The translations under genes and the position numbers were made by a program. Positions 1 to 40,000 of a DNA stretch of 40,000 bases are shown in pieces; positions within the stretch are counted from its first letter, which is position 1, and every line of letters begins with the position of its first letter. The notes beneath the pieces are model-generated. The model was not told the origin of the DNA, searched no databases, and worked only from the letters and a program-made list of their open reading frames with translations. The DNA comes from Oscillospiraceae bacterium (GTDB taxonomy: Bacteria; Bacillota; Clostridia; Oscillospirales; Oscillospiraceae), in NCBI GenBank assembly GCA_910575815.1, contig CAJTFN010000001.1, positions 264,507-304,506 on the forward strand, given 5' to 3'.

Positions 1-293
1 ATGTTCCCGCTGAGCTTTTGGGCGTCTACGCAGATGATGTAATCCTGAGGCGTCATGGACGCCCGTAGGCGGTCGTAGGGGACCATCCGGATTCCGAAGG
101 CCTCCAGCATCTTTGAGGCGCTGAGTTTGTCGATCCGGCCCTCATAGCAGAGGGTGGCCGGGATGCCTTGGGTCTCCAACAGCTTTTGCAGGCCGTAGGC
201 CGAGGCAATGGCGTCGGGGTCCGGGTAGTTGTGGGTTTGGATAAAGACCGTGTGCCCCCGGCACAGGTCCGCCAGCGAAAGGAATTGAGACAT
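1..293 (-). CDS. DHH-family phosphoesterase (NrnA-like), 5' part only; gene continues past the window start
   Basis: Absent from the ORF track because it runs off the edge. The reverse strand from ATG (complement of 291-293) reads MSQFLSLADLCRGHTVFIQTHNYPDPDAIASAYGLQKLLE..., an H-x-x-PDPDA-x-x-S pattern typical of DHH motifs. AGGAGG (complement of 305-310) lies 11 nt upstream. Confidence 0.55.
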   Translation of the reverse strand, partial: MSQFLSLADLCRGHTVFIQTHNYPDPDAIASAYGLQKLLETQGIPATLCYEGRIDKLSASKMLEAFGIRMVPYDRLRASMTPQDYIICVDAQKLSGN

Positions 294-511
294 GGTTTCG
301 GATACCTCCTATTGCACAGAAGTAAAAACTTCAGGAATCCACGGGATTTCGTTTCACGAATGAGTAAACTATAGCACATTTTCCGAAAAACGTCGAGGGT
401 TGATTTCCTTGCGGAGCTTCCGGAAGAGGAGTTTCTCCCGCGAAAGATGGAAAGTTAAGGAGAAAACCCGGCGCGGTTGTCGCTTTATTTCCAAAAAGAT
501 GAAAAAGCGCA

Positions 512-540
512 TTGAATTTTCCTGGCGTTTCCTGTATAAT
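512..540 (+). promoter_or_regulatory. sigma70-type promoter for the BMP/ABC operon
   Basis: TTGAAT (512-517), a 17-nt spacer, then TATAAT (535-540), about 70 nt upstream of the 612 start codon. Confidence 0.45.
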
Positions 541-611
541 AAAAGACAACCGGGGCATGTCGTTCCCCATTCCATTCCATAATGAAGATCGATTAAAGGA
601 GGAAAATCAGT

Positions 612-1913
612 ATGAAGAAGTTTCTTGCAGTACTGCTGTCTATGATTCTGGCCTTGAGCCTGACCGCCTGCGGAGGCGGCGGCGGAGATAGCCAGACCTC
701 CGGCGGCACGGATGACAAACCCACGGAGAGCAAACCCGACGAAAGCCAGCCCGCGGACGGCACGTCCGGCGACACCGAGGCCAAAACCATCAAGGTGGGC
801 CTGATCTGCATCGGCGACGAGAACGACCAGGGCTATACCTATAACTTCATCCGGGGCAAGGAGGCCGCCACCGAGGCCCTGGCCGCCAATGGCATCATCG
901 TGGACTGGGTGGTCAAGTGGAACGTTCGAGAGGATGTCAGCTGCGAGGACGCCAACATCGAGCTGGCGGACGAGGGCTGCGACCTCATCATCAACAACTC
1001 CTTCGGCTTCGAGCCCTTCATGCTGAAGGTGGCCCCGGATTATCCGGAAATTGAGTTCATCGCCTGCACCAACCAGGCCTCCTGGGGCGACAATCTGGAA
1101 AACACCCACAACGCCTTCGCCAACATCTATGAGGGCCGGTATCTGGCCGGCGTCGTGGCAGGCATGAAGCTTCAGCAGATGATTGACGAGGGGACCATCT
1201 CCGCCGACGAGGCCGTCATCGGCTATGTGGGCGCTTTCTCCTTCGCCGAGGTCATCTCCGGCTTCACCGCCTATTTCCTGGGCGCCCGGAGCGTCTGCCC
1301 CAGCGTTTCCATGAAGGTCCAGTTCGTGGGTTCCTGGTCCGACGCCACGGAGGAGGCCAACGCCGCTTCCGCCCTGGCGGACATGGGCTGCGTCATGATC
1401 TCCCAGCACTCCGACAACACCACCCCCGCCACCACGGCTGAGGCCAAGGGCGTCTTCCACACGGGCTATAACAACGACATGATCAGCGTTGCCCCCGGGG
1501 CCTCCCTCATCAGCACCCGCATCGACTGGGCTCCCTACTTCGAGTACGCCATCACGTCCGTGGCCAATGGCGAGAGCTTTGACCAGGATTGGTGCCACGG
1601 CATGGATATGGGCGCCGTGGTGATGACGGGCCTCAACGAGGCCATCGCCGCCCCCGGCACTGCCGAGAAGCTGGCGGAGGTAGAGGAGCAGATCCGCTCC
1701 GGCAAGCTCCAGGTCTTTGATACCAGCACCTTCACGGTCAATGGCGGCGAGACCTTGACCAGCGCCTTTGCCCTGGATACCGACGGCGACTTCACTCCCG
1801 ATTCCGAGGAGGCCGTGTTCGACGGCGCTTTCCATGAGTCTCACTTCCAGTCCGCGCCCTACTTCGCGCTTTCCATCGACGGCATTGACTGGCTGAACAC
1901 TGCCTTCGGCTGA
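612..1913 (+). CDS. BMP-family (PnrA/Med-like) ABC transporter substrate-binding lipoprotein
   Basis: 433-aa ORF with AGGAGG RBS. Signal peptide ends in the lipobox LSLTAC, followed by a Gly/Ser/Asp/Pro linker. The body resembles basic-membrane-protein nucleoside-binding proteins. It heads an ABC ATPase plus two-permease operon. Confidence 0.85.
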   Translation: MKKFLAVLLSMILALSLTACGGGGGDSQTSGGTDDKPTESKPDESQPADGTSGDTEAKTIKVGLICIGDENDQGYTYNFIRGKEAATEALAANGIIVDWVVKWNVREDVSCEDANIELADEGCDLIINNSFGFEPFMLKVAPDYPEIEFIACTNQASWGDNLENTHNAFANIYEGRYLAGVVAGMKLQQMIDEGTISADEAVIGYVGAFSFAEVISGFTAYFLGARSVCPSVSMKVQFVGSWSDATEEANAASALADMGCVMISQHSDNTTPATTAEAKGVFHTGYNNDMISVAPGASLISTRIDWAPYFEYAITSVANGESFDQDWCHGMDMGAVVMTGLNEAIAAPGTAEKLAEVEEQIRSGKLQVFDTSTFTVNGGETLTSAFALDTDGDFTPDSEEAVFDGAFHESHFQSAPYFALSIDGIDWLNTAFG

Positions 1914-1932
1914 TTTCCGTAAAAGAACCTAT

Positions 1933-1961
1933 AGGGGCCCCGCGGGGCCCCTGTTCTTTTC
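1933..1961 (+). terminator. intra-operon stem-loop/terminator after the binding-protein gene
   Basis: Perfect 20-nt GC-rich palindrome AGGGGCCCCGCGGGGCCCCT (1933-1952) followed by GTTCTTTTCTCTT. Confidence 0.5.
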
Positions 1962-2112
1962 TCTTCGAACGGGGAAAAACGGCTGGTTTGTTTCCGGAGC
2001 TCCGGGACAAAACGCACGCGGCCCAAAGACGCCGGCTCCCTGTTTGTTTCCACTCCATCCCGACTCCGCCCGGCTCCGCTTGCCCGGGACCTCTTAGAAA
2101 GGATGAGCGTTT

Positions 2113-3651
2113 TTGGAAAATACGGTATGCGCCATTGAACTGAGGGGCATCACCAAACGCTTCGGCGAGGTGGTGGCCAACGACGGCATTGACCTGAAAC
2201 TGAATTGGGGGGAGATTCTCTCCCTGCTGGGGGAGAACGGCAGCGGCAAGACCACGCTGATGAATATGCTCTCCGGCATCTACTTTCCCGACGAGGGACA
2301 GATTTATGTAGGCGGCCAGCCCGTCTCCATCCGCTCCCCCCGGGACGCCTTCGCCAACGGCATCGGCATGATTCACCAGCACTACAAATTGGTGGACGTG
2401 TTCACCGCCGCGGAGAACATCGTTCTGGGCTTGGAGGAGCCGGGCCGGCTGGATTTCCGGGCCGCTGGGGAACGTGTCCGGGGCATCTGTGAACGGTACG
2501 GCTTCGATATAGACCCCGACCAGAAGATTTACGACATGTCCGTCTCCCAGAAGCAGACGGTGGAGATTGTGAAGGTCCTCTACCGGGGGGCTGACATCCT
2601 GATTCTGGATGAACCCACCGCCGTCCTCACCCCCCAGGAGACCGATAAGCTCTTCGACGTCCTCCAGGCCATGAAGGCCGACGGCAAGGCCATTGTCATC
2701 ATCACCCACAAGCTCCACGAGGTCATGGCCCTTTCCGACAAAGTGGCGGTACTCCGGAAGGGCAAGTACATCGGCACCGTGAACACCGCGGAGACGACCC
2801 CCCAGGCTCTGACGGACATGATGGTGGGCCACACGGTGACGCTGAACATCGACCGCCCCCGGTACGAAAAGCCGGTGAAGCGGCTGGAGATTCAAAACCT
2901 CACCGTTTTGGACGGGGAGGGAATCAAGCGCCTGGACGGTGTCTCCTTCACCGCCCTGGGCGGCGAGATTCTCGGTGTGGCCGGCATCGCCGGTTCCGGT
3001 CAGAAGGAGCTGCTGGAGGCCATCTCCGGCCTCTGCCCGGTTGGTGAAGGAGAGATCCTTTATACACCGGACGGCCAGGAGCCCTCCAATCTGGTAGGGA
3101 AGACGCCCATGCAGATTCGCAAGGCGGGGGTGGCCATGGCCTTCGTGCCCGAGGACCGGCTGGGTATGGGCCTAGTGGGCTCCATGGGCATGACGGGGAA
3201 TATGATGCTGCGTTCCTGGAAAAAGGGGAAGGGCGTCTTCGTCAACCGCAAGGACCCCAACGCCTTGGCGATGCAGATCTGGAAGGATCTGGAGGTGGTC
3301 ACTCCCGACACGGAATTCCCCGTCCGCCGCATGTCCGGCGGAAACGTGCAGAAGGTACTGGTGGGCCGGGAGATCGCCAGCGCGCCTTCGGTGCTTATGA
3401 CGGCCTATGCCGTTCGGGGCCTGGACATCAACACCTCCTATACGATCTATAATCTGCTGACGGAACAGAAGATGAAGGGCGTAGCCGTTCTTTATGTGGG
3501 AGAGGATCTGGACGTGCTGCTGGAGCTGTGCGACCGGATTCTGGTTCTCTGCGGTGGCCGTGTCAGCGGCGTGGTGGACGCCCGGAAGGCCACCAAGGAC
3601 CAGATAGGGCTTCTGATGACCCGCCTTGACGGAAAGGAGGGAAGGTCATGA
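2113..3651 (+). CDS. ABC transporter ATP-binding protein with duplicated ATPase domains (nucleoside/sugar type)
   Basis: 512 aa. Two Walker A motifs (GENGSGKTT and GIAGSGQKE) and the signature-like MSGGNVQK. TTG start at 2113 as in the ORF track; the exact start is uncertain. Confidence 0.9.
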   Translation: MENTVCAIELRGITKRFGEVVANDGIDLKLNWGEILSLLGENGSGKTTLMNMLSGIYFPDEGQIYVGGQPVSIRSPRDAFANGIGMIHQHYKLVDVFTAAENIVLGLEEPGRLDFRAAGERVRGICERYGFDIDPDQKIYDMSVSQKQTVEIVKVLYRGADILILDEPTAVLTPQETDKLFDVLQAMKADGKAIVIITHKLHEVMALSDKVAVLRKGKYIGTVNTAETTPQALTDMMVGHTVTLNIDRPRYEKPVKRLEIQNLTVLDGEGIKRLDGVSFTALGGEILGVAGIAGSGQKELLEAISGLCPVGEGEILYTPDGQEPSNLVGKTPMQIRKAGVAMAFVPEDRLGMGLVGSMGMTGNMMLRSWKKGKGVFVNRKDPNALAMQIWKDLEVVTPDTEFPVRRMSGGNVQKVLVGREIASAPSVLMTAYAVRGLDINTSYTIYNLLTEQKMKGVAVLYVGEDLDVLLELCDRILVLCGGRVSGVVDARKATKDQIGLLMTRLDGKEGRS

Positions 3652-4736
3652 ACCACGAGAAGAAGACGCCCCTGATCCGCCTCGCCAAGCGGGACGGCAT
3701 GGAGGGATGGAAGATTTGGTGCATCCGCTGCGGGGCCGTCCTGTTCGCCCTGCTGCTGGGAGCGCTGGTGATGGGTCTGGTGGGAGCCAATCCCTTTACA
3801 GCTTACGGCGCCATGGTTTCCGGGGCCCTTGGGAAGAAAAGCGCCATCCGGCAGACGGTGAAGATCGCTGTGCCCCTCCTGGGCTGTGCCCTGGCCATCG
3901 CGCCCTGCTTTAAGATGCGCTTCTGGAACATCGGCGCGGAGGGCCAGATCACCGCCGGGGCCATTGCCGCCAGTTATTTTGCCCTCTTCTGGGCGGACCG
4001 TCTGCCCGCTCCGGTGCTTTTGACGGTGATGGGCGTGGCGGGAGCCGTTGGCGGAGGCTTCTGGGCGCTGATTCCCGCCTTTTTCAAGGCCCGGTGGAAC
4101 ACAAACGAGACCCTGTTCACCCTGATGATGAACTACATCGTCATCGGCGTGGTCCAATGGCTCCAGGGGGGGCCCTGGGAGGGCCGGAAGGGCTCCCAGA
4201 TCATCCCCCAGTTTGACGAGGCCGCCTGCCTTCCCCGGGTCTTCGGGATCCACTGCGGCTGGATCATCGTCTTGGTTTTGGTGGTGTTCATGCACATTTA
4301 CATGAATTACACCAAGCACGGCTATGAGATTTCCGTCATCGGTGACAGTGTGAACACCGCCCGCTACGCGGGGATGAACGTGGGCTGGGTAATGATGCGG
4401 ACCATGTTTCTATCCGGGGCCATCAGCGGCATTGTGGGATTTATTGTGGCCTCCGGGGCAAACAACACGCTGTACGACGGCGTGGCCGGCGGAGTGGGCT
4501 TTACCTCCATCACCGTGGCGTGGCTGAGCCAGCTCAACGCCTTTGCCATGGTGGGCATTTCCGTGCTCCTGGCGGTGCTGAGCAAGGGGGCGGAGACCCT
4601 GCAAACCCGGATGGCAGTGCCTGCGTCCATTTCGGATATCATCACCGGCATACTGCTGTTCTGCATGCTGGGCTGCGAGTTCTTCATTCACTACAGGCTG
4701 ATTTTCCGGAAAAAGAAGGAGGCGCGGAATGGGTAA
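3648..4736 (+). CDS. ABC transporter permease
   Basis: 362-aa polytopic hydrophobic protein. ATGA overlap with the upstream ATPase stop; GGAGGG RBS. Confidence 0.85.
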   Translation: MNHEKKTPLIRLAKRDGMEGWKIWCIRCGAVLFALLLGALVMGLVGANPFTAYGAMVSGALGKKSAIRQTVKIAVPLLGCALAIAPCFKMRFWNIGAEGQITAGAIAASYFALFWADRLPAPVLLTVMGVAGAVGGGFWALIPAFFKARWNTNETLFTLMMNYIVIGVVQWLQGGPWEGRKGSQIIPQFDEAACLPRVFGIHCGWIIVLVLVVFMHIYMNYTKHGYEISVIGDSVNTARYAGMNVGWVMMRTMFLSGAISGIVGFIVASGANNTLYDGVAGGVGFTSITVAWLSQLNAFAMVGISVLLAVLSKGAETLQTRMAVPASISDIITGILLFCMLGCEFFIHYRLIFRKKKEARNG

Positions 4737-5724
4737 TTTCATGAACCTTTTCATCGCCCTCATTATAGCCGCCATCACCTACGGCACGCCGCTGCTCTTC
4801 GGCACCCTCGGAGAGACGCTCACAGAGAAGTCCGGCAACCTGAACCTGGGTGTGGAGGGGATTATGTTCATGGGCGGCGCCTTGGGCCTGGGGGGCGTAT
4901 TTTACTATGAGAAAGCGGCGGGCGCCGGAGCCAACGGGCTGGTGGCCGTGGTCATTGGCGTTCTGTGCGCGTTCCTGGCGGGAGTCCTGGCCTCCCTGAT
5001 TTTCAGTTTTCTGACCATCACCCTCCGCGCCAACCAGAATGTGACGGGGCTGGCCCTCTCCATTTTCGGTACTGGCGTTGGGCAGTTTGCAGGGGAGTAC
5101 ATGCGGGTCCGAGAGAACGGGTATATTTCCATCGGAAACCACCTGAAGACCTTTTTCCAGAACTCCCCCTTCCCGGACGTTCTCCAGAAGATTCCGGTGG
5201 TGGGAGGTGTGCTCTTTGGAAACAGCGTGTTTTTTTACCTGGGGTTGATGCTGGCCGCCGGGATGTTCTTCTTCCTGAACCGCACCCGCACGGGCCTCTA
5301 TCTCCGCTCTGTGGGTGAATCTCCGGCCACGGCGGACGCGGCGGGGATCGCTGTGGAGCGGTATAAGTACCTGGCGACGGTGATCGGCGGGGGAATCTCC
5401 GCCGTGGGCGGCATGGTGTACATCATGACCATCGCCGGATGCGTGTGGAACCACGAGGGCCTCAGCGGCGTAGGCTGGCTGGCGGTGGCCCTGGTGATCT
5501 TCTGCATGTGGCGGCCTCTGTCCGCCATCTGGGGCTCCGTGCTCTTCGGCGCGCTGATGATTCTGTATCTGCGGCTGGTGCTGCCCTTCATTCCCACGCA
5601 GATTTATAAAATCCTGCCCTATGTGGTAACGGTTGTGGTACTGATTGTCTCCAGCATGCGCAACAACAAGGAGAAGCAGCCGCCCGCCAGCCTGGGCTTG
5701 GCCTATTTCCGAGAGGACCGCTGA
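4729..5724 (+). CDS. ABC transporter permease (second subunit)
   Basis: 331-aa polytopic hydrophobic protein overlapping the previous permease stop. An alternative ATG lies at 4741. Confidence 0.85.
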   Translation: MGNFMNLFIALIIAAITYGTPLLFGTLGETLTEKSGNLNLGVEGIMFMGGALGLGGVFYYEKAAGAGANGLVAVVIGVLCAFLAGVLASLIFSFLTITLRANQNVTGLALSIFGTGVGQFAGEYMRVRENGYISIGNHLKTFFQNSPFPDVLQKIPVVGGVLFGNSVFFYLGLMLAAGMFFFLNRTRTGLYLRSVGESPATADAAGIAVERYKYLATVIGGGISAVGGMVYIMTIAGCVWNHEGLSGVGWLAVALVIFCMWRPLSAIWGSVLFGALMILYLRLVLPFIPTQIYKILPYVVTVVVLIVSSMRNNKEKQPPASLGLAYFREDR

Positions 5725-5748
5725 GACGGTTTCACTTGCAGGGAGAAC

Positions 5749-5784
5749 GAGCGGCGTGGTTATGGACCGCGCCGCTCTCTTTGT
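5749..5784 (+). terminator. rho-independent terminator of the ABC operon
   Basis: GAGCGGCGTGG (5749-5759) pairs with CCGCGCCGCTC (5767-5777), including one G-U pair, and is followed by TCTTTGT. Confidence 0.45.
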
Positions 5785-5921
5785 GCCGTGGACAAGGGAG
5801 AGAAAACTGCCTGCGGGTTTGACTTGGAAAGATAAAAGATTTGTGCTATAATTCTCTGGAGAGAAACCCAAGAGTCTCCCAATGGGGGGCGAAAATCCAA
5901 AATGAAGGAGGTGCCCCGTAT

Positions 5922-6299
5922 ATGGCGGTGTTGCATCAGATTGAAGAAGGATTCCAATTAATCGTCCAATATGGCGTGCTTCTGCTGGAGTGCGCCGGTG
6001 TGTCGGTGCTGCTGGCGACAGCGGTGAAGAGCATGATCGGCTGCGTGAAAAACAAGCCTCACATCCGATTGTACTTGGCCCAGGGAATTTCCCTGGCCCT
6101 GGAGTTTAAGCTGGGAGGCGAGGTTTTGCGAACGGTGGTGGTCCGGGAGATGAGCGAGCTTTTGACCCTGGGGCTGGTTATTCTGCTGCGGGGAGCGCTG
6201 ACGCTGATTCTCCATTGGGAGATCAAGACGGAGGAGGCCCGCATTGACGGGGCCGCCGGGAACCGGGAGCTGCCGGAGGAGACGGCGGCGCTGAAGTGA
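5922..6299 (+). CDS. small membrane protein, DUF1622-like
   Basis: The ORF track begins at 5841, but GAAGGAGG (5904-5911) precedes the ATG at 5922. Product MAVLHQIEEGFQLIVQYGVLLLECAGV... has two or three TM segments. An extended -10 element, TGCTATAAT, lies at 5844-5852. Confidence 0.6.
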   Translation: MAVLHQIEEGFQLIVQYGVLLLECAGVSVLLATAVKSMIGCVKNKPHIRLYLAQGISLALEFKLGGEVLRTVVVREMSELLTLGLVILLRGALTLILHWEIKTEEARIDGAAGNRELPEETAALK

Positions 6300-6305
6300 A
6301 GAACG

Positions 6306-6683
6306 ATGAGGATGATTAAGACCGAGAAACTAGGGGCGAACTGGCTCCGCCTGAATGGCTGGAAGCTGATGGCCCTGGCGATTGCGCTGCACGCTGCCCT
6401 GTTCCTGGGCCTGGCCTGGATGGGCAAGCCTCTGACCAGCTATGACGCGGATAATTACCGCTATGTGTTCAGCGCGCTGCTCCAGGTGGTGGGAGGACTT
6501 TTCGCCTTCATTGCCAGCAGCACCCTGGTGGTGCTACAGCTGCTGCACACCAACGCTCCTCACAGCGCCCGCTTCTACCCGAAGAACGTGTTCACCCTTT
6601 TCCTGGTGGACAACGTGCTGGTGCTGCTGTTAGACGCAATGGCAATTTTGATGCTGGAAACGGAGACAAGCCTCTGGAAGTGA
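6306..6683 (+). CDS. N-terminal fragment (125 aa, 3 TM helices) of a membrane-protein gene interrupted by the integrated element
   Basis: The ORF ends ...ETETSLWK followed by TGA. That TGA (6681-6683) is the first triplet of the lower-GC inserted DNA. The frame continues at 24302 (see findings). Confidence 0.55.
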   Translation: MRMIKTEKLGANWLRLNGWKLMALAIALHAALFLGLAWMGKPLTSYDADNYRYVFSALLQVVGGLFAFIASSTLVVLQLLHTNAPHSARFYPKNVFTLFLVDNVLVLLLDAMAILMLETETSLWK

Positions 6684-6690
6684 ATCACAG
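6671..6690. other. putative attL junction
   Basis: cctctggaAGtgaatcacag: host coding sequence up to AG, element sequence after it. Confidence 0.45.
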
Positions 6691-6955
6691 TTAAAGATAT
6701 CATTACAACGCAGTAAACAGCCCACACTTATAAATTATTTCAAATTTACGTAAACACTTTAATTGAATTATACAAGCAGTAGAACAAAACCGAATCGTTA
6801 CCATACCGTCTTCATTTGCATCCGCAGCAGCAGGCATCCACTTAATCCCTTAGACAGGCGGGAGGAATCGCTCAAAATTGTCTTCTTGCTTAAGGGGAAG
6901 GCTGAGTACTGTACCCCGAAAGAACAGTTCTGGTGCTACATAAATTAAAACAACA

Positions 6956-6996
6956 GCCTCATGGATCAGGTATCTTTATACCGACATCCATGAGGC
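6956..6996 (-). terminator. terminator downstream of the tail operon (hairpin usable on both strands)
   Basis: 11-bp perfect stem GCCTCATGGAT (6956-6966) / ATCCATGAGGC (6986-6996). On the minus strand it is followed by TGTTGTTTTAATTTA. It lies about 100 nt after the last tail gene. Confidence 0.45.
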
Positions 6997-7093
6997 CATT
7001 ATTTCCGATGAGTGATTCAGAGCAATACAGCAGCAAATGTCTGTCTATTCTCTTATCATAAACAGGGATTTTCTCAAAAACGCCTATGACAAG

Positions 7094-7660
7094 TTACTTT
7101 TTATGGACAACGCACCTATTCTCGAACATTCCCCAGGTCGTCCAATCATCATGGAACCACCTCCACGTCAGTCCAAGTTCTTCCACATCCGCCCACGTAG
7201 AACTGGAAATCACAAAACGCAGATGGGCCGGTTTCACTTGCTCCACAACGGAATAGATTTCCGACACATCAATATCCGCAAATTCGTCTTTTTCCCCCAA
7301 GAGTTCTAGTGAAAAGCTGTCATCGCCACGAACCATCACGCGGGCTGAATACCCTGTGATATGTTCTGCCAGCTCTTGAATCATTTTCTCGGTGGTATTA
7401 CCACAAGCAATCAACTGCTTTTGGATGGCCGCACGTCTGGCAGTTTCGCTCATTGACTTGTCCGTTCGCAACCCTACTTGCGTTTCCCAGGATTCCAGAC
7501 TCCAGGTAGCCGTGTTTACAAAAAACTGATCCAGCACATCCTCCAGGGCTTCCTTTACCGCAAGGCTGGCGTCCGTCAAGGTCTCCATGATTGCTCTGCT
7601 TTCCGGTGAAGCATAGTGATACTCCGGCACTTGCTCCCTCTTTGGCAGGGTTTTTCTCAT
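7094..7660 (-). CDS. phage tail protein, XkdU/YmfQ-like (DUF2313)
   Basis: The ORF track starts at 7795, but the ATG at 7660 forms an ATGA overlap with the upstream baseplate J stop. Product MRKTLPKREQVPEYHYASPESRAIMETL... has a Trp/Thr-rich C-terminus. Its position after baseplate J matches PBSX-like modules. Confidence 0.7.
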   Translation of the reverse strand: MRKTLPKREQVPEYHYASPESRAIMETLTDASLAVKEALEDVLDQFFVNTATWSLESWETQVGLRTDKSMSETARRAAIQKQLIACGNTTEKMIQELAEHITGYSARVMVRGDDSFSLELLGEKDEFADIDVSEIYSVVEQVKPAHLRFVISSSTWADVEELGLTWRWFHDDWTTWGMFENRCVVHKK

Positions 7661-8751
7661 GTGCCACCCCCAGTCTGCGTAACAGAAATTGTTCCAACGA
7701 CCGGCGCGTCCTCTGCCCGGATCACAACAGACGACATCTGGCCATCTACCGTGAAAGCACTGTAATCCGCTACGCCGGGACAGCGCAGTAAACAAGCTAA
7801 AAAACGGCTGAAGGGTATCACGATTTCTTCTCCGAATTTCTGGCTGCTCAGCAGTTCTCCCACCAATGTTTCTAACTGGACTCTTACTTGCTCCGTTGTA
7901 TACCCGTCCATTAATGTCACAGACGCGGTCAATGGAATCCTCCGTTCTTGGGCGCTGACGACGGTGACTACAGCACCAATGGGGCGTTCCTCTTCAATAT
8001 GGAACGCACATGCGGAGCGAGTAGACTCATCGACAGCTTTTCGATTTGGACCCGCAATTACCACCTTCACAGTACCATTTCCATTCCAGAGGGGGACACA
8101 ACTGGCATAAGACACTCCATCCGTTTCTGTGGCCCAGGTGACATAGTGATTTTTGTTCCCGGAGGTAATGGGCAGGGTACGACGGTTATGGTATCTGCTG
8201 TAAAAATCTGCGTCGCTTTCTACATCAGCGCCGCCAATGGCGGCTGTCGGATTATTCACACTCTTTACTCCAGCAACATTTGTGTACATAGAGGTAATGG
8301 AGTCTGCCGGAATGTTGTATTCTGTGCCAACTTCTGCGGCTTCTGCCCTTGCTTGTGCGGTTCCTTTCACAATTCTTACATCTTCTGTGGTCAAATATCG
8401 CAGCCCGGTTTCCGGGGCATAGAGATTGGTCCCTGCCGGAATGTAAGTCCCCTCTGTTCCAGTAAAGGACATTATAACGGCTGCCTTTTTACCGGTTCTT
8501 CGAAACATACCGATCTGCGCCGCATGTTTGTCAATGTACTCTCCGGCGTTCTCATCCGGAAATACCACAGACAACAGCTTGGGAAACTGCTGATATAGTT
8601 TGAAAATTTGATAGGCCGCCGTACTGACCAGCGTATTGGTATAGGAGCCCTCTCGTGTATCAATAAGAACTCCTTCCTCGTTTAATTCAGACAGCATCTC
8701 CGCTTTGATACTCTCCGGGGTTATGCTGTCATAAGGTGATGTCACAGCCAT
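7657..8751 (-). CDS. baseplate J-like protein (XkdT-like)
   Basis: 364 aa; N-terminus ...ITPESIKAEMLSEL...REGSYTNTLVSTAAYQIFKLYQ... is typical of the Baseplate_J family. Synteny supports the call. Confidence 0.85.
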   Translation of the reverse strand: MAVTSPYDSITPESIKAEMLSELNEEGVLIDTREGSYTNTLVSTAAYQIFKLYQQFPKLLSVVFPDENAGEYIDKHAAQIGMFRRTGKKAAVIMSFTGTEGTYIPAGTNLYAPETGLRYLTTEDVRIVKGTAQARAEAAEVGTEYNIPADSITSMYTNVAGVKSVNNPTAAIGGADVESDADFYSRYHNRRTLPITSGNKNHYVTWATETDGVSYASCVPLWNGNGTVKVVIAGPNRKAVDESTRSACAFHIEEERPIGAVVTVVSAQERRIPLTASVTLMDGYTTEQVRVQLETLVGELLSSQKFGEEIVIPFSRFLACLLRCPGVADYSAFTVDGQMSSVVIRAEDAPVVGTISVTQTGGGT

Positions 8752-9163
8752 CCATACTTACCTCCCCATAAACAGTTGTCATTCTAAAGCTCATATGCAG
8801 ACAAGAGGCCTCAAAAGAGAGCCCCACCTGCGTTACATCGGCGATATACGGATTGACCTGTAAGGTTTCTCGAATTGCGCGAATGGCCTCGGACTGGCGG
8901 ACCTCTTCTGTGCAGGCTTGTCCCAGCAGTCCGCTGAAATCCAGTCCACAGCCGGAACTAAGCACATCGTGAGCAAATCGCTCTGTATGTAAGGCGTTCC
9001 ATGCCCAAACCAGAACCGCTCTGGCACCGGAAACAAAAACCGGGTTTCCTCCCCGCCACACCGGACAGTTCGTCTGAAAGTTCCAGTCCACCTCTCGGTA
9101 CACGGGAAGGCCGGTTCCCTGCGTAATGCCATCCGGCGTGTCAATCAATGGAAATAGGCTCAT
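8729..9163 (-). CDS. baseplate wedge protein, XkdS-like (DUF2634)
   Basis: 144 aa; contains ...VLVWAWNALHTERFAHDVLSSGCGLDFSGLLGQ..., resembling the DUF2634/gp25-neighbour family. Overlaps both adjacent genes. Confidence 0.65.
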   Translation of the reverse strand: MSLFPLIDTPDGITQGTGLPVYREVDWNFQTNCPVWRGGNPVFVSGARAVLVWAWNALHTERFAHDVLSSGCGLDFSGLLGQACTEEVRQSEAIRAIRETLQVNPYIADVTQVGLSFEASCLHMSFRMTTVYGEVSMDGCDITL

Positions 9164-9614
9164 CGTATACTTTCACCAGCCTTTCCAAAAGGTAATAGGT
9201 CTGCCCATCCGGAGACCGCAGAAGGAGGACAGTATCGCCTTCCTTCAATGGGGTCTCATGGATAATCTCCGCCTCCTTTGGAGTCGTTCCCTCTACTGAT
9301 TCCTCGGGGTAAATCACCCACGCGTCCCCCGTCGAAAGGCTGCAATGGCATTCTCCGTGGAGCTGTTTATAGGGAAGCTTCACCGATACGGGCCACGCAA
9401 GGCCGATCAGACGTTCCGTCCACCCTGCCGTCAGGTGTTCCGCGATAAAAAGGTCTTCCTGATCCAGATCCATTCCATCGGCGCGGACAACCAATGGCCG
9501 GACCGACAGCACTTGACCAACCGCGTAGTAATTAGGCACTTCTCTTTGGACTTGGCTTCGAATATGAGCATTCAGTCCAAGGAAAGGGTCCCTTGCATTT
9601 TGCTCTCTCATCAT
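9141..9614 (-). CDS. baseplate/spike-associated protein, XkdR-like (DUF2577)
   Basis: 157 aa; C-terminal ...GDTVLLLRSPDGQTYYLLERL motif. Lies between the XkdQ-like and XkdS-like genes. Confidence 0.6.
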   Translation of the reverse strand: MMREQNARDPFLGLNAHIRSQVQREVPNYYAVGQVLSVRPLVVRADGMDLDQEDLFIAEHLTAGWTERLIGLAWPVSVKLPYKQLHGECHCSLSTGDAWVIYPEESVEGTTPKEAEIIHETPLKEGDTVLLLRSPDGQTYYLLERLVKVYDEPISID

Positions 9615-10585
9615 ACCTCGCTTCCCGCCGACGCTGCTGCCATAACATTCCGGCAGTTCAGCGTCAGCTTTGTATAATAGTCATGATGTTTCCAGGTATG
9701 GATATCGGCGTCAATCCAAAAGATACCCGCCAATCCGGTCTTGGCCTCTTTTACCACAACCGTTTCTCCGGTCAGCAATGAGAGATCTCCTAAAACATTC
9801 ACCGTGACGGTCTTCTGGACTTTTCCGTTTTCCAGAAGTTTCCTGGCACTGGCATCCGCCCCAGCACTTTCATTCTCTCGCTGAATAATGTGGCGTTCCA
9901 TAACACCGTAGAGCTTTTGTGCCTCATCATCACCCATTTTACGGAGCAAGTTCCCATTTGTATCATAAATCGCCACACGGTTTATGATCCTCGCAGCGTC
10001 TTCTTTGGTCACCGCGTCCATCAGGTTTGAAGAAGTCCTCAACACTAAACTGGAACCGCCGGCATCCCGCTCCTTCACCAAAAGCCCCTCCGGCGTGTAT
10101 CGAATCGCGTAGGACTTTCCAGTCTTCTCACCAGTCAATGTCCAGGCTGTGGTTATGATTTGGCTTAAACGCACCGCGGCATATTTTCTCCGCAGAGGAA
10201 TCCCCGTAACTGGCAGCCCCGCCACCGGAATCTCCCGATCCTTGCAAACCGCCTGCGTCTGTGCCTCCGCGGCAGCGCCGGTAAATTTATAGGTGCCATC
10301 GTTCTGCTGCAAATAATAGCCATAGTCAAAAGCGGTAAACGATAAAGTGCTGGATTCGCTGCCCAAACTCCTCAGCAGAATAATCCCCACAAACAAGCGC
10401 TTCCCGTCATTGACCATCGTCACCACATCCCCCAGGGCGGGGACAGGCAAATTGCCGCCCTCCACATAGGAAATCTCCCCGGTCAGCTGCCTGGAAATCG
10501 AAGCCTTATCACCAGACCAGTTCCAGGAAACCATCAGCTCCGTGACATCTCGTGTACTTGTGCCATGGGTCATAAGGAGCTTCAT
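9611..10585 (-). CDS. tail/baseplate hub protein, XkdQ/YqbQ-like (late control D-like)
   Basis: 324 aa; follows the LysM protein with a 4-bp overlap. The order matches PBSX xkdP-xkdQ. Confidence 0.7.
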   Translation of the reverse strand: MKLLMTHGTSTRDVTELMVSWNWSGDKASISRQLTGEISYVEGGNLPVPALGDVVTMVNDGKRLFVGIILLRSLGSESSTLSFTAFDYGYYLQQNDGTYKFTGAAAEAQTQAVCKDREIPVAGLPVTGIPLRRKYAAVRLSQIITTAWTLTGEKTGKSYAIRYTPEGLLVKERDAGGSSLVLRTSSNLMDAVTKEDAARIINRVAIYDTNGNLLRKMGDDEAQKLYGVMERHIIQRENESAGADASARKLLENGKVQKTVTVNVLGDLSLLTGETVVVKEAKTGLAGIFWIDADIHTWKHHDYYTKLTLNCRNVMAAASAGSEV

Positions 10586-11244
10586 GCGAACACCCCCAGC
10601 AGAACGGATTCCGGCGGAATGCGTAAAAGCGTTCCCGGATAGATCAAATGAGGATTCTTGATCTCATTAAACGCCGCTAGGGCATTATAGTACTCCGCAG
10701 AGGACTTCCCATAATACCGCCGGCAAATAATAGACAAGGTATCCCCCTTCGCAACTGCCACCGACTGCTCCTTCTCTCCGTTCCCCAACGCATCCCCTGG
10801 CCGGGTGCTGTTTTGCGCGGCGGTATTGGGATTTGTTGTCTCCACCGCCCCCAGTTCCACATACTCCCGAACGGAGACGGTGACATAGCGGTCCCCGGTT
10901 CCGTCCCGCTCCTCCTGTGCGGCCTCTTCCATGTATACCAGCGCGTTGATTTCCGTACCGGTGATCACCAGCCGCACGGGCTTGCCGTCCTTCACCCAGG
11001 CATTGAAATAGTCCAAATAGTACTGCGGCTCCGCCCGTGCGCCAGCCTCCATCCATGGATAAGACTGGGCGGGAAGCAAAAACTCGAAGCTCCCGGCGAA
11101 CCGTGACCGTCCGCCGGGGCGGTACACATCTCCCAGCTGGCTGATGTTAATGGTTTCCATCCGCCGTCCATTGCTCCATTTATAGCGTCCTGGCGTCACC
11201 GGCATTACCAGGGACACGCCGTCCCGAATGAAACAAAACTGCAT
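10582..11244 (-). CDS. LysM-domain tail protein, XkdP-like
   Basis: 220 aa; C-terminal LysM-like segment VAVAKGDTLSIICRRYYGKSSAEYYNALAAFNEIKNPHLIYPGTLLRIP. Confidence 0.8.
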   Translation of the reverse strand: MQFCFIRDGVSLVMPVTPGRYKWSNGRRMETINISQLGDVYRPGGRSRFAGSFEFLLPAQSYPWMEAGARAEPQYYLDYFNAWVKDGKPVRLVITGTEINALVYMEEAAQEERDGTGDRYVTVSVREYVELGAVETTNPNTAAQNSTRPGDALGNGEKEQSVAVAKGDTLSIICRRYYGKSSAEYYNALAAFNEIKNPHLIYPGTLLRIPPESVLLGVFA

Positions 11245-11248
11245 CTCG

Positions 11249-13282
11249 TTACCCCCTCATTCCCGCCAGCTCCATCTGGGCCAGCAGTTCCGAGGCCACT
11301 CTGGAGATGTCGGCCTCTTCTCGGACAGTAAAGCTGTTTCCGGTAATCGTAATCGCAGGCATCGTGCGTTCGCTCCTGGCTTCCACCGCGGTCTGCACCC
11401 GCTCTCCCTGGTGGAGCAAGGCCGGGAAGTTATCGTATGGTACATAGTCCAGGCCATAGGCATACAGTCCAAGCTCCTTGAGGGTTTCCAGCCGTTGAGC
11501 ATCCTTCTTTGCTTCTTCCGGCGTAAGGTGCTCCACGATTTCAAACCCAGTCCCCCGTGTAAAAGCGTTGCTCATCGTGTAAGCATTGGTAACCGCTTCC
11601 AGCTTTTTTGTATTTTCCCGGATTGCCTCGATCTGGTCCAGCTCCGTATCCTGCATAGTCTGATACCAGCCGCTGGATTCATAAGCGGCTGTTGCCAGAG
11701 CCTCTGCCTCTTCTTTCAGGGCCTCCATCTTCAGTCCAGCCTCCTGACTGCCGTTTTCATAGACTTCGGAAGCTTCTTGGAATTGCTCCCGCAGACCCTC
11801 CAGCTTTTCTGCGTCCTCAGGCTGGAATACCGTAGTCTTATCCCCCAGCACCAGGGCGCTCAATGCCTCCCGCTGGAACTGCTCCGACAAATTCTCCGAG
11901 ATCGCTTTATTCTCACCGATCACTGCGTTCAGCTTCTCCAGGGCATTGCCCAGCTCCCCGCCATAAGCGGCCTGTTCCGCCTGTAGTCCTTCCTTGCGCG
12001 TTTCATTGTAGGACGCGCCCCCGGCGGCGCTGATTGCTGTTTTCGCGTCCTCCACATTGCTTACCAGTGCGTCATAAGTGGACGCCAGTTTTTCGGACAG
12101 GCCGCCGAAGCTCTGCTCCATGTAGTCCAAAACCGCTTGGGCCGCTTCGCTGCCGGAGAAGCCGTCCCCAACGTTCGTCTCCATGCCAGCCGCCTTTCGT
12201 GCCTGTGCGATCTTGTCCAGTACCTGATTGACGTCTGCCCCGCTCCCGGAGAGGAAATTCAGGTCCTCCTGCGTAACCCTTTCGGAAGACTGCATCCGGC
12301 TGAGATTGGAAAGCAGCGTTTGGAATCCGGATTCATCCAGGTTCAGCCCCTCCATTGCGCCGGACAGCTTTTGAAGCGCGCCGATTGCTCCATCCGCGCC
12401 GAAACTGTTCAGAAGGGTCTTGGAGTAGCCGGTGAGCTGGTTGAAGGTGTAATTGCTGGAACTAGCCAGGGACTTCACGCTCTCCAGGTACTTTCCAGCG
12501 GCCTCGTTCCCTCCCAGCCTCTGGGCAAGGACCGCCTGCGTCTGTTCCCGGTCCCTGCTCACCAGGGAACCGCCGGTGATGGTATTCTCTGTGTTGGAGG
12601 ATACGGTTTCGTAAAGGCTTTTGTAGTAGTCTTTGAAAGCATCCTCCTTTGCTTCTACAATTTTAGTAACACTGCTGATGGCTCCAGATACCACTCCGAT
12701 TCCCCCGCCTATCAAAGCACCTGTAGGGCCGAAAATTGCGCCAGCCGCTGCGCCGTTTAAAGCTCCGGAAGCTATGCCGGATATAGCAGAGGCCGTCTGC
12801 TGGCCGAACTGGCTGGTCAGGCCGGTATTGAGCAGCCCCGATACGCTGTTGCTTAAGTCTCTAAAAATCCCTGAAGCATTGAGACCTTTTTTTAATGCAT
12901 CAGTACTAGTCGTTCCTATGCCCGACGAATTACCAGCCGAATCAAAGGCATCTCCCGTTTTCATCATCTGCTTTTCCACATTGGCAGCTTCCTTTGTGAC
13001 CAGAGAGAGATTCCGCCGTGCTTCCTCAAAAGTAAGCTGCTTTCCTTGCAAAATCAACTCATCAATCACATCTCCTGTTGACGCAAATTGTTTTTCTGCG
13101 GCCATAAGACTTTGTTTAGCCTTGTCTGTATCTACTTTCAGAGAAGCCTTTGTTTTATTCAGCGTATCTAGCCTTTTTTGCAGGCCATCCAAATCCTTTG
13201 TGAAAAGCTGACTGGCATCCCGCATCTTTTTCATTGCGTTTACAAAACTGTCCGATGATTGGACGATGGATGTTTCAGGCAT
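11249..13282 (-). CDS. tail tape measure protein
   Basis: 677 aa, long helical and Ala/Glu/Leu/Gln-rich, with a glycine-zipper hydrophobic block GAAAGAIFGPTGALIGGGIGVVSGAISS. Located between the chaperone and baseplate genes. AGGTGG RBS. Confidence 0.8.
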   Translation of the reverse strand: MPETSIVQSSDSFVNAMKKMRDASQLFTKDLDGLQKRLDTLNKTKASLKVDTDKAKQSLMAAEKQFASTGDVIDELILQGKQLTFEEARRNLSLVTKEAANVEKQMMKTGDAFDSAGNSSGIGTTSTDALKKGLNASGIFRDLSNSVSGLLNTGLTSQFGQQTASAISGIASGALNGAAAGAIFGPTGALIGGGIGVVSGAISSVTKIVEAKEDAFKDYYKSLYETVSSNTENTITGGSLVSRDREQTQAVLAQRLGGNEAAGKYLESVKSLASSSNYTFNQLTGYSKTLLNSFGADGAIGALQKLSGAMEGLNLDESGFQTLLSNLSRMQSSERVTQEDLNFLSGSGADVNQVLDKIAQARKAAGMETNVGDGFSGSEAAQAVLDYMEQSFGGLSEKLASTYDALVSNVEDAKTAISAAGGASYNETRKEGLQAEQAAYGGELGNALEKLNAVIGENKAISENLSEQFQREALSALVLGDKTTVFQPEDAEKLEGLREQFQEASEVYENGSQEAGLKMEALKEEAEALATAAYESSGWYQTMQDTELDQIEAIRENTKKLEAVTNAYTMSNAFTRGTGFEIVEHLTPEEAKKDAQRLETLKELGLYAYGLDYVPYDNFPALLHQGERVQTAVEARSERTMPAITITGNSFTVREEADISRVASELLAQMELAGMRG

Positions 13283-13297
13283 TGTCCACCTGCTTTC

Positions 13298-13326
13298 TTG
13301 ACAAATATTGTTAACTGCTATATACT
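13298..13326 (+). promoter_or_regulatory. near-consensus sigma70-type promoter pointing against the tail operon
   Basis: TTGACA (13298-13303), a 17-nt spacer, then TATACT (13321-13326). Confidence 0.5.
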
Positions 13327-13336
13327 AACTTAAAAA

Positions 13337-13548
13337 AGGAGGGAATCTGTTATGATGTGGGATGATTTTTGGCGTGAAATCCGTCAGTATTTCCAAGAGA
13401 ATCCTATGATCAAATTTGCAGCAATATTGGCATGTGTTTTCCTTGTAATTGCTGTGCTTATGCTTCTTACTCAGGCAATTTAAGGCTGCCGAGGCTATGT
13501 AGGAGGAATCTATTATGATGTGGGATGATTTTTGGCGCGAAGTCCGCC
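13337..13548 (+). repeat. direct repeat of the peptide gene's RBS and first 11 codons (copies at 13337-13385 and 13501-13548)
   Basis: aggagggaatctgttatgatgtgggatgatttttggcgtgaaatccgtc versus aggagg-aatctattatgatgtgggatgatttttggcgcgaagtccgcc: 4 substitutions and 1 indel. The second copy opens an 18-codon ORF (13515-13571). Confidence 0.8.
13352..13483 (+). CDS. 43-aa single-TM peptide (MMWDDFWREIRQYFQENPMIKFAAILACVFLVIAVLMLLTQAI)
   Basis: Below the ORF-track length cutoff and found by reading the sequence. AGGAGG (13337-13342) lies 9 nt before the ATG, and the promoter is 25 nt further upstream. Acidic/aromatic N-terminus followed by one hydrophobic helix. Confidence 0.5.
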   Translation: MMWDDFWREIRQYFQENPMIKFAAILACVFLVIAVLMLLTQAI

Positions 13549-13758
13549 CTTTTTTGACTCCTCTGATTTAGCAGCTTCTTTTTTCTTCCCATTCATCCTG
13601 CCGCCAGTCCTTCGCTCCCTTCCCTCCGTTCTCTGCTTCACCTCATAGGACGACAGTGCGTAAATCAGGTCATGCCACCCCGTCTCCCCCTCCCACAGGG
13701 CCCGCAAATCCGCAAGGCCCCAGTGGTGGACGGAGAACAGATAGTACAGCAGCCCCAA
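13513..13758 (-). CDS. tail assembly chaperone -1 frameshift extension (T-like ORF)
   Basis: The ORF lies in the -1 frame relative to the upstream chaperone gene. The -1 frame stays open from the slippery site (...KKRLEDGGDGELGLLYYLFSV...). The track's start codon is TTG and probably not an independent start. Confidence 0.55.
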   Translation of the reverse strand: MGLLYYLFSVHHWGLADLRALWEGETGWHDLIYALSSYEVKQRTEGRERRTGGRMNGKKKEAAKSEESKKGGLRAKNHPTS

Positions 13759-13778
13759 TTCCCCGTCGCCGCCGTCCT

Positions 13779-14183
13779 CTAGGCGTTTTTTACTTCCGTG
13801 ATCGTCATCCGGCGGTATCCGCTCAGCCGCTCAACCGCCTGGCTCAAATCCGTGATCTCCCCCGGCAGCAGCATCTTCTTTACCGCCTCCGCCGGTGTGG
13901 CCCCGCCAAACTTCTCCATCAGCCGCCCGTCCTTCAGGTCCGGCTCCACACAGCCCGCCAGCAGGATGTTCACATCCGCGTCCTGAGTGAACCGCTCCAA
14001 ATCGTGGGTCTTGCCGTAAGGAAGGGCCCGCAGAGTGAATACCACGTCCTGTCCCGCCAGCTCGCTTAGCCGGTCCACCCGGTAGCGCGCGGTGGGCAGT
14101 TCTTTTTCCACATTGGGTGCCGCCCCCAGCAGCATCTCCAGTACAGAGGTTTCCGTTCCCTCTTTTTTGATCTGATCCGCCAT
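13779..14183 (-). CDS. tail assembly chaperone, XkdN-like
   Basis: 134 aa located between the tube and tape measure genes. GGAGGAG RBS. Ends ...TEVKNA at a slippery heptamer. Confidence 0.7.
   Translation of the reverse strand: MADQIKKEGTETSVLEMLLGAAPNVEKELPTARYRVDRLSELAGQDVVFTLRALPYGKTHDLERFTQDADVNILLAGCVEPDLKDGRLMEKFGGATPAEAVKKMLLPGEITDLSQAVERLSGYRRMTITEVKNA
13785..13791 (-). other. -1 programmed ribosomal frameshift slippery heptamer A_AAA_AAC
   Basis: The minus strand reads GTA AAA AAC GCC TAG. The X_XXY_YYZ pattern is in the zero frame, two codons before the chaperone stop. Confidence 0.6.
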
Positions 14184-14200
14184 ATGCTCCTCCTATCTCC

Positions 14201-14242
14201 GGCCCCGTCCCTGACAAGAGGGACGGGGCCATTTCTTATGTT
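14201..14242 (+). terminator. strong hairpin between the tube and chaperone genes; the U-tract is on the plus strand
   Basis: GGCCCCGTCCCT (14201-14212) / AGGGACGGGGCC (14219-14230) form a 12-bp perfect stem. On the plus strand it is followed by ATTTCTTATGTT. On the minus strand it is followed by GGAGATAGGAGG with no U-tract. Confidence 0.4.
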
Positions 14243-14254
14243 CGAGTAATTTCC

Positions 14255-14683
14255 TCAGGAATCCAGAATCTCGTAAGACTCCGCCGTAAAGGGAGCCTCG
14301 ATGGTCCCCAGCTTGGCGGCTTCCCAGTCCGCCAGCGTCAGGTCGTCAAAGATCACGCCCTTGACGGCGATCCGCTGGTTGCGGGGGTTGTCCGGGTCGT
14401 CCAGGTTGCTGATAATCGTGTGACGGAGGTCCTCTCCCGCGGCCATGGCCCGGCTCTCTGCCTCCAGCAGGCGGCTGGTGGCGTTGTAGAGCTTCACGGA
14501 GCCGGTCAGGGAAACGCCGGTCAGCTTTTTCCCAGACACCAGTGTCCGGCACCGGGGCACGTCCTCCTTGTTCTTGTTGATTTTCAGCTGGAAGCCGTAG
14601 CACTCCGCCATCTGCTCCCCGTCCATCCACAGGGAACCCCACGTGCCGCTCCGTACCAGCTTGGCATCCAGAATATCAGACAT
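14255..14683 (-). CDS. tail tube protein, XkdM-like
   Basis: The ORF track starts at 14890, but the ATG at 14683 has AGGAGG 7 nt upstream. Product is 142 aa, MSDILDAKLVRSGTWGSLWMDGEQMAECYGFQLKINK..., and sits directly after the sheath gene. Confidence 0.8.
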   Translation of the reverse strand: MSDILDAKLVRSGTWGSLWMDGEQMAECYGFQLKINKNKEDVPRCRTLVSGKKLTGVSLTGSVKLYNATSRLLEAESRAMAAGEDLRHTIISNLDDPDNPRNQRIAVKGVIFDDLTLADWEAAKLGTIEAPFTAESYEILDS

Positions 14684-14696
14684 ACAAATTCCTCCT

Positions 14697-15782
14697 TTAC
14701 TGTGCTTCCAGTGTGATGTGGAAATCCTCCATGGCGTCCAGCACCCTGCCATAGAGGTACAGGAACACATGGCTGCCGGTGTCTTCCTTCCGCAGTTCCT
14801 CGTCGGAGAGGGCTTTGACCCGGTTGACTTCCTCGGCATCTCCAGCGTCATTGGCCTGCTCCAGCAGGTAATTCCGGGTGGCCTCCGCATCCAGTTCTAC
14901 GCCGGAGGAACCACTCTGCAGAATGTCCTGTCCCTCCAGTGCGTCGAGGAAATCCCGGAAAGCGGTCAGCAGAATGCATTTATTGTCATAACTGTTGGCG
15001 CACTTCCCCAGATATTGGTCTTCCACGGTCGTGATGGCGTAGTAGCGGATCAGGTCCACAGCAGCCACCATCTTGATTTTCTTCAGCAGCGCCGGTTCTC
15101 CCTCTTTCAGCGTGGCCTTGGAGTTCACCGCCCGGCCCAGCTTCACATGCCGCCCGTCGTCCACCAGAATCAGTTTGCCGGCATCCACGGCGGCGTCCGG
15201 ATCCTCCACCGCAGTCACGCCTGTCACTTCGGGCAGAGCGGCATAGGTAGCGCTGCAATCTGCGGGGGTTCCGGCCAGTACACCTGCGATGCGGCCGGCA
15301 TACTGAGCTGCGCTGAAAGTATCCTGTCCGATTTGAATACCGGATGCCATGAAGTTGATAATGCCCTCGTCGTCCGCGGCGGTACCCGGCAGCACCGCTT
15401 TGCCCACAAAACGTTTCTTCCGCTGAGCCTTTACAAAAGCCGCCAGAGCTGATGCTTCCTCGGAGGTGATATCCAGCGGCCCCGCCAGATAGTCGTAGCT
15501 GTAAGCCGCCAGGGCCTGAAATCCGGCGGAAATCCCGTCTTCCGGCCCAATAACGCTGACATAGACCGCGGAGGGACGGTTGATATATCCCTCCATCGCC
15601 CGTTTGATGGCAGCCGCATTAGTGGCACCCAACTCTGCGGGAATATCGCTCTCCCGGCGAATCGTATAGACGCCGTTCGCCTTGGCATCGCGCAGAATCA
15701 ACGCGACAATACCGCTTGAAATACGCATAGCCGCTGTCGCGGCAGCTTTTTTCAGGGAAAAAGAAAGTTCAGGAAGTCCCAT
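14697..15782 (-). CDS. contractile tail sheath protein, XkdK-like
   Basis: 361 aa; N-terminus MGLPELSFSLKKAAATAAMRISSGIVALIL... with a sheath-family look. Followed by the tube gene. Confidence 0.85.
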   Translation of the reverse strand: MGLPELSFSLKKAAATAAMRISSGIVALILRDAKANGVYTIRRESDIPAELGATNAAAIKRAMEGYINRPSAVYVSVIGPEDGISAGFQALAAYSYDYLAGPLDITSEEASALAAFVKAQRKKRFVGKAVLPGTAADDEGIINFMASGIQIGQDTFSAAQYAGRIAGVLAGTPADCSATYAALPEVTGVTAVEDPDAAVDAGKLILVDDGRHVKLGRAVNSKATLKEGEPALLKKIKMVAAVDLIRYYAITTVEDQYLGKCANSYDNKCILLTAFRDFLDALEGQDILQSGSSGVELDAEATRNYLLEQANDAGDAEEVNRVKALSDEELRKEDTGSHVFLYLYGRVLDAMEDFHITLEAQ

Positions 15783-16293
15783 AAGTGTCTCCTCTCAATA
15801 TGTTTGTATGATCCCGAATTCTCACGGTATAGCTGTCCGCCGCCGGGCTATCGGCTTCTTCGCCCGTTTCGGAACGATTATCAAACCATGAGGCATTGAT
15901 TTGAATACAGTTTTCACCTTTCTCCGATTGCAAGGCTTTCAAACCCAGCTTCAGGTGCCGGGAACCCACCTGAAGCACCGGATTCAGCAACTCCATGATC
16001 TCACATCGTTCTCTCGCTGACTGGCGCGAAAACGCATCCGCCGACTGGCCTATTTGATCATAAATTGTCAGCTTCATTTGCACATCATGACAGATGAAGA
16101 GTCGATTAGCATCTGCCCACTCATCTTTTTCAACCGCCAAACAGTACGAAGGCGGCACAAAACCGGCAGGACAGGTGTCTATATAGACCGGTCGATCCGG
16201 CCAGTGCTTTTTTAGTCGTTGGATGATCATGTCCAAAATGTCCAGAGTTCTCAATAGCCCCTCCTCGCAGTTCTTTAATTCAAGCGCGCTCAT
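15769..16293 (-). CDS. tail terminator / tail-completion-like protein (XkdJ position)
   Basis: Start taken as the ATG at 16293 (MSALELKNCEEG...). The track's longer 5' extension is AT-rich leader sequence. 174 aa, with a 14-bp overlap onto the sheath start. Pattern ...WPDRPVYIDTCPAGFVPPSYCLAV...MKLTIY resembles tail-terminator family proteins. Confidence 0.5.
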   Translation of the reverse strand: MSALELKNCEEGLLRTLDILDMIIQRLKKHWPDRPVYIDTCPAGFVPPSYCLAVEKDEWADANRLFICHDVQMKLTIYDQIGQSADAFSRQSARERCEIMELLNPVLQVGSRHLKLGLKALQSEKGENCIQINASWFDNRSETGEEADSPAADSYTVRIRDHTNILRGDTYGTS

Positions 16294-16315
16294 ACAATAG
16301 TCCGCATTTCCCCTT

Positions 16316-16339
16316 TTGTTGCACGTTTTTATGCAACAA
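16316..16339. promoter_or_regulatory. palindrome TTGTTGCA-N8-TGCAACAA in the AT-rich leader of the tail operon
   Basis: Perfect 8-bp inverted repeat at 16316-16323 / 16332-16339, about 25-45 nt upstream (in the minus-strand sense) of the first tail gene. Confidence 0.35.
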
Positions 16340-16682
16340 ATATAATAAAATTTTTTAAAAGTAAAAATTGCGAACATCAAATTGAGTCACATGATCGTGT
16401 GGATTGCCTGTACTACAGCGTAGACAGCATTCAAGCATTCATCATAATGGCAACTGCAAAGAAGCCCTATTCCCTCAAATTTTCTCAAGAGAAAAGTATT
16501 CTGTGGATTCCGTGGCGGCAACTTGCACCGTTAGCAGGCAACGAGGAAAACTACCGCCGACATTTTATTGTCTTGCCAAGACGTGGGTTTAGAAAAACGC
16601 TTGTCTCGGCGTAACGATGCAGGAAATGGATTTGTTGGAAGCTGCCGAAGCCGCACAGACACGCCCAAGGTAAAATCCGCTC

Positions 16683-16711
16683 TTGACAATCTTTCCCATC
16701 GGTGCTATGCT
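16683..16711 (+). promoter_or_regulatory. candidate promoter for the rightward (ParB-like/relaxase) genes
   Basis: TTGACA (16683-16688), a 17-nt spacer, then TATGCT (16706-16711). This would give a leader of about 370 nt. Confidence 0.35.
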
Positions 16712-17086
16712 TTTCATCACAGCAACGTACTGGGAAAAATATTTTATTAACTGGTTTTATTCTAACAGGTTTTCTCGAAAGAGATTGGATATCATTAATA
16801 GGCTTATCGCTGTACCCTGAGCGCATTTGCGCTCGGGGTAAAAGTATATGACCGTCCAATCAGATACTTTTACGGGGAAGCCTGCCATAACTTCAGTTTG
16901 AACGAGCGGGCCTAGTGAGGAAACACGACACAGCGCCGAGCAGGGTTGCCTGTCAGGAACCGGATTGGATAGAACGGCAAACTTACGGCGAAGGCTCACA
17001 AAAAACAAACTGAAGGAGATGGTACTCTGCAAAACACAAAAATCGAATACAACAGTTCCGAACGGACGCCGACCGTCCTGTCGGCG

Positions 17087-17962
17087 ATGGAACAACTGCT
17101 TCCGCCTCTCAGCGGTGAGCAGTTTTCTTCTTTAGAGAGTGACATCCTGGAAAACGGCTGCTACGCTCCAATCATCGTCAACGAGGATATGACCGTCATA
17201 GACGGGCATAATCGTTTTCGAATCTGCGAAAAACACAATCTTTCATTTACAATGCTGGTATTTTCGTTCGCCGATCTGCTTGAAGCCAAGCAGTGGGCAG
17301 TGGATACCCAAAAGGGCCGCCGCAATCTGGATAAGTGGGAATTAGGCAAGATCGCGCTGAAGCTGAAACCGGAAATCGAGGCCAGGGCACGGGCCAATAT
17401 GTCCGCTGGGGGCGGCGACCACAAGAGCGATAGTGTGAAATCGGGTTTGGTGAATTCACCAAACCCGATTTTGCCTGTGGATACCAGGAAGGAAGCGGCC
17501 CTGGCCGTAGGAATCGGAGAACAGACCATGGGCAGGGTCGCACAAATGGCGGAAACCGCGCCCCAGGCCCTGAAAGACGCGCTGGACAGGAAAGAAGTGT
17601 CCATTAACAGGGGCTGGAAAATCCTGAAAGCGGTTCGGCAGTTGCCTCTGGAAGAGCAGGAATCCGCCGCCGCCGAGATGCTGTCGGCTGTGCGGGAAAT
17701 TGACCAACTGGACGCTGAAGCGGAGCACAGAGGGAAAATCGCCAGCCTGTTCTGCAAAGCATATGAAAAAGCTGTTCTTCTGACTCCTACATTGGAAAAT
17801 GTTCGCATTTGGGTAGAAAACACCCGCATGAGGCCGGATGAGATCGAGGGCGCTATGCGGGAATCTTATGAACTGGCCCAGACGTTTCAGGCCATTGGAG
17901 ATTTGCTCAAAAATGAAGTTCTGCATGATTGTCAACAGGCTGTACATCCAGATAGAGCTTGA
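17087..17962 (+). CDS. ParB N-terminal domain (ParB/Srx-like) protein
   Basis: 291 aa; ...LLPPLSGEQFSSLESDILENGCYAPIIVNEDMTVIDGHNRFRIC... fits the ParB-like nuclease-domain pattern (DGHNR). The only good RBS (GAAGGAG, 17012-17018) lies upstream and the frame is open from there, so the start may be earlier and non-ATG. Confidence 0.65.
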   Translation: MEQLLPPLSGEQFSSLESDILENGCYAPIIVNEDMTVIDGHNRFRICEKHNLSFTMLVFSFADLLEAKQWAVDTQKGRRNLDKWELGKIALKLKPEIEARARANMSAGGGDHKSDSVKSGLVNSPNPILPVDTRKEAALAVGIGEQTMGRVAQMAETAPQALKDALDRKEVSINRGWKILKAVRQLPLEEQESAAAEMLSAVREIDQLDAEAEHRGKIASLFCKAYEKAVLLTPTLENVRIWVENTRMRPDEIEGAMRESYELAQTFQAIGDLLKNEVLHDCQQAVHPDRA

Positions 17963-18149
17963 GCGGATAAGACTATGGACAAGGGGGTTATGTATGCACA
18001 CCCAGCCTCCGTTTTTTGAGGATGCAGGGTAGGAGCAGGTGCATACATATGCCCCCACCATCGAAGCAAAGACTGTCCGCCAAATCATCTGGACATTACC
18101 GGAACAGGCTGATATGATGTGGCCTACCCAATAACAGGAGGTACGCCCG

Positions 18150-18458
18150 ATGGAAGTAAGATTTTTCTTTGATAAAGCTGCAGCAGAGCGGCGCAGCTAC
18201 ACATTGGAGGCTGTGCATCAGACGATAAAAAGCCTGTTCGCCACCCACGACCTCCCCTGCGTCTCTGACGGAGATACCCTCGTCTTCAAGGATAAGGGTC
18301 ACGGCGATGACTTTGCCGTCATGTGGGATATCATCTTGTCCCTGCTGCGGACGAATTGGTTCATGGACTGCGCCGCTTCCTGTGTTTGGCGGGACGAGGA
18401 TGGTGAGGAAGACATACTCGCTCAGGCTGGGAAAGTAGGGAGCACCATGCGGCAATAA
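18150..18458 (+). CDS. hypothetical protein (102 aa, acidic)
   Basis: AGGAGG lies 7 nt before the ATG. I recognise no family. Confidence 0.5.
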   Translation: MEVRFFFDKAAAERRSYTLEAVHQTIKSLFATHDLPCVSDGDTLVFKDKGHGDDFAVMWDIILSLLRTNWFMDCAASCVWRDEDGEEDILAQAGKVGSTMRQ

Positions 18459-18516
18459 TCTGCGGTGGGCCGCAGCCCCCACCGGCCCAAATTTCAATCA
18501 CCCTACCACTGGAAAA

Positions 18517-18687
18517 GGCCCCGCTTCGGCGGGGTCAAAGCTCACGCCGACGGGGCGGCGTGAGCGCAAGCATCGCAAAAATGTACATTTTTATAGCTTG
18601 CAGGGGAACCCCCCTGTCCCCAATGCCGCCTGCGGGCGGAAATTTTGGGGAACCCCGCCGCAACCCAGCGAAGCGGTTGCGGTGGGG
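18517..18687 (+). other. oriT-like structured region upstream of the relaxase
   Basis: Stem-loops at 18517-18536, 18541-18564 (9-bp perfect stem), 18601-18616, 18626-18639 and 18653-18687 (13 bp). A perfect 16-bp AT palindrome AAAAATGTACATTTTT lies at 18577-18592. GGGGAACCCC occurs twice. Confidence 0.4.
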
Positions 18688-18797
18688 AGAGAAGGAAGGA
18701 ATGGAGCGGGCGGAGTTTTCGCCGACAGGCGGAAACACAGCGGAGCGGAATTTCTTCCGACGAGGCGGTCAAGAGCCGCGAAAGGAGTTGACGCAAC

Positions 18798-20201
18798 GTA
18801 GCTGTTACAAAAATTCTGGCAAGAAATACCCGACTGAATCAGGCCATTCAATATGTGCTGAATGGGGATAAAACCGACAGGCGGATCCTGACATACCACC
18901 AAAACTGTGACCCCGGCTTGGAGTACCGGGAGATGATGGATACCAAGCGGGCCATCGGAAAACTGGATGGCCGCCAGTGCTATCACATCGTCCAGTCCTT
19001 CAAGCCGGGAGAGGTTTCCCCGGAGCTGGCGCTGGAAATCGCAAAGGAATTCGCTGCTGAGTACCTGCCGGATTATGAGGTGGTCATCGGGACCCACGTT
19101 GACAAAAAGCACATTCACTCCCACCTGATATTCAATTCCGTGAATGCGCAGACCGGGAAAAAATATCACATTTCAACCCAGGAGTATTACCGTCAGATTC
19201 GGGCGATCTCGGAGCGGCTGTGCAGAGAACATGGGCTATCCGTGGTTATGGAAGGCCAGCCCTCCCAGACCGTCAGCTACATCGGATGGCTGCGGCAGTC
19301 CAAAGGCCAGCCGACCTTCCGCTCTATGCTGGAGGCGGACCTGCGGACCGCCATTGAGGACGCCAACGACCTGGGGCACTTTTTCATGCTTGTTGAGCAT
19401 ATGGGCTGGGAGATCAGCCACGGGAACCGCCTGGGCTTCCGTCTGCGGGGACAGGAACGATTTATGTACCCTGGACGTAAGAATCCATTGTTCACGGAGG
19501 ATGGTATCCGCGCCGCTATTGCGGGCAATCTGGAGGAAATTGAGGCCGGACGCCGACCGGAGGTGATTCACCGGCCTTACTATCAACCCTATAAAGAACA
19601 TCCGAAATACTCTGGATTTATGGCGCTGTATGTTCACTATCTCTACGTTTTAGGGAAAGTCGAAAAGCGTCAGTACCCTCCCCGAATGACGCCCCAGCTA
19701 CGGAAAGAAGTCATGCGCTTCGAGCGGTACAGAGAGCAATTTTCGTTTCTTCGGGAGAACAATATCGTCAGCCAGGAGGATATGACCGCTTTCCAATCCA
19801 GTGCAGAGGACGAGCTGGCCAATTTTATGAAGCAGCGCACAATCCTGAATGTGCGGAAAAAGAAGCGAAAAGGGCTGTATGACGCTCTGGCTGATGTAGC
19901 GGCTCTGGAGCAGGCGAAAGCGCTCTATGAGGAAGGGCTGTCCGGCATGGAAGCGGAGTTCTCCCGGTACATGGAGGCGGAAGCTGTTCTGGAGCGGAGC
20001 GGCGTTCCTCGGGAACAGCTCACAGCAGAGAAAGCAGCGATATACGAGCAGCTGGCACAGGTCAACGCCGACATCCGAACGGCGAGGAAGAAGCTGGCGC
20101 TGTGCAAGGAAATTCAGAACCGCCTGCCTCAGATGGAGCAGACAATCAGAAATATTGAATCCAGAGAAACGGAAATCCATGAGAAGCACAGAGGGCGGTA
20201 A
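18798..20201 (+). CDS. MobA/VirD2-family relaxase (mobilization nuclease domain); the conserved N-terminus lacks a canonical start codon
   Basis: The ORF track starts at GTG 18855. The frame is open from 18792 and encodes VAVTKILARNTRLNQAIQYVLNGDKTD..., a typical relaxase N-terminus. His-rich motif THVDKKHIHSHLIFNSVN is present. AAAGGAG RBS at 18781-18787. Confidence 0.8.
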   Translation, partial: VAVTKILARNTRLNQAIQYVLNGDKTDRRILTYHQNCDPGLEYREMMDTKRAIGKLDGRQCYHIVQSFKPGEVSPELALEIAKEFAAEYLPDYEVVIGTHVDKKHIHSHLIFNSVNAQTGKKYHISTQEYYRQIRAISERLCREHGLSVVMEGQPSQTVSYIGWLRQSKGQPTFRSMLEADLRTAIEDANDLGHFFMLVEHMGWEISHGNRLGFRLRGQERFMYPGRKNPLFTEDGIRAAIAGNLEEIEAGRRPEVIHRPYYQPYKEHPKYSGFMALYVHYLYVLGKVEKRQYPPRMTPQLRKEVMRFERYREQFSFLRENNIVSQEDMTAFQSSAEDELANFMKQRTILNVRKKKRKGLYDALADVAALEQAKALYEEGLSGMEAEFSRYMEAEAVLERSGVPREQLTAEKAAIYEQLAQVNADIRTARKKLALCKEIQNRLPQMEQTIRNIESRETEIHEKHRGR

Positions 20202-20327
20202 AACCGCCTCCTGTCGGCTTTTTAGGGCAATCTGAGTCCCTGACCGACTGAGACCACATAGGCCCACACGCCGCAACCTGTGGGCCGACACGGCAAAAAA
20301 GGAGTTAATGTATCTATGAAAAAATTA
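20124..20327 (+). repeat. direct repeat copy A (relaxase 3' end, hairpins, RBS and degenerate start of the next gene)
   Basis: Aligns with 22165-22368. The 51-nt core 20178-20228 differs from 22219-22269 at 2 positions. Confidence 0.75.
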
Positions 20328-20344
20328 TAAATCGCAAATCACGG

Positions 20345-20373
20345 TTGATATTTTAACTGTTTTGCGCTATAAT
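20345..20373 (+). promoter_or_regulatory. promoter of the AbiE cassette
   Basis: TTGATA (20345-20350), a 17-nt spacer, then TATAAT (20368-20373). Confidence 0.5.
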
Positions 20374-20398
20374 CAGTTTTACAAAGAAGGTGATATAG

Positions 20399-21163
20399 TT
20401 GAAGCATTATGAAAAGCTGCTGGAGCTCGGCTGTTTTTCACGCGGCAAAATTGCCGCGCTGCTTGGCAACGATGAAACAGCGGGTTCGCTGTTGCGGGAG
20501 TATCAGAAAAAGGGCTATATTGAGCGTGTCCGGCGCGATTTGTATGTTGTCATAAGCCTTGAGACAAAACAGCCGGTAGTATCCCGGTACCAGATCGGAT
20601 GTTCCGTTTTTGACGATGCCGTCATAGCCAATCACAGCGCCTTTGAGGTTTTCGGATTTGCAAATCAGGTGTTCTATGAGGTCTATGTCTGCACAGGTCA
20701 TCGCTTTCCCGACTTCCAGTACAACGGTGTCTCCTATCATCGTCTTGCGCCGAAAAGCAGCATTGACACTGTTTACAGCGGCGGCGTCCGTGTCACAAGC
20801 TTGGAACAGACTGTGATAGACAGCATCGCTGATTTTGAAAAATTTACCGGCCTGGAAGAGACGCTGCGCTGTATAATGCTGATCCCCTCTTTAGACGAGG
20901 GAAAACTCCTTTGCATTCTCGGTGAATTGGGTAACGGCTATCTTTGGCAGAAGTGTGGATATGTTTTGGAGGAATTGAACGGCATACTCCATCTTTCGCC
21001 CGAATTTTTTAAGGCTTGTCATGACCATATTGCAGGCAGTAAACGCGCTCTTTTGAAGGAAACGGTCGGACCGGTAATCTGGAACAGGAAATGGGATTTA
21101 TATGTCCCTGAATCTATACGCACTCTGACGGATAAGGGGGGAGATTTCCGTGATACAGTATGA
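20399..21163 (+). CDS. AbiEi-family antitoxin / transcriptional regulator (type IV TA)
   Basis: 254 aa with a TTG start after a GAAGGTGA RBS. N-terminal winged-helix-like segment ...LLREYQKKGYIERVRRDLYVV.... Overlaps and precedes an AbiEii-type gene. Confidence 0.7.
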   Translation: MKHYEKLLELGCFSRGKIAALLGNDETAGSLLREYQKKGYIERVRRDLYVVISLETKQPVVSRYQIGCSVFDDAVIANHSAFEVFGFANQVFYEVYVCTGHRFPDFQYNGVSYHRLAPKSSIDTVYSGGVRVTSLEQTVIDSIADFEKFTGLEETLRCIMLIPSLDEGKLLCILGELGNGYLWQKCGYVLEELNGILHLSPEFFKACHDHIAGSKRALLKETVGPVIWNRKWDLYVPESIRTLTDKGGDFRDTV

Positions 21164-22148
21164 CCGTATGACTCTTGGCCGTCAGGCAAAGGACCTTGGC
21201 TTTGTAAGGGATACCTTCGAGAAAGTATGCCGTCTTGCCGGTGTTCTCGACTTTATGGAGCAGGACATGGTTCTGAAAAATTCGCTTGCCCTGAAAGGTG
21301 GAACGGCGATCAATCTGACGATTTTTGACCTGCCGCGCCTGTCTGTGGACATAGACCTTGATTTTGCCGAAGCTCTTGGCCGTGTTGAAATGCTGGAAAA
21401 GCGCGGAGACATAGCAGAGTGCATCAGAAAATATATGAAGGCGCACGGCTATACGCTCAGCGAAAAATCGAAAAAATACCACGCCCTGGACTCCTTTGTT
21501 TACGAGTATCAAAACGCCGGAGGCATGAGAGATAACCTGAAAATTGAAATCAACTATATGCTGCGCTGCCACATACTTGATGTCAGTCGCAGAATGGTAA
21601 AGCTACCTTGGCTCAGCCAGGAACTGACAGTTTTGTGTGTCGCCCCAATCGAAATATTTGCGTCAAAAATCGTGGCTCTGATGAACAGGGCCGCGCCCCG
21701 TGACCTTTACGATTTCCACAATATGATTTACTTCGGCCTGTTCGATGAAAGGGCGCTGGAACTGCTGCGAAAGAGCGTGGTATATTATAACGCCATCGGC
21801 TCGGATGAGACTCCAACATCATTTTCTTTTGATTCTATCCGCGCAATCACGCAGAACCGGATCAAAACCGAACTGTTGCCTGTGTTGCGAAACAGCCCTT
21901 TCTTCGATGTCAAGGCAGCACAGGGCGAGTGTATCGACTACCTGACGCAGCTGCTTAATCTGACTGACAGGGAGTACGAGTTTCTTCGCTTGTTCAAGGA
22001 AAAGCAGTATCAACCAGTCCTTTTATTTGAAGACGCCGATATTCTGTCGCGTATCTCTCAGCATCCTATGGCGCTATGGAAGTGTATGAAGGAGGCAGAA
22101 AAAGATAAACCCAAGGCGCCGAAACATAAAAACGGACCGGAACGATGA
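21150..22148 (+). CDS. AbiEii/AbiGii-family nucleotidyltransferase toxin (DUF1814)
   Basis: 332 aa; NTase-type motifs LKGGTAINL and RLSVDIDLDF. 14-bp overlap with the upstream gene. Confidence 0.8.
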   Translation: MIQYDRMTLGRQAKDLGFVRDTFEKVCRLAGVLDFMEQDMVLKNSLALKGGTAINLTIFDLPRLSVDIDLDFAEALGRVEMLEKRGDIAECIRKYMKAHGYTLSEKSKKYHALDSFVYEYQNAGGMRDNLKIEINYMLRCHILDVSRRMVKLPWLSQELTVLCVAPIEIFASKIVALMNRAAPRDLYDFHNMIYFGLFDERALELLRKSVVYYNAIGSDETPTSFSFDSIRAITQNRIKTELLPVLRNSPFFDVKAAQGECIDYLTQLLNLTDREYEFLRLFKEKQYQPVLLFEDADILSRISQHPMALWKCMKEAEKDKPKAPKHKNGPER

Positions 22149-22164
22149 ACCAAATCATGTTAGC

Positions 22165-22368
22165 CCGCCCCGGATGGCGCAGATAATCGAAAAAACTGAA
22201 TCCAGCGAAATTAAAAACCATGAGAAGCACAGGGGGCGGTAAAACCGCCTCCTGCCGGCTTTTTAGGGCGGTCCGCATCCCTGGACCCATAAGGCCCCAC
22301 AGACCCACACACCGCCCCGTGTGGGCCGACACGACAAGAAAAAGGAGGCAATGCCTATTAAAAAATTA
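22165..22368 (+). repeat. direct repeat copy B, containing a 25-codon relic of a relaxase 3' end
   Basis: Reads PPRMAQIIEKTESSEIKNHEKHRGR-stop, against LPQMEQTIRNIESRETEIHEKHRGR-stop at the end of the intact relaxase. Confidence 0.75.
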
Positions 22369-22572
22369 AACCGCAGTCTGACCGACCAGGTGTTTGGGAT
22401 CGGTCGATATCGGTGTTCAAAAGATGGACAATTATACTTCATCCATGGAAAAACCCGTATTAAAGTTACAGAACATTTCCCCGCGGACGGAAATCCCCTG
22501 CACACGCTGCTGGAGGATGTGATTCAATTTTCCGCCAAACAGGAAGACGAAAAGAACCGTCCGGCCTGTTAG
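22351..22572 (+). CDS. small protein preceding the recombinase (TnpW-like, tentative)
   Basis: ATG at 22351 follows AAAGGAGG. 73-aa product MPIKKLNRSLTDQVFGIGRYRCSKDGQLYFIHGKTRIKVTEHF.... Its position and size resemble small ORFs found next to large serine recombinases in clostridial mobilizable transposons. Confidence 0.4.
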   Translation: MPIKKLNRSLTDQVFGIGRYRCSKDGQLYFIHGKTRIKVTEHFPADGNPLHTLLEDVIQFSAKQEDEKNRPAC

Positions 22573-22655
22573 GGAAAAGCGCTGGATATCCGCCCACGCT
22601 TGTGGTATTGTGGTGCCGTAAGCGTGGGTTGTTTCAACCAAAGGAGGGTCGATTT

Positions 22656-24245
22656 TTGAAACAACCGATTTATAACACAGCGCTCTACCTCAGACTCAGC
22701 CGTGACGATGAGCAGCAAGGTGACAGCGGCAGCATCCAGACGCAGCGCATGATGCTTCGGGACTACGCCCAGACCCATGGTCTCAACATAGTGTCCGAGT
22801 ACGTGGACGACGGCTGGTCCGGCACGAATTATGACCGCCCCGGCTTCCAGAAGATGATTGATGACATTGAGGATGGAAAGATAAACTGCGTAGTCACCAA
22901 GGATTTATCCCGTCTGGGCCGCAATTACATCATGACAGGCCAGTATACGGAAATCTACTTTCCCAGCAAAGGTGTCCGCTATATCGCCGTCAACGACAAT
23001 GTGGATACGTTGAACGGCGAAAGTGAGCTGGCCCCGTTCCTGAATATTCTCAACGAGATGCACGCTCGCCAGACCAGCAAGAAGGTAAAGGCCGCTCTGA
23101 AAGCCCGCCGGATGAACGGCGCTCACATCAGTTCGTTTGCCCCATTGGGCTATCGGTGGGATCCGGAGCAAAAAGGGCACCTGCTGGTAGACCCGGAAAC
23201 GAAGTGGATTGTTGAAAAGATTTTTGACATGTCCTATCACGGAATGGGGGCGGCGAAGATCATGAAGGCGCTGATTCGAGAGCAGGTTCCAACTCCTGGG
23301 TGGATACATTACTCCAGAGAGGGTGCTTACTCGCACATCTACCAAAACGCACCTGAAAAAGTGCGGTACGCATGGAACGAAACGAAGATTAGGCTCATTT
23401 TAACAGATGAGAATTATCTTGGCAACAGCATTCACAATAAAACGTCTGTCAAATCGTTCAAACTGAAAAGGCAGACCAGAAATCCCGCCTCAGAATGGAT
23501 TCGCGTGGAAGGAACTCATGAGGCCATCATCAGCAAGGACGTGTTTGACCAAGTCCAGCGGCAGATCGCCAGTCGCCGCAGGCAGCGCAGGGACGGCACG
23601 ACACAGATATTCGCTGGTCTGGTCAAGTGCGCGGACTGTGGATGGACTATGCACTTCGCAAGGCAGAACAAGGGTAACCATCCCGGATATTTCTCCTGCG
23701 GTACCTACAGCAAAAAGGTGGACGAGTGTACCATGCACTTTATCAGCTACAACACGCTGTACGCCTATGTTCTGGAACGGCTGCAGTTTTGGTCGTCTAT
23801 GGCGCAGAAGGATGAGCGGCAGCTCTTGGAACGGCTTCTCCAAAGCGGCGGTGAAAACCGGGCCGCTGAGCGAAAAAAGCAGGCATCTGAACTTCGAAAG
23901 GCCGAAAAACGTAAAAGTACCGTTAACGGTCTTTTTGTGAAGATGTACGAGGACTGGTCAGCGGGGCGTATCACGGAAAGCAATTTCAACCTTCTGTCTG
24001 AGCGATACCAGGCGGAACAGGCAGAATTGGATGATAAGATTGCTGCCCTGAAATTGGTCATGGAAAACGCCAAGCAGTCTGTGGAGGACGCTGAGAAGTG
24101 GGTCAAGCTCATCCGGCAGTATAGTGACATCGTTGAGCTAGATGCCCCACTGCTCAATACCCTGATTGAAAAGATCGTAATCCATGAGGCGACGAAAAGC
24201 CCGGACGGCATCCGGGAACAGGAAGTGGAGATTTTTTACCGCTAA
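22656..24245 (+). CDS. large serine recombinase (integrase)
   Basis: TTG start at 22656, 7 nt after AAGGAGGG (the track starts at 22602). N-terminal resolvase motif ALYLRLSRDDEQ...SIQTQR. Recombinase domain and Cys-rich zinc-ribbon region KCADCGW...FSCGTY. C-terminal coiled coil. Confidence 0.9.
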   Translation: MKQPIYNTALYLRLSRDDEQQGDSGSIQTQRMMLRDYAQTHGLNIVSEYVDDGWSGTNYDRPGFQKMIDDIEDGKINCVVTKDLSRLGRNYIMTGQYTEIYFPSKGVRYIAVNDNVDTLNGESELAPFLNILNEMHARQTSKKVKAALKARRMNGAHISSFAPLGYRWDPEQKGHLLVDPETKWIVEKIFDMSYHGMGAAKIMKALIREQVPTPGWIHYSREGAYSHIYQNAPEKVRYAWNETKIRLILTDENYLGNSIHNKTSVKSFKLKRQTRNPASEWIRVEGTHEAIISKDVFDQVQRQIASRRRQRRDGTTQIFAGLVKCADCGWTMHFARQNKGNHPGYFSCGTYSKKVDECTMHFISYNTLYAYVLERLQFWSSMAQKDERQLLERLLQSGGENRAAERKKQASELRKAEKRKSTVNGLFVKMYEDWSAGRITESNFNLLSERYQAEQAELDDKIAALKLVMENAKQSVEDAEKWVKLIRQYSDIVELDAPLLNTLIEKIVIHEATKSPDGIREQEVEIFYR

Positions 24246-24290
24246 ACAATATTTTATGGTACATCCCTAACTATGATTAACGGAGGCAGG

Positions 24291-24310
24291 TTTTTCTGGA
24301 GTACACCATA
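24291..24310. other. putative attR junction
   Basis: tttttctggAGtacaccata: element sequence up to AG, host coding sequence after it. Confidence 0.45.
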
Positions 24311-25180
24311 ACCTTCAATCTGTATCCGATGGTTTTGGCCTTTGTGTACATCTATTATGTCATCCGGTATCTGACGCCGGAGTATCAGGCCGCCCACATC
24401 CTCCGCCAGGCGGAACGGGCGAAGGACAACGAGGAGCGGCGCCTCGTCCTGTATTCGCTGGAAGAGATGATGCTGACGTCGGTCCAGGCCGGTCAGGGCG
24501 GAAACGTCCGTCTGTACCAGGACGCCTTTTCAGACATCATCGCCATTTACGCGCACACGAAGGAGGAGCTGAACGCCGGCAGCCAGTGGGAGCCCGAGAA
24601 TCCCCTGCGGATGCTCCCGGACGTCATCGAACGGATTACCGACAGCCTGATAGACCACGGTATGCGGAATCTGCTGCACTTCAACGGGCACATTCTCCGG
24701 GAGCTCAGCGGAGCCAGCTACCAGGGAAACGCGGTTGTAGGAGTGGAAATTGCCGTGGCAGTGGAGCACATCGCCACCTCGTGCCTGGAGCGTTCCTGCG
24801 TCATCGATCTGACCAATTTCTGTGCAAACTTCATCTGGTGCGCCGACGAGGAGGACAACATCGACACCATCCTCTGGGGGACCCGGCTGCTGCTGGAACG
24901 GCTGAGCGACGACCCGTCTCCGGCGGAGATTACAGTGTTTAACAGCGTTGTGGGGGACCTGCGCCGCCTGATGGAGGAAAATGAACTTGAGGACGGGTTC
25001 CGGTACCGGCAGATGGCCGCCTATTTGAAGAGCCGGAAGAAGCTCATTCAGGCCTGTGTGGAATCCGGGCAAAACTACGCGGAAAAAGGCATTTCGGAAA
25101 TTCAGAAACTGGTAGACCAGAAATACAGCCCGCCGGGTCGAAACAAGGACAGAGCAAACAAGACTTCCGCCCCTTCCTGA
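24302..25180 (+). CDS. C-terminal fragment (fourth TM helix plus a soluble domain of about 270 aa) of the interrupted membrane-protein gene
   Basis: The frame is open from 24281. The track's ATG at 24329 has no RBS and would start inside a TM helix (MVLAFVYIYYVIRYL). The frame is contiguous with 6306-6680 if the element is removed. Confidence 0.55.
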   Translation, partial: YTITFNLYPMVLAFVYIYYVIRYLTPEYQAAHILRQAERAKDNEERRLVLYSLEEMMLTSVQAGQGGNVRLYQDAFSDIIAIYAHTKEELNAGSQWEPENPLRMLPDVIERITDSLIDHGMRNLLHFNGHILRELSGASYQGNAVVGVEIAVAVEHIATSCLERSCVIDLTNFCANFIWCADEEDNIDTILWGTRLLLERLSDDPSPAEITVFNSVVGDLRRLMEENELEDGFRYRQMAAYLKSRKKLIQACVESGQNYAEKGISEIQKLVDQKYSPPGRNKDRANKTSAPS

Positions 25181-25215
25181 GAAACGGCGGAAAGACAGCA
25201 AAGGAGACAAGCGCT

Positions 25216-26415
25216 ATGAAGTATGATTTTACTTCCATCATGGACCGCAAGGGGAGGGACTCCATTGCGGCGGACCGGATTCCCATCCCCGGAGGAATTG
25301 TGGGAGAGGGCTTCGATCCCATTCCCATGTGGGTGGCCGATATGAATTTCCCCACGGTTCCCACTGTTCAAGAGGCCATTCTCCAGCGGACCCAGCACCC
25401 GGCCTTCGGCTACTTTGAGCCCAGCCAGGAGTATTTCGACGCCATTATCCGCTGGCAGGAGACCCGCAATGGCGTCGCCGGCCTCACCCGGGACTGCATC
25501 GGCTATGAGAACGGCGTTCTGGGGGGTGTGGTCAGCGCCCTGAATGTGCTGTGCTCCAGGGGAGACAAGGTGCTGGTACACTCGCCCACCTATATTGGCT
25601 TCACCGCTTCCCTGGAGAACAACGGCTATCAGATCGTCCACTCTCCGCTGGTGCTGGACGGCGGGGGCGTCTGGCGAATGGACTTTGCGGATATGGAGCG
25701 GAAAATCGTGGAGCATCATATCCACACCGCCATTTTCTGCTCCCCCCACAATCCCTGCGGCCGGGTGTGGGAGCGGGAGGAGCTGGAACAGGTGATGGAG
25801 CTCTACCGGAAGCACGACGTGTTTGTGATTTCCGATGAGATCTGGTCCGACATCCTTCTATACGGCCACAAGCACATTCCCACGCAATCCGTCAGCCAGG
25901 ATGCCCGGAGCCGCACCGTGGCCATGTACGCGCCCTCCAAGACGTTTAATCTGGCGGGCCTGGTGGGCAGTTATCATATCATCTATGACCCCTGGCTCCG
26001 GGAGCGGTTCCGGAAGGAATCCTCGCTGTCCCATTACAACAGCATGAACGTCCTCTCCATGCACGCCCTGATCGGGGCCTACCGCCCCGAGGGATATCAG
26101 TGGGTGGACGAGCTCTGTCAGGTGCTGACGGGGAACGTGGACTTCGCCTATGGCTTCATAAAGGAGCGCTTCCAGGGCGTGGAGGTCTCCAGACCCCAGG
26201 GGACGTATATGCTGTTTCTGGACTGCACCCAATGGTGCCGGGCCCATGGGCAGACCATCGATCAACTCCAGCGCGCCGGTGTGGCGGTGGGGGTCATCTG
26301 GCAGGATGGGCGGCCCTTTCACGGACCCTGTCACATCCGGATGAATCTGGCCCTGCCTCTGAGCCGGGTAGAGGAGGCTTTCCGGCGGCTGGACCAGCAC
26401 GTGTTTCACCCATAA
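25216..26415 (+). CDS. MalY/PatB-type PLP-dependent C-S lyase (class I/II aminotransferase fold)
   Basis: 399 aa; N-terminus MKYDFTSIMDRKGRDSIAAD..., PLP-lysine motif YAPSKTFNLAGL, and ...SPHNPCGRVW.... Confidence 0.8.
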   Translation: MKYDFTSIMDRKGRDSIAADRIPIPGGIVGEGFDPIPMWVADMNFPTVPTVQEAILQRTQHPAFGYFEPSQEYFDAIIRWQETRNGVAGLTRDCIGYENGVLGGVVSALNVLCSRGDKVLVHSPTYIGFTASLENNGYQIVHSPLVLDGGGVWRMDFADMERKIVEHHIHTAIFCSPHNPCGRVWEREELEQVMELYRKHDVFVISDEIWSDILLYGHKHIPTQSVSQDARSRTVAMYAPSKTFNLAGLVGSYHIIYDPWLRERFRKESSLSHYNSMNVLSMHALIGAYRPEGYQWVDELCQVLTGNVDFAYGFIKERFQGVEVSRPQGTYMLFLDCTQWCRAHGQTIDQLQRAGVAVGVIWQDGRPFHGPCHIRMNLALPLSRVEEAFRRLDQHVFHP

Positions 26416-26448
26416 CGAAGAGCGCGGAACGAAAGCTTCCCGCTGGTA

Positions 26449-26495
26449 AAACAACCGTCCCCGGCGGCCATGACCGCCGGGGACGGTTGTTTGTC
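26449..26495 (+). terminator. rho-independent terminator
   Basis: AAACAACCGTCCCCGGCGG / CCGCCGGGGACGGTTGTTT form a long perfect stem, followed by GTCCTTTGG. Confidence 0.5.
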
Positions 26496-26608
26496 CTTTG
26501 GAAGGCCGCTGGAAGGCCACCCAGGGTCGATTTCAACTTCTCTGACTATACCGGAGAAGGGCGGGCAGACTAGAGAGAGCGTGCGAAGGTCCTGGGAAAA
26601 AAGAGGGC

Positions 26609-27502
26609 TCAGCTCTGCGGGCAATACGAGAGGGAATCATGCCGGTGGGCGGCAAACTCACTGGGGTTGCAGTTAAACTCCCGTTTGAAGGCTTTGAGAT
26701 AGTTGGAGTAGTCGTTGAAACCGCACTCCATGCAGGCAGTGGTGACGGAGGCCCCGCTGCGGAGCAGGTCCCGGGAGATGGCAACCCGCTTTTTGATGAT
26801 GTATTGATAGATGCTCATGCCAGTATAGCGCTTGAACTGCTTGCTCAGGTAAAATTTGCTGATGTAAAATTCCCGGGCGATGTCGTCTAAAGACAGATTC
26901 AGAGCGATATTTTGATTGATATAGTCCAAGATAAGGTTGATTTTCTGGCTCTCGGTCACGTCCTCCCGGGGAAGCTCCGAGGTTTCGAAATAGCAGCGGC
27001 AGACCTCCACCAGAAACTCAAACAGATACGCGCACACCAGGGTATAGCTCCCCAGAGCCTGGCTGTTTTGGGCCATGGAGATCTGATGGCAAAGAGTCCG
27101 CATACGGATGAGGCCACCGTGACTGGGACGGATGCGGCGGTAGTCTTTCCGGGCGGCATCGGCAAAGCAGGAGGCCAGATCGTCCCCTCCGGCCAGAAGC
27201 TGCTCGAAAAAGCGGTCTTCCAGCCACACGATGATCCGCTCATAGGGTTTTCCGGGGAAAATCTCCGGCCGGTGAATATCCAAGCTGTTGGTCAGCAGAA
27301 TATCCCCGGGGCGGAGCTTGTACGTCTTGCCCTCGATGGTGTAGTTCACGTTGCCGTCCAGAAAGAAGAAGAGCTCGTAAAAGGGGTGCTGGTGGAATTC
27401 CACCTTCGGGGGAACGCTGTCCAGATAGTGGTAGAACTCAAAGGCGGATTTTCCCAGCATGACCTGACGGTCCGTCCAAATGTCTTTGTTCATATCTGAC
27501 AA
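26609..27502 (-). CDS. AraC-family transcriptional regulator (cupin sensor plus HTH)
   Basis: 297 aa; N-terminal cupin-like FHQHPFYELFFFLDG. C-terminal AraC HTH region ...LSLDDIAREFYISKFYLSKQFKRYTGMSIYQYIIKKRV.... Divergent from the TRAP/uronate operon. Confidence 0.85.
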   Translation of the reverse strand: MSDMNKDIWTDRQVMLGKSAFEFYHYLDSVPPKVEFHQHPFYELFFFLDGNVNYTIEGKTYKLRPGDILLTNSLDIHRPEIFPGKPYERIIVWLEDRFFEQLLAGGDDLASCFADAARKDYRRIRPSHGGLIRMRTLCHQISMAQNSQALGSYTLVCAYLFEFLVEVCRCYFETSELPREDVTESQKINLILDYINQNIALNLSLDDIAREFYISKFYLSKQFKRYTGMSIYQYIIKKRVAISRDLLRSGASVTTACMECGFNDYSNYLKAFKREFNCNPSEFAAHRHDSLSYCPQS

Positions 27503-27741
27503 AAATCACCCCGAGTTTTTTATTTTATTCTAGTATACAGCAATTTTCACCAGATTTCAAGCTGAAAATACCATGTGGAAAAGTGCCGTGTTTGCTACAA
27601 TACCAGTATAGAAAACAAACGGGCCGGCCGGTTGTTTTCAAACTGCGTTCCATAAGCAAGGATTTCTCTTGAAGCCAAATCTCTCAAAAAGCGTTTTAAG
27701 ACCATACGCTTTCAAAAAAGACAAAGGAGGACATAAGTTGC

Positions 27742-28755
27742 ATGAGAATGTTTCCGAAGACCGCCGCCGCCCTGCTATGCATGCTTTTTCTGGCTGCCTC
27801 GCTGTCCGGATGTTCCAGCGGGGAGAAACGGATCGTCCGCATTGGACACAACCAAGCCACCGACCACCCGACGAATGTAGCGCTTCTGGCCTTTGAGGAG
27901 TATATCGAGGGCGAGCTGGGGGACCGCTACGAGGTGGAGGTCTACCCCAGCGAGCTCCTGGGCTCCCAGACGGATATGGTCCAGCTAACCCAGACGGGGG
28001 CCATTGACTTCTGCGTGGCCAGCAACTCCATTCTGGAGACCTTCTCCAAGGACTATACCCTCTTCAACCTGCCCTATCTCTTCGTCTCCAGCGAGGCCTA
28101 TCACCAGGCTATGGACGACCCGGAGATCACCGGGCCCATCTTCGAGTCCACCCGGCAGGCGGGATTCCAGGCGGTGACGTGGATTGACGCGGGCACCCGG
28201 AATTTTTACACCGTGAACACCCCCATTGAGTCCCCGGCGGACCTGAAGGGTCTGAAAATCCGGGTTCAACAGTCCCCCACCAACGTGGCGATGATGAGTC
28301 TCCTGGGGGGCTCCGCCACCCCCATGGGCTTTGGCGAGGTGTACACCGCGCTGCAATCGAAGGTGATTGACGGCGCGGAGAACAACGAGCTGGCCCTGAC
28401 CTCCAACGGCCACGGCGATGTCTGCAAGTTCTATTCATACGACATGCACCAAATGATTCCCGACATTCTCATCGGAAACTGCGGCTTTCTGGACAGCCTC
28501 TCCCCGGAGGAGCGTGCGGTCTTTGAGGAGGGCTTCCGGATGGTGAACACGGTGGAGCGCCAGGAGTGGGGCAAGGCCGTGGAGGCCGCCAAGGACCGGG
28601 CCGCCAACCAGCAGGGGGTGACCTTCCTCTACCCCGAGGTCCAGCCCTTCCAGGACATCTGCACGCCGATGCACCGGGACCTCCTGGAGGATTACCCGGA
28701 CCTGGCGCCCATCTATGAGGGCATCCAGGCCTGGAATGCCGCCTGCGCGGAATGA
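27742..28755 (+). CDS. TRAP transporter substrate-binding protein (DctP family)
   Basis: 337 aa; signal peptide with lipobox LAASLSGC. DctP-like body; followed by Q and M subunits. Confidence 0.85.
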   Translation: MRMFPKTAAALLCMLFLAASLSGCSSGEKRIVRIGHNQATDHPTNVALLAFEEYIEGELGDRYEVEVYPSELLGSQTDMVQLTQTGAIDFCVASNSILETFSKDYTLFNLPYLFVSSEAYHQAMDDPEITGPIFESTRQAGFQAVTWIDAGTRNFYTVNTPIESPADLKGLKIRVQQSPTNVAMMSLLGGSATPMGFGEVYTALQSKVIDGAENNELALTSNGHGDVCKFYSYDMHQMIPDILIGNCGFLDSLSPEERAVFEEGFRMVNTVERQEWGKAVEAAKDRAANQQGVTFLYPEVQPFQDICTPMHRDLLEDYPDLAPIYEGIQAWNAACAE

Positions 28756-28772
28756 GAAAGGAGAGAAGACGT

Positions 28773-29261
28773 ATGAAGAACGTTCGAGCCCTTTTGACCC
28801 GGCTGCTGAACCTCCTGGCGGGGACCAGCTTTTTGGTTATGGTTGCCCTGACCTGCTGGCAGGTGTTTACCCGCTATATTTTGAGCAGCCCCTCCTCCTG
28901 GTCGGAGGAGCTGGTCTCCTATATGTTCGCATGGATGAGCCTTTTGGGCGCGTCCCTGGTGACGTCGGAGCGGGGTCACATGAACATCCCCATTCTGGTG
29001 GACCTGGCCGGTCCGGGGGGACGGAAGCTGCTGCAATGCCTGGGAGAGATCATCGCCTTTTTGTTCTCGCTGATAATCCTGACCTTCGGCGGCGTTCAGA
29101 TTGCCCAGCTGGCCATGGGCCAGATGACCTCGTCCCTGGGGGTGCCCATTGGAATTTTCTACGTGGTGCTGCCCCTGTGCGGCGTCTTGAACATGCTTTT
29201 TATTCTGCTGAACATCCTGGAAATTCTCAAAGGCAACGATTCGGAAAAGGAGGCGGCGTAA
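28773..29261 (+). CDS. TRAP transporter small permease (DctQ family)
   Basis: The track ORF starts at 28752. The ATG at 28773 is preferred because AAAGGAGAG lies 8-9 nt upstream. Four TM segments. Confidence 0.8.
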   Translation: MKNVRALLTRLLNLLAGTSFLVMVALTCWQVFTRYILSSPSSWSEELVSYMFAWMSLLGASLVTSERGHMNIPILVDLAGPGGRKLLQCLGEIIAFLFSLIILTFGGVQIAQLAMGQMTSSLGVPIGIFYVVLPLCGVLNMLFILLNILEILKGNDSEKEAA

Positions 29262-30563
29262 ATGGCGATTTCCTCACTGTTTCTCATTCTGGCAATTTTG
29301 CTTCTGCTTCTGGCCCTGGGGGTGCCGATTGCCTATTCCATCGGCATCGCGGCCCTGACGGCCATCCTGCCCACCATGTCCCTGGATGTGTCCGTGGTGA
29401 CGGCGGCCCAGCGTACCTTCGTGGGCATGAGCAGCTTCAGCCTCACGGCCATTCCCTTCTTCATCCTGGCGGGAAACCTGATGAACCAGGGCGGCATCGC
29501 CAGGCGGCTGGTGGACTTCGTCATGGCGCTGCTTGGAAAGCTCCCCGGCGCCCTGCTGGTGACCAACGCCGGGGCCAACGCCCTCTTTGGGGCCATCTCC
29601 GGCTCCGCCTCCGCGGCGGCGGCGGCCGTGGGCAGCATGGTCCGGGAAGGGGAGGAGCGGCAGGGCTACGATCCAGCCCTCTGCGCGGCCACCAACGGGG
29701 CCTCTGCCCCCTCCGGCCTTTTGATTCCCCCCTCCAACGCCCTGATTACCTACTCTCTGGCCTCCGGAGGCACCTCCGTGGCGGCGCTGTTTTTGGGAGG
29801 CTACGTGCCGGGGCTTTTGTGGACCGTCTGCTGCATCTTCGTAGGGGTGCTCCTGGCGAAGCGCAAGGGCTACCAGGGTATCCCCGGCAAGTATGACTGG
29901 GGGAACCTGGGCCGGGCCACCTTGAGAGCCATTCCCGCCCTCTCCCTCATTGTCGTGGTCATCGGCGGCATTGTGGGCGGCGTCTTCACCGCCACCGAGG
30001 GCTCCGCCATCGCCGTAGTTTACGCGCTGATCCTGGGCGTGTGCTACCGCAGTATGACCTGGAAATCCTTCTGGAATATTGTGGTGGACAGTGCTAAAAT
30101 GAGCGGTATGGTGGTCTTTCTCATCGGTGTGTCCAACATCCTGGGCTGGGTGATGTCCTTCAATCAGATTCCCCAGGCGGTTTCCGCCGCCCTGCTGGGT
30201 CTGACGGAGAACAAGTTTCTGATTCTCCTTATTATGAACCTCATCCTCCTGGTGGCCGGTACATTCATGGACGTGACCCCCGCCATCTTGATCTTCACGC
30301 CCTTGTTCCTGCCCATCGTTAAGACCTTTGGTTTGCACCCGGTCCACTTCGGCCTGATCCTGGTATACAACCTCTGCATCGGCAACATCACGCCTCCGGT
30401 GGGAAATACCCTCTTCGTGTCCATCAAGGTGGGGCGCACCACCCTGGCCAGGACCATTCCCTATATGCTCTGGTATTACGCCGCCATTCTGGTAGGACTG
30501 ATGCTGGTCACCTATATTCCCGCCCTCAGCATGGGGCTCCCCGGATTGGCGGGGCTTGTGTGA
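29262..30563 (+). CDS. TRAP transporter large permease (DctM family)
   Basis: 433-aa polytopic protein, abutting the DctQ stop. Confidence 0.9.
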   Translation: MAISSLFLILAILLLLLALGVPIAYSIGIAALTAILPTMSLDVSVVTAAQRTFVGMSSFSLTAIPFFILAGNLMNQGGIARRLVDFVMALLGKLPGALLVTNAGANALFGAISGSASAAAAAVGSMVREGEERQGYDPALCAATNGASAPSGLLIPPSNALITYSLASGGTSVAALFLGGYVPGLLWTVCCIFVGVLLAKRKGYQGIPGKYDWGNLGRATLRAIPALSLIVVVIGGIVGGVFTATEGSAIAVVYALILGVCYRSMTWKSFWNIVVDSAKMSGMVVFLIGVSNILGWVMSFNQIPQAVSAALLGLTENKFLILLIMNLILLVAGTFMDVTPAILIFTPLFLPIVKTFGLHPVHFGLILVYNLCIGNITPPVGNTLFVSIKVGRTTLARTIPYMLWYYAAILVGLMLVTYIPALSMGLPGLAGLV

Positions 30564-30685
30564 GAGGCAGGCCGAATTCCCGGTTTTCTGTTCCGGAATT
30601 GGACCTGCGCGCAGGCGGACAAATTTTTGTTGCAGCCCGCCAGGGCGTTTGAACCCCTGGCGATGATAGAAAGGAGAACATTGTT

Positions 30686-31738
30686 ATGAAAAGTTCCTTC
30701 CGCTGGTATGGGGAGAGCGATCCCGTCACCCTGGACGCCATCCGGCAGATTCCCGGTATGCGTTCCATTGTTTCCGCCGTCTACGACGTGAAGCCCGGAG
30801 AGGTTTGGCCGGAGGAGAGCATCAAGCGCCTGGCGGACCTCTGCGCCGAAAAGGGCTTGGTCTTCGATGTGGTGGAATCCATTCCCGTCACCGAGGAGAT
30901 CAAGCTGGGCCGTCCGGAGCGGGAGCGGCACATTGAAAACTACTGCGAGTCCATCCGCCGCTGTGCCAAGTATGGTGTCAAGTGCGTCACGTACAACTTC
31001 ATGCCCGTCTTCGACTGGACCCGGACCCAGCTGGACAAGGCTGCCGAGGACGGCTCCACCAGCTTGGTCATGTACTGGGAGCAGATGAAGGGCCTGGATC
31101 CCCTGAAGGACGACATTCACCTTCCCGGCTGGGACTCCAGCTATACCCAGGATCAGGTCCGGGATTTGATCCGGGCCTACGGCGAGCTGGGGGAAGAGGG
31201 CCTGTGGAGCAACATCGAGTATTTCCTCAAACGGGTTATCCCCGTGGCGGAGGAGTGCGGCGTGGTGATGGCGCTCCATCCGGACGATCCCCCGTATCCC
31301 ATCTTCGGCCTGCCCCGGGTCATCACCTGCGAGAAAAACCTGGACCGCTATCTCTCCATTGTTGACAGCCCCAGCAACAGCCTGTGCCTGTGCACCGGCT
31401 CTCTGGGCTGCTCTCCGGAGAACGACATTCCCGCCCTGGTTCGAAAATACTCCGCCATGGGCCGCATCGGCTTCATGCATCTGCGGAATGTGAAAATCCT
31501 GCCGGACACCTCCTTCGAGGAGTGTGGGCACCTGACACAAAACGGCTCTCTGGATATGAACGCCATCATCAAGGCCCTGACGGACACCGGGTTCACCGGC
31601 TGGTTCCGCCCGGACCACGGGCGCATGATCTGGGGCGAGACCGGCAAGCCCGGCTACGGCCTCTATGACCGGGCCCTGGGCAGCGCCTACCTCAACGGCC
31701 TCATTGAGGCCAATGGCGGCGAGATCGAGGTGGTCTGA
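30686..31738 (+). CDS. uxuA: mannonate dehydratase
   Basis: N-terminus [21 protein letters not shown]... and ...[15 protein letters not shown]... closely parallel E. coli UxuA. Confidence 0.9.
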
Positions 31739-31741
31739 CCG

Positions 31742-33142
31742 ATGACAGGGTTCATGGACCAGGACTTCCTGCTCTCCACGGGGACGGCCAGAGACCTCTA
31801 CCACGGCACGGCGGAGGGGCTCCCCATCATCGATTACCACTGCCACATCGATCCCCGGGAGATCGCGGAGGACCGCTGCTTCGACAGCGTCACCCAGGTC
31901 TGGCTGGGGGGAGACCACTACAAATGGCGGCTCATGCGGGCCGCCGGGGTGCCGGAGGAAAAGATTACCGGCGGCGCCTCCGACTGGGAGAAGTTCGAGG
32001 CCTTCGCCTGGACGATGCCTCAGCTCATCGGGAATCCGATTTACCACTGGAGCCATCTGGAGCTCCAGCGGGGCTTTGGGATCACCGAGCCCTTGACGCC
32101 GGACAGCGCCCGGAGAATCTACGACGAGGCCAACGAGAAGCTGAAAGGCCGCACGGCCCGGCAGCTGATGCGCCAGTTTGACGTGAAGGCCATCTGTACC
32201 ACCGACGACCCGGCGGACGACCTCCGCTGGCACGAGGCCATCGCCGCCGACGGGACCATGACGGTTCGGGTGCTGCCGGCCTTTCGCCCCGACCGGGCCG
32301 TTCACATCGATAAGCCCGGCTTTGACAGCTATATCCGCCGCTTGGGCGAGACGGTGGGCCGGGAGCTGACCTCCGCCGCCGGCGTGGCCGTGGCTCTGGC
32401 GGAGCGGGTGGATTATTTTGACAAACGGGGCTGTCTCTGTGCCGATCACGGCTTGGACAGCTGCATGTACGCCCCGGCGGACCCGGAGACCGCGAATATC
32501 GCCTTTCGAAAGGCCCTGGCGGGCCAGACGCCCTCCCCGGCGGAGGCGGACGCCTATAAGACCTTCCTGACGGTTTCCTGCGCCCGGGAGTACGCCAAGC
32601 GGAACTGGGTGATGCAGATTCACTTTGGCTGCCTCCGGAATGTGAACCGGCCCGCCGTGGCCCGGATGGGCCCGGACCACGGACACGACGCCGTGAACAG
32701 CCGGAGCGGCGCGGAGAATCTGGGGGCTCTCCTCAACGCCTTTTTGGAAAACGGGGGACTCCCGAAAATGGTCGTATATTCCCTCAACCCCTCGGACAAC
32801 ATCGCCATCGACTCCATTCTCGCCTGCTTCCAGGGGGAAGGGGTCCCCGGCCGGCTCCAGCACGGCAGCGCTTGGTGGTTCAACGACAGCCGCCCCGGTA
32901 TGCGGGCCCATCTGACCGACCTGGCCAGCAACGGCGTGCTGGGCCGGTTCGTGGGAATGTTGACGGATTCCCGCTCCTTCCTCAGCTACACCCGGCATGA
33001 GTATTTCCGCCGGATTCTCTGCGAGCTTTTGGGCGAGTGGGTGGAGAGCGGCCAGTATCCCCGGGACGAGGAGAGGCTGCGCCGCCTGACGGCCGACATC
33101 TGCTTCCACAATACCAATCAATTTTTCCGCTTCGGCCTTTGA
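31742..33142 (+). CDS. uxaC: glucuronate (uronate) isomerase
   Basis: MTGFMDQDFLLSTGTARDLYH...PIIDYHCHIDP...GDHYKWRLMRAAGV parallels E. coli UxaC. Confidence 0.9.
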   Translation: MTGFMDQDFLLSTGTARDLYHGTAEGLPIIDYHCHIDPREIAEDRCFDSVTQVWLGGDHYKWRLMRAAGVPEEKITGGASDWEKFEAFAWTMPQLIGNPIYHWSHLELQRGFGITEPLTPDSARRIYDEANEKLKGRTARQLMRQFDVKAICTTDDPADDLRWHEAIAADGTMTVRVLPAFRPDRAVHIDKPGFDSYIRRLGETVGRELTSAAGVAVALAERVDYFDKRGCLCADHGLDSCMYAPADPETANIAFRKALAGQTPSPAEADAYKTFLTVSCAREYAKRNWVMQIHFGCLRNVNRPAVARMGPDHGHDAVNSRSGAENLGALLNAFLENGGLPKMVVYSLNPSDNIAIDSILACFQGEGVPGRLQHGSAWWFNDSRPGMRAHLTDLASNGVLGRFVGMLTDSRSFLSYTRHEYFRRILCELLGEWVESGQYPRDEERLRRLTADICFHNTNQFFRFGL

Positions 33143-33236
33143 GCCCGGCAGGGAACAACCTGCCTTCCGGGCCCGGCGGGAGAACGTCCGGGCCTGGAGA
33201 CAGGCTTGCAGTTTTGAACAGAAAGGAACCATCCTA

Positions 33237-33881
33237 ATGAACGCCATGAACGAAGCGATATCCAAGATCGGCGTGGTGCCGGTCATCAAGCTGAGCGATC
33301 CGGAGCGGGACGCGGCGCCGCTGGCCAAAGCCCTGTGCGCCGGCGGAGTGCCGGTGGCGGAGGTCACCTTCCGGGCCGCCGGGGCGGACCAGGCCATCCG
33401 GCTCATGCGGGAGGCCGTCCCGGAGATGATCGTCGGAGCGGGAACGGTTACGGAGACAAGCCAGATCGACGCGGTGCTGGCCGCGGGAGGCCAGTTCGTG
33501 GTCACCCCCGGCTTCGACCCGGAGCTGGTGGCCTATGCCCAGGAGAAAAATATCCCGATCTATCCCGGCTGCACCACCCCCACAGATTATCACGCGGCCC
33601 TGAAATTTGGCCTGGAGGTGCTGAAATTCTTTCCGGCGGAGCAGTCTGGGGGGTTGGCGAAGATCAAGGCCATGAGCGCGCCCTTCCCCCAGTTCAAGGT
33701 CATGCCCACTGGAGGCATCTCCCTGAAAAACCTGGGAGAATACCTCCGCTCTCCCATTGTCGCCGCCTGCGGCGGGTCCTACATGGTTACCGCCGACCTC
33801 ATTGAGGGCGGAAAGTGGGACGAGATCACCGCACTTTGCAAAAAGTCCAGGGACATCGTGGAGGAGGCCCGGCGTGGCTGA
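33237..33881 (+). CDS. eda: 2-dehydro-3-deoxyphosphogluconate (KDPG) aldolase
   Basis: 214 aa; motifs GVVPVIK, VAEVTFR, GAGTV and MPTGGIS are typical of Eda-family aldolases. Confidence 0.85.
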   Translation: MNAMNEAISKIGVVPVIKLSDPERDAAPLAKALCAGGVPVAEVTFRAAGADQAIRLMREAVPEMIVGAGTVTETSQIDAVLAAGGQFVVTPGFDPELVAYAQEKNIPIYPGCTTPTDYHAALKFGLEVLKFFPAEQSGGLAKIKAMSAPFPQFKVMPTGGISLKNLGEYLRSPIVAACGGSYMVTADLIEGGKWDEITALCKKSRDIVEEARRG

Positions 33882-33918
33882 GTACCGGCTGACCTCTGCC
33901 GCGGGGGTACCGGGCGGA

Positions 33919-34965
33919 GTGAGGTTCATCACCATCGGGGAGATCATGCTGCGCCTGACCCCGCCGGACTACGGCAAAATACGCGTGGCCAACAGCTTTG
34001 AGGCCAGCTATGGCGGCAGCGAGGCGAACATTGCCCTGGCCCTGGCCAATCTGGGGATCGACAGCACTTTTTTCAGCGTTGTTCCCAACAACAGCTTAGG
34101 CAAGAGCGCCGTGCGGATGCTCCGGGCCAACGATGTCCACTGCGCCCCAGTGATCTTCTCCACCCGGGAGGAGACCCCCACCCACCGGCTGGGAACCTAT
34201 TACCTGGAGACCGGCTACGGCATCCGGCCCAGCAAGGTCACTTACGACCGGCGGCACAGCGCGATCACGGAGTACGATTTTTCCAAGGTCGACCTGGACG
34301 CCCTGCTGGAGGGGTTCCACTGGCTTCACCTCAGCGGTGTTACGCCGGCGTTGTCCCCCAGCTGTGGCCGGTTTCTTTTGGACTGCTTGAAAAAGGCCCG
34401 GGAGAAGGGGCTGACCGTCAGCTTTGACGGGAACTTCCGCAGCAAGCTCTGGACCTGGGAGGAGGCGCGGGACTACTGCACCCGGTGCCTGCCCTATGTG
34501 GATGTGCTGCTGGGCATTGAGCCCTACCACCTCTGGCGGGACGAGGGGGACCACCGCAAGGGAGACTGGAAGGACGGTGTGCCTCTCCAGCCCAGCTACA
34601 AGCAGCAGGACGAAATCTTCCGGCGCTTTGTAGAGCGCTATCCCAATCTTCGGTGCATCGCCCGGCATGTGCGCTTCGCCCACAGTGGCAGTGAAAACAG
34701 TCTGATGGCCTATATGTGGTACCAGGGCCAGACCTATGAGAGTAAATATTTCACCTTCCACATTCTGGACCGGGTGGGGGGAGGGGACGCCTTTGCCGCC
34801 GGGCTGATCTATGCCATGATCCAGGGCGATTCCCCGCTGGACATGGTCAACTTTGCTGTGGCCGCCAGCGCCATCAAACACACCATCCACGGCGATGGCA
34901 ACATCACCGACGATGTGGAGTCCATCCGCAGCCTGATGCACATGAATTACGACATCAAGCGCTGA
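33919..34965 (+). CDS. kdgK: 2-dehydro-3-deoxygluconokinase
   Basis: GTG start at 33919 chosen so the product begins (M)RFITIGEIMLRLTPP..., as KdgK proteins do. The track ORF starts at 33757 inside eda. pfkB signature GGGDAFAAG is present. Confidence 0.8.
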   Translation: MRFITIGEIMLRLTPPDYGKIRVANSFEASYGGSEANIALALANLGIDSTFFSVVPNNSLGKSAVRMLRANDVHCAPVIFSTREETPTHRLGTYYLETGYGIRPSKVTYDRRHSAITEYDFSKVDLDALLEGFHWLHLSGVTPALSPSCGRFLLDCLKKAREKGLTVSFDGNFRSKLWTWEEARDYCTRCLPYVDVLLGIEPYHLWRDEGDHRKGDWKDGVPLQPSYKQQDEIFRRFVERYPNLRCIARHVRFAHSGSENSLMAYMWYQGQTYESKYFTFHILDRVGGGDAFAAGLIYAMIQGDSPLDMVNFAVAASAIKHTIHGDGNITDDVESIRSLMHMNYDIKR

Positions 34966-35001
34966 TTTCGGGACAACGATTGAATCAAGGAGACGAAGCT
35001 T

Positions 35002-36618
35002 ATGAAGCTGAACTATGAGAGTATTCAAAACCGGGAGGCCTGGGAAAAGGCCGGGGTCACCCTGCCGGGGTTTGACTGGAAGGACATGGCCGCGGAGACG
35101 GAGGCCCGTCCAACCTGGGTCCATTTTGGCTCCGGCAGCCTCTTCCGGGCGTTTCACGCCCTGCTCCAGCAGTCCCTCATTGAGCAGGGGCTGGTAAAGG
35201 GCGGCCTCTATACCGCCGAGACCTTTGACTATGAGATCGTGGACAACACGTATGGCCCTTATGACAACCTGAGCCTTCTGGTCACCCTGATGCCCGACGG
35301 GAACATGGAGAAGACCGTAGTAGGCTCCGTGGCCGGGGCCCTCCGGGCGGATCCCTCGTTTCCCCAGGACTGGGAGAAGCTGAAAGCCATCTTCCGCAAT
35401 CCCTCCCTCCAGCTCATCACCTTCACCATTACGGAGAAGGGCTATGCCCTCACCGGCCTGGACGGGAGCTTCACGCCCTTGGCGGAGAAGGACTTTGCTG
35501 CCGGCCCGGAGAAATGCGTCTCCGCCATGGGTAAGGTGACGGCCTTGCTGCTGGAGCGCTTCCGGGCTGGGAAATACCCCATGGCCGTAGTCAGCACGGA
35601 CAACTGCTCCCGCAATGGAGAAAAGGTCCGGCGCGGCGTGGTGACCATGGCGGAGAAGTGGCTGGACAAAGGCTTTGTCTCCAAGGACTTCACGGCCTGG
35701 CTGGAGGACGAGAGCAACGTCTCCTTCCCCTGGACCATGATCGACAAGATCACTCCCCGGCCTGCCCCTGCCGTGGAAAAGGCCCTGGAGGAAGCCGGAT
35801 TTGAGGATATGAAGGTCAAGATCACCGGAAAGAACGGCTACACCGCTGCCTTTGTCAACGCGGAAAAGCCTCAGTATCTGGTGATTGAGGACCGCTTCCC
35901 CAACGGCCGCCCGCCGCTGGAGAAGGCGGGGGTCTATATGACGGACCGGGACACCGTAAACAAGGTGGAGCGGATGAAGGTGACGACCTGCTTGAATCCT
36001 CTGCACACCGCCCTGGCCATTTACGGCTGCCTCCTGGGCTACGACTCCATCGCCGCCGAGATGCGGGATCCGGAGCTCAAGGCGCTGATTGAGAAGGTGG
36101 GCTACGAAGAGGGCATGCCTGTGGTGACAGACCCGGGGATCATCAAACCCCTGGATTTCATCCATGAGGTCATTGACCAGCGTTTTCCAAATCCCTTCAT
36201 GCCGGATACGCCCCAGCGCATCGCCATGGACACCAGCCAGAAGATCTCGATCCGCTTTGGCGAGACCATCAAGTCCTACGCGGAGCGGCCGGGCCTGGAC
36301 CCGAAGACGCTGACCTATATTCCCCTGGTGATTGCCGGGTGGCTGCGCTATCTGCTGGCGGTGGACGACGAGGGGAAGCCCTTCCCGTGCAGCGGCGATC
36401 CCATGCTGGCGGAGCTCCAGGAGAAGCTGGCCGGTATTGCCCTGGGTCAGCCAGAGAGTGCCAAGGGCAAGCTGGAGGGGATTCTCCGGAACCCTGTGAT
36501 TTTCGGCTCCGATTTGGTGGAGATGGGACTGGCCCATAAGATCGAGGGTATGCTGGGCGAGCTGCTGGCGGGCCCAGGCGCCGTGCGGGCTACGTTGCGG
36601 AAATATTTGGGGAACTGA
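35002..36618 (+). CDS. uxuB: mannitol dehydrogenase-family oxidoreductase, probably fructuronate reductase
   Basis: 538 aa with a long-chain mannitol-dehydrogenase family look. Pathway context with uxaC and uxuA. Specificity is not proven. Confidence 0.65.
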   Translation: MKLNYESIQNREAWEKAGVTLPGFDWKDMAAETEARPTWVHFGSGSLFRAFHALLQQSLIEQGLVKGGLYTAETFDYEIVDNTYGPYDNLSLLVTLMPDGNMEKTVVGSVAGALRADPSFPQDWEKLKAIFRNPSLQLITFTITEKGYALTGLDGSFTPLAEKDFAAGPEKCVSAMGKVTALLLERFRAGKYPMAVVSTDNCSRNGEKVRRGVVTMAEKWLDKGFVSKDFTAWLEDESNVSFPWTMIDKITPRPAPAVEKALEEAGFEDMKVKITGKNGYTAAFVNAEKPQYLVIEDRFPNGRPPLEKAGVYMTDRDTVNKVERMKVTTCLNPLHTALAIYGCLLGYDSIAAEMRDPELKALIEKVGYEEGMPVVTDPGIIKPLDFIHEVIDQRFPNPFMPDTPQRIAMDTSQKISIRFGETIKSYAERPGLDPKTLTYIPLVIAGWLRYLLAVDDEGKPFPCSGDPMLAELQEKLAGIALGQPESAKGKLEGILRNPVIFGSDLVEMGLAHKIEGMLGELLAGPGAVRATLRKYLGN

Positions 36619-36649
36619 CCACAGGGAGGTTCCCGATGGCCTTGAAAAA

Positions 36650-36685
36650 ACGAGTGGGACCCGTCATGGGTCCCACTCGTGGTTT
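36650..36685. terminator. bidirectional terminator between convergent uxuB and ftsK
   Basis: 13-bp stem ACGAGTGGGACCC (36650-36662) / GGGTCCCACTCGT (36668-36680), flanked by AAAAAA upstream and GGTTTT downstream. Confidence 0.6.
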
Positions 36686-36800
36686 TAAGGGCCGTAAAGC
36701 GGACATGCGGCAGCCGTCCCAGTCGGCGCGCAGCACGTTTTGTGCCCTGGCGGAAAGGCCCGCCTTGGATACCGTGTTCCGGTTTTCCAGTTTGTGAATC

Positions 36801-39407
36801 TTAAAACTCCTCTTCGGAGGGTTCCGCAGAGGCTCCGGCGGCCTCGCCGCTTCCCCCCATTTTGAGCTCTTGCCACTTCTCCTTTGTGATCAGCAGCTGC
36901 CGGGGCTTGGAACCCTCGAAGGGGCCTACGTAGCCCCGCTCCTCCAGCTGGTCCACCAGCCGGGCGGCCCGGGAGTACCCCAGCTTCAAGCGGCGTTGGA
37001 GCATGGATGTGGAGGCCTGTCCCGTCTCCAGAATGACCTCCACGGCGGCAGGGAGGAGCTCGTCGCTTTCCTGTTCCTCCGGCTCGGCGGAGGATTTTCC
37101 GCTGCCCTTGCCGCCCTTCTCCTGGACGGATTCCTCGATCTTGGCGATGACATCGTCGTCGTACTGGGCCTCTCCGGTCTGCTTGACGAAGGACACCACC
37201 CGGTCGATCTCCTCCGGGGTGATGAAGCAGCCCTGGACCCGGGTGGGCTTTCCGGCCCCCAGGGGAGCGTAGAGCATGTCCCCCCGGCCCACCAGCTTTT
37301 CCGCGCCGCCGTTGTCCAGGATGATCCGGGACTCCATGGAGGAGGCCACGGCGAAGGCAATGCGGCTGGGGATGTTGGCCTTCATGAGGCCGGTGATGAC
37401 GTCGGCGGAGGGCCGCTGGGTGGCGATGACCAGGTGCATCCCGGCGGCACGGCCCATCTGGGCCACCCGGCAGATGGATTCCTCCACCTCCTTGGCGGCC
37501 ACCAGCATCAAGTCCGCCAGCTCGTCAATGACCACCACCACACTGGGCAGGGGCTCCAGGTCCTCTTTCGACTTGGCCAGCCGGTTGAACTCCTCCAGCT
37601 TCTTCACACCGTGCTCAGAGAAGGTTTTGTACCGCTTCATCATCTCGAACACCGCCCACTGGAGGGCTCCGGCGGCCTTCTTCGGGTCCGTCACCACGGG
37701 GATCAGCAGATGGGGAATACCGTTGTAAGGGGCCAGCTCCACCATTTTGGGGTCCACCATGATGAAGCGCACGTCCTCCGGCGTGGATTTGTAGAGGAGG
37801 CTGATAATCAGGGAGTTGGTACAAACGGACTTGCCGGAGCCGGTGGTGCCTGCGATGAGGACGTGGGGCAGGGTGCCGATGTCCCCGATGACGTTTCGTC
37901 CGCCGATGTCCCGGCCCAGGGCGAAGGCCACCTGGGACTTGTGCCCGGCGAAATCCCGGGACTCGATGACGTCCCGGATCAGCACCGGGGTGACCTGCTT
38001 GTTAGGGACCTCGATGCCCACCACGGAAATCTTGTCGGGAATGGGGGCGATGCGCACGCCGGTGGCTCCCAGGGCCAGGGCGATGTCGTCCGCCAGATTT
38101 GTGATCTTGGAGAGCTTGACCCCCTGCTCCAGAATGAACTCGTAGCGGGTGACGGAGGGGCCGTGAATCACGTCCCCGGGGGCGGCGTCCACGCCGAAGC
38201 TGGTAAGAGTCTCCGCCAGGCGGCGGGAGTTGTTCCGCAGCTCCGCTCCAGCTTCCACGTGGTTTTCGCCCTGATTCATTTGTAGCAGGTCGACTGGGGG
38301 ATACAGGTAAGCGCCGTCCTCGGAGGCCAGCTTTTCCTCGATCTCCGCGGCCACGGCGGCGGTCTGGGCCGCCACCTCCTTGGCGGTCTCGGCCTTGCCG
38401 CTGCGGGTGAAGGTCTCCGCCGTAGGCAGAGGCTTCTCCGGCTGAGGGGGGGCGGGTTCCGGGGGAGGGGGTGCCGCCGGCGCGGGTTCCGGCGGCTCAG
38501 GCGCCGACGGCGTCACCGGGGAAGCGGGAATGGGCTCCGGCACAGGAGCGGGAGGCGGCACGGGGATCGCCGCCCGGGGCCGCTCCGGCTCCGGCGCGGG
38601 AACGGGCTTCGGTTCGGAAGCGGCGGCCTGGAGAAGCTGGTCCGGTGTGGGCTGGGTGTCGGCCTTATGGCGGAAAAAGCTGGTGAACTTCCCGGACTTC
38701 TCGGGCTTGGCGGGCCGTTCCTCGCCGTCCAGGGGAATGTCAATCTGAGGCTTGGGTCCGGTGGAAGCCCGGCGCTTGGGCGGGTCCACAGGGGTTACCC
38801 GGATGGCGGGCTCCGGCGGTTCCTCGTACTGGGGCAGGGCCCGCCGCCAGTCGGTAAAGGCGGCCAGGGTCAGCCGCAGGGACACAAACAGCAAGGCGAC
38901 AAACAGCACCGTGAACAAAATCACCGACGCCAGGGGGGAGAACACGGCGGCGGAACCGTTGGCCAGCACACCGGAGACGGCTCCGCCAGACTGCAAGGCT
39001 ACGCCGTCGGCCCAGATGGCACCCAGCATTTGGAAGAAGGAGGGCTCGTAGACCTTCTTGCAGAACACCAGATGGGTCAGGCAGCCAAACAGCGGTGGCA
39101 GCAGCAGGGCGCAGGAGGTCCGCAGCTGGACGGGACGGCCCCGGTGAAAGATCAGGATGAGCCCCGCCAGTACCAGGGCGGGACCCGCCAGCCAGTAGCC
39201 ATAGCCGAACAGGCCCTTCAGGAGCCCCGAGAAGAAGTCCAAAAACAGGGCGTTGACGCCGAAGTAACCCACGAAGACGCACAGGGCCAGCCCCAGAAGC
39301 ACGCCGCCGGTGACCTCCCGTCGGATGGGCTGCTTCTGGGGGGGCTTTTTCGTGGATTTGCCGCCGGACCTTTTGGCGGCGGGTTTCCTCTGTGATGTGG
39401 AAGCCAC
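36801..39407 (-). CDS. ftsK: DNA translocase FtsK/SpoIIIE
   Basis: 868 aa: N-terminal TM segments, a Pro/Ala-rich linker, Walker A GTTGSGKSV, Walker B VVVIDELADLM, and a C-terminal gamma-like winged helix STSMLQRRLKLGYSRAARLVDQLEERG. Confidence 0.9.
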   Translation of the reverse strand: MASTSQRKPAAKRSGGKSTKKPPQKQPIRREVTGGVLLGLALCVFVGYFGVNALFLDFFSGLLKGLFGYGYWLAGPALVLAGLILIFHRGRPVQLRTSCALLLPPLFGCLTHLVFCKKVYEPSFFQMLGAIWADGVALQSGGAVSGVLANGSAAVFSPLASVILFTVLFVALLFVSLRLTLAAFTDWRRALPQYEEPPEPAIRVTPVDPPKRRASTGPKPQIDIPLDGEERPAKPEKSGKFTSFFRHKADTQPTPDQLLQAAASEPKPVPAPEPERPRAAIPVPPPAPVPEPIPASPVTPSAPEPPEPAPAAPPPPEPAPPQPEKPLPTAETFTRSGKAETAKEVAAQTAAVAAEIEEKLASEDGAYLYPPVDLLQMNQGENHVEAGAELRNNSRRLAETLTSFGVDAAPGDVIHGPSVTRYEFILEQGVKLSKITNLADDIALALGATGVRIAPIPDKISVVGIEVPNKQVTPVLIRDVIESRDFAGHKSQVAFALGRDIGGRNVIGDIGTLPHVLIAGTTGSGKSVCTNSLIISLLYKSTPEDVRFIMVDPKMVELAPYNGIPHLLIPVVTDPKKAAGALQWAVFEMMKRYKTFSEHGVKKLEEFNRLAKSKEDLEPLPSVVVVIDELADLMLVAAKEVEESICRVAQMGRAAGMHLVIATQRPSADVITGLMKANIPSRIAFAVASSMESRIILDNGGAEKLVGRGDMLYAPLGAGKPTRVQGCFITPEEIDRVVSFVKQTGEAQYDDDVIAKIEESVQEKGGKGSGKSSAEPEEQESDELLPAAVEVILETGQASTSMLQRRLKLGYSRAARLVDQLEERGYVGPFEGSKPRQLLITKEKWQELKMGGSGEAAGASAEPSEEEF

Positions 39408-39437
39408 GGTTATGTACCTCCGAGAATCGAAAATTTG

Positions 39438-40000
39438 TTACTTTTGCGTGAGGATCAGGGCCAGGGTGACGATGCCGGCCAGCCAGCAGTAATAGGCGAA
39501 GAAGCCAAACCTCCCCTTGTCCGCCACCAGCTTAATCAGGCGGATGCAGAGGTAGCCCACCAGGGCGGAAACCGCTACGCCCACCAGGTAAATAGGGACC
39601 TCCGCCCAGAGAATGCTCTCCTCCAGGGCGTCCTTGAGGCTCAGAATATTGGCCCCCAGAATGGCGGGGATGGACATAAGGAAGGAGTACCGCACGGCGA
39701 ACTTCCGGTCAAAGCCCACGAAGCACCCCGCGGTGATGGTGGTGCCGGAGCGGGAGATGCCGGGGCAGGTGGCCAGCGCCTGACCCACGCCCACCAGCAG
39801 GACGTCCAGCAGGGTGGCGGAGCGCTCCGTCTTCCGTCCCTGGCAGACATGGTCGCTGGCGAAGAGGAGGCAGCCTGTGGCAAGCAGGGCGATAGCCACG
39901 AAGTACATATTGTCCCCCAAGGCCTCGATGGCGTCCTTTACCGGAAGCACGGCAAAGAGGGGCAGGGTGCCCACGATGATCAGCAGGATCATCCTCCGGG
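39438..40000 (-). CDS. uppP: undecaprenyl-diphosphate phosphatase, 3' part; gene continues past the window end
   Basis: Polytopic membrane protein with the conserved PGISRSGTTITAG motif. The frame is still open upstream of the track's Met at 39992. Confidence 0.8.
   Translation of the reverse strand, partial: RRMILLIIVGTLPLFAVLPVKDAIEALGDNMYFVAIALLATGCLLFASDHVCQGRKTERSATLLDVLLVGVGQALATCPGISRSGTTITAGCFVGFDRKFAVRYSFLMSIPAILGANILSLKDALEESILWAEVPIYLVGVAVSALVGYLCIRLIKLVADKGRFGFFAYYCWLAGIVTLALILTQK

Follow-up and report, generated by a model that had tools for sequence, protein, structure and literature searches.

An island of mobilizable-element type with phage tail genes interrupts an Oscillibacter membrane-protein gene

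The window analysed here, a 40,000-nucleotide stretch of DNA from an Oscillospiraceae bacterium, contains a gut Oscillibacter membrane-protein gene that is split by a mobile element. Positions 6679-24284 most probably (we put the chance at roughly 85%) constitute a 17,606-bp integrative element from a family of integrative mobilizable elements (IMEs) of gut Clostridia, which was inserted into the gene by its recombinase and carries a myophage tail module (Table 1). The element is an island of mobilizable type with phage tail genes, and is neither a prophage nor a proven gene switch.

Table 1. Split gene, inserted element and its parts, in window coordinates.
Feature	Position	Strand	Basis
Host gene 5′ part (four-TM membrane protein), B arm of attL	6312..6678	+	99.4-100% identity to intact gene in L001-L004, up to base 6678
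Probable GA crossover dinucleotide at attL, within GGA 6676-6678	6677..6678	.	Only overlap is GGA; attP dyad centre on GA
Left terminus, P′ arm, terminal inverted repeat AGTGAATCACAGTTAAAGATAT...	6679..6770	.	~90 bp homologous to left end of L016 element
Cargo: 12 intact contractile-tail (myophage) genes, 9.2-kb module, terminator to baseplate	7094..16293	-	Pfam and PHROG matches
Mu Gp48-like	7094-7660	-	Pfam/PHROG
Baseplate J	7657-8751	-	Pfam/PHROG
Sheath initiator	8729-9148	-	Pfam/PHROG
DUF2577	9141-9614	-	Pfam/PHROG
YqbQ-like	9611-10585	-	Pfam/PHROG
LysM	10582-11244	-	Pfam/PHROG
Tape-measure-like	11249-13282	-	Pfam/PHROG
XkdN-like chaperone	13779-14183 plus 13513-13758	-	Pfam/PHROG
Tube	14255-14683	-	Pfam/PHROG
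Sheath	14697-15782	-	Pfam/PHROG
Terminator-like	15769-16293	-	Pfam/PHROG
Conserved backbone of element family	16757..24284	+	72-86% nucleotide identity to L008-L015, L016, L023-L026, L029
ParB-like protein, 291 aa	17087..17962	+	PHROG ParB-like matches; 73% aa identity to 305-aa ORF of L008
Conserved 102-aa ORF	18150..18458	+	73% aa identity to L008 and L016 ORFs
Putative oriT: conserved non-coding GC-rich stem-loop region	18480..18645	+	Four-element alignment, upstream of mobC
Unrelated sequence in place of relatives' mobC	18645..18797	.	Alignment
MOBP-type relaxase gene, native ATG lost (now GTA)	18798..20201	+	Pfam PF03432, 8.9e-38
AbiEi/AbiEii toxin-antitoxin (abortive infection) pair	20399..22148	+	Pfam PF13338, PF08843
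Large serine recombinase, 529 aa (Resolvase, Recombinase, Zn ribbon, DUF4368)	22656..24245	+	Pfam
Right terminus, P arm ...GGTACATCCCTAACTATGATTAACGGA, with the probable GA core at 24283-24284	24246..24284	.	Alignment with relatives
Host gene 3′ part, B′ arm of attR	24285..25180	+	99.4-99.7% identity to intact gene from base 24282 on

The boundaries of the element follow from the uninterrupted 420-aa gene, which is present on five metagenome contigs with identical synteny and the same neighbours (L001-L004, L007). These empty sites read ...CCTCTGGAGGCAGGTTTTTCTGGAGTACACC... (GAGACAAGCCTCTGGAGGCAGGTTTTTCTGGAGTACACC). Homology between the window and the empty sites ends at 6678 and restarts at 24282, and therefore the core shared by attL and attR is GGA only (6676-6678 and 24282-24284) and the insert spans 6679-24284. 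The restored protein reads SLWRQVFLEYTITF, and its intact homologs have SLWRQVFLEY. Full-length homologs number about 30 and measure 393-428 aa; dozens of contigs with the source name Oscillibacter sp. carry an intact 420-aa allele, and fewer contigs have the 123-aa and 283-aa fragments. Sites that were never occupied and sites from which an element was excised look the same in these data.

An earlier note on this DNA, made from the sequence alone, had recognized the split gene and placed the crossover at an AG(T) core. Its direct readings hold: the left ORF (6306-6683) closes with ctc tgg aag tga, on the right the sequence is ttctggagtacaccataacc with the frame of the 24329-25180 ORF open from 24281, right after the TAA at 24278-24280, and deletion of 6681-24301 does yield by calculation a continuous 417-codon ORF. 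The AG(T) core, the attB predicted from it and the 417-aa product are refuted by the empty sites, which give a GGA overlap. At 17,621 bp, the proposed deletion overshoots by 15 nt; RQVFLE is lost and R becomes K, giving a SLWK-YTITF sequence that is not found in the intact gene, and the 15 bases concerned, GGCAGGTTTTTCTGG, are present in 5/5 empty sites. TCTGGA, which the note had listed among its rejected items as an alternative core, is equally incompatible with the GGA overlap, and the TGA that it took for the first triplet of the insert is misplaced, as the insert begins two bases earlier, at the AG of aAG. The erroneous join remained in frame because 15 nt is a multiple of three, and the error itself is due to a direct repeat, cTCTGGAg / tTCTGGAg (a CTGGAG repeat), within attB. 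The search for uninterrupted homologs that the note suggested thus recovered the intact gene, at the five syntenic contigs and in the ~30 homologs, although at 420 aa and with a different attB. Similarly, precise removal of the element gives the conserved 420-aa gene, so that the expected restoration of the gene on excision stands while the 417-aa product does not.

Within the GGA overlap, GA rather than GG is probably the cut site, a preference decided by attP symmetry alone. Around GA as its centre, the reconstructed attP forms an imperfect inverted repeat with 16/24 arm matches (background 6.0±2.2; a score of 16 is reached at only 4 of 17,556 element positions), as opposed to 5/24 when centred on GG; the symmetry of attB is weak and slightly favours TG. 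Under this assignment the attP of the element would be CCCTAACTATGATTAACG-GA-AGTGAATCACAGTTAAAG and the chromosomal site ...AAGCCTCTG-GA-GGCAGGTTT..., and the DUF4368-type recombinase would have joined attP to this site in the gene for the 420-aa four-TM protein. Crossover at GA would generate attL at 6677-6678 and attR at 24283-24284, and an exact reversal at this dinucleotide would make the gene whole again. The very short attL/attR overlap with a non-palindromic dinucleotide, seen in the window and in the related L016 element (whose attL and attR likewise share GGA only), and the imperfect inverted repeat around the core are both expected for integration by a large serine recombinase. Recombination of Tn4451 takes place at identical 2-bp sequences and involves no directionality factor (PMC5704250), TndX of Tn5397 always requires a central GA in its target (PMC4430133), and serine-recombinase IMEs are known to insert within genes and disrupt them (PMC5704250). 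The left terminus is an inverted repeat of the right terminus. The terminal 27 bp of the P arm are identical in the window and in the insertions of seven relatives (eight independent insertions), after which the flanks differ; beyond these 27 bp, the window-proximal part of the P arm differs as well.

The recombinase possesses the domains required of its class (PF00239, 9e-25; PF07508, 8e-21; PF13408, 3e-13; plus PF14287) and, by direct reading, an N-terminal serine motif, YLRLSRDD. Its present-day activity is uncertain because the last seven residues are missing: relatives are 536-540 aa long, and a 21-bp deletion is the sole difference between the window recombinase and a copy at the same site in L006. 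Close relatives of the recombinase (91-92% identity) are inserted at no fewer than four different targets, and one at 79% identity sits at a fifth.

The tail-carrying element was also found at a second site, in a gene of a conjugative element (99.8% identity over 7 kb; L071, L072), and therefore moves as one unit. Six empty copies of this second site were recovered (L075-L080), and the common target of the family is a gene in a conjugative-element context. The proposal of the earlier note that the whole interval is one mobile unit, moved by the recombinase at its right end, is accordingly sustained by genuine termini, by the second locus and by the absence of internal att-like sites within the element at up to 4 mismatches. 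The inserted DNA is, as that note described, AT-richer than its surroundings (GC 0.46-0.57 in the interval vs 0.57-0.62 in the flanks).

The alternative that survives best, and which we nonetheless regard as improbable, is that the 17.6 kb are not one unit and instead record two separate events, a ~7.5-kb mobilizable element and a prophage fragment lying nested or in tandem. The two halves do differ in origin and have opposite gene orientation, with an AT-rich gap between them (16293-16757), and their relatives are, respectively, complete phages in the case of the tail module and elements without tail genes in the case of the backbone. Yet the tail module occupies the family's cargo slot, with the genuine left terminus on one side and, on the other, a boundary at 16757 that is shared with relatives; in each relative reaching that far (L008, L009, L016, L024 and L029), homology starts at window 16757-16763. 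Neither the internal att-like sequences mentioned above nor remnants of a phage integrase or of neighbouring phage genes were found, and in two further samples the left terminus together with the tail module, 99.8% identical, adjoins a different flank. Capture of the tail module was certainly an earlier, separate event. The backbone and both termini are common to relatives with other cargo, such as a restriction-modification-type pair (L008) or a 523-aa ORF plus DUF1835 (L016). The family has a variable cargo slot, located between left terminus and backbone, and the tail module was probably captured in the past of the element and now travels with it.

Complete myophage contigs (L036-L053) keep the gene order of the tail module at 36-82% aa identity and have terminase/portal/capsid-sized ORFs upstream, judged by size only, and a holin downstream. 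Remnants of these neighbours, the upstream large ORFs and the downstream holin, are absent from the window. Pfam and PHROG searches of the element gave no head, fibre or lysis genes, and neither the stretch from 6679 to 7094 nor the rest of the element contains an ORF for a fibre, holin or lysin. Of the genes that would mark a prophage, only tail genes are thus present, with no terminase, portal, capsid or lysis genes; as for an R-type tailocin, the sheath, tube and baseplate are there while a fibre or receptor-binding protein and a lysis cassette are not. Very unlikely, in consequence of how the backbone is distributed, is a defective prophage in which the recombinase was the phage integrase, most phage DNA was deleted, and the relaxase/AbiE block intruded later. 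Such a history would suit the twelve intact tail genes and the frequency of large serine recombinases as phage integrases, but the recombinase, P arm, relaxase, ParB-like gene and oriT-like region are co-linear and kept together in many tail-less elements. Furthermore, no match to the recombinase or to any backbone protein was obtained in the fetched loci of L036-L053 (tblastn, E<=1e-5), and the only phage matches at the DNA level came from two unverified 'Bacteriophage sp.' contigs, in which the relaxase and recombinase genes were matched.

The mobilization module itself is decayed in the window copy. In place of mobC lies unrelated sequence, which is also present in an independent assembly (L081) and in which tblastn with MobC of L008 or L016 gave no match. 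The first canonical start of the relaxase gene, by codon-by-codon reading, is a GTG at 18855, just beyond the conserved Tyr codon; its NCBIfam MobP-type matches are all below cut-off. Having neither mobC nor the ATG of the relaxase gene, this copy may have lost the ability to be mobilized by the relaxase that it encodes. Of the definition of an IME (PMC5704250), the element shows its own integrase and bounding att sites with short direct repeats; of the further part, a relaxase and/or oriT without mating-pore genes, it has the relaxase gene and the oriT-like region but no mobC and no relaxase ATG, and relatives L008 and L016 display that part in full. The putative oriT is assigned from its position, on the model of MOBP7 IMEs, in which mobC and oriT directly precede the relaxase gene (PMC12084326). 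Domain searches of every ORF of the element gave no T4SS or coupling-protein domains, and the 102-aa ORF had no match in Pfam or NCBIfam. A perfect 34-bp palindrome (17438-17471) lies inside the ParB-like gene. The AbiE pair is flanked by ~206-bp direct repeats (20122-20327 and 22163-22368), and the cassette is missing from relatives L023-L026.

The host gene is cut in the loop that precedes TM4. Hydropathy supports the earlier description of three TM segments on the left and a fourth spanning the join; the 3′ part encodes the end of the TM3-TM4 linker, TM4 and a helical soluble domain, and its translation, RQVFLEYTITF..., agrees with the intact protein P0001. That protein begins MIKTEK, with 6306 as an alternative start for the 5′ part. 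The left piece ends in a K and a stop supplied by element DNA, and the right piece is without start signals, no purine-rich RBS preceding the ATG at 24329, as had been noted before; the gene is therefore most likely inactivated. It has no match in Pfam, NCBIfam or PDB, and no link to sporulation was found.

Least probable of all, and scarcely credible, is the reading that grew out of the earlier note, which itself called the switch speculative: a prophage-like intervening element with crossovers at 6680/6681 and 24301/24302 acting as a reversible, possibly developmentally timed switch for a 417-aa protein, on the pattern of the skin element in sigK and of SPbeta in spsM. Although the mechanical join is in frame, a large serine recombinase stands at the right end, phage tail genes are present and the population holds both occupied and empty alleles, it conflicts with the 15 bases and SLWRQVFLEY of the intact genes, the missing head, fibre and lysis genes, the relaxase-type backbone common to tail-less elements, the presence of the element at a second locus and of close relatives at several others, and a host gene with no known function or sporulation link. 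Nothing supports or indicates regulated excision or a switch; viral contigs and the scanned metagenome collection yielded neither an excised circle nor an attP junction, and this copy has decayed, having lost mobC, the start codon of the relaxase gene and seven residues of the recombinase.

Elements of the skin/SPbeta type are prophage-derived, tied to sporulation genes and excised in the mother cell. The island described here resembles them in having a large serine recombinase and in splitting a coding gene that precise excision would restore; it differs in its mobilizable-element backbone with relaxase and oriT-like region, its several loci and a split gene without known function, and the comparison does not hold. 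The cargo shares with PBSX-like tail modules and R-type tailocins, e.g. diffocin, an xkdK-to-xkdU-like order (sheath, tube, chaperone, tape measure, LysM, YqbQ, DUF2577, gp25-like, Baseplate J, Gp48-like), but unlike them it has no fibre or receptor-binding protein, holin, lysin or regulator, and sits in a recombinase-driven mobile element.

Closer parallels are found among mobilizable elements. Tn4451/Tn4453 (TnpX) are mobilizable, use a large serine recombinase with a 2-bp identical crossover and no need for a directionality factor, and have low to moderate target specificity (PMC5704250). Tn4451 differs in its catP cargo and its MobV-type relaxase (PMC5704250); with a PF03432/MOBP-type relaxase, the present element lacks the MobV-type TnpZ that, with a TnpX orthologue, defines the Tn4451/Tn4453 family. 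Plasmid records contained no close match, the best being 66% in Subdoligranulum and the others 37% or less. TndX of Tn5397 has strongly preferred and secondary sites and inserts inside genes (PMC4430133), but Tn5397 is a 21-kb self-conjugative Tn916-like element, whereas the element here has no mating-pore genes. The MOBP7 IMEs of Faecalibacterium share the PF03432 relaxase, have mobC and oriT immediately upstream, and are often nested in conjugative elements (PMC12084326), differing from the window copy in its loss of mobC and the relaxase start codon. Membership in IME_Rho_tet of gut Bacillota calls for at least 50% identity to its signature relaxase and recombinase (WP_014078536, WP_014078528). 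It is similar in architecture, to which the comparison is confined: variable cargo at the left end is followed by mobC, the relaxase and, last, a large serine recombinase, with inverted-repeat termini of ~21 bp and frequent insertion in small genes of conjugative elements in gut Clostridia hosts (PMC12904643). Its cargo is tet(W)/tet(32) rather than tail genes (PMC12904643), and its right boundary lies 81-90 bp past the recombinase stop (PMC12904643), compared with 39 bp here and ~41 bp in L008-type relatives.

The insertion is real and well delimited, and the inserted element, of a known kind, carries an unusual cargo; the gene at 6306–25180 is indeed split by it. As the earlier note had read from the sequence, the left ORF terminates in ...ctc tgg aag tga, the right ORF is already open upstream of its annotated start (Table), and deletion of 6681–24301 does yield a 417-codon ORF by computation, an in-frame join as claimed, though at the wrong junction. 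The interval is also AT-richer than its surroundings (GC 0.46–0.57 vs 0.57–0.62 in the flanks), and a hydropathy scan assigned three TM segments to the left piece, with a fourth across the join. A search with the rejoined protein recovered uninterrupted homologs, namely P0001 (an intact protein of 420 aa, full coverage) and about 30 more of 393–428 aa, none of which ends near residue 125. P0001 is encoded on four contigs (L001–L004) in the gene order of the window, i.e. Bmp, ABC transporter, two permeases, DUF1622, the split gene, aminotransferase, AraC and DctPQM, and L007 provides a fifth empty site. Intact alleles occur on dozens of contigs (source name Oscillibacter sp.), while the 123-aa and 283-aa fragments of split alleles occur on fewer; both states, empty and occupied, are present in the population, though not demonstrably in one sample. 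The protein itself had no match in Pfam, NCBIfam or PDB sequences. Its AlphaFold model (pLDDT 88) consists of four TM helices and a helical-repeat domain, for which Foldseek against the PDB returned only generic designed or TPR/ARM-like repeats (E>0.009). The DUF1622 membrane-protein gene adjoins the split gene in all empty-site contigs, and the two probably form one operon, so that the insertion may also have a polar context.

Features of the split gene and of the inserted element (window positions)
Feature	Position	Remark
DUF1622 membrane-protein gene	5841–6299	ends 6–12 bp upstream of split-gene start
Split gene, left ORF	6306–6683
GGA of attL	6676–6678
Insert	6679–24284	17,606 bp
Tail module	7094–16293	12 genes, minus strand
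51-nt direct repeat	13342–13392, 13505–13555	86% identity
Backbone	16757–24284	right 7.5 kb of element
34-bp palindrome	17438–17471	perfect
Sequence in place of mobC	18645–18797	153 bp, unrelated
Stop upstream of relaxase	18789
GTA replacing relaxase ATG	18798
Conserved Tyr codon of relaxase	18852
First canonical relaxase start	18855	GTG
~206-bp direct repeats	20122–20327, 22163–22368	80% identity
Recombinase deletion	24241	21 bp, in frame
GGA of attR	24282–24284
Split gene, right ORF	24329–25180	frame open from 24281, after TAA at 24278–24280

The empty sites, every one of which reads GAGACAAGCCTCTGGAGGCAGGTTTTTCTGGAGTACACC, place the junction elsewhere than the earlier note did. The right side of the window reads ...ggtttttctggagtacaccataacc..., and identity to the empty-site contigs breaks off after 6678 and starts again at 24282; GGA is therefore common to attL and attR, and the insert has the limits given in the Table. 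The restored product, ...SLWRQVFLEYTITF..., matches P0001 exactly, as opposed to ...SLWK-YTITF... in the earlier reconstruction. Thus, the split gene and inserted element stood in outline, while the proposed AG(T) core and the attB predicted from it are contradicted by the empty-site junction, and the alternative core TCTGGA is wrong too. The earlier alignment had been made to the second of two short direct repeats present in attB (cTCTGGAg ... tTCTGGAg), and because the resulting 15-nt error is a multiple of three, the false join is still an ORF. The lesson for sequence scanning is that a frame-preserving rejoin alone does not establish a junction, since a spurious core that keeps the frame can arise from short repeats in attB.

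The junction sequences are GCCTCTGGAGGCAGG for attB and ATGATTAACGGAAGTGAATCA for the reconstructed attP, which in full is CCCTAACTATGATTAACG-GA-AGTGAATCACAGTTAAAG. When attP is centred on GA, 16 of its 24 arm positions are complementary, compared with 5 of 24 for a GG centre; the background within the element is 6.0±2.2 arm matches, and a score of 16 is reached at only 4 of 17,556 positions. Judged by this symmetry, GA is the likely crossover dinucleotide, which would resemble TndX of Tn5397, where a central GA is the rule (PMC4430133). For Tn4451, recombination takes place at identical sequences of 2 bp and needs no accessory factor (PMC5704250). In L016, a locus with a 79%-identity relative of which both ends are present, attL is ttgaGGA/TGTAAATC and attR is tttacGGA/ACTGATAG, and only GGA is common to both. 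An attP/attB pair, core and termini are now defined for a clade of DUF4368-type serine recombinases from gut Clostridia that is abundant and uncharacterised, and the pair can be put to direct use in in vitro assays or for integration of DNA. The circular attP junction found no match in viral contigs or in the metagenome collection. Precise reversal of the insertion would restore the gene; such restorability is a property of any serine-recombinase insertion and is not evidence for the reversible switch suggested earlier.

The element is not a prophage; its layout is that of a serine-recombinase integrative mobilizable element. The backbone encodes a ParB-like protein, a conserved 102-aa ORF, a PF03432/MOBP-type relaxase, AbiEi/AbiEii and a large serine recombinase with a DUF4368 tail, and contains a conserved GC-rich stem-loop region, a putative oriT, between the 102-aa ORF and the relaxase gene. 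Its DNA is 72–86% identical to that of elements in metagenome contigs (L008–L016) and in Oscillospiraceae, Flavonifractor and Oscillibacter genomes (L023–L031). Integrative mobilizable elements with serine recombinases insert inside genes and disrupt them (PMC5704250), and in architecture the present element matches IME_Rho_tet of gut bacteria (PMC12904643). At the DNA level, the element had no match in phage and plasmid collections except fragments of the relaxase and recombinase genes. Two 'Bacteriophage sp.' records from human faeces, MT838297.1 and MT835878.1, match only these two genes and are probably mobilizable elements themselves; among them, L035 (1194–2816) encodes a 540-aa DUF4368 recombinase that adjoins a Mob-like ORF. 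Recombinase homologs number in the thousands; a 774-aa member of the 90% cluster from an ENA contig (P0181) joins the first ~500 recombinase residues to an FtsX-like permease C-terminus and may result from chimeric assembly or from rearrangement. A supposed second, truncated recombinase gene at 15989–16418 was dismissed, as the matches belong to the relaxase (18980–19534) and recombinase (22667–23096) genes, and tblastn and blastn found nothing over 15000–17200.

Both boundaries agree with those of relatives. All elements with a 91–92% identical recombinase end in the same 27 bp, ...GGTACATCCCTAACTATGATTAACGGA, beyond which the flanks diverge, independently confirming the right boundary; on the left, homology to the corresponding end of the L016 element covers the ~90 bp that follow GGA, which makes the left boundary a genuine family terminus. 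No left end of the L008- and L024-type relatives was found within their 10-kb flanks, so the second attL comes from L016 only. Homology to the window begins at 16757–16763 in relatives whose sequence extends that far, and between left terminus and backbone L008 carries a ResIII helicase and an N6/N4 methylase, and L016 a 523-aa ORF and DUF1835. The AbiEi/AbiEii cassette is flanked by the ~206-bp direct repeats, and four genomic relatives (L023–L026) have roughly one repeat-length of sequence in its place, which suggests that the cassette is gained or lost through the repeats. The 34-bp palindrome (AAATCGGGTTTGGTGAA/TTCACCAAACCCGATTT) lies in frame within the ParB-like gene (KSGLVNSPNPI), and assemblies of ERR2868784, a run with the occupied allele, break at it; a looser palindrome, around GAATTC, is present in L016 at 6658.

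The window copy shows signs of decay. In relatives mobC lies directly upstream of the relaxase gene, where the window has unrelated sequence, and tblastn with MobC gave no match in the window. The native relaxase ATG is replaced, and the first canonical start lies just past the conserved Tyr codon of AIQYVLNGDKT, a motif similar to motif I of the RP4 TraI relaxase. An independent assembly, L081, is identical here (18645–18860), so it too lacks mobC and the ATG. From the recombinase the last seven codons (FAGKIDI) are missing through a deletion relative to L006 (203–223), another copy at the same site, and this is the only difference between the two over 24062–24284. With mobC and the relaxase ATG lost and the recombinase seven codons short, the window copy has a lower chance of being still mobilizable or readily excised.

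The earlier proposal that the whole interval is one unit holds. There is no internal att-like site in the element at up to 4 mismatches, and exact-protein look-ups identified the left terminus and tail module, 99.8% identical over 7 kb, beside another flank in two more samples (L071 and L072, second site at 1–68 and 1–63, respectively; runs SRR31560102 and SRR17406699), so the composite moves as one unit. The left junction there is ...CCTATCCGAATTTGTC/GGA/AGTGAATC, and six contigs with the empty second site (L075–L080) read ...TTTGTCGGA/CGCGGACCTGTCCCTGGTGCCC. The target is a 297-aa gene (L078, 2040–2933) that in L078 has a DUF3991/Toprim protein on one side and a sortase on the other, the setting of a conjugative element, and homologs of this gene, interrupted at the same position, supply the right flanks of L024, L025, L026 and L031. 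Pfam assigned it no family. The common target of the element family is thus a gene on conjugative elements, the membrane-protein gene of the window is a further target, and capture of the cargo preceded insertion in the window. The use by one recombinase lineage of a preferred site in a conjugative-element gene and of a chromosomal membrane-protein gene bears on the spread of such elements and on their inactivation of genes in the host. The L016 element has inserted into the HEPN member of a nucleotidyltransferase/HEPN pair (2716–2970 and 11655 onward) next to conjugation-type genes (AAA_10/TraG-like, peptidase M23), and is another case of the family inside another mobile element.

The cargo comprises 12 intact, full-length tail genes: terminator-like, sheath, tube, an XkdN-type chaperone pair, tape-measure-like, LysM, YqbQ-like, DUF2577, sheath initiator, Baseplate J and Mu Gp48-like. 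Relatives in the same order (36–82% aa identity) occur in IMG/VR contigs, preceded by large ORFs of terminase, portal and capsid size (judged by size) and followed by small ORFs, a holin and a 264-aa ORF. Next to the module in the window there are no phage head, fibre or lysis genes or remnants of them. Because the phage neighbours are absent even as remnants, the module is a cleanly excised piece of a myophage, and it is incomplete both as phage and as tailocin. Promoter and terminator scans of 6600–7200 and 16200–17200 gave nothing usefully above shuffled expectation. In the baseplate J and sheath-initiator stretch, four of the six substitutions between L072 and the window are synonymous. 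These substitutions, the 12 full-length genes and the 99.8% conservation between two sites are the grounds for supposing that the module is a working, horizontally mobile contractile-tail cassette on a recombinase-driven mobilizable element rather than inert baggage, which we consider improbable. Such a cassette could be a fibre-less tailocin core that obtains fibres and lysis functions from elsewhere in trans. It could also be a 'tail-donor' satellite, which would complement resident phages or exploit them and would mirror the satellites that form capsids. We found no report in the literature of a phage tail module carried within a mobilizable element; if functional, it would connect conjugative hitch-hiking with phage-tail weaponry. 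The 51-nt direct repeat is located in the interval that separates the tape-measure gene from the second chaperone ORF, and a 1-nt indel at 13578 in this repeat region distinguishes L071 from the window.

Follow-up and report, generated by a model that had tools for sequence, protein, structure and literature searches.

We describe a 17.6-kb serine-recombinase/relaxase integrative mobilizable element (IME), belonging to an extensive family found in gut Oscillospiraceae, that carries a full PBSX-type tail operon as cargo. The tail cassette derives from Oscillospiraceae myoviruses resembling phage L001, and it starts in the natural leader between their neck and tail genes. A diverged second tail-only block (L136) occurs in another mobile-element setting, which suggests that the block is kept for a purpose. 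We tentatively read the cassette, with slightly less than even confidence, as a selectively maintained tail-only unit that would depend on a helper. The window below denotes the whole stretch of 40,000 nucleotides that was analysed.

Results

The element spans positions 6679-24284 (~17.6 kb, one copy of the GGA overlap counted). Its ends were read from eight conspecific contigs with an empty site (L054-L061), which align to the window up to 6678 and again from 24282 with a 3-bp overlap. This alignment places the attL core at 6676-6678 and the attR core at 24282-24284, and the attB reads ...CCTCTG-GA-GGCAGG.... The first-pass annotation had set the right end at 24301, an error of 20 bp that arose because a TCTGGAG repeat in the host sequence was misleading. 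The IME interrupts a 420-aa host gene at the GGA overlap, and this gene is uninterrupted in 8/8 of the conspecific contigs. The two ends are imperfect inverted half-sites (16/23 bases). In the sibling IME L045, the right end differs from that of the element in the window by 4 mismatches in 24 and from the reverse complement of its left end by 5. TnpX-type recombinases have a GA-type crossover and, with these as a model, we take the crossover dinucleotide to be GA.

The family has a common order: left half-site, variable cargo, ParB-like gene, small ORFs, MOB relaxase, large serine recombinase and right half-site. In the window, the first part of this backbone (16681-20327, plus strand) comprises a promoter-like site (16683-16711), the ParB-like gene (17087-17962, with more than 3,500 homologues), orf102 (18150-18458) and a MobA/VirD2-type relaxase (PF03432, 18855-20201). 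The second part (22163-24284, plus strand) comprises orf83 (22321-22572), the large serine recombinase with its DUF4368 domain (22602-24245) and the right-end half-site. An AbiEi/AbiEii pair (20399-22148, plus strand), a toxin-antitoxin or abortive-infection system with both members present, is flanked by 179-bp direct repeats (20122-20300 and 22163-22341) and is missing from sibling IMEs. These identifications agree with the initial description of a ParB-like protein, relaxase, TA cassette and serine recombinase typical of an IME. No conjugation genes were found in the island, nor any packaging, replication or repressor genes.

The ParB-relaxase-recombinase backbone of the sibling IMEs matches the window sharply from 16681 rightwards. 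At the left end, only the recombinase half-site (6679-6710, plus strand, AGTGAATCACAGTTAAAGATATC..., ~30 bp) is common to them; the sibling L121, for instance, ends in ...TAATATCTTTAACTATGATTCACTTC and has no sequence in common with the window further inward. Their cargo consists of LacI plus unknown genes (L045), of two-component and sugar-binding genes (L049-L053), of a HATPase_c_3/Z1/DUF4420/AIPR/Dcm/Vsr defence island (L121, L127-L129), or of other genes again (L022). Since the siblings match only from 16681 and their cargo is unrelated, the tail block occupies the variable cargo slot.

Three other samples (L030, L132 and L133) contain the island, tail cargo included, at another chromosomal location; these copies are 99.8% identical to that of the window and abut a different flank. 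Of the origins first proposed, these data support a mobilizable island with a captured tail module, given the sharp sibling homology, the shared left end and the two insertion sites. A prophage trimmed on both sides is not supported, as the ends and backbone belong to an IME family with unrelated cargo. A related reading makes the locus a deletion remnant of a prophage that formerly occupied this att site and that itself brought the mobilization genes: large serine recombinases serve phages as integrases, and a 65-kb IMG/VR contig (the origin of both L036 and L073) combines a related tail module with a homologue of the ParB-like protein (59% identity). The data contradict this reading, and we regard it as very improbable. 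No full-length prophage was found at the site, which is empty with its target gene intact in all eight conspecific contigs; tail-less siblings with other cargo have the same backbone and ends; no neck or fibre gene remnants adjoin the cassette; and the island is present as one unit at the second site.

Pfam and PHROGs profile searches bore out the contractile tail and baseplate set in PBSX order that had been noted on the minus strand between 7094 and 16293. It begins with a terminator-like protein (15769-16293, 174 aa; phrog_525), a weak call based on position and synteny, as this is the gene before the sheath in PBSX-type phages and in all relatives, and its match to PF20765 (Phage_tail_terminator_8) reaches 22.7 bits against a cut-off of 24.2. 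The sheath follows (14697-15782, 361 aa; phrog_1480, full-length, 1-359 of 353, 5.6e-98), then the tube (DUF2001, 14255-14683, 142 aa; 1.6e-41), the XkdN-type assembly chaperone G (13779-14183; PF08890) and its extension T in the -1 frame (13513-13758, present in all relatives), the frame arithmetic from G to T corresponding to a -1 shift (13513-14183). Next come the tape measure (11249-13282, 677 aa; phrog_33570, residues 5-677, 7e-85), an XkdP-like LysM tail protein (10582-11244; both Pfam and PHROGs) and an XkdQ-like baseplate protein of the YQBQ family (9611-10585; PF24032, 2.8e-40). The baseplate set is completed by an XkdR-like DUF2577 protein (9141-9614; PF10844, 3.5e-12), a gp25/XkdS-like sheath initiator (8729-9163; PF10934, 5e-21), an XkdT-like baseplate J protein (7657-8751, 364 aa; PF04865, 4e-61) and an XkdU-like Mu gp48/DUF2313 protein (7094-7660, 188 aa; PF10076, 4.4e-20; phrog_521). 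All these proteins align to homologues over their full length, and the set is intact.

The module also holds a thirteenth ORF, small and antisense (13352-13483, plus strand, 43 aa), between the chaperone and tape measure genes. By eye it has one hydrophobic stretch, and a gene call exists for it in L029. A pair of 51-nt repeats (13342-13392 and 13505-13555) reflects a duplication of its 5' part. At the equivalent position, L136, L044, L003, L002 and L009 have small hydrophobic ORFs unrelated to it.

A scan of all other ORFs of at least 60 aa in the element gave no match to head, portal, terminase, fibre, holin, lysin or regulator families, in line with the absence of head, fibre, lysis and regulator genes reported at first. 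No ATPase or effector gene accompanies the tail set, whose genes are all of PBSX phage type.

The cassette core (7055-16354, minus strand, 9.3 kb) is delimited by blastn homology to L136; it reaches 61 bp upstream of the first gene and 39 bp beyond the stop codon of the last, the XkdU-like gene. Upstream, the homology includes an AT-rich leader (16294-16354, minus strand) with a palindrome, TTGTTGCA-N8-TGCAACAA (16316-16339), immediately upstream of the ribosome-binding site. In L136 the stem of this palindrome is kept with a different loop; in L001 the stem is degenerate and positioned between neck and tail genes. The module does begin at the tail-terminator position behind an AT-rich leader, as the first-pass annotation stated, and the leader is conserved in L136 and corresponds to the natural neck/tail gap of L001. 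No tail-strand promoter was recognised in it. The spacer between cassette and backbone (16355-16680) is unique, a search having found no homologue. On the other side, the terminator proposed after the DUF2313 gene corresponds to a strong hairpin 3' of the last tail gene (6947-7005, minus strand; -33.7 kcal/mol, z = -5.9, with 0/200 shuffles folding equally well), a putative tail-operon terminator that a simple terminator scan did not detect.

The real relatives of the cassette are uncultured Oscillospiraceae prophages. The nearest phage with head and fibre genes is L001 (sheath 81% identical), and the sheath of L003 is 74% identical; among 5.8 billion protein clusters, no sheath was closer than 81% apart from those of the window and L136 lineages. 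Phage-type relatives lie on contigs of 39-124 kb. Contigs of the two tail-only lineages are at most 10.9 kb, except for two in which the island is embedded in the chromosome at the site described here: the contig that yielded the window (512.8 kb) and another of 35.8 kb.

L136 is itself head-less and fibre-less, with a sheath 92-93% identical to that of the window. Its flanks differ from those of the window, consisting of DUF6076 genes, inside which the contig ends, and a truncated resolvase (a 19-codon stub); L137 shows the same upstream junction. Homology to the window is limited to 16354-7055, and both boundaries are nearly identical. All 12 ORFs are intact in L136, with lengths equal to those of the window except for the tape measure and the T extension. 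The two cassettes are separated by a dS of 0.49 with a dN/dS of 0.135, computed from 586 synonymous and 328 non-synonymous differences. When L001 serves as the outgroup, constraint is seen on each branch (dN/dS 0.21 for the window, 0.17 for L136), and L044 compared with L136 gives 0.117.

Divergence is uneven along the operon, per-gene dS spanning 0.15-0.88. The tube is 100% identical in amino acids between the window and L136; the tape measure is the most diverged gene (41%) and was probably swapped by recombination, to judge from this divergence. Baseplate J (83%) and gp48 (72%), with dS of 0.8-0.9, are also among the most diverged. In phage L017, the tube is 95% identical and the remainder of the tail is different. 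The variable dS, the swapped tape measure and the L017 tube imply frequent recombination with phages; the low dN/dS may partly reflect sequence acquired from functional phages and not selection on a head-less cassette.

Within the lineage of the window, a C to T change at 15972 (Q108*) introduces a stop in the terminator-like gene and removes its conserved C-terminal third. It is present in 4/5 independent metagenomic copies spanning 15972 and typifies the copies at the second insertion site, so that loss of the terminator-like gene does not stop the island from spreading. The 13 coding substitutions in this lineage (6 synonymous, 6 missense, 1 nonsense) give a dN/dS of 0.37, not significantly below 1 (P = 0.066).

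The main rival reading starts from these observations. The tail block may be an inert hitchhiker, recently picked up from a prophage by the IME and separately by the DUF6076/resolvase context, functionless in both, its genes looking intact because little time has elapsed or because recombination with phages patches them. The predominance of Q108* in metagenomic copies of an island that yet reached a second site fits this account, as do a nonsynonymous to synonymous count of 7:6 compatible with neutrality, the frequent exchange with phages that the mosaicism reflects, the want of fibre, lysis or regulator genes or a recognised promoter, and the lack of any other tail-bearing IME in a survey of ~50 related tail loci and 6 types of sibling IME. 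However, intact ORFs and dN/dS values of 0.13-0.21 on both branches, in lineages 0.49 dS apart, cannot be reconciled with neutral decay from a single common capture. If the captures were independent, the breakpoints on both sides would have had to fall by coincidence within tens of bases of each other, in operons that are tightly packed, and no donor phage closer than 81% turned up in a very large database. We hold the hitchhiker account to be a serious possibility but, on balance, a doubtful one.

Discussion

The evidence on the earlier suggestion of a functional tail-only or tailocin-like element is divided: the shared boundaries, intact genes and low dN/dS of L136 speak for it, and the predominance of Q108* speaks against it. 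On the reading that we prefer, a selectively maintained, helper-dependent unit, the recombinase would excise the island, the relaxase would nick it, and a co-resident conjugative element would transfer it. The cassette would supply all PBSX-type tail parts (baseplate, tape measure, G/GT chaperones, tube, sheath and terminator), and a related myovirus, resident or infecting, would provide late transcription via the conserved leader, as well as receptor-binding proteins and lysis.

Several known systems resemble parts of this arrangement. The gene order of the cassette matches that of the PBSX-type (XkdK-XkdU) tail modules of clostridial temperate myoviruses (for example C. difficile phiCD481-1, C. 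tetani phiCT453B and Terrisporobacter TPELB_ph1), which share with it the series small gene before the sheath, sheath, tube, chaperone, tape measure, LysM, XkdQ, DUF2577, gp25-like, XkdT and XkdU. In these phages, terminase, portal, protease, capsid and neck genes precede the tail module and fibre, holin and amidase genes follow it, and their sheaths are at most 37.5% identical to that of the window. R-type tailocins (PBSX, diffocin, R-pyocin) are likewise head-less contractile tails with the same kind of structural gene set. Tailocin loci have their own receptor-binding fibre and chaperone, a lysis cassette and regulators, at fixed chromosomal loci; in the element, fibre, lysis and regulators are absent and the tail genes are carried by a mobilizable island. 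Fibre-less contractile injection systems (Streptomyces cytoplasmic CIS, eCIS/Afp/PVC) are also contractile sheath-tube-baseplate machines that work independently of a phage head and, in some cases, of fibres, but they belong to the Afp/eCIS lineage and have AAA+ ATPase and effector genes, which the cassette lacks, all its genes being of PBSX phage type.

As first noted, the island is a conceptual mirror image of the capsid-forming PICIs (cf-PICIs), mobile islands that encode one half of the virion and obtain the other half from a phage. The cf-PICIs package their own DNA in the capsids they form and possess modules for satellite regulation and replication, whereas the island described here moves by relaxase and recombinase, without such genes. 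Like this island, Tn4451/TnpX-type Firmicutes elements and gut IME families (PMC12084326, PMC12904643) combine a DUF4368 serine recombinase, a MOB relaxase and variable cargo without conjugation genes; the cargo described for Firmicutes serine-recombinase IMEs is resistance, metabolism or defence, rather than a full tail operon, and tail genes are not mentioned in PMC12084326. Neither a tail-only mobilizable element nor a full tail operon as IME cargo is described in the literature searched, which accords with the initial impression that no tail-only mobilizable element had been described.

The cassette might instead act as an assembly-interference defence, comparable as cargo to the defence systems of this IME family. 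The late activator of an infecting related myovirus would turn it on, and receptor-less tails or mismatched baseplate parts would compete for phage heads, resulting in fewer infectious virions. A sibling carries a defence island in the same cargo slot, the island of the window also carries AbiE, the leader is inherited from the phage region between neck and tail genes, and the peripheral baseplate genes that would contact fibres (baseplate J and gp48) are among the most diverged. Against this, PADLOC matched no tail protein, interference does not require 12 intact genes, and its function is not obviously preserved when most copies lose the terminator-like gene. This scenario is pure inference and we judge it unlikely.

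If the cassette is indeed a selectively maintained, helper-dependent unit, its tails could provide the chassis of a tailocin, complete capsids that lack tails, or work as decoys that disrupt phage assembly.

The tail operon and its genes

The G+C content is about 60% across the 40-kb window and 50-56% in the stretch from about 6.7 to 24.3 kb. Twelve tightly overlapping ORFs, all co-oriented on the minus strand, encode a contractile tail in PBSX order: a terminator-like protein (15769-16293), sheath (14697-15782), tube (14255-14683), XkdN-type chaperone (13779-14183) and its conserved -1 frame extension (13513-13758), tape measure (11249-13282), LysM protein (10582-11244), XkdQ (9611-10585), DUF2577/XkdR (9141-9614), sheath initiator/XkdS (8729-9163), baseplate J (7657-8751) and an XkdU-like Mu gp48/DUF2313 protein (7094-7660). 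This set had been proposed in the first-pass annotation and was confirmed by Pfam and PHROG profiles, each tail gene matching its own profile or homologues over its full length. The terminator-like protein has a sub-threshold Pfam match. Its AlphaFold model was too poor for a fold search (pLDDT 45.7, from a 7-sequence alignment), and we therefore identify it by its position together with that match. A scan of viral contigs with this protein returned no relative.

The sheath, tube, tape measure and baseplate genes stand without capsid genes. That head, fiber and lysis functions are absent, as first proposed, held when the ORFs of the element were annotated with profiles: there was no Pfam or PHROG match to a head or packaging family in the element, and holin, lysin and regulator families were missing from every ORF scanned. 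ORFs of at least 60 aa in the intergenic stretches scanned matched no phage or Pfam family, Rfam and tRNA scans of the window returned nothing, and no promoter was recognized for the tail genes. Downstream of the XkdU-like gene lie only a hairpin and the end of the island.

Immediately 5' of the ribosome-binding site of the first tail gene, a perfect 8-bp palindrome is found on the minus strand (TTGTTGCA-N8-TGCAACAA, 16316-16339), which could be an operator or an RNA hairpin. Its stem is kept, with a different loop, in L136, a second and diverged tail-only cassette, and a degenerate version occurs in the intergenic leader of L001, a head-bearing phage-type relative.

The operon also contains a 43-aa antisense ORF with one hydrophobic stretch, as judged by eye, between the chaperone and tape measure genes (13352-13483, plus strand). 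Its 5' end is duplicated in 51-nt direct repeats that are 86% identical (13342-13392 and 13505-13555). In L136 and its relative L044 (69 aa, two hydrophobic stretches), in L003/L062, in L002 and in L009, this slot is taken by small hydrophobic ORFs that are unrelated to it. The position looks like a conserved "moron" slot.

An integrative mobilizable element with a tail operon as cargo

The remainder of the element is encoded on the plus strand and comprises a ParB-like protein, a MobA/VirD2-type relaxase (a PF03432 match) preceded by a conserved ORF of 102 aa, a full AbiEi/AbiEii pair, and a large serine recombinase that has a DUF4368 tail and follows a conserved ORF of 83 aa. No T4SS or coupling-protein genes were found among the annotated ORFs of the element.

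Conspecific contigs with an empty site (L054-L061) match the window as far as 6678 and resume at 24282, the two segments overlapping by the 3 bp GGA, so that the element spans about 6679-24284 (17.6 kb). The initial placement of attR at 24301 was off: a repeat of TCTGGAG in the host had shifted it, and the empty-site contigs put the right junction 20 bp further left. That junction and the GGA overlap also rule out an AGT core at which the target would be fused in frame. The ends of the element are imperfect inverted repeats whose half-sites match the ends of sibling elements; the right end of one sibling with other cargo, L045, has 4 mismatches in 24 positions to the right end of the window's element and 5 to the reverse complement of its left end. 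The locus has the features of a serine-recombinase/relaxase integrative mobilizable element (IME) that can be tested here, namely its own site-specific recombinase, defined ends, an insertion that is precise relative to the empty site, and a relaxase with no mating-pore genes.

More than 3,500 homologues of the ParB-like protein were retrieved, and exact look-ups of the protein gave no record. The five contexts that we examined have one layout: variable cargo, the ParB-like gene, small ORFs, relaxase and serine recombinase. Nucleotide homology to four different siblings starts sharply at 16672-16682 and skips the AbiE cassette (20327-22163), which is flanked by 179-bp direct repeats. As siblings have a single copy of the repeat and no AbiE genes, the AbiEi/AbiEii pair was inserted in the window's element. 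The repeats (20122-20300 and 22163-22341, 79% identical) duplicate the region downstream of the relaxase. At the left end only about 30 bp are common to the siblings, whose cargo includes LacI and unknown genes; two-component and sugar-binding genes; and TetR, aldo-keto reductase and HAD genes. A well-sampled sibling with both ends recovered (L121 and L127-L129) carries 11 kb of HATPase_c_3, Z1, DUF4420, AIPR, Dcm and Vsr genes. This sibling IME, present on more than 20 contigs (e.g. Ga0137308_100782), has its 11-kb island, which also encodes an unknown 537-aa protein, in the slot taken by the tail cassette in the window; a NikA/MobC-like gene precedes the sibling's relaxase, and the window has none. 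A metagenome scan with the left-end motif gave 35 loci, nearly all chance or unrelated matches, with the sibling left end only in L121 and L122, and the plasmid collection held nothing resembling the IME backbone.

Because the siblings have a common backbone and differ in their cargo, the tail block is, on sequence comparison, to be read as the occupant of the IME cargo slot and not as a prophage's own DNA. This bears out one of the origins first considered, the capture of a tail module by a mobilizable island, and it fits the sharp start of sibling homology. The description of the locus as an IME that carries a phage tail operon as cargo, cut at natural limits, is firmly supported, and the element is probably mobile as a unit. 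Capture by imprecise excision was rejected, since the cassette lies within the element and has a canonical left half-site on one side and the backbone on the other.

The flanks of the element in the window encode ordinary metabolic and housekeeping functions (an ABC transporter, DUF1622, an aminotransferase, AraC, a TRAP transporter, UxuA/UxaC, FtsK and UppP). The element interrupts a 420-aa gene that belongs to no Pfam family, adjoins the DUF1622 gene and is split into a 125-aa N-terminal ORF and a 283-aa C-terminal ORF (6306-6683 and 24329-25180). The identical neighboring aminotransferase was found on 17 contigs, and in 8/8 of those listed the target gene is uninterrupted; a recent insertion into an intact host gene is firmly supported. 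The same contigs bear on the proposal that the locus is a prophage trimmed on both sides at its own att sites. None of the eight listed carries a fuller prophage at the site, and no head or packaging genes, or remnants of them, were found beside the tail genes by Pfam or PHROG; searches of the cassette flanks for neck or fiber gene remnants with tblastx and relaxed tblastn gave only noise. With the intact gene in conspecific contigs and the tail block in the cargo slot of an IME, we consider this proposal refuted and a remnant trimmed in place extremely improbable.

Copies of the island and a nonsense allele

Exact copies of the sheath and gp48 proteins are present on about 8-10 contigs from different runs. 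Two metagenomic contigs (L029 and L131) are identical to the window and located at the same site. Three others, from three runs (L030, L132 and L133), are 99.8% identical, and past the same left end they show a different flank (...TTTGTCG-GA-AGTGAATC...), which is a second insertion site. Copies at this site come from SRR31563899, SRR31560102 and SRR17406699. The occurrence of the same island at two chromosomal sites in different samples supports, at the sequence level, integration at new sites. L135 (SRR24675121) matches the window over the first 245 bp after the gp48 stop and diverges at 6849, with 22 bp available; it may represent a third context or an insertion in the spacer. The contigs break at about 16855-16888, near the multi-copy backbone that starts at 16681.

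Compared over 10.2 kb, the site variants differ by 15 substitutions and two 1-bp indels. The 13 coding substitutions comprise 6 synonymous, 6 missense and 1 nonsense, with a dN/dS of 0.37 that is not significantly below 1. The nonsense change, Q108* in the terminator-like gene (C to T at 15972), is carried by 4/5 of the independent metagenomic copies that cover the position (L030, L031, L032 and L035) and deletes the C-terminal third of the protein, which is conserved across all homologues. Its presence in most copies suggests that the island spreads without an intact terminator-like gene, and the allele marks a dated decay at the locus. In L030, an additional A at about 13585 reduces the length of the chaperone extension from 81 aa to 63 aa, nearer the 57-67 aa of its relatives.

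Phage relatives of the tail genes

We found about 50 related tail loci in genomes and IMG/VR. All are colinear from the terminator-like gene to the gp48-like gene, and in 0 of about 50 does the IME backbone stand beside the tail genes. L003 (sheath 74% identical) is a full prophage with terminase, portal, protease and capsid upstream and small ORFs and a lysin downstream. L001 (sheath 81%), whose cluster comprises 188 variants, shares homologous neck genes with L003; they are followed by an AT-rich leader of 110 bp, by the tail genes and, at about 20 bp from the end of gp48, by a 338-aa tail fiber gene. Among deposited phages the sheath identity is at most 37.5%, and the annotated phiCD481-1 shows the canonical head-neck-tail-fiber-lysis order.

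An Oscillibacter prophage-like locus (L017, 10001-14355) has a tube 95% and a chaperone 84% identical to those of the window, with a sheath at 53% and unrelated baseplate genes. This mix of near-identical and unrelated genes shows that tail genes are exchanged in a fine-scale mosaic. A Lachnospiraceae MAG contig (L014, 2644-4005) has large serine recombinase fragments (28% identical) immediately 5' of a related terminator-like gene and sheath, and its chaperone and tape-measure region is duplicated. The 59%-identical IMG/VR homologues of the ParB-like protein have no other gene in common with the island. A 65-kb viral contig (IMGVR_UViG_3300029746_000335; L036 and L073) carries a related tail module (sheath 68%) and a 59%-identical ParB-like homologue about 22 kb apart, so the ParB-like gene family is common to these phages and IMEs.

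A second tail-only lineage

Cluster look-ups revealed a lineage with 92-93% sheath and 80-82% terminator-like identity to the window, on contigs of at most 10.8 kb. Samples with this type of cassette are DRR519817, SRR21022915 and SRR21465067. L136 (10,788 bp) holds the whole cassette, with 12/12 genes intact. By blastn, its homology to the window is confined to 16354-7055, beginning 61 bp before the first ATG and ending 39 bp beyond the last stop codon, with a tape-measure segment too diverged for blastn. Upstream lie a fragment of an opposite-strand DUF6076 gene and a 19-codon serine recombinase stub (MDTYGYVRVSTREQNEDKR*) fused to the leader, a junction reproduced exactly in L137 from a second run. 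Downstream lies a second DUF6076 gene, and the two flanks have no sequence in common, the DUF6076 genes being 37%-identical paralogues and not repeats. No neck genes, fiber genes or IME backbone were found on the contig.

With the tape measure gene excluded, the window and L136 differ by 586 synonymous and 328 non-synonymous changes (dS 0.49, dN/dS 0.135). The tube and chaperone proteins are 100% identical although dS is 0.15-0.19. When the changes are polarized with L001 as outgroup, dN/dS is about 0.21 for the branch of the window and about 0.17 for that of L136; L044, a relative 3.4% diverged from L136, yields 0.117. The two lineages are mutually closest in every gene except the tape measure, and the next sheath in a database of 5.8 billion clusters is that of the L001 phage type, at 81%.

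Discussion

We consider it plausible, if somewhat short of probable, that the tail block is a tail-only cassette that is maintained and depends on a helper, a related myovirus that would provide late activation, receptor-binding proteins and lysis. For such a function speaks the comparison with L136: under a common capture followed by neutral drift, most of the 12 ORFs would have been lost by the time dS reached about 0.5, and independent captures would need four breakpoints within tens of bases, in tightly packed operons, from donor phages that are not seen. The predominance of a nonsense allele in the metagenomic copies, the nearly neutral recent substitutions and the lack of a fiber, lysis gene, regulator or recognized promoter speak against it, as does the fact that the L136 context is seen within a 10,788-bp contig only. 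Together these observations leave it quite conceivable, though doubtful, that the block is an inert hitchhiker. Here the heterogeneous dS, the swapped tape measure gene and the 95%-identical tube of L017 are clear marks of recombination with phages, which could import the constraint that acts at the phage level. The tail proteins might also serve in defense by interfering with virion assembly; this is suggested only by a sibling whose cargo slot holds defense genes and by the AbiE pair that resides in the window's own element, and we hold it to be improbable.

In its widest form, the reading of a maintained cassette would define a new class, in which selection maintains a headless and fiberless tail-only cassette that hops between backbones (the IME; DUF6076/resolvase) and is switched on by a helper myovirus through a phage-derived leader. 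We regard this form as rather unlikely. The tails that such a cassette supplied could join the fibers of the helper or tail-less capsids, or sabotage the helper.

The locus differs from known systems in several respects. Like an R-type tailocin, the cassette combines sheath, tube, tape measure and baseplate genes and has no gene for a capsid. Unlike the cassette, an R-type tailocin has its own fiber (with chaperone), lysis cassette and regulator, whereas nothing follows the XkdU-like gene but the hairpin and island end, and no ORF of the element matches a holin, lysin or regulator family. PICI, cf-PICI, P4-like and PLE satellites are set apart by repressor, primase/replication, terS and capsid families that the window's element lacks. 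Having no packaging, replication or repressor genes, the element is not a satellite in the PICI/P4 sense. Contractile injection systems (eCIS/CIS, Afp/PVC-like) have an AAA+ ATPase and an effector or toxin; in the window all families are of the PBSX/phage kind, with no ATPase or effector ORF. Literature searches on tailocins, IME and conjugative cargo and tail-only satellites agreed with the earlier impression that no tail-only mobilizable element has been described: they returned no tail operon as IME cargo, no tail-only satellite, no satellite with tail genes as a precedent, and no mention of DUF6076.

Even if the cassette is inert, the locus provides a cleanly delimited IME cargo slot that captured a whole phage operon, with exact ends, an empty site and a second insertion site. 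A functional cassette would represent an element of a new kind. cf-PICIs produce their capsids and use borrowed tails, so the halves of a virion can come from different genetic elements; a class of tail-only cassettes, if real, would be the counterpart of these capsid-forming PICIs. Tail production encoded alone, on an element that spreads by conjugative mobilization and stays intact over substantial divergence, would then be an independently inherited, horizontally traded trait. This would bear on what counts as the "cargo" of an IME, on virion-assembly interference as a defense strategy carried on mobile elements, and on the origin of chimeric particles, tailocins and GTA-like activities in gut Oscillospiraceae.
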